This document shows positions 1-64,000 of a DNA stretch of 64,000 nucleotides, piece after piece (within the stretch, counting starts at the first letter, position 1; each line of letters opens with the position of its first letter). Both the position numbers and the translations under genes were made by a program. Location of the stretch: positions 1-64,000 of IMG/VR virus record IMGVR_UViG_3300037067_009442; one strand, given 5' to 3'. The DNA is from a virus (taxonomy: Duplodnaviria > Heunggongvirae > Uroviricota > Caudoviricetes). Below the pieces are notes generated by a model. That model ran no database searches, was not told the origin of the DNA, and saw only the letters and a program-made list of their open reading frames with translations.

Positions 1-2
1 TC

Positions 3-386
3 TTCTACGTTGTTCGGTTGGAGGAGCCTATCGAAGGTGACTTCGGACCCCTAGAGGGGATATTTCTCCCTGAAAGTAGCCTCTCAGATAGGTACCAAGT
101 TGAGAAATGGGACCTCATTGGGTTCTACGTTTACACCTACGAGAGTGAAGAGGAGGACCTCAAGGCAATTGACATCCAGGTTCTCGTAGGAGAAGGAGAT
201 GACGGTCGATGGTACGTCAAGATTACGGATGAGATTGATGGGGATGAACTCTGGGAGGAGTCCTTTGACACCTTCGAGGAGGCCAAGGAAGAAGCTGAGG
301 ATCACATCTCAGCAAGTAATGAGTCGGAGGTACTAGGAGAGACTGCCGTCGCCTACATTGAGAGACTCAATAAACGAGTAGATTGA
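3..386 (+). CDS. acidic hypothetical protein, probably 5'-truncated by window edge
   Basis: Frame open from the window start; very D/E-rich. Confidence 0.7.
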   Translation, partial: FYVVRLEEPIEGDFGPLEGIFLPESSLSDRYQVEKWDLIGFYVYTYESEEEDLKAIDIQVLVGEGDDGRWYVKITDEIDGDELWEESFDTFEEAKEEAEDHISASNESEVLGETAVAYIERLNKRVD

Positions 387-421
387 GTTGAGATCTGAGG
401 TACTCGTACGTAGGATAGATC
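387..421 (+). promoter_or_regulatory. class A promoter (TTGAGA-17-TAGGAT), leaderless
   Basis: gttgagatctgaggtactcgtacgtaggatagatc then ATG at 422; motif repeated ~11x. Confidence 0.8.
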
Positions 422-706
422 ATGGCAAAGACTCGCTGGGAAAAACATTGGCTCGGCAGACCTCCGGAAGATGCTACCAGTGTAGAGCGTTGGAATGGGG
501 TCAACTGGGTCAAAGACGATGGGCGTCTAGGTCATGCCTTCAGTGGTGAATTGGAGGGCTTCCCTACTCATTGGTATTCAGGGTGTGATTGCATGGATGA
601 CCCTAACTGCCCGCAGAGGTTAGCAATTGACCGAACGGTGAAGAGGTTCTGTTGCTCCAATGGACAAACAATGCTCAAGCCTCACTTGAAAGTGGCGAAG
701 GTGTAG
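422..706 (+). CDS. hypothetical protein (Cys/Trp-rich)
   Basis: ORF starts exactly after class A promoter. Confidence 0.75.
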   Translation: MAKTRWEKHWLGRPPEDATSVERWNGVNWVKDDGRLGHAFSGELEGFPTHWYSGCDCMDDPNCPQRLAIDRTVKRFCCSNGQTMLKPHLKVAKV

Positions 707-707
707 A

Positions 708-998
708 ATGACTTACGTTCAACCAGGTACTTACGCTCCCGGGGAAGTCCCAGAATACTCATTCTGCGAAGGAGTGATGGCAGGCCCCAAGTCCAAATGG
801 CATATCCGCAAGGTAGGGGGTGCTCTTCACCTTGGAGGTGGGATTGATATCGAGAGTCTTTGTGGTCAAATCCGACCATTTGGGCCCGAGGTAGGTGCCA
901 TTGGCGGGTGGGATCTGAACGTCAAGATCACTGAAGCTCATTTTAGCCACAGTTGCCCTAAGTGTGTGGAGTCGTACAAGAAAGCCACAGGGACATGA
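708..998 (+). CDS. hypothetical protein
   Basis: Tightly packed ORF, WH...C...CxxC. Confidence 0.7.
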   Translation: MTYVQPGTYAPGEVPEYSFCEGVMAGPKSKWHIRKVGGALHLGGGIDIESLCGQIRPFGPEVGAIGGWDLNVKITEAHFSHSCPKCVESYKKATGT

Positions 999-1279
999 GT
1001 TCCAACCAACGCCGACCAATACTCACAACCAAGCACGGAGAGCGTGAGGAGATTCTAGTTGAGTCAGATGGTCAAACCGTCTGGGTAAACTCACCTCAAG
1101 GTTGCCTAGCTAGGTTTAGCAAGATCTCAAGGGATAAGTTTCTCCCTGCCGAAACCCGAATGTGTCACGTAGGTAACTGGGATGATTGGTGTGAGTTTGT
1201 ACATATGGTGGAGGGTATGCTAACCTTCCCTCTTGTCTTTGATTCCCGACACTACCCGATTTACCTAGTTCCCGGTTGA
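995..1279 (+). CDS. hypothetical protein
   Basis: ATGA overlap with upstream stop suggests start at 995. Confidence 0.6.
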   Translation: MSSNQRRPILTTKHGEREEILVESDGQTVWVNSPQGCLARFSKISRDKFLPAETRMCHVGNWDDWCEFVHMVEGMLTFPLVFDSRHYPIYLVPG

Positions 1280-1309
1280 GATCCTACCCCCTCAAACGTA
1301 GTATCTGGT
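1275..1309 (+). promoter_or_regulatory. class A promoter (TTGAGA-17-TAGTAT)
   Basis: gttgagatcctaccccctcaaacgtagtatctggt then ATG 1310. Confidence 0.8.
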
Positions 1310-1747
1310 ATGTTAGTCAATTCCGGTCACCAAGGGTACATGGACGGTCTGTATGGTAAAGACCCTGATGAGAGCTCAGCCTATCCAGGCGGTGCGTACG
1401 AAGAAGGGTACCTAGTTGGCTGTGAGGACAGGAGTAAGCTCCTCGTAGGAACTAAGGTTCCCGGCTACTTAGGTCCTCAGGTGGAGAGTGAGCTCCCTGT
1501 TCGACGAGGTATGGAAGTAACTATTTTGAAGGGTACCGAGGTCAAGGTGGTGGGTAAGCCTCTTCGACTCGCAGGAAAAACCTACAAGATTAAGGTTGAC
1601 CATGTCGCGGTAGGTAGTTGCTTCTATGTCACTGAGGACTGGAAGGGTAAGGTATACCATCGCCCTGAGCCTACTCAGGTAGTTTGGGCGGGACCTGGTG
1701 GGTACTGGTCAAGATCTAACCTAAGTGACATTCCTGAGGCCAAGTGA
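1310..1747 (+). CDS. hypothetical protein
   Basis: ORF follows class A promoter. Confidence 0.75.
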   Translation: MLVNSGHQGYMDGLYGKDPDESSAYPGGAYEEGYLVGCEDRSKLLVGTKVPGYLGPQVESELPVRRGMEVTILKGTEVKVVGKPLRLAGKTYKIKVDHVAVGSCFYVTEDWKGKVYHRPEPTQVVWAGPGGYWSRSNLSDIPEAK

Positions 1748-1924
1748 GGTACCTACGCCGCAACCCTCCATAACTCCCCGGAGTGTAATTACTAGGACTA
1801 TCAGGTCATTTTGAAGGACCTAACCCTAAAAACTCAAGTGGGTTCATTAGATCTCTTGCTTTTTCTTAGTAGTGCTGATAGTTACGGTTGAACTGCCTGC
1901 CATCGCGACAAGGAAACCGTAAGT

Positions 1925-2599
1925 ATGGGGAAGCTATCTAGTCTGTTCTGGAAACCCGATGGGGAGTCATCCTCTCCGACTCAAACCCAAGATCCGCCAA
2001 AGGAAGTCCCGGTAAGGAAGTCCGTAGTTCCCTCGACTCCAGCTCCGGCTTCCGTTTCGGCACCTAGGCCGGTACTACCGGGTCAAGTGGATGAGACGAT
2101 GGCTCAGATCTTGGAAGATGCCATTGTCGCCAGCAACCTGCCCGGGTTTGATTACCTCGAGTTTCGGGACGCCTTAGTGAACATGAAGGACCTTCCTTTG
2201 CCGGAAGCCCAGAAGTTCCAGGCTGTATTTGCTACAGCTCAGTCGATGAAAGTCGACAAGGGGAAGCTGTTGGAAGCTATCGATCACTACCTAAAGGTAG
2301 TTGAGAAGTCCTCTGCTGACTTCAAGGCCTATATTGACGGGGTAACCGAGAAGGAAGTGACTTCCAAGTCGGGGACCGTTGATAGGTTGGATCAGGAGAT
2401 GCAGAAGAACGCGGCAGAGATCCAACGTCTAACTCAGGTGGTCCAGGAGCTCAAGAAGCAGCAGGACGCTGTTCGGATGGAAGTAGCTCAGGCAGAGTTG
2501 GAGATTAGCAACAAGAAGGCAGCCTTCGAGGCTACTCAAGCGGCCGTAACTCAGAACCTCACTAGCGATCGATCCAAGATCGAAACGTACTTGGTCTAA
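1925..2599 (+). CDS. coiled-coil protein, first gene of ABC-linked module
   Basis: Pro-rich N-terminus, GFDYLEF motif, long heptad C-terminus. Confidence 0.8.
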   Translation: MGKLSSLFWKPDGESSSPTQTQDPPKEVPVRKSVVPSTPAPASVSAPRPVLPGQVDETMAQILEDAIVASNLPGFDYLEFRDALVNMKDLPLPEAQKFQAVFATAQSMKVDKGKLLEAIDHYLKVVEKSSADFKAYIDGVTEKEVTSKSGTVDRLDQEMQKNAAEIQRLTQVVQELKKQQDAVRMEVAQAELEISNKKAAFEATQAAVTQNLTSDRSKIETYLV

Positions 2600-2600
2600 C

Positions 2601-3614
2601 ATGCCTCCAAAAAAGAGCCTTCTCGAGAAGCCCGAGGGCAACACTCTCCTTGTCCTTGTTGGGGGGATCACCCTAGCAGTTGGGTGGTTCGTTCTCTCCC
2701 ACATTGACCAGATCCTTGCCCTACTAGCCAAGACCATTGTCGCCGGTGGCTTGTTTGCCTTCATCGTAGCGGTCACCGCTATGCTGATGAACGACAACTT
2801 CCGGACCGTACTAGTCTCCAGGTTCGAGGGGTGGTTGCACAGCCTAACTGCATGGGTTGTTGCGATTGATCCTATTCCTATCCTTCGGAACTACCTGAAG
2901 GATATGAAGAAGAAACTGAAGATCATCGAGATGTGGATCGCACAGTTGTGGGGGCAGGTCCAGAACCTTCGAACCAAGATCCAAACTCGAGAGGATAACG
3001 TCAGGGAGTTCTTCAACCTAGCGGCCGCAGCCGAGAGGTTGGGGGATATGGATGAAGCTACTGTCCAAGCAAGCATGGGTGCTCGAGAGAGTGAGTACAT
3101 TGATCGTCTGAGGGGGACTCTCAAGAAGATGGAGGATACCTCAGAGGTCCTTGGGCACATGAAGCGGAACCTCGACCTCCTCTCTAGGGATACAGATCAT
3201 CGAGTTGGCCTATTGGTCGATGAGTATGAAACGGTCAAGGTAGCATCTAAGATCGTACGTGGAGCTCAAGATCTAATCGAAGGAGACCGGAAGAAAGAGC
3301 TCTTCGATCAGACCTGTGAGATTGTTGTCCAAGATGTCGGCAACATGCTCGGTGAGATGGATCGCTTCATGAAGACATCTGAGGGGACCTTCAAGTCGAT
3401 GGATCTCAAAAATGAGGTCTTCAATGAGAAGGGTCTCGAGATGTTGGCCACTTGGAAGAAGACCGGTATCCTCAGCTACGAGAAGAATCGTCTTCGAGTT
3501 GCTACTGACCAGCCAAAAGTACGTGTTGCAGGGGACCATTCCTCTGAGGAATCAGTGGAAGAGGAAGCTCCCCAACGCCCGAGTTCGTTTGCTAAGATTT
3601 TCGAGAAGAGGTAA
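2601..3614 (+). CDS. membrane-anchored coiled-coil protein (PspA/IM30-like architecture)
   Basis: Two N-terminal hydrophobic helices then ~200 aa coiled coil; PspA similarity is inferred. Confidence 0.7.
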   Translation: MPPKKSLLEKPEGNTLLVLVGGITLAVGWFVLSHIDQILALLAKTIVAGGLFAFIVAVTAMLMNDNFRTVLVSRFEGWLHSLTAWVVAIDPIPILRNYLKDMKKKLKIIEMWIAQLWGQVQNLRTKIQTREDNVREFFNLAAAAERLGDMDEATVQASMGARESEYIDRLRGTLKKMEDTSEVLGHMKRNLDLLSRDTDHRVGLLVDEYETVKVASKIVRGAQDLIEGDRKKELFDQTCEIVVQDVGNMLGEMDRFMKTSEGTFKSMDLKNEVFNEKGLEMLATWKKTGILSYEKNRLRVATDQPKVRVAGDHSSEESVEEEAPQRPSSFAKIFEKR

Positions 3615-3619
3615 CAGTC

Positions 3620-5194
3620 ATGGGATTACAGCCAGCAGGTAAGATTGGACTTTTCATCCTAGTCACAGGGATCGCCGGTGGCGGTCTTTGGACCCTCCGC
3701 AAGTACATCGCCCCTGAGGGTCAGAAAGCGGAGAACATCACTGGCCTCATGGCAAGTGGAGAAGGCTCCTCTGAGAGTGCCCCAGGAACCCCAGGGAAAG
3801 CAACCCCAGCTGTCCACAACAAGTGCTTGGAGGTTGGCGTGGTTACCTGGGGCGGGTACGCCGGTGGTCAGTACTGGAACGGTGGGTTCAAGGACAATCC
3901 TAACTCCAGGTTCCGTAAGGATGGGATCTGCGTAAACTTCAAACTCCTGGATGACTTCGGAGCCTCTCGAGCAGCCTTCCGCTCAGGGGAGATGGATCTC
4001 ATGTGGGTCACCATGGATGCTTTCCCCACGGAGAGTGGTACATTCGACGGGGGTGCTCGGTTCCTCTTTCAAGCGGATTGGTCTCGCGGTGGCGATGCCA
4101 TCGTGGTGAAGAAGGGGATCACCTCGGTAGCGGGTCTCGCTGGGAAGAGCATTGCGGTAGCTGAGGGAACTCCCTCGCACACCTTCTTGCTGTGGATGTT
4201 GGATATGGCTGGGCTTTCCATCCTAGACGTCAACATCGTCAAACAGGACTCGGCTATCGTTGCAGCTGCATCCTTTAAGAGTGGGCAGGTAGACGCAGCT
4301 GTTGTTTGGTCTCCCGCCGATGCTGAGTGTGTTGCTGCAGTCTCTGGATCCTCGGTACTAGTCAACACCAAAAAGGCCGCCAACATCATCGCAGATGGCT
4401 TCATGGTTATGGAGTCCACCTACCAACGTCGGAAGGGTGAACTGACCAAACTGGTTCAGGGTTGGTTGAAGGGTTCGGCAGAGATCAATGGATCTGAGCA
4501 AGCCAAGAATGAAGCGGTCAAGATCTTGGTAGATGGGTTTGGCTCCTCTTCATCCCCTAAGGATTGCCTCCAAGCCATTGACAATGTTCGCCTCACGACC
4601 TACGGGGACAACCTTGACTTCTTCGGGCTCAGCCCGGCCTACAAGGGCGTAAAGGGCCAAGACCTTTACGAGAAGATGTCCATCGTTTACGGCAAGCTAC
4701 ACCTGGCTGAGAAGCCTCTCCCGTGGGCTCGGGTTGTGGATACCGACTTCATCAAGAGCCTAGGTCTTGCCAGTGACAAGGGTTCCGCCCCTGAAGCAGT
4801 CCCGACGTTCAAGGCTCCGACTCAGCAAGTGATCTCAGCTCCCGCTATTGCAAGCAAGCCGATCAAGGTGAGCTTTGCTACGGCAAGCTCAACCCTGGAC
4901 GACAACGCCAAGGTGCTCATCGACATGTTGTTTGTGGAGCAAGCTAAGGCCTTTCCAACGTCGCATATCCGCATTCAGGGTAACACGGACTCTACCGGAA
5001 GTGCCTCCAATAACCTCCGAATCAGCAAGGAACGTGCCGAATCGGTGGTTAGCTACTTGGTCACGAAGCACAGCTTTGACCGGAACCGCTTCGTAGCAAG
5101 TGGTAGAGGATCAGATGACCCTGTCTGCCATGAGCAGACTCCAGAGTGCTTTGCTCAGAATCGCCGAACCGACTTCGAGATCTTGGACAAGTAA
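3620..5194 (+). CDS. NMT1/THI5/SsuA-like ABC substrate-binding protein fused to OmpA-like peptidoglycan-binding domain
   Basis: N-terminal TM anchor; DWSRGGDAIV, GKSIAVAEGTPSH, VDAAVVWSP; C-terminal IQGNTDSTG..N..IS..RA..V..YL and NRRTDF. Confidence 0.9.
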   Translation: MGLQPAGKIGLFILVTGIAGGGLWTLRKYIAPEGQKAENITGLMASGEGSSESAPGTPGKATPAVHNKCLEVGVVTWGGYAGGQYWNGGFKDNPNSRFRKDGICVNFKLLDDFGASRAAFRSGEMDLMWVTMDAFPTESGTFDGGARFLFQADWSRGGDAIVVKKGITSVAGLAGKSIAVAEGTPSHTFLLWMLDMAGLSILDVNIVKQDSAIVAAASFKSGQVDAAVVWSPADAECVAAVSGSSVLVNTKKAANIIADGFMVMESTYQRRKGELTKLVQGWLKGSAEINGSEQAKNEAVKILVDGFGSSSSPKDCLQAIDNVRLTTYGDNLDFFGLSPAYKGVKGQDLYEKMSIVYGKLHLAEKPLPWARVVDTDFIKSLGLASDKGSAPEAVPTFKAPTQQVISAPAIASKPIKVSFATASSTLDDNAKVLIDMLFVEQAKAFPTSHIRIQGNTDSTGSASNNLRISKERAESVVSYLVTKHSFDRNRFVASGRGSDDPVCHEQTPECFAQNRRTDFEILDK

Positions 5195-5197
5195 CCT

Positions 5198-5983
5198 ATG
5201 AACTCTCTCTTCGAGATAAGAGGAGAGCCGAGCAAGAGGGTATCTACAACACTACAAGTTGCGGGTATCCTCTTTCTTGTGTCTCTCTGGTGGTCACTCA
5301 GTATAACAGGGTGGATATCCTCCTCAGCTCTACCCTCACCCTGGAAGGTGCTCCAAACATATCCTGAGCTTCACCTCAAGAATGCGATGGTGAGAAACCT
5401 CCTCTATTCATGCTACCTCAATGGGATAGGTTACGTGGAGGCCATTGCGGTGAGTTTACCCCTAGGCTTTCTCATCGGGATGTTTCCCATGTTCAACCTG
5501 ATGTTCAGCAAGCCTGTGAACTCCATCAGAGCTATTCCCTTGACTGCTTTGGTAGGAGTCTTCATTGAGTGGTTCGGCCTAGGTGACCAAATGAAGATCC
5601 AGTTCTTGGCCTTTGGGATCATCGTCTACCTACTTCCTGTGGTAGTCCAACGAACTCGAGAAGCTCCCATCGTGTATCAGCAGACTGCTACTACTCTTGG
5701 GGCTTCTAGGTGGAAGATGTTCCTCACGGTGTTCTACCCCTACGTCAAGAGCAGGATTATCCTGGATATCCAGAACCTGGTTGCCATCTCTTGGACGTAC
5801 ATCATCGTCGCCGAGATGATGAATGACACTGGAGGCATCGGAGCGATGCTCTACAAGAACGCTCGAATGGGTCGAATTGACAAGGCTACTGCACTACTCT
5901 TTGTGATTGTCCTAGTAGTCACCCTTCAGGACAAAGCCTTTCTCCTAGCAGACCGAGTGCTGAATAGGCACAAGTACACCTGA
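5198..5983 (+). CDS. ABC transporter permease (TauC/SsuC-like)
   Basis: LPSP motif, multiple TM helices, EAA-like loop TATTLGAS, W..II.AEM. Confidence 0.9.
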   Translation: MNSLFEIRGEPSKRVSTTLQVAGILFLVSLWWSLSITGWISSSALPSPWKVLQTYPELHLKNAMVRNLLYSCYLNGIGYVEAIAVSLPLGFLIGMFPMFNLMFSKPVNSIRAIPLTALVGVFIEWFGLGDQMKIQFLAFGIIVYLLPVVVQRTREAPIVYQQTATTLGASRWKMFLTVFYPYVKSRIILDIQNLVAISWTYIIVAEMMNDTGGIGAMLYKNARMGRIDKATALLFVIVLVVTLQDKAFLLADRVLNRHKYT

Positions 5984-5989
5984 GGAACT

Positions 5990-6793
5990 ATGCAAGCAGT
6001 ACAGATGGTCAATACAGATCTTCCGGACGTCCTAGAGCTGAGGGACGTTCGCCAAGTCTACAAGGACCCTAACGGGAAGGAGAACGTCGTCATTGACGGG
6101 TTGAACCTCTTGATCGAAGACCAACCTGATAAAGGTGAGTTCGTGGTAATCCTTGGTTCTTCTGGATGCGGGAAGAGCCACATCCTTCGCTATGCTAGTG
6201 GCCTTCAAACACCCACCTCAGGTGAAGTCTTGATAGGAGGTAGGGCTCGGAAGGCTACCGACTACGTAGGGATGATCTTTCAGTCTTACTCCTCTTTCGA
6301 ACACTACACAGTACTTGAGAACGTTGAGCTCGGTTTGTACTACCGTGGGGTCTCTAAAAAGGAGCGTAGGACTAAGGCGCTGGAGATCATTGAGAAGGTA
6401 GGACTCGCCGGTCACGAGAACAAGTTCGCCAAATACCCCAACCTCTCTGGGGGTCAGCTCCAACGGGTGGCAATCGCTAGAAGCCTCGCCTATGAAGGGA
6501 GGATCTTGTTGATGGATGAGCCCTTTGGTGCCCTGGACATCGAGACTCGAGCTCAGATGCAGGACATGTTGGCGGAGATTTGGCTGAACATCACTCCGAC
6601 GATCATCATGGTGACTCATGCCATTGATGAAGCTGTTTACCTAGGGGACACCATCTATGTGATGGGACGGAACCCAGGGAACATCGTCAAGGAATTCAGG
6701 TCCCCGCTACCTCTGGCACGTAACCGCGGGATGAAGCGGAGCCCTGAGTTCCTTCGATCCGTGCATGAGATCGAAGATTTCATGCACGGTTAG
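5990..6793 (+). CDS. ABC transporter ATP-binding protein (TauB/SsuB-like)
   Basis: Walker A GSSGCGKS, LSGGQ signature, Walker B LLMDEPF, VTH. Confidence 0.95.
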   Translation: MQAVQMVNTDLPDVLELRDVRQVYKDPNGKENVVIDGLNLLIEDQPDKGEFVVILGSSGCGKSHILRYASGLQTPTSGEVLIGGRARKATDYVGMIFQSYSSFEHYTVLENVELGLYYRGVSKKERRTKALEIIEKVGLAGHENKFAKYPNLSGGQLQRVAIARSLAYEGRILLMDEPFGALDIETRAQMQDMLAEIWLNITPTIIMVTHAIDEAVYLGDTIYVMGRNPGNIVKEFRSPLPLARNRGMKRSPEFLRSVHEIEDFMHG

Positions 6794-7593
6794 ATTGGGT
6801 CTTCTCTCTCAAAGCGAGTAGGTCGTACTATTGCAGCCGCCCTACTCGCTACCTGATCGGCTACTATAACCCTACCGGGTTCTCCCCTAGTAAACCTGAC
6901 TACTAGGCTGCTATGATACTGCATGGTAGACCCATCTCGAGGGACTACCAACCTACTCCGATCACAATGAGTAGAGTACTCTCTTGAGTAATTGAGAACC
7001 CCTAGTACATCGTCTACCATTGAAGTGGCGATCATTTGGCAATCTACACACTCATATACATAGTGTGTTCGAGTGTCATATCGATTACCAGCGGACCTTG
7101 CACTGCGAGGGATGTACCTCCAGTTATGCATGAGGTGTCTACTCGCATGAGGTAGATATTCCCTAGGAGTCAAGTCACGAGATATGTGGCAGTGTCTGCA
7201 GCTCTCATCAAGGTGGAAGCCAAAGCAGTCACAACCTTCCATGTCACAGGACCAAACCCGTACCAAGCTGTCCATGGAACAGTTGATACAATCCGAGGAG
7301 TGAGTACCCTCTAGGAGTTGATGGGTGCTTGGAGGGGGTTGAGGCTCCTGATTCACCCCTCGGATTTGCTGTCTCGTTCGTGCATGACTCACAGCCAAAC
7401 TAGCTGCTACTTGAGCATCTTGCTCAATTTCCCGAAGACCTCTACCTGTACCCATCATAAGAGCGAGAGTGGGAGCAAGATAGAGAGTTAGAGCTGCCTC
7501 GGTGGTTTCACCGGCGGTATCCCGATCGACACCCTCATCTACGAGGGTGTCGATCATGTCCTCAGCTAGATCTACAATATCTCTGGCGGGCAT
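6790..7593 (-). CDS. Cys/His-rich hypothetical protein with C-terminal PTRFER tag
   Basis: Several CxxC; ends RPTRFEREDPI. Confidence 0.75.
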   Translation of the reverse strand: MPARDIVDLAEDMIDTLVDEGVDRDTAGETTEAALTLYLAPTLALMMGTGRGLREIEQDAQVAASLAVSHARTRQQIRGVNQEPQPPPSTHQLLEGTHSSDCINCSMDSLVRVWSCDMEGCDCFGFHLDESCRHCHISRDLTPREYLPHASRHLMHNWRYIPRSARSAGNRYDTRTHYVYECVDCQMIATSMVDDVLGVLNYSREYSTHCDRSRLVVPRDGSTMQYHSSLVVRFTRGEPGRVIVADQVASRAAAIVRPTRFEREDPI

Positions 7594-7599
7594 TGAGTG

Positions 7600-8088
7600 C
7601 TATCGGTGGAAACCCCAAGGCCCAAAGCCCATAGGGAACATCGGCTCCCTACTACGGGAAAGGCCTTCCAAGTCCGCTTTGGCCTTATCCAACTGACCCC
7701 TAAGTTCAGCATTTTCGACCGCTAAACGGACAAATGACCACAGATCGTTACTAGTTGGAGGGCTTTTCAACCACTCCAGGATAGTATTTTTATCGCAGTT
7801 ATCGAGTATCTCAATGACTCGTTCAGAACCGATCCTTTCCAGAGCTGAACTGATAGTGAGAGTACTCGTGCTGTGGTTCCAATTGATGTCTAGAAACCTA
7901 GAAACCTTCTCTCCAAGAAAGGTCAAGTGTACCGTATCAAATACCCTACCTAGGGTACTTAGCTTGGGATCACATAGCGAAGTGCTGATTGGCTTCAGTT
8001 CGCGGAGTGCTTGGATGTGTTCGGGGTAGGTTTCTTTTTTAGTGTCCTTACAGGCCATTCCACTCTGGTACTCTAAAGTACCCTGCAT
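7600..8088 (-). CDS. hypothetical protein
   Basis: Packed in minus-strand run. Confidence 0.6.
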   Translation of the reverse strand: MQGTLEYQSGMACKDTKKETYPEHIQALRELKPISTSLCDPKLSTLGRVFDTVHLTFLGEKVSRFLDINWNHSTSTLTISSALERIGSERVIEILDNCDKNTILEWLKSPPTSNDLWSFVRLAVENAELRGQLDKAKADLEGLSRSREPMFPMGFGPWGFHR

Positions 8089-8103
8089 GTAAAGGGTATT
8101 GAG

Positions 8104-8382
8104 TCAAATGCTTGACTTGGCGCTACTTTTTTCAATCTTTTCGAGGAGACTCTTGTTGCAAGAGTACTTGAAGGCCTCAAGTGCCATCATGCAGAGGTGC
8201 CAGGTAAGCACTAGGAGGAGTAGCTTTCGGTCAGGGGTTCCGGTAGCGTGAAGGGTCATGACCGCAGTTAGGATCGGAACTCCGCTGAATATTGCGATTC
8301 TGTAAGAGTACCGGGTCAACTGGCAATGGAACCAAGCCTTCGATCGGGGATTAGAGAATTGAGGCTCTTCTAAGCTTTTCAT
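8104..8382 (-). CDS. small membrane protein
   Basis: Two hydrophobic segments. Confidence 0.6.
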   Translation of the reverse strand: MKSLEEPQFSNPRSKAWFHCQLTRYSYRIAIFSGVPILTAVMTLHATGTPDRKLLLLVLTWHLCMMALEAFKYSCNKSLLEKIEKSSAKSSI

Positions 8383-8385
8383 GAG

Positions 8386-8595
8386 TCAGCGAAAGATCCT
8401 AGCTACTTTACCCTTACCTTGCAAGGTAGAATGCTTCACGTCACGTTGGTCGGAGGTCCCGCAGATCTCACACTCTCCTTTGCCGTGTTTGCATTCAGTT
8501 CTCGGCGGCCCTTCTGGGGGTCCGACTAAAACCTCAGTCATACCACCAAAACAGTCGAAGGGGCCATAGATTCTTGGCCAGCGATGTTTACTCAT
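8386..8595 (-). CDS. small Cys/His protein
   Basis: CKH...CEIC; ATGA coupling. Confidence 0.6.
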   Translation of the reverse strand: MSKHRWPRIYGPFDCFGGMTEVLVGPPEGPPRTECKHGKGECEICGTSDQRDVKHSTLQGKGKVARIFR

Positions 8596-9101
8596 GGGAC
8601 ACTCATAAGGTAGAAGTAAGGGGGAGTACTTGCACCTGTTACCTGCACTTCAAGGTCTTGAACCCTTAGCTGTAAGGATTGAACTGCACTGATCAGGGTG
8701 TTGATTGTCGAACCATATCTAGTTGCATTCTCAGTCAGGACTTGCACCTCTCTTTGAAGAACACTGATGGTATCATCTATCTGGTAAGAAGAGTTGCCCG
8801 AGGAGACAGAGATGTTGCTAAGATCTCCGCCACCGGTGATCCCTACTCCAAATTGGATAGGAGCTACAAGTTGCGAGGGATCTCTATCTACATAGTCCCT
8901 CATGACAGCATCGTTTGGGATCCCTATCGCATACCTTAGTGAATCTACCGCATCACTTCTAGGGGGCACTCCTGTCATCTCCTCAATGAGATGGTGCCTT
9001 CGAGCAACCTCTTTCTGTAGGTCCTGAGCGAAAGTAAGGGGTTTAATTTCAACCACCTTGGGTCTAATTTCGGCCCAATACTCCTCAAGATCGTCAGCCA
9101 T
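8592..9101 (-). CDS. hypothetical protein with N-terminal DDLEEYW tag
   Basis: Likely start MADDLEEYW at 9101, 9 nt after GGTGTA box; C-terminal coiled coil. Confidence 0.75.
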   Translation of the reverse strand: MADDLEEYWAEIRPKVVEIKPLTFAQDLQKEVARRHHLIEEMTGVPPRSDAVDSLRYAIGIPNDAVMRDYVDRDPSQLVAPIQFGVGITGGGDLSNISVSSGNSSYQIDDTISVLQREVQVLTENATRYGSTINTLISAVQSLQLRVQDLEVQVTGASTPPYFYLMSVP

Positions 9102-9166
9102 CCAGGCTATTACACCAGTAGCCTTGTCTTTTTTGAAACCTTGGTGTAGGGTTTGGCACCAAAACC

Positions 9167-9796
9167 ATGGATTACCCAGTGTATCTGTTATTCCTAGCCA
9201 ACCTAGCCGCCGCCTACCTCTACGGGTATAAGCGAGGCCATCGAGAAGGTATCGCAGTAGGTAAATCCTTGGTCTTTTCGTCCCCATCCGTGAGGCCATT
9301 CAGGCAAGGAGAGTCAATACCCCCTCCCCCATCGTTAGACTCAAGTGACCGCCTACCTCATACCAACCTAGCCGCCGCACTACCTAAAGTGGATTACCCT
9401 ATAGTGCTTGGAAACTACTCAATACTGAGGAATGGGGTGATCCTACGTGGGGAAAGTGAGATCGCTATTATCGATGACTCGCCTTTTGAGTTTGAGTGGT
9501 TACCAGATGTACAAAAGCTGAAGTCTGATGATGAGCACTGCCGCAAGCTAACTAGGTTATGGTTTGAGAGCTTCGGGGTTGATGATGGGTATACTCTCAC
9601 CCTCGAGGGTTATTGGGTCTCAAGGGGCGGGTTGTTCTGGAAGGGGGACCTCATTCTCGGTAGAGTAGAAGGAGGGGGTTACCATCAGTTCAATTGCGTC
9701 AACCAGTATTATGGGAAACCAACTCCGGAAGACATAGAAAAGTGCAAGAAGCTGTATGACCTTTGGTTGACTGAGTTTCTCTCGGATCGATCATGA
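9167..9796 (+). CDS. membrane-anchored hypothetical protein
   Basis: N-terminal TM helix; internally duplicated motif (C.KL..LW). Confidence 0.7.
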   Translation: MDYPVYLLFLANLAAAYLYGYKRGHREGIAVGKSLVFSSPSVRPFRQGESIPPPPSLDSSDRLPHTNLAAALPKVDYPIVLGNYSILRNGVILRGESEIAIIDDSPFEFEWLPDVQKLKSDDEHCRKLTRLWFESFGVDDGYTLTLEGYWVSRGGLFWKGDLILGRVEGGGYHQFNCVNQYYGKPTPEDIEKCKKLYDLWLTEFLSDRS

Positions 9797-9844
9797 GCTC
9801 TAGATTTGTAGCCCCTAACTTGACTGATTCGGGGTATAGGCAAA

Positions 9845-10162
9845 TTGATGGCCGAAGACACTAAAGTCCACCTCACCGACACCAAGCTCCTTGAAGAGCT
9901 CATCGATAGCGAGAAGCTCAACCCAGAGGAGGAAGAGGCGTTCGCAGGGATGCTGAAGGACCTCACCTCCAAGAAGTACCACAAGCTCACTCAACGTCAG
10001 CGAGTCTGGGCAGAACTCACTCACAAGAGGTTCGGTTTGGATCCAGGGTCCGCTAACCTCGTAAGCTCAGGTCAGGTGAAGGTAACCGAGAAGGAGCGAG
10101 CAGGGCTCCAAGAGTTCATCACCTCTCTGGGCCCCAAGAAACTCAGACCTCCAGGTCGCTAG
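9845..10162 (+). CDS. hypothetical protein
   Basis: Protein-like ORF. Confidence 0.7.
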   Translation: MMAEDTKVHLTDTKLLEELIDSEKLNPEEEEAFAGMLKDLTSKKYHKLTQRQRVWAELTHKRFGLDPGSANLVSSGQVKVTEKERAGLQEFITSLGPKKLRPPGR

Positions 10163-10258
10163 TGGTTCAACCAGTTATTAATCCCTGACTCTAATGGGTC
10201 AAAAAACTATTTTGACTAAAAAGTTGAGATTTGCTGCCCTTATGAGTAGTAGTAGGTC

Positions 10259-11485
10259 ATGCCAACTCGGTACCTAGCGATTGCGGGGGAGATTGATGTC
10301 GTTGAGATCATCGAAGAGGGTACAGGTGGGATCCCAACTACCTTCATCCCTAAGAACCCTGTTGTTGTATCAATAGTCAGGATGGGGTATACCTTCGTGG
10401 CTAGTAAAGACCGACTTTTTGAAGATCGGTCCAAGGCAATCTTAGAAGCTCAACGGCTACGTCAAGAAGAGCTCGAAAAAGAACGGAATACTAGAGGACT
10501 CATGGCGAAGAAAGCAAGTAAGCAATCACCGTCCCTAATCAATAGAGGGGCTATCCCGAGTCCAAACCTACCCATCTCTGTGATGAGCGGGAGAACTGAA
10601 CCCGAGGAGTTATTCCGAGCGGGTTATGGGGATCAAGAGGGTTTGGGTACTGAGGAGGGGTCCTCAAGTGAAGAGGAGGCTGAAGAGGTCAGGGTCTCTG
10701 ATACCTGTGATACGGCTGCCCCAGCTTCGAAGCATGCTAAGCCCAAGGACCTAGTCCAAAACATGCAAAAGGTGATCGGGGCCGATACCCTTACCTTGCA
10801 AGGGTTGTACGACAGGTTGCGGAGTCAGGGCTTAATGCCTATGGCCAGCAACCCTATCGAATACATCCGGTACCACCTGTCAAAAAACCGGGACTTGTTC
10901 GATCGTCCCGAGCGGACAACTGTCTGCCTATTTGCAGGTAACCCCTTCCTGGTGCCGGCTCACCGACCCCTACCTGTAATCGAGCCAGAAGAAGCTGCTG
11001 AGCAAGAAGAGCCTGCTGATAGTGAGGTACTCACTGAGCAAGAAGAGCCTGAGGGTGAAGTACCCACTCAGCAAGAAGAGCCTGCTGAGGTTGTAACGAG
11101 TGAACCCGAGCCGACTCCAGCTCCGAAGGCAAAGGGCAAGAAGGGTAAGGGTGCCTCAAAGGCTAAGGTGACGGAGGGAGACCCCGCCACAGAGAAGAAG
11201 CTCGACCCCTACCGTACTTGGAATGGACTGCAACTGGAGATTATCAACTCGGAAGCTGGTAGGTACGAGGACGCCAACCTTCTAATGGTCGAGCAGAAGC
11301 GAGAGGGGATGTGGACTTGCTCTATTACTGTCTCTGGGATCAAGGAGGTATTCAAGGGTGCGGCCTCCAAGAGGAGAGACATTGCAAGGATCTGGTCGGA
11401 CAATAAAGTCCGGGAGTACATGAACCGGATCAACATTGTCACTCATCGAATCGGGATCCCAGCCAAGGTGAAGGTTGATGCCTAG
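10259..11485 (+). CDS. multi-domain protein with putative winged-helix domain
   Basis: Follows class A-like promoter at 10223; central segment paralogous to 12105 ORF; EQEEP repeats. Confidence 0.7.
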   Translation: MPTRYLAIAGEIDVVEIIEEGTGGIPTTFIPKNPVVVSIVRMGYTFVASKDRLFEDRSKAILEAQRLRQEELEKERNTRGLMAKKASKQSPSLINRGAIPSPNLPISVMSGRTEPEELFRAGYGDQEGLGTEEGSSSEEEAEEVRVSDTCDTAAPASKHAKPKDLVQNMQKVIGADTLTLQGLYDRLRSQGLMPMASNPIEYIRYHLSKNRDLFDRPERTTVCLFAGNPFLVPAHRPLPVIEPEEAAEQEEPADSEVLTEQEEPEGEVPTQQEEPAEVVTSEPEPTPAPKAKGKKGKGASKAKVTEGDPATEKKLDPYRTWNGLQLEIINSEAGRYEDANLLMVEQKREGMWTCSITVSGIKEVFKGAASKRRDIARIWSDNKVREYMNRINIVTHRIGIPAKVKVDA

Positions 11486-12074
11486 CCTCTGGAAGGTCCT
11501 TGGCCCTATCGCGTTCAAGGTAATGAGTGACGGTAGAAAGCGGAAGTTCGTACGGTGCAAGTGTCAGTGTGGCACCGTACGATATGTCCAGGAAGCCTCC
11601 ATCACTTCTGGACGAAGCCGATCTTGTGGTTGCCTAAGTAAGGAACATGGTGGGGTTCACCTCATTACCCACGGTCACGCTATAGGCGGAAGAACCCCTG
11701 AATACAGCGCCTGGTCGGCGATGCTCTCTCGATGCCGCAACCCCAATGATCATAACTACCCTCGTTATGGTGAGGTTGGTATTACTGTCATCAAGCGATG
11801 GTATAAATTCGAGAATTTCCTTAGTGATATGGGACCCCGCCCTCCCGGTTGGAGATTAGGTCGCCGGAATGTGAGGGGTAACTACACTAAGCTGAATACT
11901 GCTTGGGTAACCTCCTTGGAGGATGCTAATAATCGCCGCAGGTCCTGCTACATTACTTACCAGGGTAGTCGAATGACCGCTGCTCAATGGGGTATTCAGA
12001 TCGGTGTGTCGCCGAGTACGATCGCCAAACGAGTGCAAAAGGGATTGAAGGGTAAACGAGCCCTATTCGGCTGA
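11475..12074 (+). CDS. phage HNH-endonuclease-family protein, active site possibly degenerate
   Basis: CKCQCG, SCGC, EY.AW..M..RC.NP, F.NFL.DMG.RP, GNY...N..W. Confidence 0.8.
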   Translation: MMPSLWKVLGPIAFKVMSDGRKRKFVRCKCQCGTVRYVQEASITSGRSRSCGCLSKEHGGVHLITHGHAIGGRTPEYSAWSAMLSRCRNPNDHNYPRYGEVGITVIKRWYKFENFLSDMGPRPPGWRLGRRNVRGNYTKLNTAWVTSLEDANNRRRSCYITYQGSRMTAAQWGIQIGVSPSTIAKRVQKGLKGKRALFG

Positions 12075-12104
12075 CGCGAACAGGCGACCGGTGTACCTGG
12101 TAGT

Positions 12105-13016
12105 ATGACTCAGATTAATACTACCAAGCAAGCTCAACTCAAAGCCAAGATCCTAAAGGCCGTTGAGGGTCTCGAGAAGGAGACCAAACTAAGCCGACTT
12201 CAATGGCTATCCATGCTAGTTGAGGGAGCTGTAGAGACAGCTCCCCGAGCACCTACTCAAAAGAAGCCTGAGTCAAAGAAGGGGAAGGTCCTGGCTCAGA
12301 AGGGGGCTGTAGAAGGTCTAGCTCACATCCACCTTACAACTCGCCAACTTGCTAAGTCCAAGCAGTTTATTGAGTTGAACCCTGATTGCGAGGTGGACGT
12401 TGATACCACTAGAGGTGAGAGGGAGCTGTACTACCCACCAAGTAAATTGGAGGTAGTTAAGAACTTCCTTGCAGGGTGTCCGACGGGTGGGCGCAAGAAG
12501 AAGTTTGACCTTAGTGACTTGAAGCCCTGTATCTCAGGGGAGTCCACTATGAAGGGCCTGATTAAGAAGAAGCCTAATTCAGGGACTACTCAGAAGCAGA
12601 AGGTGATCAACCAAGTCGTGGAGATCCTCGCCGACCAGTCAATGACAATTGACGAGATTTACGGCAGATTGAAGATGATCGGGTGCTTACCAGGCGGAGC
12701 GTGGCCCAAGGGTTCTTTAGTAACCTATCTCAGCAAAATACCTGACTTAGTTACACACGACAAGTCAGCAGGACTCTACTACAGCACCTCGAGGTACCAA
12801 GGCGAGACAGAGGTGCCTCAGACCTCCATAGCGGACACTCTTGCTTTCGAGACGAACTTGTCCCAGCTGGTAGATAGTGTTAAATTCGTGACTCCCGTGG
12901 GGTCTTCGGAATCAGTGGAGTCTCTTCCCGTGGAGCCCCCAGAGTCAATGGGTCCTCCGGAACCTACCAAGAATCCTTCATTACCTGGGTTCTTTCCTCA
13001 TTGGGCCCGAGGCTGA
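12105..13016 (+). CDS. putative DNA-binding protein (winged-helix-like)
   Basis: Lys-rich; V.EIL....MT..EIY.RL segment; GGTGTA box 9 nt upstream. Confidence 0.65.
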   Translation: MTQINTTKQAQLKAKILKAVEGLEKETKLSRLQWLSMLVEGAVETAPRAPTQKKPESKKGKVLAQKGAVEGLAHIHLTTRQLAKSKQFIELNPDCEVDVDTTRGERELYYPPSKLEVVKNFLAGCPTGGRKKKFDLSDLKPCISGESTMKGLIKKKPNSGTTQKQKVINQVVEILADQSMTIDEIYGRLKMIGCLPGGAWPKGSLVTYLSKIPDLVTHDKSAGLYYSTSRYQGETEVPQTSIADTLAFETNLSQLVDSVKFVTPVGSSESVESLPVEPPESMGPPEPTKNPSLPGFFPHWARG

Positions 13017-13031
13017 TGGTGTAATACGGTC

Positions 13032-13559
13032 ATGCTCAACAGGATCGAAGCTATTAACGGGGACATTACAACGCTCGAAGTGGACGTCATTGTCAACGCT
13101 GCCAATGAGAGAATGCTTGGAGGCGGAGGTGTCGACCATGCCATTCACGCAGCAGCGGGTCCAGAGCTCCTAGAAGCCTGTAAGATGTTCCCCGAGGTCA
13201 GGCCTGACGTGAGGTGTCCAACTGGAGAAGCTCGCATCACAGCAGGCTTCAAGCTCCCTGCTAAGTATGTAGTTCACACCGTGGGACCCATCTGGAAAGG
13301 TGGGTCTAATCGTGAACCTGAGCTCTTGGCATCCGCTTACCTAGAGAGTTTGAAGTTGGCAGCTAGCTACAAGTCGATCGCTTTCCCATCCATCAGCGCC
13401 GGTGCTTATGGATACCCAGCAGCTCATGCTTGTGAGGTAGCTGTCCGTACGATCAAGGACTTCCTTAAGACCAACACAAGCCTCGAAAAGGTTTACCTTG
13501 TGTCGTACAACTCACCAGTGATCCTTGAACTACTGACTAGGATGATCCAGGTTATCTAG
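13032..13559 (+). CDS. macrodomain protein (O-acetyl-ADP-ribose deacetylase / ADP-ribosylhydrolase)
   Basis: [35 protein letters not shown]. Confidence 0.95.
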
Positions 13560-14251
13560 ATCACTTCATCTCGTTCAAACCTAGTAGGAGGGGGCTCTCG
13601 AGAGGCTTCCTCTTTTTTAGGTTCAAGTCCAACTAGATGTCTTGGTACTTGAAGCCCATCGGTTAAGATCTGGGCAAGCTCGGTCTGATCAGTTTGTAGC
13701 GGAGTACGTCGGAACCTTCGAGCTTCATCTAACCTAAGTCTCTGCTCTGACGTTAGACCGGTAGCTTCGAGAGTCCTACGTCTTAGGTGTTGAGTTCGTT
13801 CTTCTGCTACCCTGGCAAGCTCCGTCGCTGAAGTAGGAGATCCCAGTATCCCTGGGGGTACACTAGGAGGAGGGTTGATAGCGTGCCTCTCAGTTAGGAT
13901 GTTGGGATTTTCAGAGAGAAACTCCTCTACTCTGTTATCCAACGCTGTCCGTAGAGAGCTAATAACTAAGTCACAGCTCTCTCGGTTCCAGGGCCCTTCT
14001 CCAAGTTGGGTACAGTTGAAGTTGGTGACTTGGTAAACCCACTGACTCATATCCACCAGTCCTGAGTCAGGATCAGAGTCAGGAGTCACCTCTAGGGTCA
14101 CCGAGATAGTAGGCACTAGAGCTTTTTGAAGGTTAGGAGGTTCACTAGCTTTCGCTCCCAAGGGAGCTTCGAGCTTTGAGTCTGCCACCCTATGATGTAA
14201 ACCACATTTCCAAGTGCAGCTACTAATGTTCCGAGTTGACTGAACCACCAC
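13556..14251 (-). CDS. hypothetical protein with C-terminal PTRFER tag (start uncertain)
   Basis: Ends [12 protein letters not shown]; true start probably downstream of listed start. Confidence 0.65.
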
Positions 14252-14361
14252 GCAGCATCGAATCCATATCGAAGGTATACTAGAGGGCTAGCGGCCATAA
14301 TCAGCAACAGGGGAATGGTAAACGTTCGGCACTTATAGAAGAAGGTAGTGACAGCGTTCAT
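14116..14361 (-). CDS. small two-TM membrane protein
   Basis: Two hydrophobic helices, basic C-terminus. Confidence 0.65.
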   Translation of the reverse strand: MNAVTTFFYKCRTFTIPLLLIMAASPLVYLRYGFDAAWWFSQLGTLVAALGNVVYIIGWQTQSSKLPWERKLVNLLTFKKL

Positions 14362-14374
14362 GGTAACCTTTAAG

Positions 14375-14410
14375 GGAACGGGACCTACTAGCTATAACAG
14401 GTCCCGTTCC
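14375..14410. terminator. 12-bp stem hairpin between genes
   Basis: ggaacgggacct ... aggtcccgttcc; no clear U-tract. Confidence 0.5.
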
Positions 14411-14433
14411 TCAGGTCGACTACGTCTTGCTAT

Positions 14434-14820
14434 TTACGAGTAGAGTGGGTCAAAGGAATTCGTCTGCTCTACTACAGCAGGCTTGGTAGGAGCCTTCTTG
14501 ACAGTCTTCTTGACAGTCTTCTTGACAGCCTTCTTGACAGCCTTCTTGACGGTCTTCTTGACAGTCTTCTTGACAGCCTTCTTGACAGTCTTCTTGACAG
14601 TCTTCTTGACGGTCTTCTTGACAGCCTTCTTGACGGTCTTCTTGACGGTCTTCTTGACGGGGATCTTCTTCACAGGCTTCTTAACACTCTTCATTTTGGT
14701 CTGGTCTTTCTGTGGACTGGCCACCTGGTCTTGTACACCGAACGATAGGTCTGGTATATCAAAATCGAAGTAGACGTCCGGTTGACTTACAGGCATACTC
14801 CGCTCGGTAAATGAGGCCAA
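14434..14820 (-). CDS. histone H1/Hc2-like Lys-rich repeat protein
   Basis: 14 tandem VKK[T/A] units; start may be the ATG at 14796. Confidence 0.8.
   Translation of the reverse strand: MASFTERSMPVSQPDVYFDFDIPDLSFGVQDQVASPQKDQTKMKSVKKPVKKIPVKKTVKKTVKKAVKKTVKKTVKKTVKKAVKKTVKKTVKKAVKKAVKKTVKKTVKKAPTKPAVVEQTNSFDPLYS
14491..14658. repeat. 12-nt tandem repeat x14 encoding VKK[T/A]
   Basis: Repeating cttcttgac core with variable 3-nt spacer. Confidence 0.9.
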
Positions 14821-14824
14821 CTAA

Positions 14825-15334
14825 ATGGCAGATCCTACAGATGTTGAGGACTATTGGAGTGATCGTCCCAAAAGAGAGCCAGAGCCCCTTAGGACTGTCC
14901 GAGTAAACGTCCTAGTAGATGGGGTCCCTATCGGCGATCCGTGCATGATGGTTGGTGTTCAAGAGGCTCCAATCTTCACTGAGATCGAAGACCAGGGTGA
15001 GCGAATAGTTGTAGGTCGAGTCACTAGGGCGGAAGCCGTGAATGCGGGTTTCAGACTTCTCTATGGTGGTGAAAGAGAAGATCCTCCTTCCAGGAGAGAG
15101 TTGATTAACGCAGCCGCCCAAGACCTAGTAGACGATCAGCAGGTACTGTACCTTCAACATGCAGTGCTGCTAATGGATAGCCTAAATGAAACTCTTCTTC
15201 GATCTGGAGTAGTTTACAACTTCGAAGCCTTAGTTGACTTGATCACTGATATGGCTGTCCAATTAGGTCAAGATGTGGGTTTCGTCAATAACGTAGTAGG
15301 CAGCATACCTCCCCTGGAGAATCCATTTGCCTGA
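14825..15334 (+). CDS. hypothetical protein with N-terminal DVEDYW tag
   Basis: MADPTDVEDYWSDRP. Confidence 0.75.
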   Translation: MADPTDVEDYWSDRPKREPEPLRTVRVNVLVDGVPIGDPCMMVGVQEAPIFTEIEDQGERIVVGRVTRAEAVNAGFRLLYGGEREDPPSRRELINAAAQDLVDDQQVLYLQHAVLLMDSLNETLLRSGVVYNFEALVDLITDMAVQLGQDVGFVNNVVGSIPPLENPFA

Positions 15335-16448
15335 AGACCACGACATAGAGTCCTTCTGGGAAGATCGGGTAAGGCTGCCAACGGAGGTACCTTCTACTAG
15401 AGGGAACCCCAGTGGTTTTGTCATACTTCGGATCTTGACAAGAGTTCGGGATAGCAATGCCCAACTTATCGGGAGTAGTCGAGCGAGAGGTCCCGCTGAG
15501 TTGATCCTTATCTTCCTAGAGGTTCGCATTAAAGAGGACGAAGGAAGATGTCCCGACTACAATGAGACAAGACAGTACTTTCTCGAGCTAGGTCAGACTG
15601 ATGCAGTTCGGGTCCTTGATAATATCGCTCAAGGGTACAGCTACCCTTCGACAGTGACTGGTGAGGATATTCTAGGTGTACTTAAGGGGCTCTACACTTG
15701 GAGGAGTATGGATGGTCTTGGGGCAGACATGATCATCCATAGGTACATTGAGGATTACTATAATGTTCAGCATCAGTACCCGAACATCTCTTTCATCATG
15801 GGGTACCTACTTGGGGAAGAAGTAGCTCGTTCTATCAGTAATAGCCAGCTGAGGGATCGTCTTCGGGAGCTAATTGTGATGGCAGGGGGGAGCATGGCCA
15901 TCGCTACCCCAGCACGTCTCCCTATGGCTCCCCCAGCAGAGTATCTAGGGTGGTCGACTGCAGATGAGTTAGACGGGATCGGTCAAGAACCTCCCTCTGA
16001 TGGTAGGCAAAGTGAGTTTGCCCAAGTAACTTGGGATCCGGATCACTTAGCCCTACCCGGACACATCTCCGCGAACGAGCGAAGAATCCACCTTAGGAGA
16101 TGCGCTCTTCTTTTAGATGCTTTGATCCAATCCTCCCATGAACTTGGGGACCCCTTGGACCCCCAAGCAGTTACTACTCTAACCCAAGACTTGGATCGGA
16201 GATCTCGAGGAGACCGAGTACTTCAGCCCAATTGGCAGCAGGGGTTAGTACATGAGTTCCGAATCGAATTCCTACCTCTTGACGCTCCGCCTTTAGAAGG
16301 TAGGCCCGCAGAACTCTATCCTCTACAGTCCTATGCTTACGGTCCCCCGATGGCTCCTTTGACAACCCAAGCAGCACCTTCACCTGAACCGGATCTTGTA
16401 GAGGTAAGGAGATTACTAGAAGATGACCCTACCAATTTCCTTGAATGA
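15327..16448 (+). CDS. hypothetical protein with N-terminal DIESFW tag
   Basis: MPEDHDIESFWEDRVR; shares a helical segment with 14825 ORF. Confidence 0.75.
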   Translation: MPEDHDIESFWEDRVRLPTEVPSTRGNPSGFVILRILTRVRDSNAQLIGSSRARGPAELILIFLEVRIKEDEGRCPDYNETRQYFLELGQTDAVRVLDNIAQGYSYPSTVTGEDILGVLKGLYTWRSMDGLGADMIIHRYIEDYYNVQHQYPNISFIMGYLLGEEVARSISNSQLRDRLRELIVMAGGSMAIATPARLPMAPPAEYLGWSTADELDGIGQEPPSDGRQSEFAQVTWDPDHLALPGHISANERRIHLRRCALLLDALIQSSHELGDPLDPQAVTTLTQDLDRRSRGDRVLQPNWQQGLVHEFRIEFLPLDAPPLEGRPAELYPLQSYAYGPPMAPLTTQAAPSPEPDLVEVRRLLEDDPTNFLE

Positions 16449-16635
16449 GGATGTTGAGTCGTACTGGGAAGCTATTCGACCTCACCTTAGTAGATCCGCT
16501 CAACTGAAGAGAGCTAAAGAAGAGTTCTTTCGGGAGAAATTCCCCAGCGGGTATCATATCCCTAAGATCAAATTCTACAATGACCTAAAGAACTACATCA
16601 AGGTCAAGGTACCCGGTCATGAGCGAGGATATTGA
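16423..16635 (+). CDS. small protein with N-terminal DVESYW tag (start possibly TTG 16441)
   Basis: NEDVESYWEAIRP. Confidence 0.65.
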   Translation: MTLPISLNEDVESYWEAIRPHLSRSAQLKRAKEEFFREKFPSGYHIPKIKFYNDLKNYIKVKVPGHERGY

Positions 16636-17047
16636 GGAGTACTGGGAGCGGTCTACTGCCTCCTCTGATGAGCCTATACCTGTGAGGGTACAAAAGGCCA
16701 AGCCACCGCCGACGCCCGCTCCTTACACTGAGGTAGAGCGAGAGAGGCTTTACATACAGAGTTCCCTTAGTCGCATCCCAAGTGAAGAAGAGCACCTAGA
16801 TCCAACACGAATCGAAGGGGCTCGCTACTTGAATGTCGTAGATAGGATGATGGCTAGTGACTACTTTGGCCACCCTTGTAGGGTATTTGCACCTCGATGG
16901 TTTGAGGTTCACCGATGGTTCTGGTGGCTGTTCATCGCCAATAGTTGGATGTCTGGGTACGAGTGGACTGCAGTAGGGAAGTTCCCATCAGGGTTCGTTC
17001 GAGCTATCAAGGAGAAGCCGGGTAGGTCAGAGGGGATACCCTGGTAA
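16619..17047 (+). CDS. hypothetical protein with N-terminal DIEEYW tag
   Basis: MSEDIEEYWERS. Confidence 0.75.
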   Translation: MSEDIEEYWERSTASSDEPIPVRVQKAKPPPTPAPYTEVERERLYIQSSLSRIPSEEEHLDPTRIEGARYLNVVDRMMASDYFGHPCRVFAPRWFEVHRWFWWLFIANSWMSGYEWTAVGKFPSGFVRAIKEKPGRSEGIPW

Positions 17048-17108
17048 ACCCCGCATGATTAGAGTGTCCTCGGTTGACAGCTGGGGATAGACCTAGTAGA
17101 TTCAACCT

Positions 17109-17411
17109 ATGGCTGTCAGCTCTACCTATACCCTAGGAAACGCGGAAGAGAAAAACAAGGCCCATCCAACTACCTTCTTCATTCCCTCATGGGAACTGCG
17201 AGATGGGGTGACAGTAGGTACCCTTGTCAAACTCCTGTTTGAGGGGGTTGACGGACGAAGCGAACGTATGTGGGTTAAGGTTACTGAGGTTCTGTCGGGC
17301 CCTCAGTTCAAGGGGGTATTGGATAATGACGCCCTAAGCCCTCATCTTCCTAAGTGCGGGTCTGTCATTGAGTTTGGACCCGAGAACATCCTCAGTATCT
17401 ACGACATGTGA
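17109..17411 (+). CDS. DUF2314/YegJ-like protein
   Basis: ERMWVKV...FKGVLDND...IEF.PENI; TTGACA-type promoter at 17074. Confidence 0.6.
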   Translation: MAVSSTYTLGNAEEKNKAHPTTFFIPSWELRDGVTVGTLVKLLFEGVDGRSERMWVKVTEVLSGPQFKGVLDNDALSPHLPKCGSVIEFGPENILSIYDM

Positions 17412-17935
17412 TAGATCTGAACAGCATGGCCATCTTCATGCCATTGGATCTGACCCTTCAACACGGAGAAGGCAGTCAGGTATACAAGTGCAACCAGGCA
17501 TACAAGTGCAACCAGGAACTTCCTGGGTACGAGTTAGCTTTGGTAGTGGTCTACCATAAGATGGTGTTGGTCCTGGAGTATATAGGTCCAGGGTTGGAGT
17601 ATCTAAAGGATGACGGCTTCCTCGAGGAACACCTGAAGGAAGCTATCACCGATGAAGTAGATGGGGTCTACCTATGGAAAGGGATACTGGAGACCCGATC
17701 CAGTTGGGACTACTACAACGGGGATGGTGACTGCGAGGAATGGTTGGAGGGTACCTTCACCAAAGTTACAGAAGAAGAGTGGAAGCTTAACCTCGAGGGG
17801 GAGTACCTTTGGGACCCTACCCTTTGGCTCCTTAGCAAAGAGGAGACCGAGGAGCTTCTTGCTAAGAAAGAGGTGGAGTACCAACTGAAGTATGGATGGC
17901 CACCTACGAGGTTTCAGCGAGAGCCGGTTGTGTAG
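17408..17935 (+). CDS. hypothetical protein, paralog of 52196 ORF, with C-terminal PTRFQR tag
   Basis: IGPGL.Y, GV..W.G, L.GTF, EEW...LEG...WDP shared; ends PPTRFQREPVV. Confidence 0.8.
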   Translation: MIDLNSMAIFMPLDLTLQHGEGSQVYKCNQAYKCNQELPGYELALVVVYHKMVLVLEYIGPGLEYLKDDGFLEEHLKEAITDEVDGVYLWKGILETRSSWDYYNGDGDCEEWLEGTFTKVTEEEWKLNLEGEYLWDPTLWLLSKEETEELLAKKEVEYQLKYGWPPTRFQREPVV

Positions 17936-18271
17936 TCACTCAATTGAGTCAAGTACAGCCTGATACTCCGCAATCGCATCTGCAACTTCTTTGGGGGGCG
18001 TGACTGGGGTGAGAGTCTCGGCTGGGACTGTTCCGTAGTCGTAGTCAATCCCATCAAGGGCGTGACTCATGCTTGAGGAGTCTGCCCAGGGATCAGCTTG
18101 AGCATGCCTCAGGAGCCTCCCAAGAGCTTTTTGAGTGTGCTCCCCAATCACCTCAAGCTCCATGCAGCGGCGGCCCCTGTGGCCTGCATCCTGAAGGTTA
18201 GTCACCGTAACTGAGTTAGTCTTCAGTTCGATCTTCCAAAACCCAATTACAGTGACTTCCCCGGGGTTCAT
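17936..18271 (-). CDS. hypothetical protein
   Basis: Packed ORF. Confidence 0.65.
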   Translation of the reverse strand: MNPGEVTVIGFWKIELKTNSVTVTNLQDAGHRGRRCMELEVIGEHTQKALGRLLRHAQADPWADSSSMSHALDGIDYDYGTVPAETLTPVTPPKEVADAIAEYQAVLDSIE

Positions 18272-18444
18272 CGACGACGAGCTCGAACTGGGAATAGCTG
18301 ACGATCAATCCGGTCGAGTGTAGGAAGGAGTGCTACTACTCCTAGGCAGAGTGCTACTCCCCACCAACAGCGAGTGATAGCTGCGTTCCAAACTGCTCCA
18401 AAGAGGAAGACCACTTTCCATGACGGTGCTTTTGGGATTCTCAT
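18268..18444 (-). CDS. 58-aa membrane protein (not in ORF track)
   Basis: MRIPKAPSWKVVFLFGAVW...; ATGA overlaps with both neighbours. Confidence 0.6.
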   Translation of the reverse strand: MRIPKAPSWKVVFLFGAVWNAAITRCWWGVALCLGVVALLPTLDRIDRQLFPVRARRR

Positions 18445-18662
18445 GATTTCTTATCTACTTCAGAACCAAGAAGGTCAATTGTCCACATTGCATAGTGTGC
18501 CTGCTTGAGCTGATCCGGCGTAGGGGGTGTGAATGTTCCAGTGAGCTCGAGAGTTTTACCCATATTAGAGAAGGGCTCAAGAGCTTCCCTTGCAAGAAGC
18601 AGGGCCCGCTCTACTGCTCTGATAGGTGGGATCTTTCGGGGGTACTCAGGTTCCTTATTCAC
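18441..18662 (-). CDS. hypothetical protein
   Basis: Translationally coupled ORF. Confidence 0.6.
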   Translation of the reverse strand: MNKEPEYPRKIPPIRAVERALLLAREALEPFSNMGKTLELTGTFTPPTPDQLKQAHYAMWTIDLLGSEVDKKS

Positions 18663-18976
18663 CGCTGCTTGACTCTCTTCACTCGAGTCCGAAGCCCAGA
18701 CCCTGGGTAGATCTCAGCTTCAGTGCGAGAGATGTTCCCGTTTTCGAGGGCACCCTTGACGATGAGCTCGGCGGCTTCAATCATGGATAGTCCTGTGGCC
18801 CAGGGGGGTTGTGCCACTTGAACACACCATTCCTGTAGCTTCATTTGGTTCTCGTCCTTCATTCGACTAGAACCAAACCGAGGTACCCGCATGGGGCACT
18901 TCTTGCCAGTGATTGACTCAAGAGCCTGCTTGAAGTAGTTAGCAACGACGGGTCGCTTCTTCGAGTTCCGTTTCAC
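18659..18976 (-). CDS. basic hypothetical protein
   Basis: Packed ORF. Confidence 0.6.
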   Translation of the reverse strand: MKRNSKKRPVVANYFKQALESITGKKCPMRVPRFGSSRMKDENQMKLQEWCVQVAQPPWATGLSMIEAAELIVKGALENGNISRTEAEIYPGSGLRTRVKRVKQR

Positions 18977-19592
18977 AGGGTGCCTCCATTACTACAAGAT
19001 CGTCAAAGAGTTTGAGGGGTTCTCCGTCAGGGATGGTTCCTTTTTCTACCATTCGGAGAAGGTATCTGAGTTGGTTCTCGGTTAGGTCCCCAATTGTGAT
19101 CCCGTATCGGATCTCCCCAGAGGGTAACATCGAGGAGTGAGCAGACCTATGGTGGTTCGGAAAGTCCCCCATGATCTTGCTCCAAGCCGCTACTTTGGCT
19201 TCTACCCTAGCAGCCCTTTCCTGCTTTCGTTGAAAAGCAGTCTTAACCCAATCATGCTGGCGTTGGAACTCCTTGAGAAGCTCCCCCTCAAGATCCTCAA
19301 GACTCTCATCAAGAGTACACCCGCGGTAGAGGATCTCCCCATCATTCTCGAGGCGGATAGTCTCGAAAACGTATGTCAACTTCCCTGGATTGCAATGTAG
19401 ATCTTCGATAGCGGAGACCGACCGATATGACTCAGGGGTATGCACCACAAGGATTCGGTGGTACCAATTCGAGCCTGTACTAACTTCGATACCCAACCCC
19501 AGGGCTTTAGCCCCAAGGCTACTGAGGGTATCTAGTGCTCTTACGGTTACCTCGGGTGAGCTGTACTTTGGTTCGTGATCGGTTGTCAGCAT
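18939..19592 (-). CDS. hypothetical protein
   Basis: 217-aa ORF, loosely similar layout to 34873 and 35514 ORFs. Confidence 0.7.
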   Translation of the reverse strand: MLTTDHEPKYSSPEVTVRALDTLSSLGAKALGLGIEVSTGSNWYHRILVVHTPESYRSVSAIEDLHCNPGKLTYVFETIRLENDGEILYRGCTLDESLEDLEGELLKEFQRQHDWVKTAFQRKQERAARVEAKVAAWSKIMGDFPNHHRSAHSSMLPSGEIRYGITIGDLTENQLRYLLRMVEKGTIPDGEPLKLFDDLVVMEAPCETELEEATRRC

Positions 19593-19813
19593 TATTTTTC
19601 CTAGCTTTAGCTCCAGCGATGATGCACCTTACTGAGGCTTGTCATGACATTTGGTGGAGTATAAGTTAACTACCTCCCAGATGCACTAGAAAAAAGTCTA
19701 ATCTCTCGGTTCACGTGGGACTTCAAGCACTTACCTTGAGATCCAAGTTCCCACCTGACTCAAAGGGCAGGTTTTATTAGACATTAGGGTCGACCTAGGG
19801 TAGCCTGGCCCTA

Positions 19814-20239
19814 ATGTCAACCAGATGCCAAGCACTTCAGGTATTGGACATCTTCAAGTCTAACCCCAAAGGCATGACTACTGAAGAGGTTTGCCTAACC
19901 ATTGGAGTAGATCACAAGAGCATATCCTCTCGAATATCGGCACTGAAGAGGGCAGGTTTAGTAGAGGAAACACCATTTAGGCGGAGCACTAAAGCAGGGG
20001 GTTCTCAGATAGTGTATGCAGCTATTAAGGACGCCCCTGAAGAGAAGTACCAGGAATACCTGAAGGAGAAGCAGGCGTTCAAGGGAACTAAGGAGCTAAT
20101 AGACATCTGGCAAGAAGATGTACTTCAGGCTGCTAGGATTTATGCGGTACATGGCGGGATAAATGGGCCTAAGTTGTTAGAGGTTGCAGCTAGGTACCCA
20201 CTAAAACAAGGTGGGACTAAGCAAAAGGGATCTGTATAA
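19814..20239 (+). CDS. winged helix-turn-helix protein
   Basis: GMTTEEV...IGVDHKSISSRISALKRAGLVEET. Confidence 0.75.
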   Translation: MSTRCQALQVLDIFKSNPKGMTTEEVCLTIGVDHKSISSRISALKRAGLVEETPFRRSTKAGGSQIVYAAIKDAPEEKYQEYLKEKQAFKGTKELIDIWQEDVLQAARIYAVHGGINGPKLLEVAARYPLKQGGTKQKGSV

Positions 20240-22137
20240 TGACCATTGATAGAAAATACCAAGTACGCTTTTCGGGGATAGCAGTTCCCTTCATACTCAA
20301 CCATCAAGGTAGCATCGGAGGTCCGGCTCAAATGATCCGAGAGTTCACGATGAACGGCATCGAAGCGTGCCTAGCTACCAAGAAAAAGACTGGTATAGTT
20401 CGGTGGAGCGCTATCAACGTGCCAAATTACGGATGGAAGCTGTGCTGTGTTGACACCGGGGTCGGAATGACTCAGGAAGATATGGCTAAGTACCTATTGG
20501 TGCTTGTCACTGAAGGGGAAGGTAAGACTCAAGGCTCTTTTGCAAACTTTGGCATGGGAGCTAGAATGTCTAGTTTGATCTACAACAAGTGTGGGGTACT
20601 GTACGAATCTTGGCGTGATGGTTGTAAGAATGCAGTGATTCTATATGCTGATCCAAAAGATGGCACCTACGGATTCAAGAAGATAAAGGGGGATCACTTC
20701 TTCTACCCTATTAATGAGATGCCGGAAGAAGTCCGTAAGGCTGGCCACGGTACCAGGGTCACGCTACTAGGTATGACTAAAGAGGAGGAAACCAACCGAG
20801 GCTCTTATGAGCGGCCCGCTGCTCTTTGGATCCATTCCTGGTTAAATACTCGATTCCTTTGCTTCCCAAAGGGTATCGAGGTTAGTGCTAACGAATACAA
20901 ATCTGGAGGTAACGAACAACTCAGGACTATTACAGGTCAGCAACCAATGTTGGATGTGTGTTGTGATGACCACGGTATAGTCTCATTAGATGAGACCGAT
21001 GCGGATGCTCTCTGGTGGATCATCCCAAGCATGGACAGCACTGGATCAAAGGGTAGAGGTAAACTGAGCCCTAAGACCGGAACAAAAGCTCACAAGGTGA
21101 TCGGTCATGTGGCTTTTGTCCACAAGAATGAGCTGTATGGCCTACGGGACAGACAGAATGGGGGTAACGCCCGACTACAAGATTGTGGTATTTGGGCTGG
21201 GGAATCAAGGGTAATCATCTATATTCGACCCCGATCCCCTAAGGTTACAACCGACCTAAATCGCCAACAACTATCTCTGAGTGGAGGGTCTTTAGTCTGG
21301 TCTACATTTGCAGAGGAGTTCTCACGTAAACACCCTCCCGAACTGACAAAGTTCATACACTCCCAATCACGGACCAACTGTGAGGCTACTGATCACTCTT
21401 CAGAGCTCCGGCGCTACGTGGGGCTCCTAAATTATGGGGCGTTTTTAGCAGACCCTAATGGTACCTGCTTTGGTAAAGTACCCCCTCAGCCCCCTCAGGG
21501 TTTAGTCCTGGACAAGATCAACCACTCGGGTACATCCTCCTCAAGTGATCCAGATGATGCGTTCAAGCCCAAGGGTAGTAGGAACAAGTTATTAACGGAG
21601 GGTACCTCTGAGGATGGGGTACCCGCTCGTAAGGTAAACGTTCGAGGGGGGCCAATCGTTGTCTGGAAGAAGGCTGTTGACCTAGATGAGTGTAACCGAA
21701 ATCGAGCTGCGGTCTACACCAAGAATACTAACGTCCTTAGTATCAACGAGGACTTTACAGCCTTCTTGGCTATGATTAACCTCGTTAATGTTATGTATGA
21801 CCCCACAGAGTCTCTACGGGTTGGATTGGAGACCTGTGTTAGGGATGTGTGGGCTTACAACCTATCTGAACTAGTTCTGGTATTGACTCAGTTTGATAGA
21901 GAGGTCGATGACTGGTCAGAGACTTATGAGGGGGCAGGGGCAATCACTCCTGAATACCTAACTGTTGGGGTACTAGGATTAAGGGATAAGTTACGGGAAA
22001 TTGAGGCAGCTATTCTGGATAAGTATCAACGAACACCCCCTAAGAAGATTAGTTTGGCTAACCTTCGAAAGTTCAACTCGACCGCTCAAGGTGAACCAGG
22101 GGGTGACACTACACCCCCTGAAAAGGATGTTGATTAG
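20239..22137 (+). CDS. GHKL (MORC/Hsp90-like) ATPase
   Basis: IREFTMNGIEA, DTGVGM, NFGMGAR, GT.V.L motifs. Confidence 0.85.
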   Translation: MTIDRKYQVRFSGIAVPFILNHQGSIGGPAQMIREFTMNGIEACLATKKKTGIVRWSAINVPNYGWKLCCVDTGVGMTQEDMAKYLLVLVTEGEGKTQGSFANFGMGARMSSLIYNKCGVLYESWRDGCKNAVILYADPKDGTYGFKKIKGDHFFYPINEMPEEVRKAGHGTRVTLLGMTKEEETNRGSYERPAALWIHSWLNTRFLCFPKGIEVSANEYKSGGNEQLRTITGQQPMLDVCCDDHGIVSLDETDADALWWIIPSMDSTGSKGRGKLSPKTGTKAHKVIGHVAFVHKNELYGLRDRQNGGNARLQDCGIWAGESRVIIYIRPRSPKVTTDLNRQQLSLSGGSLVWSTFAEEFSRKHPPELTKFIHSQSRTNCEATDHSSELRRYVGLLNYGAFLADPNGTCFGKVPPQPPQGLVLDKINHSGTSSSSDPDDAFKPKGSRNKLLTEGTSEDGVPARKVNVRGGPIVVWKKAVDLDECNRNRAAVYTKNTNVLSINEDFTAFLAMINLVNVMYDPTESLRVGLETCVRDVWAYNLSELVLVLTQFDREVDDWSETYEGAGAITPEYLTVGVLGLRDKLREIEAAILDKYQRTPPKKISLANLRKFNSTAQGEPGGDTTPPEKDVD

Positions 22138-22150
22138 ATAGGTTTCATCG

Positions 22151-22351
22151 ATGACCCACACCGTTCAAGAACTACTCGACAATCCAGAACGGATAGCAAA
22201 TCTCCGTTTGGATCCCGAGCACTGTATTCGGTGTGGGGTTCCTCTTTCAGGTACTCTAACCGAGAGGCACTTCTCACCGAGAGGCGACTTGTGTGACGGA
22301 AAGTACCTGGCTTACTTGCAACTAGGGAAGAGTCCAGCAAGCACCCGTTGA
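22151..22351 (+). CDS. small Zn-ribbon-like protein
   Basis: CIRCG...LCD. Confidence 0.55.
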   Translation: MTHTVQELLDNPERIANLRLDPEHCIRCGVPLSGTLTERHFSPRGDLCDGKYLAYLQLGKSPASTR

Positions 22352-22917
22352 CGTCTATGTTCTACCTTATCCCGCCAACAGAAAGAGAACCTCAATGGAG
22401 GATCCGATCAGTAGCTCCTATCTCCAAGGAGAGGGTAAGACCAGATCGGATTCAAACCGTCAAGCTTACAGAAGACTTGGCTCTGGTTTTTGCTGAGGCA
22501 GGGGTGCCCAGTGTCTTTGAGAAACCTATCGAACTAGGGGCCTCAGAAGAGGCGTTGGTGCGAGCTAAGGCTTACTTTGAGGCTCACTCAATCCGCCTAC
22601 CAAATAAGCTGAAGAAGGCCTTAGAGTTTGAGTTAAGTCTGTTCGACAAGTACTCTCTGCAAAGGCTACCAAAGGTGTTTCATGATTGTCGGCGAGCAGC
22701 GGCAGTAGCCAAAGAGGCTCAGCTACGCTATGAAACCTTACATGAGGAGGTTCTCAGTTGGGCTATAGTGGAGCTGAACCTACCAGACAATATTGATCTA
22801 GTAGAGGGTCCTCACGACTGTGCTAAAAGTCCGATTCGACGATGCCTCTACGACAACGAGAAGGACTCCATGCATGATCAATGTCTCGTCTGTGGGGAGC
22901 CTGAAGAGCGTAAGTAA
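22348..22917 (+). CDS. hypothetical protein with C-terminal Cys cluster
   Basis: C..SP...CLY...CLVCGEPEERK. Confidence 0.7.
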   Translation: MTSMFYLIPPTEREPQWRIRSVAPISKERVRPDRIQTVKLTEDLALVFAEAGVPSVFEKPIELGASEEALVRAKAYFEAHSIRLPNKLKKALEFELSLFDKYSLQRLPKVFHDCRRAAAVAKEAQLRYETLHEEVLSWAIVELNLPDNIDLVEGPHDCAKSPIRRCLYDNEKDSMHDQCLVCGEPEERK

Positions 22918-22921
22918 GGCT

Positions 22922-23404
22922 CTACTGGTCAAGCTCGCTCAAGTCCCTTAGTTGGGAGAGATTCTTGTTCTTGTAGCGAGGGTCGTAAGTCACTTCCATG
23001 GATCCCGCCGCCCAAGGGGGCGCTTGAAAGGCATCAGCCTCTTCCATAGTGGAGAACTCGCACTCAAAGGTCAGCAGCCCATCGAGCGCATCAAGGTAAG
23101 TATCTACGTCGAGTAGATACTTACCATAGGGTACCCTAACCCGAATCTTCCGTAGAGAATATTGAACCTTCGACCATAGGAGATCAAATACCCACTCGGG
23201 AATCTCATTACCCCATTCGTCTCGTTCGATATCACCCTCACCCTTCACTGTCTGGGAGTAGGTAGAGCAACCGGACTCATCTTCCTTTCGTAGGCGGAAC
23301 TCCACCCCATCCGAGAAGAGATACCCTTGCTCAATGATCGATGAGTGTCCTGAGATCTCCTCAGGCATGAATCGTAGGCGGAACTTCCTCTCGATTTCAG
23401 TCAC
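22922..23404 (-). CDS. CYTH-domain (triphosphate tunnel) protein
   Basis: EIERKF, QGYL, RLR, K.R, ECEF, EVT...Y.N..L. Confidence 0.9.
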   Translation of the reverse strand: MTEIERKFRLRFMPEEISGHSSIIEQGYLFSDGVEFRLRKEDESGCSTYSQTVKGEGDIERDEWGNEIPEWVFDLLWSKVQYSLRKIRVRVPYGKYLLDVDTYLDALDGLLTFECEFSTMEEADAFQAPPWAAGSMEVTYDPRYKNKNLSQLRDLSELDQ

Positions 23405-23709
23405 GAGCCCTCGAAGAACTCACGAGCATTTAGTACCGATATGTCATTCAGTTGAGGGGGTAAGGAGGTAGATGACCTCCCAGAGAGCTCGTAGCCCTCA
23501 ATAATCTCTGCTACGCTGATAACTAGGGCTTCCCCGGATGGGACGGGGATGATCCTAGCCATAGCTTCCTCGGCACATGGCCCCCAACGGAGGTACTGAA
23601 CCCATAGGGGGTGAGTTCCGTCTTGACCCCCTCTTTGCTTCAGGAATACTCCATTGTGCAACCAAACCGGAGGGGTGTAGAAAGCCACGGCCTGCATAGG
23701 AGAAGCCAT
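23401..23709 (-). CDS. hypothetical protein
   Basis: GGTGTA box 9 nt upstream of ATG. Confidence 0.7.
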   Translation of the reverse strand: MASPMQAVAFYTPPVWLHNGVFLKQRGGQDGTHPLWVQYLRWGPCAEEAMARIIPVPSGEALVISVAEIIEGYELSGRSSTSLPPQLNDISVLNAREFFEGS

Positions 23710-23739
23710 GACCCCTTTTACACCAGACTTTAGGCTAAT

Positions 23740-23961
23740 TCAACAACCTTCTTCTCGAGAGGGGTTACTAGGGTCTTTCAAGCCTCGATGAGGCCTCTTT
23801 TTCTTCCACTGACCAAGGATCATCACGGCTTTAGTAATCTCTCCAGACTTCTCTGCGTGAAGAGCTTCAGTAGGAAGGATGTAGCACTCATGGGCAATGG
23901 GCTTACCATCTGAAAGGCGATGAGGTTTGTTGCAGTAGGTAGTGCAGTACATATCACTCAT
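23740..23961 (-). CDS. small Cys/His protein
   Basis: C...C..PH...HEC. Confidence 0.6.
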   Translation of the reverse strand: MSDMYCTTYCNKPHRLSDGKPIAHECYILPTEALHAEKSGEITKAVMILGQWKKKRPHRGLKDPSNPSREEGC

Positions 23962-24072
23962 AGTGTACTTGGTAGGGTATCAGATCTAACTCATAGGTAT
24001 CAAGGATCTTATTTAGTCTTTAGGGGATACTCAAGACTAAATAGAGGGGACAGTCATAGTGGAATTTATTGA

Positions 24073-24101
24073 TTGACTCCCTCAGAAGGCCGGAGTAGAA
24101 T
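24073..24101 (+). promoter_or_regulatory. sigma70-like promoter TTGACT-17-TAGAAT
   Basis: Near-consensus hexamers, AT-rich upstream. Confidence 0.7.
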
Positions 24102-24107
24102 ACTACC

Positions 24108-24198
24108 TTCGGTGTCGCTCTTCGCTCTGGTGTGGCCTTTGGTGTGACATGGTCTGGCACAACGGCCCTCGGCTTTCATTCCGAGGGCCGTTCCTATT
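24108..24198 (+). ncRNA. candidate ~90-nt small RNA
   Basis: Promoter, no credible ORF, ends in perfect 12-bp hairpin 24161-24192. Confidence 0.5.
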
Positions 24199-24489
24199 CC
24201 ATATATCCTACTGACACCTACCAAAGTTAGCCTGTACTTCTAAGGGACTGAGGTATTCCACCTATCCGGTGTCCCTATTAGATGGAGGCTTCATGGGCAT
24301 TACCTTTTCACCTGATTGCGGGCAAGACTTCGAACCTGAAGTGGAAGATACCGAGCGAAAAAAGGATCGAGTAAGGAGCCCAAGAGGTCCAGGTAGACCT
24401 AAGAAGTCAGGGACGAGTGTAACCCCCGAGTTGAAGTCCGGTGTTCGATCCAATAGGATCCCTCGGTTCGAGGACTTCGAAAGAGAAGG

Positions 24490-24729
24490 CTAAGTTTGGT
24501 CTAGGTGTACAGTTGGGCTATAGGAACCGTCTGGGTTGACCGTCCACATGGTTCCTAGCTTCGAGATATGTGCATCTGCGTGACCACGCTGGAGCGTACA
24601 CATTTCCATGTAGTGGACTTCCATGCACCTCAGGTGATGCTTGCAGCACTTTAAGCAGAACCCAGTGTAACCTAGTTCAGGGTCGTACTCATCGCGGCAG
24701 GTAACTTCAGGGTGCTCGGGACAGATCAT
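24490..24729 (-). CDS. small Cys/His-rich protein
   Basis: MICPEHPE start; GGTGTA box upstream. Confidence 0.7.
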   Translation of the reverse strand: MICPEHPEVTCRDEYDPELGYTGFCLKCCKHHLRCMEVHYMEMCTLQRGHADAHISKLGTMWTVNPDGSYSPTVHLDQT

Positions 24730-25010
24730 CCTTCGAGTACACCAGCAGTCGTTTGTTGGCCATTATCGCCCTTGATTTCTCGATTAGACTTATCATCGAG
24801 TGAGCGGAGAAAGGAATTTGCCGCGTTGAATTGTTGTGATATGCTAATAGTGCGCACAATAGATACGGTCCCCTCAACCAAAAACTCTACGGGCTCCGCC
24901 TTATCCCAGATCGCATCCCGCAACTCCCTCATGATTTTGATGGCGGTGTCACGCTCAAGTTGCAGGTTGGTTTCAGGGTGCTCGGGACAGATCATCCTTC
25001 GAAGTACACC
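24706..25010. repeat. direct repeat of promoter box plus first 8 codons (24706-24743 and 24972-25010)
   Basis: ttcagggtgctcgggacagatcatccttcga identical (31 nt), then gtacacc after a 1-nt indel. Confidence 0.9.
24726..24995 (-). CDS. hypothetical protein sharing MICPEHPE start
   Basis: GGTGTA box 9 nt upstream. Confidence 0.55.
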   Translation of the reverse strand: MICPEHPETNLQLERDTAIKIMRELRDAIWDKAEPVEFLVEGTVSIVRTISISQQFNAANSFLRSLDDKSNREIKGDNGQQTTAGVLEG

Positions 25011-25016
25011 GGTGTA
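25005..25016. promoter_or_regulatory. back-to-back GGTGTA boxes (TACACCGGTGTA palindrome)
   Basis: ATG 9 nt away on each side (24995 -, 25026 +). Confidence 0.75.
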
Positions 25017-25025
25017 GAGGGGTGC

Positions 25026-25298
25026 ATGCCTGAGCTAAATCCAACCCAAGAGCTTTACCTTAGACTCCAAAACCTAATGGCTGAAGCTGAGATCCTCTTC
25101 CCCACCCTCACTGATGAAGCTGCTCTACGGAGGGCTAAGGCAGCACTCGTAGGTAAAGAAGGGACTTACACTGAGCTCCTGAGGCAGCTGGGCCCCCTGC
25201 CTTGGAGGGAACGAGCGGAGGCTGGTCGCCGCCTCAATGAGGGATACCAAAGGATTGAGGAAATCTTCAACACTAAATTGGCTGAGTTAACCGGATGA
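25026..25298 (+). CDS. stand-alone PheRS alpha-subunit N-terminal coiled-coil-like protein
   Basis: L......LVGKEG..TELLRQLG.LP..ER..AG..LNE matches the PheS N-terminal arm pattern. Confidence 0.75.
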   Translation: MPELNPTQELYLRLQNLMAEAEILFPTLTDEAALRRAKAALVGKEGTYTELLRQLGPLPWRERAEAGRRLNEGYQRIEEIFNTKLAELTG

Positions 25299-25639
25299 CC
25301 AGTAGAGTCACATTCAAGGCACTCCTAACCACGGATCCAGAAGAGATGGGGGAGGGAAGGCGTAAGCCTCTCGACCGTGAGCTCCTTTCCCAACGAGTGG
25401 ACGTGAATGGGACTGCTCGTTGGGTATTGAAGAGACTCAGCGACCGAAAGTTCAAGCTGAGTGGCCAGCCTCATCGAGTTGTCATTCAGGAGTGCCCTAT
25501 CGGCCGGTTTTGGTCCTACTCTGAGCTAGCCAGGTTCGTTCGGGATCTAGGTTTATCCAGAAAGAAGTTGAGATCTGTGGTCCCTGTGCGTAGTATAGGG
25601 CATGAAACGTTCACCTTGGGGTCCAATCCACCAGAGTAA
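25295..25639 (+). CDS. basic hypothetical protein
   Basis: ATGA coupling. Confidence 0.6.
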   Translation: MTSRVTFKALLTTDPEEMGEGRRKPLDRELLSQRVDVNGTARWVLKRLSDRKFKLSGQPHRVVIQECPIGRFWSYSELARFVRDLGLSRKKLRSVVPVRSIGHETFTLGSNPPE

Positions 25640-26156
25640 GGTACTAGCCGAAGGTGTGACTAAGGTCACTACGGCCACTCATGGTGGGATCAAGTTAGCA
25701 AGGCAGGTTAACTCTAAGATCCCTGAGGTGTTACGCCGTTCTAACGGTTGGTACGAGGAAGACATCGAGTGGGCCATACCAGCCCTATTCCTCCCCGAGG
25801 CTTTCCCGGGTCAGGAGGCGGATGCCCTGCGGGTCGTCAAAAGCCATTGGCCAGATCAGTACTCCTTCTGGTCAGGGGTAGAGGTCCCCCTCGAAGAGAG
25901 TAGGGTCCTTCAGAAGCGTAAGTTTGAGAGAGACAATCTCTACAACTACGTGACAAAGACTACCTGGGGATACTGGCACCCCAATGTCCCTCAAGGCCAT
26001 GTAGGTGTTCTCGCTGTCCAGGAAGTGACAGCAGATGAGCGGTACTTCCTAGTCCCTATGTCGGAATATGACTGCCAACCTACTCCCTTTGGTTTTGTGG
26101 TCAATCCCGAGAAGCATCAGCCTTGGATCGGGCCTGATTCTCAGGTAGTTGGTTGA
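25602..26156 (+). CDS. hypothetical protein (SPWG...HGG...WYEED family)
   Basis: Class A promoter at 25567; conserved-looking motifs. Confidence 0.75.
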   Translation: MKRSPWGPIHQSKVLAEGVTKVTTATHGGIKLARQVNSKIPEVLRRSNGWYEEDIEWAIPALFLPEAFPGQEADALRVVKSHWPDQYSFWSGVEVPLEESRVLQKRKFERDNLYNYVTKTTWGYWHPNVPQGHVGVLAVQEVTADERYFLVPMSEYDCQPTPFGFVVNPEKHQPWIGPDSQVVG

Positions 26157-26184
26157 GATCCACTTACTAGAAAGTCAGACTGTA

Positions 26185-26499
26185 ATGCCCATTCCAATCT
26201 ACCAAGAAGAAGACGATGTTGATCTCCCTCAAGAGAGGTGCTGTATCTGCCGGGAAACTACCTCTTGGTGGTCTTCCTTACCCGACCGGAAACCCGGTGA
26301 GCAGGTAGCGATTTGCCCTCATTGTGCGTCTAGGTGCGAACCCACTGAGGTCCCTACCAAGAAGGAGTGGTGCCGACGTGAGGACATAGCAAAACACCCT
26401 ACTATCAAGGACATAGCTTTGGGGCTTGACAAAAACTACCCTCCGGCTCCTGTGGTACCTCCCAAGAAGTCCACCAAGAAAACCACCAAGAAAAGTTGA
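26185..26499 (+). CDS. Zn-finger-like hypothetical protein
   Basis: CCIC...CPHC; start MPIP after class A-like site at 26152. Confidence 0.65.
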   Translation: MPIPIYQEEDDVDLPQERCCICRETTSWWSSLPDRKPGEQVAICPHCASRCEPTEVPTKKEWCRREDIAKHPTIKDIALGLDKNYPPAPVVPPKKSTKKTTKKS

Positions 26500-26529
26500 G
26501 ATCCTAGCCCCTCATACGTAGGATAGATC

Positions 26530-27069
26530 ATGGCAACTAAGAAGTTCACTTGGAGAAATGAGCCCAATCAGTCCGGGCGTATGCGGATGATGCAGTCACC
26601 TCGGGGTGCTGACCTGAAGGTTGGCGGTCAAGAAGTGGCTACTGTACGGTCGACCCAACCCTCAATCCACCCAAGTTCCCGTAACCTCAGGGTAACCGAT
26701 TGGTACTGGTCCATGGAACTAGGAAACCCCCTAGGGATTGTATTGAGTCACGGGAGTGGATTCCCTGACAAGGAATCGGCCCAGGCCGCATGCGAGCTCT
26801 ACATCAAGACCCAGTTGGCTCTCCCTCCCACTGAGAGTTACACTGTTGAGGCAACCTTCACTATTACAGCCAAGGTTGTGCTTGGGTCTATGAAGGGCTT
26901 GAAGGATGCGGAGGCTTACTTCAAGATGATCAGCGACCAGAGCTCCAATGCTGTAAACCTCTTGGTAGCAGCTCAGCAGAAGGTTGACGGCTCGGCTCTC
27001 ACTGGTGACTCCAAGGTTGTAGTTCATAGCGTTACTCCACGGTACGAAGGATCAGATCATGGCAACTAG
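26530..27069 (+). CDS. hypothetical protein (SPRG/W.W domain family)
   Basis: Class A promoter at 26495; domain shared with 27297 and 27935 ORFs. Confidence 0.75.
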   Translation: MATKKFTWRNEPNQSGRMRMMQSPRGADLKVGGQEVATVRSTQPSIHPSSRNLRVTDWYWSMELGNPLGIVLSHGSGFPDKESAQAACELYIKTQLALPPTESYTVEATFTITAKVVLGSMKGLKDAEAYFKMISDQSSNAVNLLVAAQQKVDGSALTGDSKVVVHSVTPRYEGSDHGN

Positions 27070-27286
27070 ACAACTACCTATCATCTGCGGTGATACCACT
27101 TGCTTCGACTTTGATGTCCAAGTAATGTGCCGGTTCGCCTCAGCTACTCACATGGGTACCCGACCCGTCTGCGGCTTGTACCGGGTAACCAAGGGGATGG
27201 ATCAGGGTGATCATCAACCCCTTAAGGAAGATCCTGTTCGACACATCCTGCTCCGGTGCGATCAATGCCTAGTGGAGCTTAAGTAA
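27059..27286 (+). CDS. small Cys-rich protein
   Basis: Six Cys; coupled ORF. Confidence 0.6.
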   Translation: MATRQLPIICGDTTCFDFDVQVMCRFASATHMGTRPVCGLYRVTKGMDQGDHQPLKEDPVRHILLRCDQCLVELK

Positions 27287-27296
27287 GCTCGTAGTC

Positions 27297-27938
27297 ATGC
27301 GAACCTTGAATGAAACAGAAGATGATACCTATCTTCGCCGGCTCGAACGAACTCGAGTCCGGAGGGAGACTAGGAGAGCTGCACTCAAGCGGCGTCTTCT
27401 GGAGCTCTACCCTAGCTTTCCGGGTGACCCTGACGAACTGATCCTCCAGGTTACCAAGAAGAAGAGGCGAGTAGGAAACTCAGTCAAGGACTTAGATGCT
27501 GCTCTGTTTCTCTCCTTGACTTCATGGGTCCGTCACCGCTATACGAACTACGATCAACTACTGAAGGATGGTACAGGACATGCTACTTCTAGAGGGATTG
27601 TACTTGAGCAGATGAAGGTAATCCTCAAGAGTTGGCGAATGTACCCCACTGAAGCTCAACCAAAATCGATGCTAAACGTGAATCTCATTTGGGAGGATGA
27701 TGGTAGTCTTCTGGTCAATGGACACCCGATCGCGGTAGTTCACAAATGGGCATTAGATCAAGGTTGGCACTGGGTAGCTTGGATGGAGCCGGAGGATGGA
27801 TTTCCGTGGGGAGTCCCTTACAAGGAGACCAAAGACCAGCCTGCGGAGAAGTTTGATGAGGCTCAACTTCAGTGCGAAGCTTATGTCAAATCCCAACTAG
27901 AATCTCTTGGAGTGCAAGTCCAAGGAGCGTTGCTATGA
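27297..27938 (+). CDS. DUF2293-like domain fused to W.W domain
   Basis: WVRH.YT.YD.LL..G...R..V......L..WR. Confidence 0.65.
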   Translation: MRTLNETEDDTYLRRLERTRVRRETRRAALKRRLLELYPSFPGDPDELILQVTKKKRRVGNSVKDLDAALFLSLTSWVRHRYTNYDQLLKDGTGHATSRGIVLEQMKVILKSWRMYPTEAQPKSMLNVNLIWEDDGSLLVNGHPIAVVHKWALDQGWHWVAWMEPEDGFPWGVPYKETKDQPAEKFDEAQLQCEAYVKSQLESLGVQVQGALL

Positions 27939-28432
27939 GACTTGACCGCAAGAATGTTAGGCACGCGAAGAAGTCGGAAACCCGCACCTTCTGTGGGAAA
28001 CTTCTTACTGAGGCTTACTGCATGGAGGTAGCTGACATCCATGCGGAGGACTTGTGTGTTGGATGTCGGAGAAGCATGAAGAGCCCCACTCGAATCAAGC
28101 TTCTCTTAGTGTGGAGACCTGAGAAGCATGAGACAGGTCTCGGTAGAGTGATTGAGTCCCCTCGAGGGTTAGACCTCTATGTCAACAAGACTCATGTGGC
28201 TAGTGTACATGCAAATCGAGTTGAGGGTAGGCAGTACAAGGGTTGGTTTTGGTACGCTCGATTGGACCCAACCGAGGAGTACCCTCTTACTGTCAAACTC
28301 AAGAACACCAGCAATCATCCAGTGGACAGCATTGAGGAGGCGAAGAAGGCTTGCAGGTTCTACGTCACCGCAGAGCTTAATCGTTCGAGAGACGAGTACG
28401 AGAAGAACCTCGAAGCAAGTAAGGCCCCATGA
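27935..28432 (+). CDS. hypothetical protein (SPRG/W.W domain family)
   Basis: ATGA overlap start; ESPRGLDL...WFW...EEAKKAC..YV. Confidence 0.7.
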   Translation: MRLDRKNVRHAKKSETRTFCGKLLTEAYCMEVADIHAEDLCVGCRRSMKSPTRIKLLLVWRPEKHETGLGRVIESPRGLDLYVNKTHVASVHANRVEGRQYKGWFWYARLDPTEEYPLTVKLKNTSNHPVDSIEEAKKACRFYVTAELNRSRDEYEKNLEASKAP

Positions 28433-28821
28433 CAGATCCCGAAGAGAAAAAAGAGAATGTAACTACCCCGGAGCACTTTGAGCTATTCAAAACAGAGTGC
28501 TTGCGGCTGTGGAAGCTATGGAAGATCTCTGGTTGGCGTCTAGAGTTCCGACATGAGGGTATTGAAGGTCAACCTCAAGGGATGGCGGGTGCTGAATCTG
28601 ATCCAACTCAGCACCGTACTCGAATCTTCTTGTCTACAGTCTGGCCTGACCATACCCCAGTAACTGACGACGAGATCCTCATCACCGCACGTCACGAGGC
28701 CATTCACGGACTACTCGGGCCTCTCTCCACGTTGGCTCAATCTCGGTTCCTAACTGATAGCGAACTGTGTGCAGCGGAGCACGAAGTACTCAACGTACTG
28801 GATGGGGTCCTTCCAAAGTAA
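28429..28821 (+). CDS. putative HExxH metallopeptidase-like protein
   Basis: RHEAIHGLL plus downstream Glu. Confidence 0.55.
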   Translation: MTDPEEKKENVTTPEHFELFKTECLRLWKLWKISGWRLEFRHEGIEGQPQGMAGAESDPTQHRTRIFLSTVWPDHTPVTDDEILITARHEAIHGLLGPLSTLAQSRFLTDSELCAAEHEVLNVLDGVLPK

Positions 28822-28831
28822 ATCACCTAAC

Positions 28832-29110
28832 CTAGAAGGTTAGGTGCCACCGAACCTCAAGGTCAATCATCATTTCTTCCCGTGACACCCCATGACCCTC
28901 ACAGTCCTTACAGGCTGGGGGGCTTTCTGGGCTCCCATCAGGATCATACCTTAGCTCGTAGTCATCAGCGAAGGGAGTAGGCTCCTGCCCGGATCCACCA
29001 CACCGTGGGCAATCCCGATTTAGAGCAGTCACGTCTACAATAGGAGCTGTAGTTGGAGGTAGCCTCACCGGACGTACGAGAGTCCAGTACTCTTCAACTT
29101 CGTCGGGCAT
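28832..29110 (-). CDS. DnaJ-type zinc-finger protein with N-terminal DEVEEYW tag
   Basis: CPRCGGSG...CKDCEGHG; MPDEVEEYWTLVRP. Confidence 0.75.
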   Translation of the reverse strand: MPDEVEEYWTLVRPVRLPPTTAPIVDVTALNRDCPRCGGSGQEPTPFADDYELRYDPDGSPESPPACKDCEGHGVSREEMMIDLEVRWHLTF

Positions 29111-29127
29111 TGACTAACCTTACCTGA

Positions 29128-29270
29128 ATAGCGAGATGGAGTCTCCAGGGATCAGCTGGAGACTCCCCGGCCCGTTTTTACCGCCTACGGCCATCTCTTC
29201 GGGTGTCTCCCCACCGTATGTACCTTAGGTGGGACGGCGGCTGGCTTTCAGTACACCCCAGCCAGCTTTG
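29128..29270 (-). ncRNA. candidate structured ncRNA A
   Basis: TTGACA-17-TAGGGT promoter (29277-29305); several stems; 11-bp terminal hairpin 29138-29166. Confidence 0.6.
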
Positions 29271-29312
29271 AGACCGACCCTACCGTAAGGATCCTGGATT
29301 GTCAACCCTCTT

Positions 29313-29534
29313 CTAGGGTTTCCAGTAGAGGACATCCCAATCGTAACTCACCTCAGAGTTATCGTCGGCGGTCCTCCAGAAGCAGTCATCTTCATCCACG
29401 TGGTACAGGAGAGCCTCGACAATTGTACCCTTCGAGCAACCCCTGAGGAGAGCCCGAACGAAGATACCAACGTCAGGAGCCCGCTCCTTGACGTCGATCC
29501 ATCCATTCGAAAGGTAGTGATTGGGGTTCAGCAT
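29313..29534 (-). CDS. small phage protein (DUF551-like W..V..R.P pattern)
   Basis: WIDVKERAP...V..W; start at ATG 29534 after the hairpin. Confidence 0.6.
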   Translation of the reverse strand: MLNPNHYLSNGWIDVKERAPDVGIFVRALLRGCSKGTIVEALLYHVDEDDCFWRTADDNSEVSYDWDVLYWKP

Positions 29535-29540
29535 GTACCT

Positions 29541-29700
29541 ACAAAAGCGAAGTGGCCACCAGCGATCAACTGGTGGCCCCGAACCGTTCGGCTTTTTTAC
29601 GGCCCACAACAGTCACTTCTCGGGTTCCTCAGACTGGGTCACGTTCACCCGTACCGGGGCGTATCTAGGGCTACCACTGTTACGTGTGTGCCTTAGGTTG
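29541..29700 (-). ncRNA. candidate structured ncRNA B (related to A)
   Basis: TTGACC-18-TAGGGT promoter (29706-29735); shared motifs with A; 9-bp hairpin 29554-29578 then TTCGCTTTT. Confidence 0.6.
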
Positions 29701-29763
29701 ATCGAACCCTAGCAGACCTTCTTGGTTGGGGTCAAGAGGGAAATGGTTACTTGATCACCAGAC

Positions 29764-30180
29764 TCAACGGTTTATCTCCGAGCTCATGGCCTCCACAATC
29801 GATAGCAAGACCCTCTGGGGTACCGCGGTCGACTGGAGCATCAATCGTTGCCGATCCTCCTCAAAGCCGAGCTCAGAGTACCACAACGTTAGCCAAGGGG
29901 GGTTCGGGTAGGCAAGCTTGCCGTAGAGTACAACATCTTCTGCCCAATGACGCATCTCCACAATCTCGGTTGAGGTCAGATCTTCCCATAGTTGGGTATT
30001 CTTGTTTACTCTCATGGTTGGTCCTAAACTCCCGCAGTCAAGCGGTGGTACCTGGAGACTCAGACATTCTGATCTGTTCCTCCAAGAGGTGTTTGTAGTG
30101 ACGGATCTCGGCGTCAAGGCCTCTGTAAGAGCACCATTTATGATGCCCCTCCATTGATACCTGAATGGTGGTTCGATCAC
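29764..30180 (-). CDS. hypothetical protein (true start likely MRVNK near 30015)
   Basis: C-terminal portion is protein-like; listed start overlaps the upstream gene. Confidence 0.5.
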   Translation of the reverse strand: MIEPPFRYQWRGIINGALTEALTPRSVTTNTSWRNRSECLSLQVPPLDCGSLGPTMRVNKNTQLWEDLTSTEIVEMRHWAEDVVLYGKLAYPNPPWLTLWYSELGFEEDRQRLMLQSTAVPQRVLLSIVEAMSSEINR

Positions 30181-30301
30181 ATTCCTTGCAGAACATGTAG
30201 AACCGCTTACGTTGGCGGATCATGCACTCATCCAACCGAACCTCAAGCCTATTGATTCTCCGTTTGATTCGGTCTTTGGCTGGGATGTGGTTGGCTTTCA
30301 T
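30038..30301 (-). CDS. basic Cys/His protein
   Basis: Class A promoter at 30302-30336. Confidence 0.75.
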   Translation of the reverse strand: MKANHIPAKDRIKRRINRLEVRLDECMIRQRKRFYMFCKECDRTTIQVSMEGHHKWCSYRGLDAEIRHYKHLLEEQIRMSESPGTTA

Positions 30302-30458
30302 GATCTATCCTACGTACAAGGGTCTCGAATCTCAACTGACTTTCGGAGTTTCCTTCAACTGAGCTTGAACCTCAGCCTTACTTACTCGACGGCGAACCTT
30401 CTTAGAGCCCTTCTTGGCTTCCTCTCGAGTAACCCAGCGAGAGGTGTCACCTTGCATC

Positions 30459-30704
30459 TCAGTCTTCTTTGCTTTGAGGGCCATGGATCCCTAACTTAGC
30501 GCAAGCGGGGCAAATGGCAGTACTCTCTTGTAGGTTGAGGATCCACCCACGCTTACGGGCCTGTCTTCGGCAATCAGAGCCCGTTTCGGCGGTGAATTGT
30601 GCAGGTGGGGTGAACTGATCTGTTCCATTGTAGATGGCCACCCTGTTCTTGCACTCAGGAGGGCCATCACAGTAAAGATCCAGGGTGTAGCAACCGACGA
30701 TCAC
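30459..30704 (-). CDS. small Zn-binding protein
   Basis: YTLDLYCD...C...AR..GW...ICPAC. Confidence 0.7.
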   Translation of the reverse strand: MIVGCYTLDLYCDGPPECKNRVAIYNGTDQFTPPAQFTAETGSDCRRQARKRGWILNLQESTAICPACAKLGIHGPQSKED

Positions 30705-30878
30705 CTAACCCACCAACTTACCATCGACCATGACAGGGACAAGCGTCCCCTCCGGGTAGGGCCCACTATCCAGCCGTACCTTTATGACGAACGCTTTTGA
30801 CCCGTTCTTCCCAAGTTGGTCCACTGGAAAGGGCTCATTGTGCGAGGCCTTGTACCCATCGGTAAACTCGATATTCAT
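30705..30878 (-). CDS. 57-aa hypothetical protein (not in ORF track)
   Basis: MNIEFTDGYK...; fills the gap exactly. Confidence 0.55.
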   Translation of the reverse strand: MNIEFTDGYKASHNEPFPVDQLGKNGSKAFVIKVRLDSGPYPEGTLVPVMVDGKLVG

Positions 30879-31417
30879 GACTTCTTGGACTTTCGGCGAG
30901 GGGAGCGTGGAGGGAATAGATCAGGGAACCGTTCGGTGATGGTCCGAACCACCCCAACAAGGGTGGTATTGGGGTGTGATAAGTCTAGGTAATTACTGGT
31001 AACCCCTGGAGTACTCCGGAAGACCTCCATCTGAAGAGATTCCGCCGTTGGGGCACAGTGAGGGATCTTGACAAGAGTGATAACCCTTGGAGAACCTTGA
31101 ACTTGAGCGTACAGTCCTAAGTGGTCAGCCACTGTGTACATAGTGAGCTTGGCTACCTTGTAGTGACCGAGCTCGTGATTAATGTGCTCCATCCAGCCCT
31201 TGGCTTCTGCCAAGTAGTTACCACTCTTGACATTGGTCTCGAGGACTTTCTGGATGGCCCCTTGCAGTGCTTCTCGAACAGCTTTCTTGTTCTCATCGTA
31301 GAGAGTTGAATCCAAGCTTCCTTTCCGGTCTCGGGTCACCGAGGAAATGTAGCCTAGGATAGAACTCATCTCGAGGAGATGGCGGGCAGCTACTTTGGCG
31401 GCTTTCTCAGACTTCAT
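30875..31417 (-). CDS. hypothetical protein
   Basis: Class A promoter at 31418-31452. Confidence 0.75.
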   Translation of the reverse strand: MKSEKAAKVAARHLLEMSSILGYISSVTRDRKGSLDSTLYDENKKAVREALQGAIQKVLETNVKSGNYLAEAKGWMEHINHELGHYKVAKLTMYTVADHLGLYAQVQGSPRVITLVKIPHCAPTAESLQMEVFRSTPGVTSNYLDLSHPNTTLVGVVRTITERFPDLFPPRSPRRKSKKS

Positions 31418-31490
31418 GCTCTATCCTACGAACGAGGGGGCCAAATCTCAACCAGAAAGGTGAGTATTCTTTACTTGGTGTACTTAGGGT

Positions 31491-31790
31491 ATGCCCACTG
31501 GAATGGACGAACTAATAGTCAGCATCATCGGCACTCATGAGTCTAGGCAAATCAATACCTTACGAGAGGTTGGGTCTGACCGGATCTTAGAGCTTGCCCC
31601 TGTCCGGGGCTCCGAGAGGGCTTCCATTGACCTGAGAATGCCTTCAGGAGCGACTCTGACTATCCCAGTGGAACCTGGAGCTATGACTCAGATCCTGGAT
31701 GCCTGGAAGGCTGAGGCCACTACAGGGGTTGCGGTACCCTCCCCTGAGGTCCCGCGGGCAACCCGGTTCGAACGCATACTTCAGGACTAG
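31491..31790 (+). CDS. hypothetical protein with C-terminal TRFER tag
   Basis: GGTGTA box 8 nt upstream; ends PRATRFERILQD. Confidence 0.75.
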   Translation: MPTGMDELIVSIIGTHESRQINTLREVGSDRILELAPVRGSERASIDLRMPSGATLTIPVEPGAMTQILDAWKAEATTGVAVPSPEVPRATRFERILQD

Positions 31791-32080
31791 TCCTTCTTCG
31801 GTCCGTGCTTCCGCTTCCAGATGATGAGACTACCGACGTGGACCTCTAAGAAGTTGGACAGGCTATTCAGGTCCGCCGAGTGGTAGTTGATGTACCGAAC
31901 AATGTCCTTCTTGAGCCATTCAGGCCAGGATTTGGGTGCCCCAAAGCTTTGGCACTTGGCCTGTAGCTCGAAGGGATCCGGTATCAACGCCTCTTTCTCA
32001 GGGGTATGCTCTTCCTCACTCTCCTCTTCGTCTTCGTCATCTTCGTCCTCGAAATCATCATCATCGTCTAAGTCTGGCAT
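31787..32080 (-). CDS. protein with acidic N-terminus and HTH-like C-terminus
   Basis: Poly-D/E then helical segment ending W.RK; GGTGTA box upstream. Confidence 0.7.
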   Translation of the reverse strand: MPDLDDDDDFEDEDDEDEEESEEEHTPEKEALIPDPFELQAKCQSFGAPKSWPEWLKKDIVRYINYHSADLNSLSNFLEVHVGSLIIWKRKHGPKKD

Positions 32081-32165
32081 GGAGTTCCTTTACACCGTTT
32101 CCTAGATAATTGGTGAAAGTGCAATTCCCGGTTGAGATCTGAGAGCCTCGTACGTAGTATCCCTT

Positions 32166-32642
32166 ATGAACTCCACCGACCCCCTAGTCATACGCTGCCA
32201 CGCTCTGTTCAAGAAGCTTGTTCCTGTCGAAGGTGCTTCACCTACAGTAGAGGGTGAGATGGTTCGGGCCATAAGCCGAATCGGCTACCGTTATTCCAAC
32301 GACGGTGACTACTTCTATACGGGGTACGGCTGTGAGACTGCCGGTTCGGCTCATGCCTACTTGGTCAGGGAGTCTCCTCTCGCTTCTCACTTACACCCCA
32401 TCCTAGGGGATGCTGTTGGCAAGACTGATGACGCCTACGAGGCGGTTATCAACAAGGCCTTAGGGGTCATCGTTGCTTACGTCGAGAGTCGTGGAGAGAA
32501 CACCACCCCGAACACCACTGATATGTGGGATGTCGACTCTCTGTTTGAAGACGAAGACGAAGACTTTGAAGACGAAGACGAAGACTTTGATGACGAAGAC
32601 GAAGACTTTGATGACGAAGACGAAGACGAAGACTGTGGTTGA
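32166..32642 (+). CDS. hypothetical protein with acidic repeat tail
   Basis: Class A promoter at 32131; LVP..G...TVEGEMVRA..RI.Y.Y.NDG. Confidence 0.8.
   Translation: MNSTDPLVIRCHALFKKLVPVEGASPTVEGEMVRAISRIGYRYSNDGDYFYTGYGCETAGSAHAYLVRESPLASHLHPILGDAVGKTDDAYEAVINKALGVIVAYVESRGENTTPNTTDMWDVDSLFEDEDEDFEDEDEDFDDEDEDFDDEDEDEDCG
32544..32633. repeat. 21-nt tandem repeat x4 encoding F[E/D]DEDED
   Basis: tttgawgacgaagacgaagac. Confidence 0.9.
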
Positions 32643-32678
32643 TTATACCTATCACTCCGGTGCCCTAGGGACTAAGTT

Positions 32679-32987
32679 ATGACCAAGACCCCTATGCCTA
32701 CTCTCCTTCCCAAAGTTGGGATGGGTGCAACTGAGGAATTCATTGCCTGCAAGGACCTCCATGCTTACACAATCATTCGAGTGGCTGATAAGCGCTCAAT
32801 CTTGGTTCAACGAGACAAGGTAATCACGGAGGAAGGGCAGGAACCAACCTTTGAACGAGACCTCAATGGGGTGGTAAAAGAGGTGACTTTTCGACTAAGT
32901 GGTAACTGGGTACTCAAGGGTCTTACCGCCTCCGGAACTAAGTTCATACTCGGGAAGCGTCAAGAGTACGTTGACCCAACCTTCTGA
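32679..32987 (+). CDS. hypothetical phage protein
   Basis: VGMGAT...D.HAYT...LG.R..Y.DP.F. Confidence 0.75.
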   Translation: MTKTPMPTLLPKVGMGATEEFIACKDLHAYTIIRVADKRSILVQRDKVITEEGQEPTFERDLNGVVKEVTFRLSGNWVLKGLTASGTKFILGKRQEYVDPTF

Positions 32988-32996
32988 GAAGCCATC

Positions 32997-33335
32997 ATGC
33001 CAGATCCAAAAGTTACCGAGGAACTCATTGCCTGCAAGGACCTCCTCAAGCAACTCTTCACAGAGGGTTACTTTGAAGAGGATGACCTGACTCTGAGGAT
33101 GGTCCGGCGGCGTCTAGCAGCCTGTGATGAAGCCCAGCAGAACCCCAAGACCTTGACGGTAGAGGACTACCAAGCTCAGCAGGGTCAAACCAATCAACGC
33201 ATCCGACTTATTCTCAAGGAGAAGCTCGGAGTACAGGCCCCAGGCCACACCCTGAATGAGGCCCTGGACTTCCTTGAGTACGAATGCGGGCAAGTACGGA
33301 GTAAGATTGAATACTTAGCAGGGGAAATACCGTGA
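32997..33335 (+). CDS. hypothetical protein
   Basis: Packed ORF. Confidence 0.65.
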   Translation: MPDPKVTEELIACKDLLKQLFTEGYFEEDDLTLRMVRRRLAACDEAQQNPKTLTVEDYQAQQGQTNQRIRLILKEKLGVQAPGHTLNEALDFLEYECGQVRSKIEYLAGEIP

Positions 33336-33514
33336 AGAGGGCTTACCTAAACTTCTGGTCCGGAACCTACCGAGTCATTGAGTACCCGACTCAACGAACC
33401 CTAGCAACCTCCAAGGGACCTAAATATCCGATCTACAAGGCGAGGAAACTCGGATACTCTGTCCGCCTTTACGGATCAATGTACCAGCAGGGCACTGTAT
33501 TGAAGCCCTACTAG
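33332..33514 (+). CDS. small basic protein
   Basis: GTGA coupling. Confidence 0.5.
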   Translation: MKRAYLNFWSGTYRVIEYPTQRTLATSKGPKYPIYKARKLGYSVRLYGSMYQQGTVLKPY

Positions 33515-33576
33515 GAGGTTACTATGGCTCAGATCATCGAGGGACTGGACAACGACAGAAAGCCAGGCCCGGAGAG

Positions 33577-34850
33577 TTGCAAGAACCTAACTTCCGGGTC
33601 ATAATAGGTTCCTTGATCTCTCTTTCACATAAGATCCGTCTCTACCCTAATAAGGAGGCAATGAAGTACTTGGCCAAGTCGGCCGGTACCTCAAGGTTCG
33701 CCTATAATTGGGCATTAGCTCGATGGAAAGAGAAGTACCTAGCTGGTGAGAAAACTTCAGCTTATGGTCTGGACAAGGAATTCAACGCCCGCAAGGGCTC
33801 TGACTTCCCTTGGACCTCCGAGGTTTCTAAATGGGTGACTCAGAAGGCTATTCAAGATCTTGGTGACTCTTTCAAGCGGTTCTTCAAGAAGCTCTCTAGG
33901 TATCCTAGGTTCAAGAAGAAAGGATCTTCTCACGACTCCTTCTATATCAACTCGAACCACCTAAGGATCTCCGGTAAGTATCTGAAGCTTCCGAAGCTTC
34001 AGGGTCATATCAAAATGGCTCAGACCCTCAGGTTCAAGGACGGTGAGGTTAAATTTGCTGTGATCTCCCGAGATTCCTGTGGGGATTGGTACGCTTCTTT
34101 TAGCTTTGAGATCTCAGAAGGGTCTTATGTCTACCCACACAAGTGCGAAAACCAAGCAGTTGTAGGGGTTGACTTAGGGATCAAAACGTTAGCTACTTGC
34201 TCCGATGGTACAAAGTTCGAGAACCCAAAGCCTTTGGCTCGGGCCCAGCGCAAGCTCCGAAGGAGCCAACGTCGCCTTGCCAGGAAAGTTAGGGGTTCCA
34301 AGAACCGAGCCAAAGCGAAGCTTTTGGTAGCTAGGGTTCATCGGAGGGTAACCAGAGTCAGGTTGGATTCAATCCATAACCTAACTTCTTGGTTGGTCAA
34401 AACCTTCCGGTTCATTGGGATCGAAGATCTGAACGTTCAAGGGATGATCAAGAACCACAAGCTTGCACGGGCGTTAGCCGATGCAAGCTTCGGTGAGATC
34501 CGTCGACAAACCGAGTATAAGTCGAAGCTATCTGAATCTCATGTAGTGGTAGCTGATCGGTTCTATCCGTCCTCGAAGAGGTGTTCCGATTGTGGAGAAA
34601 CCCTAGAGAGGCTGGACCTATCCGTGAGGGAATGGTCGTGCCCCTCTTGTGGAGTCATTCATGATCGTGATGAGAATGCCTCAACTAACCTAAGACTCGT
34701 CGCCGAGAGGTACTCGGAGACTATAAACGCTTGTGGAGAAGCTGTAAGGCCTGTGCAACGCCGCAAGGCGGGGCAGAGGCGAGCTTCATTGAAGCAAGAA
34801 TCAGTGAATCAGGTAGGAGAGGTTCTTACTTGAAACCTAAATGCCAAGCA
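33577..34850 (+). mobile_element. solo tnpB element (IS200/IS605/IS607-related, no tnpA); ends approximate
   Basis: Own TTGCAA-17-CATAAT promoter; 3' hairpin at the gene end; second copy at 42.8 kb. Confidence 0.65.
33613..34833 (+). CDS. tnpB: RNA-guided endonuclease TnpB (copy 1)
   Basis: N-terminal HTH_OrfB, RuvC GVDLG / IEDL / DRDENA intact, CxxC...CxxC; TTG start aligned with copy 2. Confidence 0.95.
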   Translation: MISLSHKIRLYPNKEAMKYLAKSAGTSRFAYNWALARWKEKYLAGEKTSAYGLDKEFNARKGSDFPWTSEVSKWVTQKAIQDLGDSFKRFFKKLSRYPRFKKKGSSHDSFYINSNHLRISGKYLKLPKLQGHIKMAQTLRFKDGEVKFAVISRDSCGDWYASFSFEISEGSYVYPHKCENQAVVGVDLGIKTLATCSDGTKFENPKPLARAQRKLRRSQRRLARKVRGSKNRAKAKLLVARVHRRVTRVRLDSIHNLTSWLVKTFRFIGIEDLNVQGMIKNHKLARALADASFGEIRRQTEYKSKLSESHVVVADRFYPSSKRCSDCGETLERLDLSVREWSCPSCGVIHDRDENASTNLRLVAERYSETINACGEAVRPVQRRKAGQRRASLKQESVNQVGEVLT

Positions 34851-34872
34851 GCCTCAGGAATGAAGGAGTAAG

Positions 34873-35469
34873 ATGGCACAAGTGGCAATCCTCAAGAAGT
34901 GGCACTACAAGAGCCCGGGCCTCAAGGAGGGTGCCTTACTTTGTGCTCAGATGGTGGTAGATCAGCTCGGTAAGGCAGGGGTGCCTGTTCAAATTCAAGC
35001 CGATGATCCTGTGGTTCAGGTATCCATTGAGAGCCCATTCCACAAGTCCCCCCAGACCAGTTTCATCATCATTGAAGATCCCGAGGCTAAGGGACTTCTC
35101 ACGGTGAGGTTCGAATCAACCCACCTGAACAACGACTTCAACTTGGAACCCAAGCGGGTAGTTCAGAAAAGTACCAAGCAGAGCGCTGACAAATTCGTCG
35201 CTCAGGTTGCGAATGAGGCTAAAGAGCGTTGGGTAGCGGAATCCAAGTATGTAGCCCAACTCAAGACCTCAGACTTCCTCAGGGCCCGAATGGAGGTGGT
35301 TGTATCGAACCTCCAAGTGGAGTACCCTGACTACGCAGACTTCATCGAGGTTGATGAGACTGGCCGGATTGAGTTCCACGCGTCCTTCAGTACCTATGCT
35401 GACGCTCAGACCGTTCTTCGAGCCCTTCGCTCTGGTCGAGTTGTCCTACCGGGTAAAGTCCGGAAATAA
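34873..35469 (+). CDS. hypothetical protein
   Basis: AAGGAG RBS; 198-aa ORF. Confidence 0.75.
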   Translation: MAQVAILKKWHYKSPGLKEGALLCAQMVVDQLGKAGVPVQIQADDPVVQVSIESPFHKSPQTSFIIIEDPEAKGLLTVRFESTHLNNDFNLEPKRVVQKSTKQSADKFVAQVANEAKERWVAESKYVAQLKTSDFLRARMEVVVSNLQVEYPDYADFIEVDETGRIEFHASFSTYADAQTVLRALRSGRVVLPGKVRK

Positions 35470-35513
35470 CAAATCTTGGTTGAGATTCAACCCTCTCATA
35501 CGTAGGATAGATC

Positions 35514-36061
35514 ATGTCGTACAGCAAGCTCGGACTCGCCGAACAAGCTCAGACCCTGATGGATCAGGTGGTAATCGAACTCCAGAAGCTTGGTTTGACC
35601 GTATCTGTATCTAAGAACGGAAGGGGGATCTAGTTCTATCCCGAGGCACTGATGATATCTGCTCTGTTCGGGAATCTACTAACAGTAGTGGGTTTCGTAG
35701 TTACCCTAGTGGGCACTTGGAGGTGTGGTTCTACCCCATCTATGAGGAGCTTGAGAACAAGCGAGCCAAGACCCTCAAGGATAGTACTAAGGGATTACTC
35801 GCGAAGGTTGTCAGCTCAATTCAAGAGCGAGTTGAGTTCATTGATCGGGTCGCTAAGGCTAAGGCTGCGAAGAGGTCCAAGGAAGGATCTCTTCAGGGGG
35901 CGGTCCAAGATCTTCGGAATAAGTACCCCGCTTACAAGGGAGCTGTTCGAGCTGAACACACCTTCAACAGAGTTGAGATCAAGTTCAACCTCACTGCCGA
36001 GAAGGCTGCGAAACTCCTATCCTGTCTTGCAGCGGGTGGTTACTTGAGTACTGAGGACTGA
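35514..36061 (+). pseudogene. frameshifted gene (-1 shift near 35615-35630)
   Basis: Class A promoter at 35479 gives ATG 35514, stop 35631; the -1 frame is open 35615-36061 and protein-like. Confidence 0.65.
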
Positions 36062-36101
36062 TTCGGGTTGAGATCTGGGTCCCTCGTACATAGGATAGAT
36101 C

Positions 36102-36314
36102 ATGACCAAAGCTGAACTAATCGCGGCACTTGAACCGTTCTCTGACTCGGAGCAGGTGATGATCCTCGACGGGTTCAACGGTGGGGGAAACCCTCGAGAG
36201 ATCAACCACGGCCCGCAGAAGCGGATCGTTACCGAAGCTGATGCCGATGACGCGGCCGATTGTGAGGAGTTGATTGGAAAACAAGTCATTATCTTAGGGT
36301 ATGGGTTCTACTGA
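36102..36314 (+). CDS. small phage protein
   Basis: Class A promoter at 36067; MT..ELI..L. Confidence 0.75.
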   Translation: MTKAELIAALEPFSDSEQVMILDGFNGGGNPREINHGPQKRIVTEADADDAADCEELIGKQVIILGYGFY

Positions 36315-36316
36315 CC

Positions 36317-36565
36317 ATGCAAATCCAACTCGAAAGCACCGACGAGATCCTCTATTTCATCTGTATGGTGGGTAGCACCAGTAATATGAAGATCTACGAG
36401 CAGTTCGAGGAACACTCCACTCGGGAGATTGATATGATCCTGACTGATCTCCTCCGTGACGGGCTCATTCGAAGTGAGGACAACGGGAACTACGTAGTGA
36501 CACCTGCGAGTGAAGAGCGTATTGCAACGTTCCGCAAGACACTACCTCGAACGGTCAGAAAGTAA
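36317..36565 (+). CDS. small winged-helix-like protein
   Basis: I..IL..L...GLI.....Y.VT. Confidence 0.6.
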   Translation: MQIQLESTDEILYFICMVGSTSNMKIYEQFEEHSTREIDMILTDLLRDGLIRSEDNGNYVVTPASEERIATFRKTLPRTVRK

Positions 36566-36571
36566 GTAAGT

Positions 36572-36609
36572 AAGGGCCTCCTGGTCGTGACAGGGGCCCT
36601 TCGCTTTTG
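36572..36609 (+). terminator. intrinsic terminator between convergent genes
   Basis: aagggcctcctg ... caggggccctt then cgctttt. Confidence 0.7.
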
Positions 36610-36613
36610 TGAC

Positions 36614-38482
36614 CTACTCGACTGGAGTTGCTTCAGGGTTTGACGTGTACGACTCCACGGACATCGGGGCAGAGGCAGTGGAAGTGGGTTTACCTAGGCG
36701 GTTATGGACTGCTCGCTTGAGTGCGGTGTGAAGGTGGTAGCGAGGGAGCACTGCCAACGTCAGGGCTTCTTCGGTGAGCTGAGGGAGAGTACTAACCCAA
36801 TGAGGGGAGCTCGAGTAGTCCTGGTAGGTGACTACTGCTTCGAGCAAGGTCTGACCCCACCATTGAGTTAGCTCCTCAGTGATGATCTTCCTCGCTGAGG
36901 AGTTGTCTGGGTACTGGTCAACGAAAAACTTGATCCAGCAAATGAACCCTCGGAAGTCCCCATTGATGAACAAGGTGTTGGTGCAGGGTTCAAACTGAGC
37001 TGCCTTGTCTTCCATCTCCCCTGGAGACCGGGTTCCGTTACGGGAGAACTTCCACAGAACATTCGGTAGGTCGGTAAGGCTAAAGGGTTTTGCTTTATGG
37101 CCCTTGGGCTTGAGCTTCCTTGTCGAACCCAAGTGGGGCTTCCTCTTCTGCTTAGGGCCCGGGGTTGAGTCAGGATCCGAATTGGAACTGGAGTCTATTG
37201 GTGCAGGCTCATCTGCATCATCCACTTCTTCGGTGCCCGCCGAATCGATTCGATACTTCGAGACATTGAAGAGGCTGAGAACTTCTTCGATTCGGCTCTT
37301 GATCGTGGTGGTGTCACAGACTTCATCGGTGGACAGGGAGTCAATGAAGTCCTGGAGTTCCTTGGGGAATTTGGTTCGGAACTCGGCTGCCCAATCGTTC
37401 CATGGCGGATCTTCCCCATGAAGAATGAGCTTAGTCCGAGGGGTGTTGGCGGTGATATCCTTTGAGGTAGGTTCAAAGTATAGGACGATCCGATTGAGGC
37501 CGTAGAAGATGCCACATTGATGGAGCTTGGGGTGGTAGGCCGTAGTAGCCTCTCGAAGATCATAGAGCTCGTTCCTCCAGAGAAGGGCTACGTGACCTCG
37601 GTTAAGGTGACTTGGGCCTAGGGTATCCATCGTGGTTACAGCCTTAGGGGCGCCTGGAGGCTGCCAGGGCTGCCTGAGTACCCCTGTAGACTCAGGCAGG
37701 GCCCACCAGTGGACAATGGCGTCCTTGAGAGCTACCTCCCCCTTGAGGAGGGCTACAGCGTCAAGCATTGGTCCTTGCCCAGTGACTGGGCGAAGACCGC
37801 CACCGTCTGACTTAGTGTATTCCTGACACTGGATCCGGATGTTGGCGGGGAAGCTGAAGTAGCGAGTATTGAGGTAACGGCGGACCCATTGAGCACCCTT
37901 GCTACTAGATCCCTCGGGTGGGGCACAAGTTGGATCATTCTTTCCCGTACCCATGAGAACGATCTTGGTCCCAGACCCGCTCTTCGCTACATGCTCTGGT
38001 TGATCATCGTCTTCAATGTCAGCTACGTACCCCGACTCGTCCTGACCATCGAAAGACATCAATCCATATCGACCCTTCCGGTCTTGGATCATCTGGATAA
38101 CCGAGCTATCTCCGTTTTTCCAGGACATGTAGACCAGTCCGTAGGGGTTCTTCGTGGCGGCGGCAATTTTAGCCCCAATACCGTAGTTGCCGTTAAGGGA
38201 TTGGCGACCATTACCGTTGCAGCTCAGGGTATTGATGTAGCGAACCATCTCTTCCCCTGTCATCCCATCCCCATTGTCCGTGATGGAGAGCTTGGGTACC
38301 CCACCAGACCAGGAGCTATCAGATTCCCACACAATGTGGCCCTCAGCTCGACCAGCCCTTCCAATGGCTTCAATGGCATTTTGAGTTAGCTCTCGGACAT
38401 ACTGAAGAGGGGCACAGTCCCTCCCTAGTAAATCGACCAGAATGCCGATATTATCGACCTTCATCTCCAGAGTTAGGTCCAT
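36614..38482 (-). CDS. GHKL (MORC/Hsp90-like) ATPase, paralog of 20239
   Basis: VRELTQNAIEA, DNGDGM, GNYGIGAK, GTKIVL. Confidence 0.9.
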   Translation of the reverse strand: MDLTLEMKVDNIGILVDLLGRDCAPLQYVRELTQNAIEAIGRAGRAEGHIVWESDSSWSGGVPKLSITDNGDGMTGEEMVRYINTLSCNGNGRQSLNGNYGIGAKIAAATKNPYGLVYMSWKNGDSSVIQMIQDRKGRYGLMSFDGQDESGYVADIEDDDQPEHVAKSGSGTKIVLMGTGKNDPTCAPPEGSSSKGAQWVRRYLNTRYFSFPANIRIQCQEYTKSDGGGLRPVTGQGPMLDAVALLKGEVALKDAIVHWWALPESTGVLRQPWQPPGAPKAVTTMDTLGPSHLNRGHVALLWRNELYDLREATTAYHPKLHQCGIFYGLNRIVLYFEPTSKDITANTPRTKLILHGEDPPWNDWAAEFRTKFPKELQDFIDSLSTDEVCDTTTIKSRIEEVLSLFNVSKYRIDSAGTEEVDDADEPAPIDSSSNSDPDSTPGPKQKRKPHLGSTRKLKPKGHKAKPFSLTDLPNVLWKFSRNGTRSPGEMEDKAAQFEPCTNTLFINGDFRGFICWIKFFVDQYPDNSSARKIITEELTQWWGQTLLEAVVTYQDYSSSPHWVSTLPQLTEEALTLAVLPRYHLHTALKRAVHNRLGKPTSTASAPMSVESYTSNPEATPVE

Positions 38483-38649
38483 GATAGTACAATCCCTTTG
38501 GACCCTGACTTTTGTGAGGGTCCGTATCGGTCACGTTGATGTGGACTTTCCTCGCTTCCTCGCTTTTGGCCGTCCGAGGTGGATTTAGTTGGCCTTTCAG
38601 CAAACCTTCCACAGGGACAAGTCACTAGGGATTCGTCGGGGAACAATGC

Positions 38650-38678
38650 ACCTTACTATCGTGAAGTCAGATTGTCAA
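38650..38678 (-). promoter_or_regulatory. sigma70-like promoter TTGACA-17-TAAGGT
   Basis: Perfect -35, 17-nt spacer, ~160 nt upstream of the GHKL ATG. Confidence 0.55.
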
Positions 38679-39203
38679 CTAACCTCTTGACCTTCTCTGA
38701 GGAATCTTGGCGGGACCGTGAGGCTTCCTATCCTTAGAGGTAATGAACCAACTTGACCTTGAGAGATACTTAGTTCCCCTTCCCCAAGCCAGCCAAGCGT
38801 CGGTAATCTTCTTGAGATCCCCTGCGTCAGCCTCATCAACTGGTTCTGCACCGGTGAGGGCCCGAAGGGCCCAGTCCCAATGCTCTAGTTCAATGGTTGG
38901 ATCATTGAGTCGCTCAAGGATGAATGGGATCGCAGGCTTTCCCATGCCAATAATGGCTTGATAGTCCTGATTCAACACGATCTCTGTCAGGGAGGACAGG
39001 ACCATTGTAGCCTTCTTCCAAGCCTTCACATGCTTCCTAAAAGACGCCTCAAGGGCTAGGTGACTTACTAGGTCCCGGATCCCCTTGAATGCTTCATCAG
39101 GATCCTGAGCTAAGTAACTCAAGGATGGATAGCTAGTGCAGGTTGCCACGTACTCCCTGTCCTTCTTTGACCACTCAATGGAGTAATTTAGCTTCTTTTC
39201 CAT
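38679..39203 (-). CDS. HicB-like antitoxin domain fused to helical domain
   Basis: Y.IEWS..D.EYVA....YPSLS.LA..P.EA..GI..LV. Confidence 0.7.
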   Translation of the reverse strand: MEKKLNYSIEWSKKDREYVATCTSYPSLSYLAQDPDEAFKGIRDLVSHLALEASFRKHVKAWKKATMVLSSLTEIVLNQDYQAIIGMGKPAIPFILERLNDPTIELEHWDWALRALTGAEPVDEADAGDLKKITDAWLAWGRGTKYLSRSSWFITSKDRKPHGPAKIPQRRSRG

Positions 39204-39294
39204 AAAGCTCTATCTTTATCCTAACTTAGGTTAAAAGTCCAGTAAAACCCTTGTTCGATAGCCCCTATAACAGCCGGCTCGAAAGGCGGACTCA

Positions 39295-39912
39295 ATGGCC
39301 AATGTAGTCAATAGGACAGCGGTACCACTTCTGATTCTGTACAGTGTCAACACGCCGGACTATCCAGAGTCCGATTGGATCATCAACCCAGACCTGACCA
39401 TTCTCGAAACGGTACCCATCAAGTACCTTAAAGTCTCGGGAGATCTGGTCATTGAGATGACCACTGCAGAGAAGGCTGTGGTAGACGCGGCGGAACTTGC
39501 TGCGTACAAGACCAAGATAGTTTCGGACGTCTGCAATGCCCGAGAACGTAAGATCGACTATGGGCAGGGTGCTGAGTACCCTGCCGCATCTGGGACATAT
39601 CTAGCTTGCACAGATAGAGATCAGGGTCGTTGGCTCTATTGGCAATCCATCGGTGGTAAGTGGGCAGCCCTTGGCTTGTCCTACCCCTTCCGAGTACACT
39701 CACGAGACGGAAGCACTTACGTAGATATTACCAAGTCACAGGACTTCACCGCAGTAATTGAGGCTATCGGTGTGCATGTAGTAAGTCTCTTCAACGAAGC
39801 AGAGACAGTAGTACAGAACGTACTAGCCGCCACAACCATCGCTGGTGTTGACTCTGCCTCGTCCACCTACATCGAGAGTGCCCCTGTTGTCGAAGGCTTC
39901 ACGGTAACCTAA
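39295..39912 (+). CDS. hypothetical protein, possibly tail-fibre-assembly-like
   Basis: SVNTPDY...W.INPD then helical C-terminal domain; function is a guess. Confidence 0.6.
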   Translation: MANVVNRTAVPLLILYSVNTPDYPESDWIINPDLTILETVPIKYLKVSGDLVIEMTTAEKAVVDAAELAAYKTKIVSDVCNARERKIDYGQGAEYPAASGTYLACTDRDQGRWLYWQSIGGKWAALGLSYPFRVHSRDGSTYVDITKSQDFTAVIEAIGVHVVSLFNEAETVVQNVLAATTIAGVDSASSTYIESAPVVEGFTVT

Positions 39913-39922
39913 GGGAGAAGTC

Positions 39923-40300
39923 ATGTACCACCAAACTAGATTAGTTACACTGAGAGACTACTACGCGAAGTTGATGAACCGCGTGGTTCAATGGAAAGAG
40001 ATCCTTGCCAATTGGCAACTCGGTACCAAGGACGATTCCGACGGATCATTCCGTGCCTTACAGGATCTTCACGATACTACTATGCGTAAGAGCGTGAAGC
40101 TCGAAGCACTAGTGGAGTTACTACTTTCTCGCGGGATCATTCGACCCGAGGACTTGCTTGAGAAGCAGATCGAATTGGCAGTTCGCCTAGATCAGTCTCT
40201 TGAAGTCAAGTTCCCCGGGGTCAAGGTCACGGACTCTGGTATTCAGGTCGATGAGGACGTGTTTGAGAAGACCAAGATCGATCTTGGGTTCCCTCTCTAA
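39923..40300 (+). CDS. hypothetical protein
   Basis: GGAG RBS; helical. Confidence 0.7.
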   Translation: MYHQTRLVTLRDYYAKLMNRVVQWKEILANWQLGTKDDSDGSFRALQDLHDTTMRKSVKLEALVELLLSRGIIRPEDLLEKQIELAVRLDQSLEVKFPGVKVTDSGIQVDEDVFEKTKIDLGFPL

Positions 40301-40659
40301 GCAGCCTCTATAGCTAGTCGAATGACCTCAAGGATCCTACTCATTTCGGGATCCTTGGGGTCTTCTACTACCAGAGTTCCCTCACCGGTATCTGCGTGAG
40401 TCATGACATTGATCATTGACTTGCAGTGCTCCTCTGTCCAACCGTCGGCGTCCCAAGCAGCCTTAGCCGCTTGGTTCTTGTAGACAAATACCTCTGGGTG
40501 GACATTGCCAAACAGATCCTTCAACTCGAGGACTTGAGTACCCACACCTTCGATGACAGCCTCAGTCCAGACTGTGAGGATGGCCTGGACAATCCTATGG
40601 GTCAGTTCCTCAATGAGAGGGCCCGCCTTGAAGGTAAGATCTGTCCCGCCTATCTGCAT
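40297..40659 (-). CDS. hypothetical protein
   Basis: Protein-like ORF. Confidence 0.7.
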   Translation of the reverse strand: MQIGGTDLTFKAGPLIEELTHRIVQAILTVWTEAVIEGVGTQVLELKDLFGNVHPEVFVYKNQAAKAAWDADGWTEEHCKSMINVMTHADTGEGTLVVEDPKDPEMSRILEVIRLAIEAA

Positions 40660-40660
40660 G

Positions 40661-41074
40661 TCAGATCCCCAGCTTCTTCCGCACGGTATCCAGGGCCTGC
40701 TGGTAGAGGACTTGAGTACCCGGAATGCCCACGGTGATGATGATGCTTACCATTGCTTGTAGTGGGTCTGAAGAAGGGACTATGAGGTACTTGTTGCTTG
40801 GGTTGGTACCTACGCCGGTGGCAGGGGTCCGAACTTCTCGAGGCTTCCTAGTAGTACGAGTAGGGACCTTACGGGTGGGTGAAGCCGCTAATCGCTTGAA
40901 CCGACTTCGTTGGGATCGAGCACTGGCGGGGCTGATCTTCACTCCCTGCTCAGCGGCGTAGGTCAAAACAGCCCCGATTGGCAGACTCATCGTCTTCTGA
41001 ATGAGCTCAGCTTTGTAGCCTACTTCCCCTGGTTGATGCGTTAGGGTAGGAAACTTGTGAGTAGTTGCCGGCAT
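40661..41074 (-). CDS. basic putative DNA-binding protein
   Basis: R/K/T-rich centre; GGAG upstream. Confidence 0.65.
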   Translation of the reverse strand: MPATTHKFPTLTHQPGEVGYKAELIQKTMSLPIGAVLTYAAEQGVKISPASARSQRSRFKRLAASPTRKVPTRTTRKPREVRTPATGVGTNPSNKYLIVPSSDPLQAMVSIIITVGIPGTQVLYQQALDTVRKKLGI

Positions 41075-41214
41075 TTAGGTCATTCTCCGTTAATGTGGTT
41101 AGGCTAAGTAGAGGCAGGTAATCAGATACCCCAGTAAAAGTCAAGAGAATCAGACTCCTACCCTACTCGACAGAAAGAAGTTGCTGATCCATAAGGGGTT
41201 GTGATAGAAGATGA

Positions 41215-41772
41215 TTGATGGCTGATGACCTAGAAGAGTACTGGGGGGATGTGCGTCCAGTAAGGATGCCCTCTGAGACTAAGCCAAAGCTTAATACCAA
41301 GAGCGAAGCAAGTGAGCCAGCTACTATCTCAGCAGCTCTAGTAAGTCTAGCTTGGAGAGTAGGCTTACCTCTCGATGCGCCTTGGGTGGACATTAGGGGA
41401 GCCTTACAAGAGCGTGGTTTAGCCCCAGCCTACCTTGGGGAGGATTTACCTTTCTTTGATCCTTACCACCCAGAGCTGGGTCTTAGTCAGGCTAGGTTTG
41501 TTGGAGTAGACGAAGCTGAATCGATGATCAAGGCTTTTGAGGAAGCTCACCCTGAATTCATGAGGACGGTAAGACTTCAGAAAGAAGAGGAAGCAGCGTT
41601 CGCAGACGTGGATGCTTTCCTTGACGCCAACCCCATTCTCGAAGAAATTATGTCATTACAGGGGGCCTACGTCTCTAGTATAACTACTAATTATGGCCCT
41701 GATGTTATAGTCGAGGAGCTTCCAGTTCAGTTTGAGTCTATTCGTTTAGGATCAGGTACTGAAGAACACTAG
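41215..41772 (+). CDS. hypothetical protein with N-terminal DDLEEYW tag
   Basis: MADDLEEYWGDVRPVR. Confidence 0.8.
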   Translation: MMADDLEEYWGDVRPVRMPSETKPKLNTKSEASEPATISAALVSLAWRVGLPLDAPWVDIRGALQERGLAPAYLGEDLPFFDPYHPELGLSQARFVGVDEAESMIKAFEEAHPEFMRTVRLQKEEEAAFADVDAFLDANPILEEIMSLQGAYVSSITTNYGPDVIVEELPVQFESIRLGSGTEEH

Positions 41773-41803
41773 TATTTGACAGTGAATCGGTGTACAAGTG
41801 GCC

Positions 41804-42757
41804 ATGCCAAAAGAACTCGACTGGGAAGAGCTTACGCTAGTCTACACAAAAGACGTAGGGCTTGAGATTTCCAGAGCTGGTCAAGAAGTACTGGATCACC
41901 CAAAGGCCAAGTCAATCCTCCTTGAGTTTGGGATCGATATGGGGTACCCGCTCCTAGTCGCAGCCCTCAAGGATGCTCCGGCCATATCCTCTTGGGATGA
42001 ATTTGCCGTAGTTGAGCAGCTCAAGGGTTCTGTCCTTCGCAGTCACCCTGATAGTGAGTCGTTCCTGAAGCCCCTCGAGAGGGCAGCCTCTGAAGGTAAG
42101 TTCCTGATCTTTAGATTGCTTGAAGAACGAGCTGACGCTGATTTTCATCAGGCGATGATCGAAGCCTGTCACATGGGATGCACTGAGTTGGTTCGATACA
42201 TCCTCAAGAGGGGTTTCCCTGGGGTTGATGTCTTGAAGGACAACTGTGCTTACCTACGAGTGGCTACTACCGCCGGAGGTGGTATTTGGGGCCCCAATAA
42301 CGAACCTGGACCTACTGAAGTCATTGAGCTCCTTTTGTCGCTCGGATCAGACAAGAATGCCTGTAGCCCTACTGACAATACGGCAGCCCTATCTTCAGCT
42401 TGCCACTGGGGAAACCTAGTCAGCGTCAAGGTTTTACTCGATGCGGGTGCTGATGTGAATATCAATGAAGGGCAGCCGCTGCAGCAAGCAGGTAGCTACC
42501 CAACGATTACTCGGCTCCTCATCGAACGGGGGGCTAAGAAGCCACCGATTGAGTACGTTGAACGTCTGGTAGGGTTGAACAGGTTCGATACCCTGAACCT
42601 GATCTTGATTGCATTTGGATATACGCCTGAAGAGCTCAACAAGGCAATGCTCCAAGCTTACGAAGGCTGGAAGGTCGTTGACACCCTCCATCAATTTGGT
42701 GCTACAGCGGACCCCCCTCCGAGGGTTGATCTGCACGTGGTGAAGGAAACCTCTTAG
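41804..42757 (+). CDS. ankyrin repeat protein
   Basis: AL..AC..GNL..VK.LLDAGADVN repeats; GGTGTA box 9 nt upstream of ATG 41804. Confidence 0.85.
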   Translation: MPKELDWEELTLVYTKDVGLEISRAGQEVLDHPKAKSILLEFGIDMGYPLLVAALKDAPAISSWDEFAVVEQLKGSVLRSHPDSESFLKPLERAASEGKFLIFRLLEERADADFHQAMIEACHMGCTELVRYILKRGFPGVDVLKDNCAYLRVATTAGGGIWGPNNEPGPTEVIELLLSLGSDKNACSPTDNTAALSSACHWGNLVSVKVLLDAGADVNINEGQPLQQAGSYPTITRLLIERGAKKPPIEYVERLVGLNRFDTLNLILIAFGYTPEELNKAMLQAYEGWKVVDTLHQFGATADPPPRVDLHVVKETS

Positions 42758-42759
42758 GG

Positions 42760-44034
42760 TTGCTCTCCCCTCAACTCTAAGTTATAATAGGTTTCCTTGA
42801 TTTCTCTTTCTCACAAGATCCGGCTCAACCCTAATCGGGAGGCAATAATTTACTTGGCCAAGTCGGCCGGTACCTCAAGGTTTGCCTATAATTGGGCATT
42901 AGCTCGATGGAAAGAGAAGTACCTAGCTGATGAGAAGCCTACGGCTTTCCGCCTGAACGCGGAATTCAACGCCCGCAAGGGCTCTGACTTTCCTTGGACT
43001 TCCGAGGTATCCAAGTACTGCTGCCAGCAAGCCATTCTTGATCTTGGTGACTCCTTCAAGAGGTTCTTCAAGAAACTCACCAAGTACCCTAGGTTCAAGA
43101 AGAAAGGGGTCTCTCGTGATTCCTTCTACCTAGGGACCGATGTCATCAAGGTATCAGGGAAGTACCTGAAGCTTCCGAAGCTTCTTCAACCAATCAAGAT
43201 GGCTCAGGAGATCCGATTCCCCGAAGGTCGGATCCTCTCTTGTACAATCTCCAGGGACTCAGTAGGGGATTGGTACGCTTCATTCTCGATAGAGATCTCA
43301 GAAGGATCTTATGTCTACCCGCACAAGTGCGAAAACCAAGCAGTTGTAGGGGTTGATCTAGGGATCAAGACACTAGCTACTTGCTCCAATGGTACGAAGT
43401 TCGAGAACCCAAAGCCCTTGGCTCGGGCCCAGCGCAAGCTCCGAAGGAGCCAACGTCGCCTTGCCAAGAAGGTGAAGGGTTCTAAAAACCGAGCCAAAGC
43501 GAAGCTTTTGGTAGCTAGGGTTCATCGGAGGGTAACCAGGATCAGGTTGGATTCAATTCACCAAATGACATCCTGGTTGGTCAAAACCTTCCGGTTCATT
43601 GGGATCGAAGATCTGAACGTTCGAGGGATGATCAAGAACCACAAGCTTGCACGGGCGTTAGCCGATGCAAGCTTCGGTGAGATCCGTCGACAGATTGAAT
43701 ATAAATCGAAGCTATCTGAATCTCATGTAGTAGTAGCTGATCGGTTCTATCCGTCCTCGAAGAGGTGTTCCGATTGTGGAGAAACCCTAGAGAGGCTGGA
43801 CCTATCCGTGAGGGAATGGTCGTGCCTCTCTTGTGGGGTCATTCATGATCGTGATGAGAACGCCTCGATTAATCTAAGACTCGTCGCCGAGAGGTACTCG
43901 GAGACTTTAAACGCTTGTGGAGAAGCTGTAAGGCCTGTGCAACGCCGCAAGGCGGGGCATAGGCGGGCTTCATTGAAGCAAGAATCAGTTCATCTCATGG
44001 GGGTTAACTCATGAGACCTGAGTTCCGTCCAACG
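42760..44034 (+). mobile_element. solo tnpB element copy 2; ends approximate
   Basis: TTGCTC-17-TATAAT promoter; 3' hairpin tctcatg...catgaga. Confidence 0.65.
42797..44014 (+). CDS. tnpB: RNA-guided endonuclease TnpB (copy 2)
   Basis: Same motifs as copy 1; RuvC D/E/D intact. Confidence 0.95.
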   Translation: MISLSHKIRLNPNREAIIYLAKSAGTSRFAYNWALARWKEKYLADEKPTAFRLNAEFNARKGSDFPWTSEVSKYCCQQAILDLGDSFKRFFKKLTKYPRFKKKGVSRDSFYLGTDVIKVSGKYLKLPKLLQPIKMAQEIRFPEGRILSCTISRDSVGDWYASFSIEISEGSYVYPHKCENQAVVGVDLGIKTLATCSNGTKFENPKPLARAQRKLRRSQRRLAKKVKGSKNRAKAKLLVARVHRRVTRIRLDSIHQMTSWLVKTFRFIGIEDLNVRGMIKNHKLARALADASFGEIRRQIEYKSKLSESHVVVADRFYPSSKRCSDCGETLERLDLSVREWSCLSCGVIHDRDENASINLRLVAERYSETLNACGEAVRPVQRRKAGHRRASLKQESVHLMGVNS

Positions 44035-44783
44035 TGATCCTTTCTCTTGAGGTACAGGAGGACACTCTAGTCCTCAAGGGTATTCGGGATGAGTATCGCT
44101 ACCTAGGGTTCCTAGAGTTTGAGGGTGATGCTTTCCGAGGAGGGCTATCACCTTACGAGGCTCTTCAGGTAATTGTCTTTCCAAGTAGCACTAGGAAGGT
44201 ACCCTCACCTAGAATCCTTGAGTTTCACGATGAAGCCAGAGATGAGTTGAACTCCTGGATCATCTCCAATATTCCCAACCTTGGAGCCCTAAGGGCTGTA
44301 TCCAAGACTGTCAAGGATGAATCACCCAGTACCCTTAAGGGGAAGTCCCTAGGGGAGAAGGCTAGGATGGTTAACGGGAGCTTCCTGACCCTTCCTGTCC
44401 CGGGTTGGCTTAGGGTAGGACTCAAGCTTCGTGATAAGGCTTCGGGTGAGTTCTTTCGAGTCACTGTGGTGGGGCCCACTAAAATTGAGGTAGTCAACAC
44501 CTGTAGGAAGATGCGACCTGCTAGTACCTTCAGGATCGTAGGACTACATCAGACCTTCTATGGTCTCGAGTACTTCGAGTGTGACAGCTGTCGACAAAAA
44601 CCTGGGTCACCTACTCTCTGCTCCAATTGCTTAGAGCGTAGAACTGAGCATGGTAGGCTCAATTATTGTGAACTTCCTTCCTTCATTGACAGGGTGTACC
44701 TAGGGGGTCTAATCCCAGGGACCTCTCGAGAAGAGATAGACGACTTCATCCCTACTCGATTCGAACGTAACGAAGTGGTTTGA
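44034..44783 (+). CDS. hypothetical protein with Zn site and C-terminal PTRFER tag
   Basis: CDSC..KPGSPTLCSNC; ends IPTRFERNEVV. Confidence 0.75.
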   Translation: MILSLEVQEDTLVLKGIRDEYRYLGFLEFEGDAFRGGLSPYEALQVIVFPSSTRKVPSPRILEFHDEARDELNSWIISNIPNLGALRAVSKTVKDESPSTLKGKSLGEKARMVNGSFLTLPVPGWLRVGLKLRDKASGEFFRVTVVGPTKIEVVNTCRKMRPASTFRIVGLHQTFYGLEYFECDSCRQKPGSPTLCSNCLERRTEHGRLNYCELPSFIDRVYLGGLIPGTSREEIDDFIPTRFERNEVV

Positions 44784-45268
44784 CTATGACTGACACCATC
44801 AAAAACTTCATTAATCGCATACATACAAGACCGGTTATCACCTTCAGGTTGCTGGCAGAACGATTAGGGGTCCCTTACCTAGAGGAGCGAAGAGGGGAAC
44901 GACGCCTAGGTCACCGGTTAAAAGAGGTCTCAGATGAAGAGGCCATCAAGCAAGGTCTTTTCCCTACTCGTCGATTTCGTTCTCCTACCGGGGAGATCCT
45001 AGAGACTAATGAGTGGCCACCCACGAACTATGAACAGCTGACTGATGAGGTTTGGTCTCGTGATAACTTTCCCACTTCCTACAACACTATTCAGGAAGCG
45101 GTGCAGAAGTTACCCAATGGCATCAAGGCCATGTACTTCCACTTAGTGTCCCTGACTCTAGTCCTAGTAGCACCTGATGGGGAGTTAGTAGGGGTACGGA
45201 AGTCAATCTTCTGTAGTGAAGATGACTTTGCAGCCTTTGATGTACTGAAGAAGGTTACTACCCACTAA
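44780..45268 (+). CDS. hypothetical protein
   Basis: Coupled ORF. Confidence 0.65.
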   Translation: MTMTDTIKNFINRIHTRPVITFRLLAERLGVPYLEERRGERRLGHRLKEVSDEEAIKQGLFPTRRFRSPTGEILETNEWPPTNYEQLTDEVWSRDNFPTSYNTIQEAVQKLPNGIKAMYFHLVSLTLVLVAPDGELVGVRKSIFCSEDDFAAFDVLKKVTTH

Positions 45269-45290
45269 TCTGGTTCTAGAAGAGTAGGGT

Positions 45291-45674
45291 ATGAAATTCT
45301 GTGACCGCCATTGGATGACGCTCAGGGCCAAGATCTCTGAGTTCGGACTTGACTCCCTTGTACCTACCTCAGGAGAGGAGGCACATGCGAAGCTTGTAAA
45401 AGAGCTTCAGAGTGGATCCTCTAAGGGTACTTTTGATCCCCTGATGGCGGCACATAACGCTATTGTCAGCAATGCTCTTCATTCAACTGGATTAGAGTTG
45501 ATGGTAGTATCAGAGGAGAATACCCATCGATGCCCGATCTGCTTTCTACAGACCAGGCACGAAGAAGTATGCACCGAACCCGATTGCAAGTTCACCTATG
45601 AGGCTTGGATCACTCTGGCGGTAGAAGGTGCACTAGCTCAGGCCAAAGAGCTTGGGCTAGTGGGTATGTCTTAG
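45291..45674 (+). CDS. hypothetical Cys/His protein
   Basis: FC..HW...FDPLM.A...CPIC. Confidence 0.75.
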   Translation: MKFCDRHWMTLRAKISEFGLDSLVPTSGEEAHAKLVKELQSGSSKGTFDPLMAAHNAIVSNALHSTGLELMVVSEENTHRCPICFLQTRHEEVCTEPDCKFTYEAWITLAVEGALAQAKELGLVGMS

Positions 45675-46102
45675 ATCCCGAGCTTGTGAGCTCCCGATGT
45701 GGACCGAGAAAGGGAAGCATCCAAGCTTCCAATGGCCAACTTCATCGAACTGATCGGATCCACCTTCAGTTGAGTGTGGACTCCCACTGCCAACTCCCTT
45801 GTAGCTTCTGCGATCTGCTCAAGAGCTTCACAGATAGGGAGAAGGTTCGTCCTTACTTCATCGACGGACACCTCAAACAGTCCTCCGAACTCTTCAAATT
45901 GATTTGTGTACCTAGCTCTACCCCCACCTACTGGAGTTAGGGCGGACTGAAAGGTAGCAGTCTGAGCTACCTCCAGGTGTGTGCTGATTGCCGACAATTG
46001 AGCTTGAGCCTTCGTTACCGCTGCAAGTAACTCGGGTAGCATCTTCTGAAGGTGAGCGTGACTTTGAGCTGTATTAGTCATAATAGACCCCCTGGTCCTC
46101 AT
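45671..46102 (-). CDS. helical hypothetical protein
   Basis: Downstream of class A promoter at 46132-46166 via a 10-aa leader ORF. Confidence 0.7.
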   Translation of the reverse strand: MRTRGSIMTNTAQSHAHLQKMLPELLAAVTKAQAQLSAISTHLEVAQTATFQSALTPVGGGRARYTNQFEEFGGLFEVSVDEVRTNLLPICEALEQIAEATRELAVGVHTQLKVDPISSMKLAIGSLDASLSRSTSGAHKLGI

Positions 46103-46212
46103 TTACTGCCCCGATTACTCGAGGACTTCATAGTAGATACTACGAGCTAACCCTGAAGATCTCAACCGATAAAGGTCTCTGGAGATCAAAGTCTAGTTGC
46201 ATGAGATGTAGG

Positions 46213-46548
46213 TTAGAACTTGAAGCCTGGATCATCCCCAGAGGTGAATACCTGACACGTCAATGGGTCAGGGTACGCATCAAAGAAGACTGTAGCTTTT
46301 GTAGCCCGGAAGCATAGGGAGTACTTGACGTGTCGTTTTCCACCTCCAAGCCTACCCGGGTAGTTTTGAGTCTCGAAGTCCTCTACGTTTGGATCATTGC
46401 GTAGCTGCTCGAGGAAGGCTTCGTGAGCTTGGTTTCGGAGCCGCAGGGCGAGCTCGGCCCCCTCAGTCCAAACTACCTGAGAGCGACCTTCCTCCGCTTC
46501 TGAGCTGGTTACTACCACGGCCCATCGGTCAACCTGAATGCTTTTCAT
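46213..46548 (-). CDS. hypothetical protein
   Basis: Protein-like ORF. Confidence 0.6.
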   Translation of the reverse strand: MKSIQVDRWAVVVTSSEAEEGRSQVVWTEGAELALRLRNQAHEAFLEQLRNDPNVEDFETQNYPGRLGGGKRHVKYSLCFRATKATVFFDAYPDPLTCQVFTSGDDPGFKF

Positions 46549-46812
46549 GCAAGTTCGCTTTGCCTAAAAGATTTGACTTCTTGTTATTGAAGGGTCACGG
46601 TTCGAGTGCGCTTCTTACTCTAATTGATCACTTTAGGCTTTCCTTAAGAGTTTTGGTTTCATTCTTTCGACCAAAAAGCGAGGGTTACGACCACTCGCTA
46701 AATGCTCCCGGATGGGAGGCCTCACTTTTTGAGGTAAAGATATGCAAGTTGGCTGATTGTACACTAAAGTGAGAGTCACCGGTGTAGAATCCTTGCCAAG
46801 AATCGAGGAACT

Positions 46813-47247
46813 ATGCCAGCTACCAAGCCAGCTACTAAGAAGAAGGCTGCACAGTCAAAAAAGGGGGCCGGAAGACCAAGGAAGGTACCTAAGTCAGCTC
46901 TATTGGACGGGCCCCTTATGCCCGATACCTCTCAGTCGACTCCACCTGAGGTCAGGGTCTTACTTATTGATACCCCTAAGCCCCCTGGACTCCAGTTGGT
47001 CCTAAGGGAGATTCAAGCCTTGGACGCCATAGTTGTGGATAGTAACCAAATACTCACTGCACATGGTCTCCCGCCGGTGATGAATCGAAACTGCATTGCC
47101 GGATCGATCATCCTTAATGAAGCTCGGAGGCGGGGTGTCTTTCCGGTAGTAGATAAAACGGATGATACCCCTAATGAGGTACTCACTCCGGACGGAAAGA
47201 CAATTTCCTCAGCTGTACTTGACTCCAATGGGGATCGGTTATCGTGA
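46813..47247 (+). CDS. protein with Lys-rich AT-hook-like N-terminus
   Basis: KKGAGRPRK; GAGG RBS. Confidence 0.65.
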   Translation: MPATKPATKKKAAQSKKGAGRPRKVPKSALLDGPLMPDTSQSTPPEVRVLLIDTPKPPGLQLVLREIQALDAIVVDSNQILTAHGLPPVMNRNCIAGSIILNEARRRGVFPVVDKTDDTPNEVLTPDGKTISSAVLDSNGDRLS

Positions 47248-47546
47248 ATAACCTAAGGAGTCTCTTACTCATCATCACGGTGGAACTGATGAAGGTACCG
47301 CCTGACCTTCAAGATGTGACGGAGGAAGTAGCTGACAAGCTTTGTCGCCTCTTTAGGGAGAAGGTACTGATCAGAGAGTCTTGCAACTTTGATGGGTCTT
47401 CAGAGTGGGTCATAGCGGTGCAATCCTACAAGACTCCTGAGGAGGCCGTTGCCTTGATGGACGAGTTTATTGAGTACTATTGGAACGTTCACTCCCGAGA
47501 ACCGAAGTACAAAGAACTCCTCCCCACTGTAGAATTCCCCGCCTGA
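47244..47546 (+). CDS. hypothetical protein
   Basis: Coupled ORF. Confidence 0.6.
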   Translation: MNNLRSLLLIITVELMKVPPDLQDVTEEVADKLCRLFREKVLIRESCNFDGSSEWVIAVQSYKTPEEAVALMDEFIEYYWNVHSREPKYKELLPTVEFPA

Positions 47547-47556
47547 AAGAGTAGTC

Positions 47557-48102
47557 ATGAAAGACAGGGTAATCGGATTTGAAGCCGTGGAGATCATTGG
47601 AGTAGGTCTTGTCAACGTGATCAAGTGCCAGTCCTGTGAGAAGATCATCAACTACAATGGTCACCTACCCCGGGTGTGTCCTCATTGCAATCAAGTAGTG
47701 GACAAGAGCTACTTACAGAACTCTAGGAGTAGGTATACCCGACAGTTGATCGTGTCCGACTGGTTACTCAAGACCTTTGGTGAGGACTCCCTGAGCCGCC
47801 ACAATCGAGCCCTTCGCTTCCTAGAAGAGGCTATCGAACTGGTTCAAGCGGAAGGTCTACTCATTGAGGAGGCTCAGAAGCTTCTTGAGTACGTCTACTC
47901 CCGACCGCTTGGGAGCCCTCCCCAAGAAGCCGGCGGGGTTGGTCTTGCCCTTCTAGCCTATTGCGAATCAATTGGCTACTCTGCCGATCACCTTGAGACG
48001 GATGAAATCGAGAGGGTCTTAGCTCTTGACCCTGATCACTTTCGCAAGCGACAAGCGGAGAAGATAGCTGCGGGAGTCGCCCCTGAGACCCCGAAGGAAT
48101 AG
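47557..48102 (+). CDS. Zn ribbon fused to MazG-like (all-alpha NTP pyrophosphatase-like) domain
   Basis: CQSC...CPHC; RFLEEAIELVQA...QEAGGV. Confidence 0.6.
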   Translation: MKDRVIGFEAVEIIGVGLVNVIKCQSCEKIINYNGHLPRVCPHCNQVVDKSYLQNSRSRYTRQLIVSDWLLKTFGEDSLSRHNRALRFLEEAIELVQAEGLLIEEAQKLLEYVYSRPLGSPPQEAGGVGLALLAYCESIGYSADHLETDEIERVLALDPDHFRKRQAEKIAAGVAPETPKE

Positions 48103-48104
48103 TC

Positions 48105-48296
48105 ATGGCAGAACGATGTAATCTTTGCCCTCAGTGCCGTTCACGTCAAGTCGAAGTGGTGACCGTCCATAACCCGGACACTCAGGACATGAACTCGAAC
48201 GCTACCCTCAAATGCGGAGAGTGTGGCCACACTTGGGAGGATAGGGTTATGTCTGAGCACCACAGGGAGAAACGGAGAAGAGGTCTTGCTATATGA
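48105..48296 (+). CDS. small Zn-ribbon protein
   Basis: CPQC...CGECGHTW. Confidence 0.7.
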   Translation: MAERCNLCPQCRSRQVEVVTVHNPDTQDMNSNATLKCGECGHTWEDRVMSEHHREKRRRGLAI

Positions 48297-48643
48297 CTCC
48301 AGCTGCCAAGCACTACCTCGACTTCCTCTCTCTTAACGGCGAAGATCCTATCTCATTAGAGGGTATCCATAAGTCCATTGAGAGTCGGGTAGATACTCCT
48401 GAGGGTCGGGTAGAGTTGCTCAACCTTTGGCTCGAGTCAACTCACCTAGTGATAATCAACTCCAAGCGAAACCCCGAGACTCTCTTGGATAACATCCAAG
48501 AGGTTATTGCCTTCATTGCCATCTTCAACCCTGAAGAGATGCCTATCACTCAGATGTGTGAGGTCTGGAAGGTACTCAGGGAGTTAGCGGAGTTGACTTA
48601 CCCCCGCCCCACTAGATTTGAACACATCTTGAGAGGTGATTAG
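48293..48643 (+). CDS. paralog 1 of T..GR family, C-terminal PTRFEH tag
   Basis: Ends PRPTRFEHILRGD. Confidence 0.8.
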   Translation: MTPAAKHYLDFLSLNGEDPISLEGIHKSIESRVDTPEGRVELLNLWLESTHLVIINSKRNPETLLDNIQEVIAFIAIFNPEEMPITQMCEVWKVLRELAELTYPRPTRFEHILRGD

Positions 48644-48646
48644 ATC

Positions 48647-49087
48647 ATGGAGCCTCAATTCGAACGTTACATTGACTGGTACCTTGGTCTACAAGTTAGT
48701 GGTCCTACTAGCTTGAGTAGTAGGACCTTTAGGGAAATCGTTTCCGAGCACATTCAAACCAGAGTGGGGAGGCAGAGGTTAGTACAGAGTCTGCTTAACC
48801 CCTCAAGGTTGAGGATTCAATCTCACCATCGGAGTGGGTTGAGAGTACAACCGCTTCGAAGGCATATCCTCGAGATTGAGAACTTCATCGCTATTCTCCC
48901 TGACAATGAGCGGTTCACTGCCCCAGTTCAGGAATTGAGAACTATCCTTGTTGAGCTGATAGAATTGCTTGACGTAGACTTCAATAGGCCTCGGGCTGAG
49001 TCAGTACCAAGTGATCCTGAGGTAGAGGAGTACGAAGGTCCCCGCCCAACTCGTTTTGAACGCCTCTTCATGGATGAGGACTCCTGA
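48647..49087 (+). CDS. paralog 2 of T..GR family, C-terminal PTRFER tag
   Basis: Ends PRPTRFERLFMDEDS. Confidence 0.8.
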   Translation: MEPQFERYIDWYLGLQVSGPTSLSSRTFREIVSEHIQTRVGRQRLVQSLLNPSRLRIQSHHRSGLRVQPLRRHILEIENFIAILPDNERFTAPVQELRTILVELIELLDVDFNRPRAESVPSDPEVEEYEGPRPTRFERLFMDEDS

Positions 49088-49455
49088 TGGAACCACACCT
49101 CCAACAATACCTCGATTGGTGGGCTGCTTCACACCCTAAGTCACTAAGCGCTGAAGCCACTCTAATCACCATAACCCGAAGCATAGAGACCCCATTGGGA
49201 AGGGTCGGTTTGATTAATGCTTGGGTGAGCGCTGCTCGGTTTGAGATCAATCAAACCGCTCGGCCCCTTGGGAATAAGTACCCTCAATCACTGGTCAACC
49301 AAGCAAACCACCTCCTTGGTATCCTGACACCTGAGGAGTTACAGAGCCAACCCGCCCTGAACCTACTGGATGCCTACAGGGTTTTGGTAGGGATATGCAA
49401 TACCTACCCTGATACCAGACCTACAAGATTTGAGCACGTCCTAGAGGAACTATGA
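49087..49455 (+). CDS. paralog 3 of T..GR family, C-terminal PTRFEH tag
   Basis: Ends TRPTRFEHVLEEL. Confidence 0.8.
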   Translation: MEPHLQQYLDWWAASHPKSLSAEATLITITRSIETPLGRVGLINAWVSAARFEINQTARPLGNKYPQSLVNQANHLLGILTPEELQSQPALNLLDAYRVLVGICNTYPDTRPTRFEHVLEEL

Positions 49456-50384
49456 TCACCAACGACGACAAACTTGAGATATTCGAGAGCTTCAGGATCG
49501 ACCGTAAGCTCCCGAAGTATGCAAAGCCGGCCTCGGTATACCGAACCTCCAAAAGCAAAGATGAGAACGTGGGGGAGGAGGACTGGGAGCCCGTGATGAT
49601 GAATGGGTCTGGGGTGAACATCTCCATCGGGGAGAAGATGGTCTTCGCTCCAGCTAACTTCAGAGGGGTCCTTACTACAGTTCAGGGACGGCCTGGTCTT
49701 TGGGCACAGAAGCCTGGGATCCTTGGTTGGTTTAAGTACCTAATCTACCTAGTCACACATAAGAAAGAAGAGAAGGCAGCCGCTAAGGTACCTACAATCT
49801 CGATAGCGGAGTTCTTCGCATCGGTGAAGAACTCAGTCCAAGAGCTCGAGCTGATTCAAGAGCGGGCTGCTGGCTATGAGAGGGCCATGGTTCAAGCTCA
49901 GAGCACAGGTCAGACTGCTCTACTAGAGAAGCTCAAGCAGGGCTTGGAGACCAACCGTAACGAGGGGCAGTTGGTTGCTATCGATAACCGGAAGTTCATC
50001 ACCGAAGAAGACCTGGTACGGTTTGTCAAGGTGGCCAAGAAGGGGCTTCGATTGGATTGGGTGGGTAACTTTACCCGAATGATTCCTCCCGAGATTGTCG
50101 AGAAGAAGATCCGGATGGACGAACTAGGGATCTTCGACAACTATGGAGTCCTTCACTACGACCCTGAAGCGAAGTCTTGGTCTGAGACCGAGCTAGAGAA
50201 GGCCAAAAGGATCCGAGACGCTAAGGATCCGATCCTCTTTGGTTTGATGGCCGGAAGTCGAAAACTATACTTCGTCGGGGACTGGGTTGACGAGCAATGT
50301 GACCTGACTCTAGAACAAATTGTGGACCAATTGGGGACTGACGTGGTAAAGCTTCTGGAAGCTCCCAATGAAGATAAAAGGTAA
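49452..50384 (+). CDS. hypothetical phage protein
   Basis: 310 aa; FDNY.VLHYDP, DPILFG, LYFVGDW.DE.CDLT. Confidence 0.8.
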   Translation: MITNDDKLEIFESFRIDRKLPKYAKPASVYRTSKSKDENVGEEDWEPVMMNGSGVNISIGEKMVFAPANFRGVLTTVQGRPGLWAQKPGILGWFKYLIYLVTHKKEEKAAAKVPTISIAEFFASVKNSVQELELIQERAAGYERAMVQAQSTGQTALLEKLKQGLETNRNEGQLVAIDNRKFITEEDLVRFVKVAKKGLRLDWVGNFTRMIPPEIVEKKIRMDELGIFDNYGVLHYDPEAKSWSETELEKAKRIRDAKDPILFGLMAGSRKLYFVGDWVDEQCDLTLEQIVDQLGTDVVKLLEAPNEDKR

Positions 50385-50715
50385 GGCTTTCGTCTCCGGT
50401 CCCTATAGTGCTGCTACTCCGGAAGGTGTAGCAGCTAACGTAGCTGCGGCTGTCAAGGTGGCTCAAGATCTCACTAAGCTGGGTTGGGTGGTGATATGCC
50501 CCAACTTCCAGTTGAACCCTCTTGCTGAACTTCAGGGCTACGACTTCTGGTTGGAGGCTGCGTTACTCCTACTAGGTGACTGTGACATCATGGTTATGGT
50601 CCCTGGGTGGGAGGTTTCAAGCGGAGCCAAGAGAGAACGAGCTCGGGCTCTAGTCCTTCGTGTTCCGATGTTTGAGACCATTCAAGAAGTGGAAGACTTC
50701 TCAGGGCGTAAGTAA
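50368..50715 (+). CDS. DUF4406/nucleoside deoxyribosyltransferase-like protein
   Basis: F.SGPYS...CD.....PGW..S.GA..E. Confidence 0.75.
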   Translation: MKIKGKAFVSGPYSAATPEGVAANVAAAVKVAQDLTKLGWVVICPNFQLNPLAELQGYDFWLEAALLLLGDCDIMVMVPGWEVSSGAKRERARALVLRVPMFETIQEVEDFSGRK

Positions 50716-50724
50716 GGTACCCTG

Positions 50725-51405
50725 ATGCCAGAAGATACTCCTCTCGTGGAAGAAGCTCACCTCTGCAACCTCTGTGGGTGCTCTCTCATCCTCGAACCTA
50801 ATACCGCCCCAGAAGGGCTCGTAGGTGCTGAGATCAACGGTGGGTACCACTCCACTCCTGGAAATGGATCCGGTGCTCTTGATGACGCCACCAAGTACGA
50901 GTTCTCACTTTGCGAGTTCTGTCTTGACTGGCTCTTCAAGCAGTTCAGGCTGCCTCCTAAGGTCGTTGCTTATGGTGAGGTTGAAGAGTACCGCCCTGCA
51001 GACCAAAGGGTCGCTGAGGACGAATGGCGGAGGAAGAAAGACACTTACTACGCGGAGGCTGCTCACAGGTCACTACTTCGAGGTAGAGTTAGTGCCGTGA
51101 CTGAAAAGGTATCGGTATTCGACGTACTGCGGCACTTTGGTAAATTTCAAGGCCAGGGGGATAAGGGAGTGCCCCTCCTTTGCCCTTCCCACAAGGTAGA
51201 TGGAAGAGAAGAGTGTAACCCCTCTGCTTGGGCACTCCCCTACACGGTACATGAAGGCCAAGAGTTGGCGTCTCATGTTTACTGCTATTCCTGTAAAAGG
51301 CGCTGGAGTGCTCATGAGCTTTGGATGGAGTTTAAGGGTGGGTTAGATCCTGCTCGGGCAGTAAGCGAGATGGAGCAAGCCTTCCCTGATAAGTCTGTAC
51401 TCTGA
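50725..51405 (+). CDS. protein with C-terminal primase-type CHC2 zinc finger
   Basis: VS.FDVL...LCP.H......PS....YCYSC. Confidence 0.65.
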   Translation: MPEDTPLVEEAHLCNLCGCSLILEPNTAPEGLVGAEINGGYHSTPGNGSGALDDATKYEFSLCEFCLDWLFKQFRLPPKVVAYGEVEEYRPADQRVAEDEWRRKKDTYYAEAAHRSLLRGRVSAVTEKVSVFDVLRHFGKFQGQGDKGVPLLCPSHKVDGREECNPSAWALPYTVHEGQELASHVYCYSCKRRWSAHELWMEFKGGLDPARAVSEMEQAFPDKSVL

Positions 51406-51611
51406 TGGACTTCTCCGCCGCTCTTCTACTACTCAAGGCTGGAAGGCAGATCAGGCGTAAGGGTAGGTCTATCTGGATCTATCTAGATAAGTATGGACAG
51501 ATCCGGGAACTAGACTTCGACTTTGGGATGCCAGACACGACCCTGTGGGAAGCCTCTCAAGAGTCATTGCTCGCCACAGATTGGGAAGTTAGAGAGCCCT
51601 CCTCCACGTAG
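51405..51611 (+). CDS. DUF2829 / Tad2-like anti-defence protein
   Basis: MDF..AL..LKAG..I.RKG...W.ASQ..LLA.DWEV. Confidence 0.7.
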   Translation: MDFSAALLLLKAGRQIRRKGRSIWIYLDKYGQIRELDFDFGMPDTTLWEASQESLLATDWEVREPSST

Positions 51612-51690
51612 CGAGCTTGAAAAGCTTCCATAGCCCTACTGTTGACATTTGACTAGCTCATGCCAGGAATCCAGTAAGAACGAGCCCTAA

Positions 51691-51960
51691 ATGAAAGCGA
51701 CGATAACCTACAGGGTTGGCCGCATTCCTAACCCTTGGAACAAGGAGCGGCGTGCAGCAGGTGAAGAGACTTGGTGTTTAATCAAAGTCACTACTCCTGA
51801 TTACGGGGATATACTGGAAGACCCTGTGGCTTTATTCAATTTAGATAGTGAGGCAGTAGCCTTCCAAGGGCACCTCATCTCTGTAGACCCAAAAGAAACT
51901 ACACTAAAGGTGGACCCTCTCCTAAAAGAAGCAGGGCTACTCAGGAAGAGGGGGATCTGA
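51691..51960 (+). CDS. hypothetical protein
   Basis: Packed ORF. Confidence 0.65.
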   Translation: MKATITYRVGRIPNPWNKERRAAGEETWCLIKVTTPDYGDILEDPVALFNLDSEAVAFQGHLISVDPKETTLKVDPLLKEAGLLRKRGI

Positions 51961-52193
51961 TGGCAACTCACGAAGAAGATCTCAAGCAGATCAACTCAGA
52001 CATCAAGCTCATTGAGGCCGAGATAGCTTCGAATGAAGAAGAGGTCGACCGTATCAACCCAATAGAAGGTACTCTCAAGAGGGAAACTTACCTTCGCCTT
52101 CGTAATAAGTACCTTCAAGAGAAACTCTCCAAATTGAAAGACCAAAAGAAGAGAAAGATCGAAGTAATCGATTGGGAGAGAAGGACTAGGTAG
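51960..52193 (+). CDS. small coiled-coil protein
   Basis: Coupled ORF. Confidence 0.6.
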   Translation: MATHEEDLKQINSDIKLIEAEIASNEEEVDRINPIEGTLKRETYLRLRNKYLQEKLSKLKDQKKRKIEVIDWERRTR

Positions 52194-52195
52194 CT

Positions 52196-52570
52196 ATGGA
52201 CGAAGTGAAGATCCAAGAACTCAACCCTGAACTCATTGTAGACGTACCTTGGAAGTACCGTAAACCATGCCCTGATGACATGGCCCTCGTGGTAGTCCAT
52301 GAGGGGCGAGGTGAAATACTCGACCACATTGGCCCTGGACTTCAGTATGTTGAGGATTCCGGGATGAGGAGCGACTACTTCGATCCCTGCTGTGAAGGTC
52401 AATCCTCTGGGGTCTTCATCTGGGAAGGGCGAATGGCAACCGAGACGTATGCCAACGGGGAGCATGATTACTACCTTGATGGTACCTTTCGCCCTGCGAC
52501 CAAGGAAGAATGGTACGCCTACCTTGAAGGAAAACCCCCTTGGGATCCCTCCCGTTGGGTTGAGGGCTAG
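52196..52570 (+). CDS. hypothetical protein, untagged paralog of 17408 ORF
   Basis: Shared motifs, no PTRF tail. Confidence 0.8.
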   Translation: MDEVKIQELNPELIVDVPWKYRKPCPDDMALVVVHEGRGEILDHIGPGLQYVEDSGMRSDYFDPCCEGQSSGVFIWEGRMATETYANGEHDYYLDGTFRPATKEEWYAYLEGKPPWDPSRWVEG

Positions 52571-52908
52571 CGCTTCTTCTTGGGGGTCTTATCCTCCCAC
52601 ACGAAGGCCTCCAACAACTCTCGGAAGTTGACCGGTACTAACTCGGGCTTGATCACAATGACTCGATTCGGGTACTGAAGTGTCCCAATCTTACTCAACT
52701 TGGGGGGGTATCGGATCGGATCCCAATGGGACATGTCATCATCGACTCCCACTACGGTGATTCGGTCCCTAGACCCTTCAATGTTAGGCTCTGCCTCACT
52801 GTTGACCTTGAGTACTCTGCCAATCTTTAGTGCGGCACAACGACCTAGTGAGTGACCATAGGCAATATACGACCCGACAATGATGTCTTGGCTGAGTTTG
52901 TCCTTCAT
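52567..52908 (-). CDS. hypothetical phage protein
   Basis: D..GQDI.VG..IAY-like start; GGTGTA box upstream. Confidence 0.7.
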   Translation of the reverse strand: MKDKLSQDIIVGSYIAYGHSLGRCAALKIGRVLKVNSEAEPNIEGSRDRITVVGVDDDMSHWDPIRYPPKLSKIGTLQYPNRVIVIKPELVPVNFRELLEAFVWEDKTPKKKR

Positions 52909-52915
52909 TGTCCTT

Positions 52916-52943
52916 ACTAATACACCGGATCTGGTGTATTAGT
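52916..52943. promoter_or_regulatory. divergent GGTGTA boxes in an 11-bp inverted repeat
   Basis: actaatacacc-ggatct-ggtgtattagt between divergent ATGs. Confidence 0.7.
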
Positions 52944-52951
52944 CACCTAGG

Positions 52952-53269
52952 ATGCAGACTATATCCGTCACCCTTCGAGCTATCGGGAACCTTGCCCTTC
53001 AGGTTGAGGTCTATGCAAAGACCAAGTTGGTCAAAGAGTGCCTGGAGAAAACTATAGAGGAGGCACTTGGTTGCTATGGCAAGGAAGGACCCGACTTCAA
53101 TGGGGGTTACCCTTTCTACCTCTTGAGTAAGACTGTGGAGGTACTTGAGATCAATCACCCCAATAGCAATTGGTATATCACCTACTGGGACACTAAATCC
53201 CAGCCCTGGGAGATGCGCTATAACCGGCCTGAGAAGATAGCTGTTGTCCCTCGGAAGAATGCGGGTTGA
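52952..53269 (+). CDS. hypothetical protein
   Basis: Follows GGTGTA box. Confidence 0.65.
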   Translation: MQTISVTLRAIGNLALQVEVYAKTKLVKECLEKTIEEALGCYGKEGPDFNGGYPFYLLSKTVEVLEINHPNSNWYITYWDTKSQPWEMRYNRPEKIAVVPRKNAG

Positions 53270-53289
53270 TCGGTGTAATGCAGCCCTAG

Positions 53290-54921
53290 ATGCCCGACTC
53301 AGAGATCCTTCTAGGTGATTGTCTTGCTGTACTGAAGACACTCGAAGCTGACTCCTTCGACTCAATGGTGACCGACCCGCCGGCCGGTATCGCCTTCATG
53401 AATAGTGAATGGGATACTTACAAGATGGATGCCTTTGAGGATATGCTCACCAAGGTATTCCTCGAGGCCTACCGAGTATTGAAGCCAGGAGCTCATGTCC
53501 TTGTATGGTCTATCCCAAGGACGGGGCATCGCACTGCTTGTGCTATTGAGCGGGCTGGGTTTGCACCTCGAGATGCCCTCGACAATGTGAAGGACCGCAG
53601 CCCTGAAGTTCAAGCCTTCCTCGAGAGTCTCACTGAGGAGCAGGTCGAGCTGCTTGTGCGAGCTGGACCTGCTGATGCCTTCGTGCTCCACATGTTTGGT
53701 CAGGGTTTTCCCAAGTCAATGAACGTGGGGAAAGCTATTGACAAGCTCAAGGGGGCTAAACGAACTAATTCCCTTGGGCTAAAGCCGGGGCACGAGCACT
53801 TAGAGAGTGCTGGCCTAGGATTCAAGAGTGCTTCCGCTGAGGGGTTCAGTAGGCCTTGGATGAAGGATCAGGAAGCAGTAGAGCAGTACCATCAGAAGAT
53901 GGCACCAGCGACCCCAGAGGCTGCTCAATGGGAGGGTTTTGGGACTGCACTCAAGCCAGCGGTTGAGACGTGGTGGCTAGCTCGGAAGCCCCTTCAAGAG
54001 GACACGGTTGCGGAGCAGGTACTAGCTACTGGGACAGGGGCTCTCAACATTGACGGTTGTCGTGTAGGTTATACTAAAGAAGTCCCAGGTAGTGCTAATA
54101 GTCATACCTCAGGTATAGTCTTAAGTGGATCAGTAGATGGTACTCTTAGAAATGAAACAGGAGAAGAGAGCGGCCATAACCCTAACATCGGTAGGTGGCC
54201 TGCAAACGTTGTTCTCCAACATGGGCCTGATTGTAAGCTGGTTGGAAAGAAGAAGATCAAAGGTAAGAAGCCGGAGAAGTCAGAGAAACCTACCGAGAAC
54301 AACCTTTATGGTAGCTATGGAAAGCGAAGTTTGAATGGATTCTATGCCTCTGAGGACGGTACAGAACCCGTTGATGCCTGGGAATGCGCCTCAGGTTGCC
54401 CTGTTAAAACCCTAGATGAGCAGAGCGGGAACCGTCCTGGAATGTCTGGGGGTGGTACTCATAGCAAAGACTATGAGGGTGGTTTGTTTGGTGGCATTGA
54501 TAGCGCCAATACAGCGAGAAACGACTCAGGGGGGGCGTCAAGGTTCTTCAATCAGTTCGAACCCGACATTGAAGCTCCTCCGTTCTTCTACACAGGGAAG
54601 ATCACCTCCTCTGAACGCAAAGAAGATCTTGAGGAAGAGGAGTTAGTCAACAAGCACCCTACGGTCAAATCTAAGAAGCTCATGCGTCACTTGGTCCGGT
54701 TGATCACTCCTCCCAAGGGGAGAGTTCTAGACCCCTTCTGCGGGTCAGGGAGCACTATCGTTGCTGCTATCGAGGAGGGGATGGTTGGTACTGGCATCGA
54801 ACGAGACCCAGGATTTCACGAGATTGCCACCAAACGGGTACAATCAGCCCTTCAGAAGCAAGAAACAGTCAAGCAAGCTCAAGAAGCTTGGGATCTAGCC
54901 TTCGGATTGGAAAGCGAGTAA
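53290..54921 (+). CDS. DNA N4/N6 methyltransferase (beta class)
   Basis: GDCL, TDPPA (motif IV variant), HPTVK, VLDPFCGSGST (motif I). Confidence 0.9.
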   Translation: MPDSEILLGDCLAVLKTLEADSFDSMVTDPPAGIAFMNSEWDTYKMDAFEDMLTKVFLEAYRVLKPGAHVLVWSIPRTGHRTACAIERAGFAPRDALDNVKDRSPEVQAFLESLTEEQVELLVRAGPADAFVLHMFGQGFPKSMNVGKAIDKLKGAKRTNSLGLKPGHEHLESAGLGFKSASAEGFSRPWMKDQEAVEQYHQKMAPATPEAAQWEGFGTALKPAVETWWLARKPLQEDTVAEQVLATGTGALNIDGCRVGYTKEVPGSANSHTSGIVLSGSVDGTLRNETGEESGHNPNIGRWPANVVLQHGPDCKLVGKKKIKGKKPEKSEKPTENNLYGSYGKRSLNGFYASEDGTEPVDAWECASGCPVKTLDEQSGNRPGMSGGGTHSKDYEGGLFGGIDSANTARNDSGGASRFFNQFEPDIEAPPFFYTGKITSSERKEDLEEEELVNKHPTVKSKKLMRHLVRLITPPKGRVLDPFCGSGSTIVAAIEEGMVGTGIERDPGFHEIATKRVQSALQKQETVKQAQEAWDLAFGLESE

Positions 54922-54924
54922 GCC

Positions 54925-55239
54925 ATGTCAGTACCTTCAATCACTACCCTAGAAGCTCTCCAAGCGGATCTCAATAATCGTCAGGGGGTTCACGAAATCC
55001 TGTTCGTCAACGGTAAGCCTTACGTAGGAGAGATGGAGTTCAATCGTCGCAAGGGCTTCCATTGGGACGGTGGGAGAACTGGCAGTGTCTTCATTACCCC
55101 TCACGTTGACACTGCAAGTGAAGTGGTGCTAGTAGACCTCCAGTACCTTCGGCTTCGAAAGTGCATTCTCGAAACCAACGTGATACCCTACGAGAAGAAG
55201 CAGGAATGGAGAGCTATTGATCTCCCGGAAGACCGATGA
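54925..55239 (+). CDS. hypothetical protein
   Basis: Packed ORF. Confidence 0.65.
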   Translation: MSVPSITTLEALQADLNNRQGVHEILFVNGKPYVGEMEFNRRKGFHWDGGRTGSVFITPHVDTASEVVLVDLQYLRLRKCILETNVIPYEKKQEWRAIDLPEDR

Positions 55240-55886
55240 TGGAAGAGGTTGAAGAGTTCTGGGAGGGTCTTCGCCCTGCTCCTCCCCCACCACCTACTCG
55301 AGAGGTCATTCGGGATGTAATAGCTGCTACTATGCGGGTGCATCTTCAGCCTCTAGTGGGTTCTCTTGCCACTGGGATGGAAGATATTTCTGTTGAAGTA
55401 CCTATTGATGTGTATCAACAGTTCATATTAGATGGGCATCATAATGCAGTGTCCATGGGATGTGCGGTTCACCAAGCAATAGAGGATCACTTTAATAGAG
55501 TAGAGGTGAGCTCACAGGTCACTGGGGCTTCGGTTGGTATCGTTAGCACCCATAACGCAGCAGAGAGTCCACTCATTGCCCCTGGGTTGACTCTAGAGGC
55601 AGCTAGGGAACTAGTCCACTCTGGATCGATCTTCCCTACTCGTACGGAAGAGGATCCCTCTACTGCTGTACCTCAAGTCATAGATAGGCTCAATGCGACA
55701 AATGTAGCTCAGTTGGAGCGAGCCTTTGATGAACTTGGGATCCCTACTCACATTGAGTTTCAACGGGCTGTAGGACATGGTGAGCTGGGTCTACTTCAGA
55801 TTGACTTACTCGGCCGCCAACCCCCTGGGACAGGCGTCGAGAACGTCAGTAACGGCACCAGGATCAACATTCGAATCCCTGAATGA
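55236..55886 (+). CDS. hypothetical protein with N-terminal EEVEEFW tag
   Basis: MEEVEEFWEGLRPAPPP. Confidence 0.75.
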   Translation: MMEEVEEFWEGLRPAPPPPPTREVIRDVIAATMRVHLQPLVGSLATGMEDISVEVPIDVYQQFILDGHHNAVSMGCAVHQAIEDHFNRVEVSSQVTGASVGIVSTHNAAESPLIAPGLTLEAARELVHSGSIFPTRTEEDPSTAVPQVIDRLNATNVAQLERAFDELGIPTHIEFQRAVGHGELGLLQIDLLGRQPPGTGVENVSNGTRINIRIPE

Positions 55887-56591
55887 AGCTAGCTTCGACA
55901 TAGCCTTATTGTATGCCCTGCGGCTATTAGTAACTCCCAACCTCAACTTCATCATTGTCTTGTAGTCATCTCGAGGTTGACGAGCTTTTGTCTCACGACC
56001 TGGGTGAACCCAATCGAAGCTAGCTACTTGCTGACTCTTATCCCTACTGGTTTGAAGATCACCCGCTTTTTCACCAAACCCTCGAAGATAGATGTTCCAA
56101 GTCGGATGAAACATCTTGATAAGGTTATCCTCAGCGAAAGTGATCCAATTGGCTTGGATACAAATGAAACGAAAGGTGAAGTTCTCCAAACCAAGGTTAG
56201 TCAAACTAAGAGTACTTGAGTGTTCCATGAGTCTAGAGGAGATAGCAACCTCACCGACCTGCCTAGTTGCCTTACCAATGTAGATAGGGCAGGTTGACCC
56301 TGGTGACTTGATACCAGAGTAAGCGGGAAAGTCACCTTGATAGTAGATGGCATAAATCCCTTTCCCAACGAAAGGGGTCATCCCGACAAAGGGGTGAGGG
56401 CCATTACTAAGGAAGTTGTTAGCTAGGCGTAGGATCATCTGCTCTTCTTCCCTGGGAGTCATCATTGGGTGGAACTGGGTATGGGCATACGAAGTTGGGA
56501 CAGGCAAAGCCACCTCTTCTTCAATGATCCATTGATCAGTGAAGTCATGAATTGAACGGAGAAGATCTTCAGGATCGTCATCTTCGAGCAT
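55806..56591 (-). CDS. Eco29kI-family GIY-YIG endonuclease
   Basis: GIYAIYY.GDF.AY, PIYIGKA, RL.EH, E..LI..F.P.WN..L.GFG. Confidence 0.85.
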   Translation of the reverse strand: MLEDDDPEDLLRSIHDFTDQWIIEEEVALPVPTSYAHTQFHPMMTPREEEQMILRLANNFLSNGPHPFVGMTPFVGKGIYAIYYQGDFPAYSGIKSPGSTCPIYIGKATRQVGEVAISSRLMEHSSTLSLTNLGLENFTFRFICIQANWITFAEDNLIKMFHPTWNIYLRGFGEKAGDLQTSRDKSQQVASFDWVHPGRETKARQPRDDYKTMMKLRLGVTNSRRAYNKAMSKLASFRDSNVDPGAVTDVLDACPRGLAAE

Positions 56592-56651
56592 GTGTCAGAT
56601 CATTTACACCAAACCTCATGGATAAAGTACCTTTACTCATGACTCAGTGAG

Positions 56652-57842
56652 ATGACTATTCGTGACCCCTGGAAGGTGGAAGCCCAGACTCAAGCACCCA
56701 AAGCCGAACCTCACCGGTGGTTCCAGCGAATGGCTACTGATTGGTCAAAGAACAAGCAACCTGACCTAGGGCAGTACGCAAGTCACACGACCCCGTCCCA
56801 GTGGCTGGGACATACCTTGATGAAAGAAGCTATCGAAGGTGGGCCGTCCGTCCACGAAATAGCTATTGAGGGTGACTTTGCCATAAACCCTCTGAAGGTC
56901 CTTGATCGCATTGAGACGATGTGGCAGCTCCGCCCTATCTATCAGGTTCACGGTCACTCTGTGACCCTGATGTACTCAGGTACGGATCTCATGCTATCCG
57001 TGACCATCAATCAATTGAGTAACTCGGGGAACATCAACTTGGTCACCACTGACCAAAACAAGATCAAGATACTCAACAAGCTGGGGGAGGCCTTCTTCGC
57101 TCCAGAGAACCCTCTTGATGGGTTCATTTATGCTCTAGCCAAGGCCCCTATGGGTGGCTACACCTTGGTCAAAGTAGGATCCGCAGGGGAGCCTATTGAA
57201 CGAGGAAACTACTCTGAAGAGGTGATTACAGACTACGATCACATTGTGGCGGATCTGAAGACTGCCAACCCCTGTGGTCGACTCATCATCCTAGCTGGGC
57301 CACCTGGATCAGGTAAGACGTTCCTGGTTCGATCTCTCCTCCAAGAGATCCCAAGGGCTGCCTTCGTCCTAGTACCTGCTCACCTGGTCCAAGACTTGGG
57401 TTCACCTGAGCTCCTACCTGCTCTTGTACAGGTCAGGAGGGATGGCCTCAGTGGGGCTATCGTGCTGGTCATTGAGGACGCGGACAAGGTACTGGTCGAG
57501 AGGAAGAGTGGGGACATGAATGCCATCTCGGCCCTACTGAACCTCGGGGACGGAATTCTCGGTAGCTCCCTTGACGTAAGGATCCTTGCCACGACCAATG
57601 CTAGTGGACTAGAGATGGATGCGGCTACTCGAAGACCCGGACGCCTCTGTCGATACATCGAGGTTGGATCTCTATCTGCAGACCAAGCTTCCAAGGTGAT
57701 CCAGAGGGTTACGAGGAAGTCCTTCACCTTCAAAGAGGACGCCACCCTTGCAGAGATCTACCGTAAGGCTCGTGATCTTGGGTGGGTCCCACCACCCAAG
57801 AAGAGCTCAGATCCGGTTACCAAGGGCTTGGCAGTTCTCTAG
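56652..57842 (+). CDS. AAA+ ATPase
   Basis: GPPGSGKT, IEDAD, TTN, RRPGR. Confidence 0.9.
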   Translation: MTIRDPWKVEAQTQAPKAEPHRWFQRMATDWSKNKQPDLGQYASHTTPSQWLGHTLMKEAIEGGPSVHEIAIEGDFAINPLKVLDRIETMWQLRPIYQVHGHSVTLMYSGTDLMLSVTINQLSNSGNINLVTTDQNKIKILNKLGEAFFAPENPLDGFIYALAKAPMGGYTLVKVGSAGEPIERGNYSEEVITDYDHIVADLKTANPCGRLIILAGPPGSGKTFLVRSLLQEIPRAAFVLVPAHLVQDLGSPELLPALVQVRRDGLSGAIVLVIEDADKVLVERKSGDMNAISALLNLGDGILGSSLDVRILATTNASGLEMDAATRRPGRLCRYIEVGSLSADQASKVIQRVTRKSFTFKEDATLAEIYRKARDLGWVPPPKKSSDPVTKGLAVL

Positions 57843-57890
57843 CTAATACCCTTGACTAGTTACTCCCTTTCATCTAGGGATCCTGAACCT

Positions 57891-58205
57891 ATGGCACCAG
57901 AGATAGTCACCGACCTCAACTTCGAGGAAGAGGTCCTGAACTCCCCGATTCCTGTACTCGTGACCTTCACAGCCACTTGGTGTGGTCCCTGTAGAGCCCT
58001 TGCTCCCCTTATAGGTCAATTAGCCGTTGAGTTGGAGGGTAAGGTCAAGGTTGTCAAGGTAGACATCAATGAGTCACCTGCGACCTCCGAAAGGTATGAG
58101 GTTAAGGGGGTTCCAAACATTCAAGTATTCAAGGGCGGTAGTAGATCCGCACAGCACGTGGGGATCACAACGAAGAAGCACTTACTCGAGTTAGTAGGTC
58201 AGTAG
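57891..58205 (+). CDS. trxA: thioredoxin
   Basis: F.ATWCGPC, KVD, cis-Pro GVP. Confidence 0.92.
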   Translation: MAPEIVTDLNFEEEVLNSPIPVLVTFTATWCGPCRALAPLIGQLAVELEGKVKVVKVDINESPATSERYEVKGVPNIQVFKGGSRSAQHVGITTKKHLLELVGQ

Positions 58206-58229
58206 CCCCCAGACGGTGTAATACCTGTA

Positions 58230-58403
58230 ATGAAATGCCTATTGCTTTCCTTAGTGCTGCTTGGGCATAACCCAGATAAGTGCCTACCTCACTGTGACTC
58301 GACAGTGAAGTCTTGTAGGGCTTCGTGTGCATCAAAGACCTGGGATGAATGCCATGAGAAGTGTGAACGGGTAGGTCGAGAATGTAGAGATGAGTGCCCT
58401 TAG
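58230..58403 (+). CDS. 57-aa Cys-rich peptide with signal-like N-terminus (not in ORF track)
   Basis: GGTGTA box 9 nt upstream; CX3CX6CX3C twice. Confidence 0.7.
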   Translation: MKCLLLSLVLLGHNPDKCLPHCDSTVKSCRASCASKTWDECHEKCERVGRECRDECP

Positions 58404-58705
58404 ATCACGTCCTCACGTTCGAATCTAGTGGGGCGGGGGCCTGCATAACTCACTACCCGGTGATCAAACTGAGAACAAGGCATTGGTTGGAAGGGACTAT
58501 GTACAACGTATAACCCCTCACTACTGTTCTTTCGGATCAAATTGAGCCCAAGCTCCACTCCTGAAGCACAGCGGACTCGATAGTGTATAAGCAATCGGCC
58601 AATGGTCCTTTGTGCCTCTTCTGTCGTTTGGTAGCTTTTATCCTGATACTGGCGCCTGCTAGGGCAGTGCTGACAGTCCTCGCAGGTTAGGGCATCAGGG
58701 GGCAT
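58400..58705 (-). CDS. Cys-rich protein with C-terminal PTRFER tag
   Basis: CEDCQHC; ends PRPTRFEREDVI. Confidence 0.75.
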   Translation of the reverse strand: MPPDALTCEDCQHCPSRRQYQDKSYQTTEEAQRTIGRLLIHYRVRCASGVELGLNLIRKNSSEGLYVVHSPFQPMPCSQFDHRVVSYAGPRPTRFEREDVI

Positions 58706-59618
58706 CAGCCTTCACTTTTGGTTGAAATACCCGCCGACCATCCTCAGTGAGGGCCCATGTGTTCGTTACCTCGTGAAACATTGAGGGGTTAGCCATGAGA
58801 AGGAGTGCCTGAGCTAGCATCTGGTCATGAATGGGTACATGAGTCTTGGTTACGATGCAATACTCGAAGGTATCCCTTCCGTCTTCAACACGGAAGACAT
58901 TATGTTGAAATTTGTCGATGATGCGGTAGAGAAATCCGTCTGCCCCTCTGACATGGAAATACCTACTGGCCTCAAGTTCCTCTTTCTGCTCATCATTGAG
59001 GTGGGCTAGGAGGATGGTACGAGCTCGAGCTTGTACTTGAGTGCGGCGTTCCTCCGCCTTCTGCCTCTCCTCATTGATATGAGTTAGGCTCGGTACTAGA
59101 CCAGGTATGGTTCGGTCATACTCCCTACCGGCGAAAGATAGGCAGCTGTGCTCGATAATCCGGATAGGGTCCTGCCCCTCAAGATCAATACCTCGATGAG
59201 CCCCCTCAACGAAGACTAAGCCCCCATTGAATAGGACCCCATGACGGTCAAGAACTTGACCATTATCGGAGTCAAGAAACCCATCAAAGTTATCCCATCG
59301 ACAAGAAGACCGAACGACAAGGATCAGGGTCCCATCTTCATCCAGGAGCTCTCTACCAGCCTCTATCTCATCAGGGGTCTGTGTAGCCCTTGATTCCAAA
59401 CGAGCTCGCCTAAGGGACTCCAGACGACCTGGGAGGGCATCCACTAGGAGGGTTAGAGGCTCATCAATATCGAGATTGACGCAAGTCTTCCTCATCCCGT
59501 CCCTAGGTTCCCAATGGCCCTTTAGGGTTGGGTCCCACATATAAATATGGGGTACCTCAAACTCGAATACGGGGATCTGCCCGTCACCTAGTCGTTCAAT
59601 GAGTAAGTGAGTGCTCAT
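58695..59618 (-). CDS. hypothetical protein coupled to GG-ending protein
   Basis: C-terminal F.VRG.DG..YRI...YC...P..DQMLAQ.L.L. Confidence 0.75.
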   Translation of the reverse strand: MSTHLLIERLGDGQIPVFEFEVPHIYMWDPTLKGHWEPRDGMRKTCVNLDIDEPLTLLVDALPGRLESLRRARLESRATQTPDEIEAGRELLDEDGTLILVVRSSCRWDNFDGFLDSDNGQVLDRHGVLFNGGLVFVEGAHRGIDLEGQDPIRIIEHSCLSFAGREYDRTIPGLVPSLTHINEERQKAEERRTQVQARARTILLAHLNDEQKEELEASRYFHVRGADGFLYRIIDKFQHNVFRVEDGRDTFEYCIVTKTHVPIHDQMLAQALLLMANPSMFHEVTNTWALTEDGRRVFQPKVKADAP

Positions 59619-59944
59619 CCCCCGGCCATCTGAGGAGACACTACGTAGTCTCCCTTGGGGTCAAAGTCTCGAACCATCTCCGGTGCCGTGTAGAGGTAGC
59701 CGCCCGCTTTCGGACTGAACTCCTTGACAGGTTGGCCTTTAGTTCCACCCAATCGAGTTATCTTGAAGACCAGGAAGCCTTTTCCTCGAAGGGTATCGAA
59801 GTGCTCCTTGGCGGCGTCGCATTCGATCGGATTGTTTCGGTTCCACGTGTACTTCGTGTCACCGTTATGATCCAAGTGGGCGATACTGCCGGTATCCATT
59901 GTGCAGTCTTCTAGGGATTCAACAAGGCTTGGGGTCTGTTCCAT
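59615..59944 (-). CDS. small protein ending in di-glycine
   Basis: Ends SPQMAGG; GGTGTA box 9 nt upstream. Confidence 0.8.
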   Translation of the reverse strand: MEQTPSLVESLEDCTMDTGSIAHLDHNGDTKYTWNRNNPIECDAAKEHFDTLRGKGFLVFKITRLGGTKGQPVKEFSPKAGGYLYTAPEMVRDFDPKGDYVVSPQMAGG

Positions 59945-60023
59945 GGGTAAACCTACACCGAAAGAAGGTCTTTGGTCAATGAGAGACTAGGGTAGTTAAT
60001 TCTCCTATGCTTTGATAAGAATC

Positions 60024-60338
60024 ATGCCAGCCAAGATCGCTACTGCCGAAGACATTCAGAATGAGATCCGAACTCTTTGGGCAATGACCGAAGAGGAAGT
60101 CCCTAGTCGGGAGAAGTTGGCGGCAGCCCTCAATGATCTTGCAAGTAGGGTTGCGGGTAACCGAAGTGAACTCTCAAAGTGCTTGGATGATATTGCTGAC
60201 ACCGCTAGTAGTGCTTCTCGTAGTGCTAAGAATCCCAAGCATGGTAAGAAGTTGGTTGAGAGTGCCATCTATACCATGAAGGATTCTATCAGGCAGTTAG
60301 AGGGGCTCGTAAGCAGTACTGATTGGGAAACTGCTTAG
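60024..60338 (+). CDS. helical hypothetical protein
   Basis: MPAKIA... ORF. Confidence 0.65.
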   Translation: MPAKIATAEDIQNEIRTLWAMTEEEVPSREKLAAALNDLASRVAGNRSELSKCLDDIADTASSASRSAKNPKHGKKLVESAIYTMKDSIRQLEGLVSSTDWETA

Positions 60339-60694
60339 TACCGGAAGAGCCTACTCTCTTCAAAGATCTGCCCCTCCTCGAAGGGCGGGTCTTGGTCTGA
60401 CAGGACTAAGAGACTGTCGTTGGGGATATCTTCCGAAACTCCGATACCCGCCCCCCAAATATCTCCTTTACTATTAGGGTCCCCACCTTCAAGGATTCGT
60501 TCAAACCTAGTGGGTCGGTAGAGGCGGAGGTTATCAAAATTACTCCACACTTGCGTGTAAGTGCGGTTATTCATCCACACTTTAACTACCATGGACCCTT
60601 CACTTTCTACTTGAGCAAAGGCATCACAGAGAATGGTTCCAGTGATCATACCGAGACCGGAGGAGCTTCGGGGGCAGTAATCCCAAACTTCCAC
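60335..60694 (-). CDS. hypothetical protein with internal PTRFER motif
   Basis: LYRPTRFERILEG. Confidence 0.65.
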   Translation of the reverse strand: MEVWDYCPRSSSGLGMITGTILCDAFAQVESEGSMVVKVWMNNRTYTQVWSNFDNLRLYRPTRFERILEGGDPNSKGDIWGAGIGVSEDIPNDSLLVLSDQDPPFEEGQIFEESRLFRY

Positions 60695-60900
60695 ATCCGA
60701 TCCTCGAAGTCGTAGATCGTTACCGATACGCTCTCACCTGGGTGGTTTCGGAAAGCCCAAGCCTCAATTTGATGGAAGTACCATCTTGGAGGCTTAGGTT
60801 CCCTGACCGTCAGTATAGACAGCTTCTGAGGAGTGATCCCCACGCTGAGCTCGATGGATGGCTTCTGCCCCTCGATTAAGTGCATGATGATTTCAATCAT
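60646..60900 (-). CDS. hypothetical protein
   Basis: Coupled ORF. Confidence 0.55.
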   Translation of the reverse strand: MIEIIMHLIEGQKPSIELSVGITPQKLSILTVREPKPPRWYFHQIEAWAFRNHPGESVSVTIYDFEDRMWKFGITAPEAPPVSV

Positions 60901-61145
60901 CTCTTACTCCACACCTTCTCAATAAGCCGACGACACCACCCCTTACCACTTCCATTGCAGGAAGGGCACCCTATGCAAACACCGCCTAGGAAGTTACCGT
61001 AGTGTCCATAACCCCTGCAACGACGACATCTGCCCCAACTCTCACGATCAAGTAGGCCCCTCCAACCCGTTGGTGACTTCCACCAACCAACTTGGAAGTC
61101 ATCTTTTAGGTGCATGGTGACTTCACTTACGGGTAACCCAAGCAT
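60897..61145 (-). CDS. DnaJ-type zinc-finger protein
   Basis: CRRCRGYG...CPSCNGSG. Confidence 0.7.
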   Translation of the reverse strand: MLGLPVSEVTMHLKDDFQVGWWKSPTGWRGLLDRESWGRCRRCRGYGHYGNFLGGVCIGCPSCNGSGKGWCRRLIEKVWSKR

Positions 61146-61277
61146 GCATCAACCTATGACCTATAGCACCGCCCAGAAGAGCTAATACCATACCCTTAGG
61201 TCCGGCGGTGAGGTAACCTATTGACCCGTAGACGATGAACCTTACGTAGGTGGCTGGAGTCGAGAACCAAGTTGAGT

Positions 61278-61604
61278 TCATCCGGTGTGTACTTCTCGTA
61301 GGCTCTGTGGGTTCAACTTATAGGTAGCTAGGATAGGGACCATGGACTTAATGACTCGCTTCGCCAGTGGGGTGAAGTCAGAGTGAGCCCTTTCAAGGTC
61401 ATGAGCAGAATTGAGACACTCAATGGCAGCCTCGAGGTTTTCAGTATCAACAAATTCGATGGCCTTATCCACACAAGTAACCCACTGCCTCCATGTTTCA
61501 ATGTGTCCCAATTGACGCCATTGAATGCACCCAAGAGTACGACTCATGGATAGCATTACATGGACCTCTTCTCCAACTGTCCGAGGTGGATCAAATGGTG
61601 CCAT
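61278..61604 (-). CDS. hypothetical protein
   Basis: Packed ORF. Confidence 0.6.
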   Translation of the reverse strand: MAPFDPPRTVGEEVHVMLSMSRTLGCIQWRQLGHIETWRQWVTCVDKAIEFVDTENLEAAIECLNSAHDLERAHSDFTPLAKRVIKSMVPILATYKLNPQSLREVHTG

Positions 61605-61747
61605 TATGCAGATCCCTCAGGGGTTTCCCTCGAGTTACGGACCTGATGGTACTTCCCTCGTACCCACTGGAAAACTGGCTTCAGGAAAGGCAATCCAAGG
61701 GCCAAGTAAAGAGGGAAGTCATGGAAAGGGTTACCACAGAAGTGCAT
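61604..61747 (-). CDS. 47-aa peptide (not in ORF track)
   Basis: GGTGTA box 9 nt upstream; TAATG coupling to the next gene. Confidence 0.55.
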   Translation of the reverse strand: MHFCGNPFHDFPLYLALGLPFLKPVFQWVRGKYHQVRNSRETPEGSA

Positions 61748-61755
61748 GAGTTTTC

Positions 61756-62697
61756 TTACACCGATCCCTTGGCAAGCATGTCTCGGTAGAGTGGGCCAAG
61801 AACCCTAGAGACATTCCCCTTGATGGATTGCTCATTGAGACTGAGTTCAGTCCACTCTCGCTGACAATCCTTAGCAAGGTCAGCGATGATTGCGGTGAGG
61901 ATACAGGGCATGTCCTTCATGGTACCGGTGAGAGCAGTACCACGATCAGTGAGTCGACCGATAGCATTGATGACTCGGCCCTCGGTAACGTACATAGCAA
62001 CGAAGTCATCCACCGGTGAAGGCCCTCGCTCAACCTTCTCCTTAGGGGCAGTAGCCTTCTCAGCAAACTTGGCAGACTTATGCTTGCAAATGAGCCAATC
62101 GCCAAATACATCTCGGAAGAGAGGGGTGGACTGGATTACAACGCCTTCGGCGATGTTGTCCTCTCCAAACCCATTGAGAAGGCCTTCGGTACTGGGCTTC
62201 TCCAAAAGAGCATCAAAGTTGGCCTTAGTTGGTTCACCTCGCCACACCTCATGAACTCGAGGTAGCTTCATCTTGTCAGCTACATCACAGAAGAGATCAT
62301 AGGTGAGGAAGTTTGGACCCGGCATGATTCCGAAGGTCCGAAAGAGGGGAGTCTGCCCGTTGCTGTATCGAACCCCCTTGGCTTTGATGCCGGGTCCGTA
62401 TGCCTCCCCGAACACCGTAGTGTCGTTGAAGCCATAGGACAACAGCGTCTCCATCATGGTACCTAGGAGCTCCTCTTGCCCTCGGAACCAGTTGAGCATA
62501 CTGCCTAGAGGGAAGTCCTGCCCGGTGCCATACTCGACTTCTCGAGTGCCAAATCCGATTTCACTGATCTTCTTGATCCCAAGTGGGAAGAAAAGCCTGA
62601 AATTGCTGCCGTGGAGCTTCTCGGTAGCCACGACCTCCTTGACGGCATAGATGGAGGGGCAGTCTTCAAGTTGGACGATTGACGGGTACTTTTGCAT
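61756..62697 (-). CDS. RNA ligase (Rnl2-like)
   Basis: Motif I TEKLHGSNF, VFGE, EGVV, K.K...F.E. Confidence 0.88.
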   Translation of the reverse strand: MQKYPSIVQLEDCPSIYAVKEVVATEKLHGSNFRLFFPLGIKKISEIGFGTREVEYGTGQDFPLGSMLNWFRGQEELLGTMMETLLSYGFNDTTVFGEAYGPGIKAKGVRYSNGQTPLFRTFGIMPGPNFLTYDLFCDVADKMKLPRVHEVWRGEPTKANFDALLEKPSTEGLLNGFGEDNIAEGVVIQSTPLFRDVFGDWLICKHKSAKFAEKATAPKEKVERGPSPVDDFVAMYVTEGRVINAIGRLTDRGTALTGTMKDMPCILTAIIADLAKDCQREWTELSLNEQSIKGNVSRVLGPLYRDMLAKGSV

Positions 62698-62700
62698 GGT

Positions 62701-63435
62701 CTACTTGGAACAGATCGTACAAGAAGGGTCTTTAGTCAAGCGCATTGTATGAGTGGTCATCTCGAGGGCATCAAAGATCAGCATGCGACCTACTAAAGGG
62801 TCCCCAAATCCATGTAGGACCTTGAGAGCCTCAGTTGCTTGGATGGCTCCAATGATGCCCGGGACGGTACCGAGGACCCCTCGAAGGGGCCTCTTCTTTT
62901 CTGGAGGCTCATTTGGATAGAGGCATCGATAGCAAGGACTCCCTCTGAAGACAGTGACCTGCCCATCCAGAGATCCCGCAGCCCCATGAACGAGAGGGAT
63001 CTTTCGGGCCATGCATTCATCATTGAGGAGGTACCGGGTCGGGTAGTTGTCACAGCAATCAATAACTACATCCCATTCAACCTCATCAAAGATCCGATCC
63101 TTAGAGGTGGCGTCCAACATCACCGGGTATCTTCGGTACAATGGGTCGGGGTTGAGTCGACAGAGCCGATCCAAAGCTTGGCTGACCTTATGCTGACCAA
63201 TGCCAATGGTCGAGTAGAGGACCTGCCTCTGAAGGTTGGACAGGCTGACCTCATCGTGGTCAACAAGACCTAGTGTTCCTACCCCCTGAGCGGCTAGGTA
63301 GAGTGCCACTGGGGACCCTAGGCCACCAACCCCTACGATGAGGACTCGGCTCCTGAGGAGCTTCTCTTGGCCCTCCTGACCTATCTCATCTAGGAGCAGG
63401 TTCCGTTCGTACCGGGTGACTTGTTCAGGGGTCAT
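62701..63435 (-). CDS. ThiF/MoeB/HesA-family E1-like adenylyltransferase
   Basis: RY.R, GVGGLGS, D.D.V.LSNLQRQ, CYRCL, CTIC. Confidence 0.93.
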   Translation of the reverse strand: MTPEQVTRYERNLLLDEIGQEGQEKLLRSRVLIVGVGGLGSPVALYLAAQGVGTLGLVDHDEVSLSNLQRQVLYSTIGIGQHKVSQALDRLCRLNPDPLYRRYPVMLDATSKDRIFDEVEWDVVIDCCDNYPTRYLLNDECMARKIPLVHGAAGSLDGQVTVFRGSPCYRCLYPNEPPEKKRPLRGVLGTVPGIIGAIQATEALKVLHGFGDPLVGRMLIFDALEMTTHTMRLTKDPSCTICSK

Positions 63436-63680
63436 TGTACTTCATCAGTGAGTTCTTGAATCAGGTCGTAGCCAAATAGTTGGCGTAGTAGTGTAAACCT
63501 CACAGAATTATGGGAGGCTCGTCCACTCCAAGAGGGGTTCTTACTCTGAGTGGTTGCTAGTCGTAGTTGTACATCTTCATCAACTACAGACTTCACCACG
63601 GTCTTGAGGGTCTCTCGCTGGACTTCAATTACTGGGGAGGGCATGACTAACCCTTGTAACCCTTGATGACTTTCCACCAA
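63432..63680 (-). CDS. hypothetical protein
   Basis: Coupled to ThiF. Confidence 0.5.
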   Translation of the reverse strand: MVESHQGLQGLVMPSPVIEVQRETLKTVVKSVVDEDVQLRLATTQSKNPSWSGRASHNSVRFTLLRQLFGYDLIQELTDEVQ

Positions 63681-63754
63681 GTATGGCCCTTCCCCGCCAC
63701 AAACCCAAGTACCAAACCTACTGCGAACACGAACAGACTAAACATAGCGATTCC

Positions 63755-64000
63755 TTAGGAACTCCAGTGACTACAGAGGTGCCAGCCTAACATACCCGTA
63801 GTCTTTAGGTTGTACTTTTTGACATATTCCAGCACCATTTTATTGGCCACCGGCGTATCGACCAGAGCCAAGTCCCGTGCGTGGATGTCAAGAGGGTAAC
63901 CTCTTTCGGCTTGATACTGCGGGCCGAAGCTAACGATATGCATCGGGTAGGAACAGCTGCAGTGGGTCAGGATTCGAATCCCATCCGCGTCCTTACCTGT
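63755..64000 (-). CDS. hypothetical protein, 5'-truncated by window edge
   Basis: Frame open from 64000 (TGKDADGIRILTHCSCSYPMHIV...). Confidence 0.6.
   Translation of the reverse strand, partial: TGKDADGIRILTHCSCSYPMHIVSFGPQYQAERGYPLDIHARDLALVDTPVANKMVLEYVKKYNLKTTGMLGWHLCSHWSS

Follow-up and report, generated by a model that had tools for sequence, protein, structure and literature searches.

A short, mostly C-terminal peptide tag on unrelated proteins of jumbo phages and integrated elements: a candidate docking handle

Phage T4 marks soluble virion cargo, its internal proteins IPI-III, with a capsid targeting sequence that is N-terminal and cleaved. Poxvirus ankyrin/F-box-like proteins and SOCS-box adaptors join diverse substrate-binding bodies to one C-terminal docking motif, and the tail of the adaptor SspB is of the L-R-V-V-K type. 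SspB and RssB illustrate how several adaptors can use one docking site on ClpX, their ClpX-binding (XB) tails combining a variable binding body, a flexible Pro/Arg-rich linker and a short conserved terminal docking peptide (PMC7804408). Ligands of GpsB carry the motif SRxxR(R/K), a helical [ST]-R-x-x-R on cytoplasmic tails, those of membrane proteins included (bioRxiv 10.1101/427823).

The phage tag analyzed here, [TSND]-R-F-[ED]-R followed by I-L or by x-x-V-I and the stop, recalls each of these systems and departs from each. Like the XB tail, it ends a flexible tail, but its consensus does not match the SspB type, it is predicted to be helical and capped, it appears to act internally as well, it has ~60 carriers per genome against few adaptors, and ClpX was found in every relative tested, whether tag rich or tag poor. 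With the T4 sequence it shares a short aromatic/aliphatic helical motif common to unrelated phage proteins; unlike that sequence, it is mostly C-terminal (52/59 copies) and is also found on membrane proteins and in integrated elements. The GpsB motif differs in its sixth position, where the tag has mostly I or E (also V or D) rather than R/K, and the Phe of the tag is nearly invariant. The DivIVA/GpsB domain PF05103 was not found in four complete phages or in the metagenome-assembled genome (MAG) treated below, which may be incomplete; the control was detected in 7/14 genomes. The poxvirus and SOCS-box families offer a viral arsenal of the same layout, yet those adaptors operate in eukaryotes through ubiquitin and have a repeat scaffold and a longer motif, whereas the phage bodies have no fold in common and are in part excised pieces of the capsid protein of the phage itself. 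Finally, the capsid-sensing defenses Avs7/Dsr1 and CapRel point to host proteins for which capsid fragments could serve as binding decoys (PMC13581612, PMC13728456); no phage-encoded, tagged capsid-fragment decoys were found in these two papers. A sequence-only reading of this DNA knew of no earlier account of the motif, and our literature search, largely of papers outside subscription, found none.

Occurrence and predicted structure of the tag

The window, the whole 64,000-nucleotide stretch analyzed, is part of a 229-kb contig of an uncultured giant phage. A six-frame search of it for T-R-F-[EQD] recovered nine terminal copies and one internal copy, with no further matches, in the ORFs, strands and sequences that the sequence-only reading had given (Table 1). 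The terminal copies lie 9-12 residues from the stop; the spacing of 3-7 residues first proposed is corrected to 4-7, counted after the last Arg/His. The ratio of terminal to internal copies, 9:1, has a binomial p of 7e-8, and shuffled window proteins yield a mean of 0.017 terminal matches against the nine observed. Across the contig, 57 of 439 genes in ~45 families are tagged, about one gene in eight, and 52 terminal copies stand against seven internal ones among 1510 ORFs (p 3e-39). The pattern noticed in the window holds across the contig and is larger there than first described.

Table 1. Tagged proteins of the window, with the positions of their tags
Coordinates	Strand	Carrier	Tag	Remarks
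6790..7593	-	267 aa	6793-6822, subtype I	Homologues have only the first 48 aa and the tag in common
13556..14251	-	231 aa	13559-13588, subtype I	Homologues at 32% identity retain the tag
17408..17935	+	175 aa	17903-17932, subtype I, Gln variant	Untagged paralogue at 52196
31491..31790	+	99 aa	31758-31787, subtype II	In the complete relative, a core protein whose gene lies close to the capsid gene is a weak match (E 0.009)
44034..44783	+	249 aa	44751-44780, subtype I	Tagged paralogue at genome position 181453
48293..48643	+	Trio member 1	48608-48637, subtype II	Family with a capsid N-arm-like segment
48647..49087	+	Trio member 2	49046-49075	Residues 23-56 resemble major capsid protein 2-35 (41% over 34 aa)
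49087..49455	+	Trio member 3	49420-49449, subtype II	
58400..58705	-	101 aa, Cys-rich	58403-58432, subtype I consensus	
60335..60694	-	119 aa, copy of major capsid protein ~143-235	60485-60514, internal	Pairwise E 6e-7

Both subtypes described at the outset recur, in 98 and 118 nonredundant copies. Subtype I has a tail of fixed length whose last two residues are aliphatic or Pro-aliphatic, while subtype II ends mostly in Asp/Glu. With no constraint set on the first position, it is T, S or N in 112/112 copies from the closest five genomes. Copies also occur at N-termini and 30-70 residues from the protein end, one lies in a kinase loop that is conserved at 40% identity, and one mini-protein bears two.

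The AlphaFold model of the 48647 protein has a helical body, a disordered linker (residues 114-129) and a separate tag helix (136-145). The model supports a tag that opens with a helix-capping pair (Thr/Ser and, three residues later, Glu/Asp) and would stand as a free helix on the tip of a flexible tail rich in Pro. A fold search with this model returned generic helical bundles only (best Z, 8.2). Searches with the tag itself gave nothing at a value of at least 0.9 in the Atlas and chance-level matches only among PDB sequences, the best being ribosomal protein uS10 (E 0.41). No model in the curated families of Pfam, PHROGs, NCBIfam and PADLOC matches the tag or the window carriers, with one match at E 0.09. 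The ThiF protein at 62701 has an N-terminus resembling the tag, a likeness taken as chance because ThiF proteins normally start in this way. DNA from the trio region is found again, ~99% identical, in two further sediment studies, and no RNA holder is listed for this region.

The tag is selected as a peptide

Each of the six Arg codons occurs among the tag copies, as do the two families of Ser codons and every stop codon, and 29 different 15-mers specify 40 copies. When the DNA pattern was searched with free third positions, 44/44 matches in this genome read T-R-F-[ED]-R and none encoded Ser or Leu, so that conservation at the level of the peptide rather than of a DNA repeat, noticed first from synonymous codons, is borne out. 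The tag core has a pS of 0.68, with synonymous sites saturated, and a pN of 0.014, for a dN/dS of 0.008, although only pairs with a tag in each copy were chosen, a selection that biases pN downward. Carrier bodies (dN/dS 0.18) and untagged genes (0.16) are ordinary by comparison, the constraint on the tag being ~20x that on the bodies. Among orthologues the tag is kept in 157 pairs, often at a body identity of only 25-55%, and is not kept in 33. Neighboring tagged genes have 4.4 of 7 synonymous bases in common against 3.5 for distant ones (p 0.013), which suggests that local duplication helps the tag to spread. The tag is selected as a peptide and moves between unrelated genes.

Capsid fragments, relatives and integrated elements

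Carriers outside the trio had been described as unrelated. BLAST within the window agrees, yet pieces of the clade's major capsid protein turn up in the trio as well as in the 60335 protein. In comparisons with 214 core proteins, carrier families match this protein (PHROG 2522) at E values of 2.5e-18, 1.3e-8, 0.0096, 0.002 and 3e-4, and it is the best match for the three largest tagged families, the trio's included; the match of the third family is weak (E 0.0096) and that of the trio itself moderate (probability 54%). Of the 59 tagged proteins counted in this genome, these three families account for 14. Capsid fragments were counted in 20/366 tagged and 13/2887 untagged proteins, counts that include orthologues and are not independent. 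The window carriers hold pieces of 34-95 residues in proteins of 116-146 aa and are not full-length, shell-forming capsid proteins. The internal tag of the 60335 protein sits in register with a capsid segment.

Related jumbo phages each have their own tag dialect. Among the carriers are HU-like, RecA-like and Tad2-like proteins, and a hydropathy scan found integral membrane carriers with one to three membrane helices in six relatives and none in this contig. Tagged genes adjoin those of a second, N-terminal tag in two relatives (p 0.0008 and 0.02) and not in this genome (p 0.27).

The tag is not confined to phages. Nine tagged proteins occur across three integrated elements of one delta-proteobacterial MAG, two of the elements with 35-bp tRNA att repeats, and the clade's capsid gene was not found in this MAG. 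The MAG represents a likely host, though the link is indirect, with the tag present also in its small mobile elements; sharing between phage and elements suggests a host-level docking site used by several parasites and points to a "bait plus handle" toolkit so far undescribed. On the other hand, the tag was not found in 10 congeneric, 120 family-level or 400 phylum-level genomes, which is odd for a conserved host partner. R-F-x-L-L-E-L-D, a C-terminus of myxobacteria, was considered as the host original of the tag and rejected, being unenriched in 41 family genomes and having no match in papers.

A docking handle and competing explanations

We favor, at a probability of roughly 0.55, a reading in which the tag is a docking handle on bait-like bodies that binds one cytoplasmic partner, and not a capsid-loading signal. 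Very probably, a single partner acting in the cytoplasm reads Arg, Phe, Arg and the two aliphatic residues, on soluble and membrane proteins alike, and mobile elements in that host that are unrelated to one another can use it too. The earlier proposal of a phage-wide tag for one receptor survives in this form, backed by positional enrichment, extreme purifying selection, orthologue retention and genome-specific dialects, though it had missed the capsid-fragment bodies, the apparent ability of the tag to work internally and at N-termini, and its sharing with nonphage elements. More tentatively, and at somewhat less than even odds, many carriers may be "bait plus handle" adaptors. The body would copy a piece of a conserved phage protein that the host senses (capsid, RecA-like or HU-like), the sensor recognizing that piece would be captured, and the handle would tie it to the partner and so silence it. 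STAND sensors do recognize capsid, RecA and helicase folds (PMC13581612), and the baits would probably be directed at capsid-sensing immunity. Counting against baits, the tagged ribbon-helix-helix-like regulator, kinase and full nucleotidyltransferase do not resemble them, capsid fragments account for only ~1/4 of carriers, and some capsid-fragment proteins are untagged. It is possible, if doubtful, that the partner is an unfoldase or protease (host Clp, Lon or FtsH, or phage ClpX); a complex prediction joining two copies of the zinc-binding domain of phage ClpX with a 31-residue tag tail scored 0.02 and points neither way.

The tag might instead be a plain degron that sends each carrier itself to a protease, making short-lived accessory proteins and element regulators. 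Known C-terminal degrons likewise end in two aliphatic residues, as subtype I does; the tag is terminal on a tail predicted to be disordered, one carrier is a regulator adjoining an integrase, and these phages encode ClpX with a zinc-binding domain. Yet subtype II is mostly Asp/Glu-ended, and C-terminal Asp/Glu is usually protective. The copies in the kinase loop and far from the end, the mini-protein with two copies, and ClpX in all relatives tested, tag rich and tag poor (few or no tags) alike, also make this account distinctly unlikely.

Alternatively, the tag itself could be the active agent, titrating or blocking one host protein (a defense factor or protease) while the bodies act separately. 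Several carriers of 48-63 aa are scarcely more than tag, the tag is far more constrained than the bodies, and unrelated elements in one host have it in common. We consider this improbable, as the bodies are under normal purifying selection, a single highly expressed gene would be a simpler titrant, and the linker-plus-tag layout suggests tethering.

Capsid loading in the manner of T4, with capsid-like pieces helping cargo into the head, faces similarly long odds. A short helix containing one aromatic residue and two aliphatic ones would suit it, as would the enrichment of capsid fragments and an excess of the GGTGTA promoter class over sigma70-like promoters upstream of tagged genes (17:4, against a background of 88:107, by a rough assignment that leaves most tagged genes unassigned). 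However, the tag on membrane proteins and inside a kinase loop argues against virion loading, as does its presence in integrated elements of a MAG lacking a detected clade capsid gene. The tag is also nearly missing from the structural half of the complete genome, and a different motif, R-V-A-x-R-F/Y, occurs on proteins of the core and head regions. Virion packaging, raised in the sequence-only reading, is therefore disfavored. Of its other suggestions, proteolysis or a host hub may apply, but compartment import fares no better given the membrane carriers, the host-integrated elements and a complete relative in which inspection by eye recognized no RNA polymerase gene among the long ORFs.

It is quite improbable that the tag brings proteins to a place of assembly or to a scaffold made by the phage (actin-like protein, Ycf46-like AAA ATPase or procapsid), with capsid-like pieces tuning assembly or blocking competing phages and the integrated elements being satellites with a borrowed tag. 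Genome-specific dialects fit a phage-encoded reader, the tag occurs in only one host genome among hundreds, and one element has a VapE-like primase region, as in satellites. But members of the clade share 92-98% identity in their capsid protein, so that poisoning competitors would poison self, and nothing ties the elements to a helper. Least of all, a signal in the DNA or RNA (for re-initiation or termination, or as a recombination site) seen via the genetic code, for which the slight synonymous likeness of neighbors speaks, is largely refuted by saturated synonymous sites, the diversity of 15-mers, the ~1/4 of carriers that face a convergent gene, and the internal and N-terminal copies.

As a docking handle, the tag would give ~60 orphan proteins in each genome a shared feature through which they can be tested, and tagged capsid fragments are a possible answer to how a phage with a near-invariant capsid trigger escapes capsid-sensing immunity. 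Being portable, and apparently active at either end or in a loop, the tag could serve as a myxobacterial tool. In its fullest and, as a whole, unlikely version, myxobacterial jumbo phages and other mobile elements would share a modular anti-immunity platform, in which host pattern-recognition proteins would be caught by dozens of baits copied from the best conserved proteins of the phage and passed, through a common nine-residue handle, to a single partner for destruction or locking. If true, this platform would be the bacterial counterpart of viral F-box adaptor arsenals.

Selection on a portable peptide tag

Scanning the window in six frames for T-R-F-[EQD] returned 10 matches, in the same ORFs for which the sequence-only reading had listed ten copies of the tag. 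Its consensus is [TSND]-R-F-[ED]-R followed by I-L or by x-x-V-I-stop. Nine of the 10 lie 9-12 residues from the stop and one is internal, a terminal bias of p 7e-8 against the share of positions near the C-terminus, with 0.017 terminal copies expected in shuffled window proteins. The enrichment extends to the whole 228.6-kb viral contig, which begins with the window: of its 59 copies, 52 are terminal (p 3e-39), and the tag is present on 57 of 439 selected genes. Contig-wide, the tag-stripped bodies fall into 49 BLAST families, or 43 once linking through relatives is allowed. Window carriers had no match in Pfam or PADLOC and a single one in PHROG (E 0.09), and nothing in NCBIfam matched the carrier tails.

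Freeing each tag position in turn showed both Arg residues and the Phe to be nearly fixed, with mostly Glu or Asp at the fourth position and Thr, Ser, or Asn at the first. Together, the first and fourth residues match the pattern of a helix capping box. The two subtypes described earlier are borne out: subtype I has fixed length and two aliphatic end residues, and subtype II has I-L and an acidic tail of free length. Residues rich in Pro and Glu precede the tag. In the AlphaFold model of the 48647 protein, the body is helical, the linker at 114-129 is disordered, and residues 136-145 form a separate helix that starts after the Thr, with pLDDT at the tag helix only about 55-60. Subtype II is also found N-terminally, in two copies on one mini-protein of 81-94 aa, and in a Ser/Thr kinase loop, and a relative of this kinase with only 40% identity retains the loop copy.

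That conservation acts on the peptide, and not on a DNA repeat, is confirmed by codon usage, which draws on each of the six Arg codons, the two Ser codon families, and all three stops; with third positions free, the DNA pattern has 44 matches in this genome, all 44 reading T-R-F-[ED]-R. Across 19 orthologue pairs from two relatives, the five core codons give pS 0.68, pN 0.014, and dN/dS 0.008, with pN lowered by the choice of pairs having the tag in both members. As dN/dS is 0.18 for carrier bodies versus 0.16 for untagged genes, the bodies are functional sequence, under much weaker constraint than the tag. Silent bases are slightly more alike between adjacent tags, and local duplication therefore aids tag spread. 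The tag is shown to be a portable, strongly selected peptide on unrelated functional proteins.

Capsid fragments and other features

Several carriers resemble pieces of the clade's major capsid protein (PHROG 2522). The trio at 48293, 48647, and 49087 (+) aligns to its residues 3-37 (hhalign E 1.3e-4, probability 54%), and the 60335 protein aligns to residues 143-191 and beyond (pairwise E 6e-7). The internal tag of the latter occupies the position of a Leu-x-x-Gly segment of the capsid protein, and may have arisen at, or replaced, that segment. In iterated searches, 20 of 366 tagged proteins contained a capsid piece, versus 13 of 2,887 untagged ones, orthologues among them not being independent. 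When family profiles were compared with 214 core proteins, the capsid protein was the top match for the three largest tagged families, the third weakly (E 0.0096), and for two smaller ones, covering 14 of the 59 tagged proteins of this genome. One further tagged family copies the phage's RecA-like protein.

Other features of these genomes are collected below. In the CRISPR array, spacer 17 contains the tag in frame, and 17 of 17 bases match the tag DNA of the 143724 gene, by rough estimate about a 10% chance event. The N-terminal motif R/K-V-A/T-x-R-F/Y/H is shared by several proteins and K-I-A-T-A-E-D-I-Q by three.

Features in the phage genomes and the bacterial MAG (L002, L006, and L041-L042 are stretches outside the window)
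Feature	Position	Remarks
N-terminal tag D-[IVL]-E-x-[YF]-W, then R-P	window 9057-9092 (-), 14840, 15342, 16450, 16628, 29066 (-), 41227, 55245	13 proteins here, 17 in complete relative; never on one protein with the C-terminal tag
Two further shared N-terminal motifs	window 30875-31417, 60012-60338	
Promoter-like class GTTGAGA-N17-TACGTAG	window 1310, 26530, 30875, 32166 and others	near start codons
Promoter-like class GGTGTA	window 12105, 23401, 31491, 59615 and others	near start codons
Five-gene module	window 1925-6793	binding-protein/OmpA fusion and ABC transporter; 46-70% in complete relative
Two roughly 410-aa ORFs	window 33577-34833, 42797-44014	similar ends, IS200/IS605 TnpB-type look by eye
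ThiF/MoeB-family enzyme, complete	window 62701-63435	PF00899, E 4e-73; one also in 512-kb relative
CRISPR array	genome 86.0-89.6 kb (L002 5000-8639)	about 21 degenerate 36-bp repeats; adjoins 656-aa protein with TnpB/Cas12-like C-terminus
Tag ending a 23-codon frame without start codon	genome 95463 (-) (L002 ~14440-14465)	probably a broken-gene remnant
Capsid-fragment proteins without tag	genome 170057 (L006 17057-17626), 85490, 142146	one untagged capsid-fragment gene directly upstream of a tagged gene
ClpX and Ycf46-like AAA ATPase, each with intein	512-kb relative, 277-295 kb (L041-L042)	ClpX zinc-binding domain more basic than host's
MAG element 1, 41-kb island	tRNA-Leu	35-bp att repeats
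MAG element 2, 97-kb island	tRNA-Ser	35-bp att repeats
MAG element 3, 4-kb integrase element	tRNA-Thr	four tag copies on its three other proteins

Jumbo phages and integrated elements

In the complete 512-kb relative, the tag occurs on about 57-60 genes, of which almost all lie in the accessory half. Among the long ORFs of this genome are ClpX, a Ycf46-like ATPase, and polymerase A; inspection by eye added GroEL, a clamp, and an actin-like protein but recognized no RNA polymerase. Relatives with 92-98% identical capsid proteins range from tag rich to tag poor, and genomes have their own dialects: T-R-F-E-R in this phage, a form with more Ser and Asp in a 435-kb genome, and S-R-F-D-L in a 448-kb genome. 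Among orthologue pairs, the tag is kept in 157 and not in 33. Named carriers include HU-like, RecA-like, and Tad2-like proteins, and several in relatives have one to three N-terminal membrane helices and long tails, which are probably cytoplasmic.

Among 185,579 GTDB genomes, the strict pattern matched one, a MAG titled uncultured delta proteobacterium MFD01476.bin.3.99, whose family has genomes of up to 16 Mb, suggesting Polyangiaceae. Its nine tagged proteins are confined to three low-GC elements. One, in the tRNA-Thr element, is a ribbon-helix-helix-like regulator, and the tag is retained in its homologues. A search of this MAG for the clade's capsid gene was negative, and tag matches did not exceed background in further genomes of the genus (10), family (120), and phylum (400). 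The tag therefore belongs to mobile elements of a narrow host group rather than to host core genes, and we infer the phage's host from these elements.

Possible readers of the tag

We consider it highly probable (about 0.85) that this is a docking tag with one reader. A single partner would read it in the cytoplasm, on soluble and membrane proteins alike, and unrelated elements in the same host would be able to use that partner; both points disfavor capsid loading and nuclear import. The layout of body, linker, and handle is shared with SspB and similar protease adaptors (PMC7804408), and host STAND sensors recognize capsid, RecA, and helicase folds (PMC13581612), which together favor a scheme in which bait bodies would capture host sensors and the handle would link the captured sensors to one shared partner, which may be an unfoldase. 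That the carriers are antidefense baits is a tentative reading, at somewhat less than even odds, and a protease as the reader is rather unlikely. For the tagged regulator, kinase, and nucleotidyltransferase, a general tether or a degron is a better fit than a bait, and the handle may therefore have more than one role.

As to known systems, the tag would work as an adaptor's docking tail does, but differs from the SspB tail in sequence; it departs from the T4 capsid signal in position and cargo, and from GpsB ligands in motif and partner, as a search of the MAG and four complete phages found no DivIVA/GpsB domain. The searchable literature yielded no description of either the motif or arsenals of tagged capsid fragments. 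New are the estimate of selection, the dialects, the copies on membrane proteins and in a loop, and the occurrence in integrated elements, and the tag is a real, previously undescribed form of short-motif addressing.

Follow-up and report, generated by a model that had tools for sequence, protein, structure and literature searches.

A short acidic N-terminal peptide common to otherwise unrelated small proteins in one clade of huge phages

Why should a series of otherwise unrelated small phage proteins begin with nearly the same peptide? The question was raised by the first 64 kb (the window, that is, the whole stretch of DNA analysed) of a 228,619-bp virus record (G000, 45% complete), in which a first-pass annotation had reported eight proteins with an acidic, aromatic N-terminal tag. 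All eight instances were found where they had been reported, in frame and with a start codon 3-10 residues upstream. The reported window proteins share [D/E/S]-[ILV]-E-x-[YF]-W-x2-[ILV]-R-P near the start, often with x-R-x-P next, but the full pattern with R-P was present in only five of these copies; it was degraded in the genes starting at 15327 (EDRVRLP) and 16619 (ERSTA) and shifted by one residue in the gene starting at 14825. The tag is an acidic, Trp-containing N-terminal peptide of ~17 residues common to dozens of otherwise unrelated small proteins, and it is an undescribed motif.

Carrier 1 (169 aa, minus strand, 8592-9101) begins with the tag MADDLEEYWAEIRP (nt 9060-9101) and its C-terminal part resembles a coiled coil; its ATG is preceded, at a distance of 9 nt, by a GGTGTA box. 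In its relatives P0019-P0030 and P0035 the tag was identical at 11 of 13 residues and the bodies were 32% identical. Carrier 2 (169 aa, plus strand, 14825-15334), with the tag MADPTDVEDYWSDRP and its R-P one residue early, opens a module of four tagged genes. It is followed by carrier 3 (373 aa, plus strand, 15327-16448), which uses a TTG start and has the degenerate tag MPEDHDIESFWEDRVRLP; it gave no match in Pfam, PHROG or Atlas, and its homologues in G001 and in the complete 512.6-kb relative G002 start with MPEDNEVESYWDH and MPDDNEVESYWDH, respectively, with bodies 34% identical. Carrier 4 (70 aa, plus strand, 16423-16635) is preceded by the ribosome-binding site AGGTAAGGAG and has the tag MTLPISLNEDVESYWEAIRP at residues 8-20. 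The tag of carrier 5 (142 aa, plus strand, 16619-17047), MSEDIEEYWERS, lacks R-P and leads into a Pro-rich linker, and the orthologues in G001 and G002 carry the full MTDDIESYWEGLRPPRKP ahead of a body 51-53% identical over 68 residues. These four consecutive genes (14825-17047), already pointed out in the first-pass annotation, recur in both G001 (~79-82 kb) and G002 (172.5-175.2 kb), and the four-tagged-gene module is conserved. Carrier 6 (92 aa, minus strand, 28832-29110) joins the tag MPDEVEEYWTLVRPVRLPP to a CxxCxGxG zinc-finger body with a sub-threshold match to DnaJ_CXXCXGXG. A homologue of this body in G002 has no tag, which showed that the tag is modular. Carrier 7 (184 aa, plus strand, 41218-41772) has the tag MADDLEEYWGDVRPVRMP and an ORFan body, and carrier 8 (216 aa, plus strand, 55236-55886) consists of the tag MMEEVEEFWEGLRP, a PPPPP linker and a C-terminal domain that is discussed below.

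The regular expression of the first-pass annotation gave 13 matches over the whole of G000, all at the starts of open reading frames, and none in other frames. For the pattern [ILV][ED].[YF]W...RP, 13 matches were observed in G000 against 0.04 expected from composition, and 17 in G002 against 0.09. A hidden Markov model (HMM) built from the 13 regular-expression matches and run on G000 returned 13 matches above 16 bits, with carrier 4 at the top (24.2 bits). Below these came two further N-terminal copies (13-15 bits) and one of 8.7 bits; all remaining matches scored 8.7 bits or less. Altogether, 16 copies in G000 are N-terminal; a weaker tag-like copy and a copy near a C-terminus come in addition. 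Within the tag, W is invariant and E2, R and P are nearly so, 45 of 55 copies contain the core W-x-x-[ILV], and homology ends directly after R-P. Four to five copies lack R-P and nevertheless persist in orthologues.

The copies start 3-10 residues after the start codon, with two exceptions: the weak copy, at residues 21-30, and the near-C-terminal copy, which occupies residues ~78-91 of a 103-residue zinc-ribbon protein (minus strand, 165589-165900). The N-terminal position stated in the first-pass annotation was thus borne out for all eight window copies but is not absolute in G000. A location at the very start of the reading frame, together with the invariant W and R-P and the R-P-P of some copies, would suit an action of the nascent peptide, in which W ... 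R-P(-P) slows or arrests the ribosome in the exit tunnel and so co-regulates the tagged genes. Known arrest peptides such as TnaC and SecM likewise require a Trp and a Pro at the C-terminal end. These peptides are longer than the tag, however, and their W is separated from the P by about 11-12 residues instead of 5; moreover, R-P-P occurs in a minority of copies only, one copy lies near a C-terminus, and the acidic amphipathic face of the tag would be left unexplained. We consider this explanation very improbable.

Codon positions 1 and 2 of the tag were 70% identical between copies and position 3 only 37%. Identical residues were encoded by the identical codon 34% of the time, and Arg was encoded by all six codons, in agreement with the varied synonymous codons noted in the first-pass annotation. 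The 75 nt upstream of the tagged genes were unrelated between copies, and the ribosome-binding contexts differed. A mobile 5' cassette or an element acting at the DNA or RNA level was ruled out by the third-position identity of 0.37 against 0.70 and the unrelated upstream 75 nt. Of eight orthologue pairs, four showed much stronger conservation of the tag than of the body (e.g., 13/13 versus 56%, 11/13 versus 32%), and in the other four the conservation of tag and body was comparable. The codon-position difference and the use of all six Arg codons demonstrated selection on the peptide, and the tag is a real, translated peptide module maintained by protein-level selection.

The bodies behind the tag are diverse. 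The ~87 carriers fell into roughly 40 unrelated BLAST groups, their Pfam and PHROG matches were few and varied, and no structural protein with the tag was seen. After trimming of the tag, the bodies of the 17 G000 carriers gave no BLAST match to one another below E = 0.01, and in an alignment of carriers (A3) similarity was wholly gone after R-P. The prolines that follow are usual but not universal, as the 20 residues after the tag contain 0-6 of them, so that the Pro-rich linker of the first-pass annotation does not apply to every carrier. The weak BLAST matches among the trimmed G000 bodies (E 0.01-0.03) included a shared C-terminal domain of 65 residues, which is present in 27 of the 87 carriers. 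In carrier 8 it comprises a helix and four strands (~nt 55674-55883; 62.6 bits with the domain HMM). Three G000 carriers outside the window have the same domain, and the earlier statement that the bodies are unrelated therefore has to be amended for this gene, although it stands for the roughly 40 groups. AF2 models of the domain had a pLDDT of about 61, and the fold searches gave no match. Every complete protein with the domain has the tag (4/4 in G000 and all complete database matches). The domain is clade-specific and undescribed, and among complete proteins it is wholly coupled with the tag. A single diverged paralogous family, which the first-pass annotation had itself raised against its reading, was rejected by the A3 alignment, the BLAST results and the ~40 groups; about 30% of the carriers do form one family, but the tag is likewise found in front of at least 30 further body groups.

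This coupling could mean that the tag has no common reader and is the N-terminal element of an old family defined by the tag and the C-terminal domain, which was recombined onto other genes and kept for an intrinsic benefit, e.g., to folding, solubility or its pairing with the C-terminal domain. The numerous paralogues of this family vary greatly in their middle parts, and the share of carriers with the domain together with its constant association with the tag would be expected from such an origin. However, the domain is missing from ~60 carriers, which make up roughly 30 groups, and upstream DNA is not shared between copies. The randomised synonymous sites, which also speak against this origin, indicate that the copies are old and separately maintained. 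Such an explanation is distinctly improbable.

The tag is restricted to one clade of phages of roughly 0.5 Mb. G002 contains at least 27 copies and a 145-kb fragment contains 14, and a search of 5.8 billion proteins yielded 35 proteins, all on contigs of the same clade. In 185,579 prokaryote species only chance internal matches were obtained. The tagged genes of G002 lie in the accessory half of the genome (18-243 kb and 508 kb); its portal, tail fibre, helicase and ribonucleotide reductase are encoded at 300-450 kb.

The tag fits an acidic amphipathic helix, as had been proposed from the window. It is built from an acidic cap, a hydrophobic face [ILV]-E-x-[YF]-W-x-x-[ILV] and an R-P stop, often continued as x-R-x-P into a Pro-rich spacer. 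Hydrophobic residues occupy positions 1, 4, 5 and 8, the net charge is -4 to -6, and the hydrophobic moment at 100 degrees is 0.49, compared with 0.32 +/- 0.15 for shuffled sequences; the value of 0.15 at 180 degrees indicates low beta periodicity. A Sec, Tat or lipoprotein signal peptide was rejected on the basis of this charge, the lack of a hydrophobic run and the Pro-rich or charged residues that follow. Helical hydrophobic anchors with Pro-rich spacers after them have the spacing of helical-docking short linear motifs. Among known docking motifs, the phi-x-x-phi-phi helices (p53 TAD with MDM2) and the acidic W-x-x-[ILV] motifs of the LIR/AIM type resemble the tag in their acidic flanks and in anchors at i, i+3, i+4 and i+7. 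Those motifs are eukaryotic, have known receptors and occur anywhere in a disordered region, whereas the present tag is bacterial-viral, lies nearly always at the extreme N-terminus and ends in an invariant R-P. These observations suggest, as the most likely reading and with a probability of roughly 0.4, that the tag is a portable N-terminal short linear motif which tethers many unrelated small phage proteins to one partner. In the infected cell, it would tether its carriers to a common hub (an unfoldase, a chaperone or a host machine), and they would then be handled as a group. We infer that the tag itself would bind, that the partner would be a single one and that it would act in the cytoplasm rather than in the virion.

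Candidate readers within the clade are Cdc48-like AAA+ ATPases and J-domain proteins. A classic-clade AAA+ ATPase is encoded in the window (56652-57842), and G002 has six classic-clade AAA+ matches, two of them in one Cdc48-like protein of 981 residues. Between G000 and G002 the tag is conserved but the N-terminal domain of the AAA+ ATPase adjoining carrier 8 is not, and the J-domain family has a far wider distribution than the tag; both facts count against tethering. The copies without R-P imply in addition that not every copy need bind the same site.

The classic-clade AAA+ ATPases encoded by the clade also bear on the possibility that the tag is a timing degron for a host or phage AAA+ protease or unfoldase, by which an early set of proteins would be removed or remodelled together. 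AAA+ machines usually take hold of their substrates by terminal peptide tags (ssrA, N-terminal ClpX motifs), which would agree with such a role. Nevertheless, neither G000 nor G002 encodes ClpP, host-type genomes lack the tag, and conservation does not extend to the N-domain of the neighbouring ATPase. Moreover, the strongly acidic character of the tag sets it apart from the known N-terminal ClpX motifs. A degron is thus quite improbable.

For tethering by docking, the strict N-terminal position is a difficulty, because a docking motif could sit anywhere; the near-exclusive location would be accounted for no less well by threading, cleavage or co-translational capture. A short, strictly N-terminal peptide followed by a flexible Pro-rich spacer would also be appropriate for a virion-loading signal resembling the capsid-targeting sequence (CTS) of T4, with the carriers ejected together with the DNA and the tag perhaps cut off by a phage protease. 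About ten N-terminal residues are enough to load unrelated proteins in T4 (PMC3012670, PMC9958956), and giant phages such as SPN3US package many ejection proteins (PMC7411985). Like the CTS of IPI, IPII and IPIII, the present tag is a short portable N-terminal peptide common to unrelated proteins of one phage; in contrast to it, the CTS is removed by cleavage after Glu, carried out by the prohead protease gp21, and the proteins that bear it have been proven to reside in the head (PMC3012670, PMC9958956), whereas the tag has an unrelated sequence, far more carriers (17-27 per genome) and genes outside the structural region. Most of these 17-27 carriers are small, acidic ORFans, and some contain zinc-finger or HTH-like repeats with which they could act once delivered; they would be plausible cargo, and a papain-like protease is 75% identical between G000 and G002. 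Papain-like proteases prefer a hydrophobic P2 and an Arg P1, which the invariant [ILV]-R would suit. Most proteases, however, cut poorly where Pro directly follows Arg, several carriers are just 59-100 aa long, and the tagged genes of the accessory half are far from the portal and tail genes. A search of G000 and G002 for PF03420 (gp21-type prohead protease) gave no match, but the controls were unmatched too. Virion loading appears rather doubtful.

A second tag, PTRFEREDV(I/V), occurs at the C-terminus of proteins in the same genomes. Like the N-terminal one, it is combined with a Pro-rich spacer and an unrelated small body and has many carriers; it differs in sequence and in the protein end that it marks, and the two tags probably have different readers. 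No protein carries both tags (0/17 tagged proteins in G000, 0/40 PTRFER-ended open reading frames in G002), as the first-pass annotation had found in the window. Its proposal of a two-address sorting code is less secure, since 2-4 overlaps were expected by chance and the zero overlap is therefore weakly significant. In an addressing system owned by the clade, the N-terminal tag would be read by a phage machine (e.g., a Cdc48-like AAA+ or a particle loader) that would sort 20-30 unrelated proteins to a single destination, PTRFER would send a different, larger set elsewhere, and the C-terminal-domain family would provide core clients or a scaffold at the destination of the N-terminal tag; we regard this as improbable. 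Another huge phage (469 kb) has the N-terminal tag MNRYDIALGKKPPP, which is also short, followed by prolines and present on many unrelated proteins, but it is basic rather than acidic, has a different sequence and belongs to a different phage group.

The present find is descriptive and comprises a motif, a coupled C-terminal domain and a four-gene tagged module that is conserved. In huge phages, hundreds of proteins are of unassigned function, and the tag would group 20-30 of them. If it does group its carriers, it provides a 17-residue bait for the reader and a list of proteins sharing a place or time of action. If it loads the particle, it could serve for cargo loading in the way the T4 CTS already has. 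With a phage-encoded reader, the tag would represent a virus-owned sorting or recruitment system in bacteria, beside a second, C-terminal one in the same genome.

The eight N-termini that the first-pass annotation had described as sharing a tag, an acidic tryptophan peptide of about 17 residues ([D/E/S]-[ILV]-E-x-[YF]-W-x2-[ILV]-R-P), were all confirmed in frame, each preceded at a distance of 3-10 residues by a plausible start. The annotation's regular expression was applied to the whole virus record from which the window is taken (G000) and gave 13 matches, all at ORF starts and none in non-coding frames. For the pattern [ILV][ED].[YF]W...RP, 13 occurrences were observed in G000 versus 0.04 expected from composition. 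With a profile built from these 13 sequences, 13 matches exceeded 16 bits; two additional N-terminal copies reached 13-15 bits and another reached 8.7 bits, all remaining matches in G000 scoring 8.7 bits or less. The find is real and larger than first reported. The sole non-N-terminal copy, NDESLEAYWATIRP, occupies residues ~78-91 of a 103-residue zinc-ribbon protein (G000 165589-165900, minus strand; L006:11589-11900), whose ORF overlaps the next one by 29 nt; it may be a fusion or frameshift remnant. A looser scan detected a weak tag-like SLDRFWGDLRP at residues 21-30 of a 106-residue protein (G000 89747-90067, minus strand; L002:7747-8067), encoded immediately upstream of the gene of a 656-residue protein.

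Position counts were obtained from 55 non-redundant copies, with position 1 assigned to the first hydrophobic residue (I, L or V). The two preceding positions, -1 and 0, hold D, E or S, and position 2 holds E in 51 of the 55. These are followed by S, E or D at position 3, Y or F at position 4, an invariant W at position 5 (55 of 55), E or D at position 6 and I, V or L at position 8. R occupies position 9 in 48 copies and position 12 in 30, and P occupies position 10 in 41 and position 14 in 23, beyond which similarity between the copies is lost abruptly. Variants of the tag include E-E-[YF]-W in G000 and E-S-Y-W-E-G in G002. The hydrophobic positions 1, 4, 5 and 8 lie on one helix face. The helical hydrophobic moment is 0.49 versus 0.32 ± 0.15 in shuffles, there is little beta periodicity, and the tag carries a net charge of -4 to -6. 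The Pro-rich linker said to follow the tag is usual.

Comparison of the G000 copies revealed 70% identity at codon positions 1 and 2 and only 37% at position 3. As previously claimed, synonymous codons vary: where copies share a residue, their codons agree in only 34% of comparisons, and arginine is specified by CGN and AGR alike. The copies have unrelated sequences in the 75 nt upstream, with at least three different ribosome-binding contexts. The tag is a peptide element and not a nucleic-acid element. Translation starts lying downstream of the motif had been set beforehand as the refuting test; because the amino acids are under purifying selection, the motif is translated. Action on the ribosome as a nascent-peptide regulator appears very improbable to us.

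The tag is followed by many different proteins. After trimming of the tag, the 17 G000 bodies gave no mutual BLAST match below E = 0.01, the weak matches among them (E 0.01-0.03) including a shared C-terminal domain, and no untagged paralogues of these bodies were found in the genome. When all sources are pooled, the approximately 87 carriers can be sorted into roughly 40 groups. Searches of the eight window carriers against Pfam and PHROGs gave nothing above threshold, and a search of the ESM Atlas with a 373-residue carrier returned no usable match. A census of 34 carriers detected HNH_repeat in two, a weak Sigma70_r3 in two, DUF7448 in one and three PHROGs of unknown function. Carrier annotation as a whole is nearly empty: besides one DUF and these three PHROGs, it comprises zinc fingers and HNH-associated HTH-like repeats. 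The run of four consecutive tagged genes (14825-17047) noticed earlier recurs as a tagged four-gene module in a 145-kb relative fragment (G001) and in a complete relative (G002), BLAST confirming homologous bodies for the second and fourth genes. In G000 and G002 this module lies within a conserved block adjoining the gene of a Macro-domain protein (13032-13559, plus strand; E 8e-41; 67% identity to the G002 homologue). The zinc-finger body of 28832-29110 has a G002 homologue without the tag, and the tag is therefore modular. Among eight orthologue pairs, the tag was much better kept than the body in four and comparably kept in the remaining four.

About 30% of the carriers end with the shared C-terminal domain of ~65 residues, which consists of a helix with L..L...F..LG (invariant L-G) followed by four strands. 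It occurs at 55674-55883 in the window and at three loci outside it; these exactly four G000 proteins are all tagged, and in the database search every complete domain-bearing protein begins with the tag. The domain is undescribed; it is restricted to this phage clade and never occurs without the N-terminal tag. Two AF2 models of it reached a pLDDT of only 61-62, and a wide PDB fold search gave nothing above Z 4.5. A complex prediction for the tag and the domain, run without controls, returned a score of 0.00 ('no answer'), an outcome that carries no weight either way as to binding. This constant association would fit the tag being an intrinsic element of a tag-plus-domain family, without a common reader; given that the domain ends only ~30% of the carriers, we consider this unlikely.

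A degenerate DNA pattern recovered three relatives from IMG/VR, and a second one added two further short contigs known by the pattern match alone. The tag profile matched 14 times in G001 and 26 times in G002, in nearly all cases at a distance of 4-9 residues from the start codon, and a scan of the whole of G002 found at least 27 copies. When 40-residue N-terminal segments served as queries in a word-indexed search across 5.8 billion proteins, no more than 35 proteins were recovered; they all come from contigs belonging to this clade, which reach 297-512 kb, with one 19.8-kb contig from an NCBI assembly in addition. Scanning 185,579 prokaryote species for the pattern turned up 11 matches, each of them internal to an unrelated protein and due to chance, and no host clue. 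From these protein and prokaryote searches, which did not find the tag outside the clade, it follows that the tag belongs exclusively to a rare clade of huge phages. Neither the motif strings nor PTRFER, the tail of other proteins in these phages, occur in any paper of the searchable literature, where the N-terminal tag is undescribed.

G002 (IMGVR_UViG_3300028654_000001) is a complete phage of 512,571 bp (roughly 900 ORFs) with direct terminal repeats, whose 300-450 kb region encodes a portal, a tail fibre, a helicase and a ribonucleotide reductase. G000 (228,619 bp, a single virus record, GC 51%, of which the window is the first 64 kb; 45% complete according to CheckV) corresponds to the other, accessory half. 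The two are distant relatives, with 65-75% nucleotide identity in conserved genes and partial synteny. Searches of phage and plasmid collections with the window DNA and a 565-residue carrier gave no match, and no near relative is among those deposited. G000 encodes 14 tRNA genes clustered near 223-228 kb, two TnpB genes, methyltransferases and a helicase. Away from the tRNA cluster, at about 199.33 kb (L008:9330-9418), ARAGORN predicted a tRNA with anticodon TTA, which may be a suppressor of the ochre type. Macro, ADP-ribosylglycohydrolase, NUDIX, CoaE and nucleoside hydrolase proteins, together with NT5C and a cREC receiver domain, point to a heavy investment of G000 in NAD/ADP-ribose chemistry. 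A leaderless promoter design, GTTGAGA-N-TACGTAGGATAGATC directly before ATG, is present in 17 copies, in the window at 422, 26530, 30301 (minus strand), 35514 and 36102 and 12 times elsewhere in G000; none of the 17 stands directly in front of a tagged gene.

Our tentative reading, to which we assign a probability of roughly 40%, is that the tag acts as a label that docks its carriers on a common hub in the cytoplasm. Beside the eighth carrier lies a 396-residue classic-clade AAA+ ATPase (56652-57842, plus strand) that resembles Cdc48/AFG2 across residues 205-376. No relatives were found for the N-terminal part of this ATPase (about 160-200 residues), and the G002 orthologue does not conserve the first 158 residues, a poor fit to a conserved tag; this candidate reader was set aside. 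Six AAA-domain matches occur in G002, and a single 981-residue Cdc48-like protein (L068:11481-14426) accounts for two of these. Two paralogous J-domain proteins (G000 119379-120704 and 164130-165227, both plus strand) combine an HPD motif, a Pro-rich linker and a ~300-residue C-terminal domain; one shares 70% identity with its G002 homologue, and 164130-165227 is flanked by two tagged genes. The full-length family is common in metagenomes (177 cluster representatives, E <= 1e-10), which weakens the case for 119379-120704 being a specific reader. A papain-family (C1) cysteine protease (G000 174757-175569, plus strand; L007:2757-3569; 75% identity to the G002 homologue), an unusual enzyme in a phage, is better conserved than any other protein in the region shared by G000 and G002. 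That the tag is a degron seems quite improbable. Family searches for ClpP, beta-clamp and Terminase_6N in G000 and G002 gave no match. The nearest published concept is the capsid-targeting sequence of T4 (PMC3012670, PMC9958956), and a T4-like particle-loading signal is a less likely alternative to the docking label. A search for the T4 prohead protease in G000 and G002 gave no match, the control searches being equally silent.

Strict PTRFER-type tails number 27 in G000 and 40 in G002. That no carrier has such a tail, as the first-pass annotation maintained, held in G000 and G002: 2-4 proteins with both tags were expected by chance versus none observed, so that the mutual exclusivity is only weakly significant. 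The N-terminal and C-terminal tags probably have different readers; that together they constitute a 'two-address code' in these phages, as the first-pass annotation suggested, is a hypothesis.

Follow-up and report, generated by a model that had tools for sequence, protein, structure and literature searches.

Paralogous structured 5′ leaders in front of two unrelated genes as candidate cis-regulatory elements of a giant phage

The window analyzed here comprises the first 64 kb of an IMG/VR virus record of 228,619 bp from a giant groundwater-type phage, with a CheckV completeness of 45% and a GC content of ~51%. Its minus strand carries a block of small genes (28.8-32.1 kb), with plus-strand genes on both sides, in which two related non-coding units, A and B, are found. 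The unit B leader (29535..29705, minus strand), which extends roughly from the inferred transcription start and stops immediately in front of the ATG, precedes a 73-aa gene with weak DUF551/phrog_924 likeness (29313..29534, minus strand). The unit A leader (29111..29276, minus strand) precedes a 92-aa gene, an orphan with two CxxCxGxG zinc-knuckle motifs (28832..29110, minus strand). Upstream promoters of the same block lie at 31451 and 30335, and a terminator-like hairpin with a 10-bp stem and the tail ATTTACTTTG closes the block (28824..28846, minus strand). The sole orthologue of unit B is carried by L036, a 1,921-bp JGI contig. Homology between the phage and L036 begins at the start of the 83-aa gene (29764-30015), upstream of which the genes of the two differ, placing a mosaic boundary at ~30012 (minus strand)/L036:1189. 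Six related giant-phage records in IMG/VR (63-452 kb) show 60-64% identity on the 524-aa protein encoded at 3620-5194; four of the six are rated at least 90% complete, and the completeness of these related records suggests a full genome of ~400-450 kb for the source phage.

Both units follow a promoter-like site on the minus strand, consisting of TTGACC, an 18-nt spacer and TAGGGT for unit B (29706..29735) and of TTGACA, a 17-nt spacer and TAGGGT for unit A (29277..29305). Only three sites of the form TTGACN-16..18-TAGGGT occur in the whole 228,619-bp record. The equivalent of the unit B site in L036 reads TTGACT-18-TAGGGT (L036:1466-1495), with 7 of the 18 spacer bases changed, and the TTGACA of unit A is kept 2 nt past the stop codon of the 73-aa gene, after which the contig ends. 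The candidate promoter of each unit is a consensus-level match, with hexamers that are kept in L036.

Comparison of the unit B leader with L036 revealed gaps of 6, 4, 2, 1 and 2 columns, whereas the 73-aa gene aligned without gaps; since the indels in the leader are mostly not multiples of three, the leader is non-coding. Identity was 87-94% in the 3′ core and 88% in the 73-aa gene, compared to 56% in the first 45 nt of the leader. This 5′ end contains the 16-mer ACCUAAGGCACACACG (29683..29698, minus strand), which the preliminary description had listed among the shared elements. The 16-mer is indeed present in both units, and these are its only two copies in the record (ACCTAAGGYACAYACG at 29230-29215 and 29698-29683), but L036 retains no more of it than a CACCUUAG core, and it thus lies outside the conserved core of the leaders.

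The 16-mer of unit B is followed by helix P0 (29607..29682, minus strand), in which UAACAGU (29682-29676) pairs with ACUGUUG (29613-29607), and inside P0 by hairpin H2, in which GGGU (29650-29647, minus strand) pairs with ACCC (29639-29636). Relative to L036, P0 shows one double change and two G-U single changes, and H2 shows one double change (G-C to U-A). The core domain of unit B (29549..29619, minus strand) consists of helix P1 (GAAGUG 29619-29614 with CACUUC 29554-29549), an A-rich joining strand that begins GGCCGUAAAAAAGCC, and helix P3 (29578-29570 with 29562-29554), which is capped by the loop UUGAUCG (29569-29563). P0 crosses P1, implying either a pseudoknot or alternative folds. The unit ends with the tail UCGCUUUU (29550-29543), the SD sequence AGGUA (29540-29536) and the ATG (29534-29532), together spanning 29532..29550 on the minus strand.

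Unit A carries a 5′ hairpin (29266-29240, minus strand), followed by a second hairpin (29233-29210, minus strand) that holds the 16-mer in its loop. Its core domain (29133..29197, minus strand) has the same order of elements as that of unit B, with P1 formed by GAGAUGG (29197-29191) and CCAUCUC (29139-29133), a joining strand containing GGCGGUAAAAA, and P3 formed by 29166-29156 and 29148-29138 around the loop CUGAUCC (29155-29149). Its tail UCGCUAUU (29134-29127), SD sequence AGGUAAGGU (29125-29117) and ATG (29110-29108) occupy 29108..29134 on the minus strand. The promoter-like sites, the 16-mer, the GGCSGTAAAAA motif, the hairpin centre and the TCGCTWTT tail that the preliminary description had placed on the minus strand were all recovered in place, as were the 5′ hairpin of unit A and the closing helix taacagt/actgttg of unit B, which is P0.

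Units A and B are true paralogues. Pairwise blastn aligned their 3′ parts with 64 of 97 identities, and a covariance model built from unit B and L036 only (R1; two helices, P1 and P3, chosen by eye) gave a single significant match in the 64-kb window besides unit B, namely unit A (36.3 bits, E 6.4e-7), so that the proposed relatedness was recovered by a model built without unit A. All 14 pairs of unit A were standard under R1, with P1 reading GAGAUG with CAUCUC. Aligning the three copies gave 97.6% paired cells and double compensatory changes in 6 of the 14 pairs (two in P1 and four in P3), statistics that are weak given three sequences, two of them close orthologues, in an alignment fitted to the model. 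Slid controls, in which the partners were shifted by 1-3 columns, gave 0 double-change pairs and 35-55% pairing. One A·C mismatch occurs in P3 of L036. These compensatory changes bear out the earlier claim that the units are structured RNAs.

The conserved 3′ core comprises ~100 nt and includes P1, the A-rich joining strand GGCNNUARAAAA, P3, the tail UCGCUWUU and the SD sequence AGGUA; with the block GAG..ACCCGA in front of P1, this is also the order of the conserved blocks. P1, a long-range helix, and P3 stack coaxially over 14-16 bp, with a large bulge on one side. The P3 loop UGAUC is invariant and its stem comprises 9-11 bp. The hairpin centre CCAG-NTGATCN-CTGG occurs twice only in the record, with outer stems that are different yet complementary, and GGCSGTAAAAA likewise has two copies only. 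When the core from P1 to P1′ was folded alone, P1 and P3 were present in the minimum free energy structure of all three copies (z -2.2 for A, -2.8 for B and -1.9 for L036); the folding energies of the whole leaders were unremarkable (z = -1.3 and -1.1). The antisense cores gave z = -3.3 and -3.0, indicating that folding energy does not tell the strand. An extended helix between the A-tract and the U-tract, predicted by RNAalifold from B and L036 and including the SD sequence, was set aside as the conserved fold in favor of P1, being invariant and poor in unit A. No alternative pairing of the anti-SD or antiterminator type conserved in all three copies was found; ACCU anti-SD words are present in all three by inspection of the sequence, giving only 4-5 bp.

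The genes behind the leaders encode proteins that are unrelated to each other. The 73-aa protein has homologues at 92, 66, 61 and 48% identity, and its gene differs from that in L036 by mostly silent changes and no indels. The start codon is fixed by a 2-nt indel immediately before the ATG, together with the mostly silent changes after it; judged by this comparison, the 73-aa gene is real. The 92-aa protein matched DnaJ_CXXCXGXG with E 7.5e-5, below the Pfam cut-off, and had no homologues among 5.8 billion proteins. It bears a weak likeness to Q-like antiterminators in PHROG (E ~1e-3) and to Anti-TRAP clusters in the Atlas (score 0.90); these PHROG and Atlas likenesses, including antitermination, are below threshold and cover the zinc knuckles only, and we treat them as leads.

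The spacing of the core relative to these genes argues for the nature of the units. P1 lies 14 nt from the ATG in B and 22 nt in A, the core ends 7-9 nt before the SD sequence, and in both units the stretch between P1 and the ATG holds the SD sequence and no promoter. With no further promoter available to the genes, the units must, as far as sequence can tell, be paralogous cis-acting 5′ leaders of mRNAs and not separate RNA genes. The preliminary description had found no credible ORF in the units, which holds for their interior, but where each of them ends, a real gene starts, with its SD sequence and ATG (at 29534 and 29110). It had also proposed discrete ncRNA genes of ~140 and ~160 nt (sponge, antitoxin or guide), a proposal at odds with this spacing. 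The tail TCGCT.TT is probably not a transcript end; its first bases are part of helix P1, which the preliminary description had missed.

Searches for additional copies of the leader were consistently negative. Rfam 15 gave no match at the gathering score in the 64-kb window, in line with the earlier suggestion of an undescribed RNA family, and at E<=10 over 28700-30100 it gave only noise (Pab19, 20.7 bits vs 55; mir-922, 20.5 vs 95). A covariance model from all three sequences (R2) found only units A and B in the whole 228-kb record and nothing at E<=1 in the six related giant-phage records; covariance-model scans, a check that had been suggested earlier, showed the pairs to be kept in A (R1) and yielded no further copies (R2). 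IMG/VR scans returned 19 matches for the 16-mer, all in unrelated contexts and mostly in one conserved coding region, 13 matches for the loop plus TCGCT, all unrelated, and 21 matches for TGATC..TCGCTWTT..AGGTA, of which R2 accepted 0. A scan of JGI metagenomes for ACCCGA..TGATC..TCGCTWTTNWRG gave 90 matches, with none accepted by R2 among the 80 listed, and blastn and tblastn against INPHARED (GenBank phages) gave nothing. No loci related by the 92-aa, 73-aa or 83-aa protein were found in IMG/VR or the metagenomes. More distant homologues of the 73-aa gene lie 20-40 nt from the upstream gene or overlap it, leaving no leader, and those homologues of the upstream 83-aa gene whose flanking DNA was covered are followed by gaps of <=85 nt, too short for one. 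Together, the searches and the leaderless homologues indicate that the promoter-plus-leader cassette is confined to this phage and one close relative; because distant homologues of the 73-aa gene do without it, the leader is, on this comparison, dispensable for that gene as such.

Several other assignments were considered and rejected. A tRNA- or tmRNA-like reading conflicts with the loop (UGAUC vs the UUCRANY T-loop) and with the 9-11 bp stem, and ARAGORN found no tRNA or tmRNA; ribozymes (hammerhead, twister, pistol) and CRISPR-repeat-like elements, considered by eye, have no support from ARAGORN or Rfam. A TnpB omega-RNA or guide RNA was dismissed because the TnpB genes are at least 4 kb away on the other strand, and word-7 blastn of the units gave only chance-level matches of 10-12 nt inside these genes. 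Other hairpins with a TGATC loop in the record (187714, 204725 and 49258) are inside or antisense to ORFs and unrelated.

The leader motif is an undescribed, lineage-restricted, structured cis-acting leader that belongs to no described family and is represented by three copies. As the downstream proteins are unrelated, the two genes most likely respond through their common leader to one shared input, and autoregulation by either product is less likely. The explanation we favor, with about even confidence, is a lineage-restricted cis-regulatory 5′ leader read by one shared factor, the mechanism of which we infer as follows. Each leader would be transcribed from its own σ70-like promoter, or by read-through from the upstream class-A promoters, and the transcript would continue into the small downstream gene. 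P1 would close the A-rich joining strand, with P3 stacked directly on P1. The invariant loop on a covarying stem, together with the fixed A-rich strand, looks like a protein-binding site, and the shared input would be a putative protein, from the phage or its host, that has the UGAUC loop and the A-rich strand as its recognition site. When bound or folded, the domain might then block or open the adjacent ribosome-binding site, since P1, which is 14 nt away from the ATG in B and 22 nt in A, sits at the edge of the 30S footprint. Alternatively, transcription could be attenuated at the U-rich run after P1 (GCUUUUGU in B and the weaker GCUAUUCA in A). With either outcome, the leader is probably a shared on/off control of two genes and not a free-standing small RNA.

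Such leaders have counterparts among known systems. Protein-dependent leaders common to several operons include those of RAT/LicT-SacY, TRAP and PyrR, and translational operators include those of T4 RegA and the MS2 type. The leaders described here resemble these in placing one element before unrelated genes, with a hairpin next to a U-rich run or ribosome-binding site, but differ in lacking a conserved terminator/antiterminator overlap and any sequence likeness. They share with riboswitches the 5′ UTR position, a closing P1 next to expression signals and conserved unpaired bases; unlike riboswitches, which are widely spread, they have no Rfam 15 match and occur in three copies, within one lineage, before genes without a metabolic link. 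Giant phages are mostly known from metagenomes, and the two leaders bear on how such phages time the expression of their many small accessory genes, pointing to two unrelated genes as probably regulated together once transcription is under way. A factor that reads UGAUC, if found, would make post-initiation control in these phages accessible to study and supply a small portable regulatory part.

An unlikely alternative to a cis-regulatory leader is that transcription mostly stops after the P3/P1 stack and releases RNAs of ~140-165 nt that function in trans as decoys, sponges, antitoxins or antisense RNAs, with the genes expressed by read-through. The promoter of each unit, the combination of a variable 5′ part with a conserved 3′ scaffold between B and L036, and the self-complementary GAUC loops, which could form kissing contacts, would suit free small RNAs. 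The hairpin of unit B with ACUUCGCUUU passes a simple terminator scan, marginally, but that of unit A was not flagged, and the bases after P3 pair in P1, forming its 3′ strand, not a U-tract. Moreover, the genes lack another promoter, making the RNA also their leader, and the complementarity check proposed in the preliminary description came back empty for the phage genome, with best matches of 13 nt at E ~0.5, which is not significant. A trans role for a prematurely terminated leader is possible.

Somewhat less likely still, the P1 and P3 stack could be a processing or stability element, cut by RNase III or a phage endoribonuclease, that separates cistrons and fixes mRNA half-lives. Early mRNA of T7 contains intercistronic RNase III sites, and the units are similar in being repeated hairpins of ~60-70 nt with an internal loop between small early phage genes. 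They also lie between cistrons of one co-oriented block with upstream promoters at 31451 and 30335, and are repeated and paralogous, with stems that are continuous on the 3′ side. Unlike the T7 sites, however, the units have their own promoters, which would make cistron separation unnecessary, and their stack is shorter (14-16 bp), with a long A-rich bulge on one side and a loop that does not vary. RNase III substrates typically comprise about two helical turns, a norm that the stack falls short of, and processing would leave the invariant loop and the A-rich strand unexplained.

We give a low probability to processive antitermination sites like HK022 put or lambda nut, in which the RNA, alone or with a small protein, would let RNA polymerase pass downstream terminators. 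HK022 putL/putR and lambda nutL/nutR are cis-acting antitermination RNAs; put sites consist of two adjacent stem-loops and nut sites of boxA, with the sequence GCUCUUUA, and a 15-nt boxB. As with put and nut, one phage carries two paralogous structured RNAs, each just past a promoter, with covarying stems and a conserved loop, here a loop that is invariant and a stem that is not. The tail GCU(A/U)UU resembles boxA, but in 5-6 of 8 bases, and the weak Q-like and Anti-TRAP look-alikes of the 92-aa zinc-knuckle protein, which would fit a role in antitermination, span the Cys knuckles only and fall below threshold. In contrast to put and nut, the units show no sequence or architectural match, abut ribosome-binding sites and are in tandem on one strand of one short operon, which has a single terminator-like hairpin downstream (28846-28824), and no arginine-rich N-like gene was found.

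A more speculative proposal, to which we likewise assign a low probability, is that P1, the A-rich strand and the UGAUC hairpin are the receptor of a new phage regulatory system, a portable promoter-plus-leader module placed before accessory genes. One possibility within this proposal is that the small zinc-knuckle protein encoded directly downstream recognizes the RNA to bring about processive antitermination or anti-attenuation, and another is a scaffold with an exchangeable 5′ segment that acts in trans on host or phage RNA.

Less probable again is that the units are a recently duplicated promoter-leader cassette without function beyond a promoter and a stabilizing hairpin. The restriction to one lineage (the six related giant phages lack the element, as do the loci of more distant homologues of both flanking genes) is what a young duplicate would show; however, there are ~7 independent compensatory changes in two helices while the loop and joining-strand bases are fixed, a pattern suggesting that the fold has been under selection ever since the duplication.

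The least probable alternative, that the plus strand is functional and the units are antisense RNAs or plus-strand terminators within the minus-strand block, draws on terminator-like sites with a T-run at 29155-29171 and 29579-29591 (plus strand), on antisense cores whose folding is no worse than that of the sense cores and on the P3 A·C mismatch of L036, which would be G·U on the other strand, but it is opposed by the lack of a plus-strand promoter-like site nearby, the minus-strand placement of the conserved -35/-10 hexamers and of all flanking genes, the three G·U pairs in P0 of L036 that would become A·C mismatches, and the broken T-run in L036. As a separate observation, the A-runs of both leaders read as a plus-strand hairpin and T-run that could stop antisense transcription entering the minus-strand block.

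The two leaders also stand out against the other expression signals of this genome. The class-A promoter element of ~37 nt, TTGAGAT..CCCTCrTACGTAGGAT AGATC ATG, is present in ~27 copies in the whole record, with the ATG exactly 5 nt after TAGGAT; examples in the window are at 388-416(+), 26496-26524(+), 30335-30307(-), 31451-31423(-), 35480(+) and 36068(+). It either drives leaderless mRNAs or is a promoter in which TAGGAT also serves as the SD sequence, and its CCCTCA..TA..GGA part recalls promoters of the T3/T7 type. If these ~27 promoters yield leaderless mRNAs, two long related leaders are an exception in this genome.

Another long leader of ~165 nt, at 38678-38482 on the minus strand of the window, lies behind TTGACAATC-..-TAAGGT and precedes a gene for a 622-aa GHKL-like ATPase, with the hairpin GACCCTCACAAAAGTCAGGGTC just before the start; R2 revealed no relation of this leader to units A or B. 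TAGGGT or TAAGGT promoter-like sites other than those of the units, some with long leaders (38678 itself, 123765, 101034 and 204091), bear no likeness to the units.

Two TnpB-type genes in the window, at 33577-34833 and 42797-44014 (plus strand; phrog_506, E 1e-119 to 1e-122), are unrelated to the two leaders. The window also encodes a DNA methyltransferase of 543 aa (53290-54921). GATC is ~1.8-fold over-represented in the whole record, with 1574 occurrences observed compared to 892 expected from base composition.
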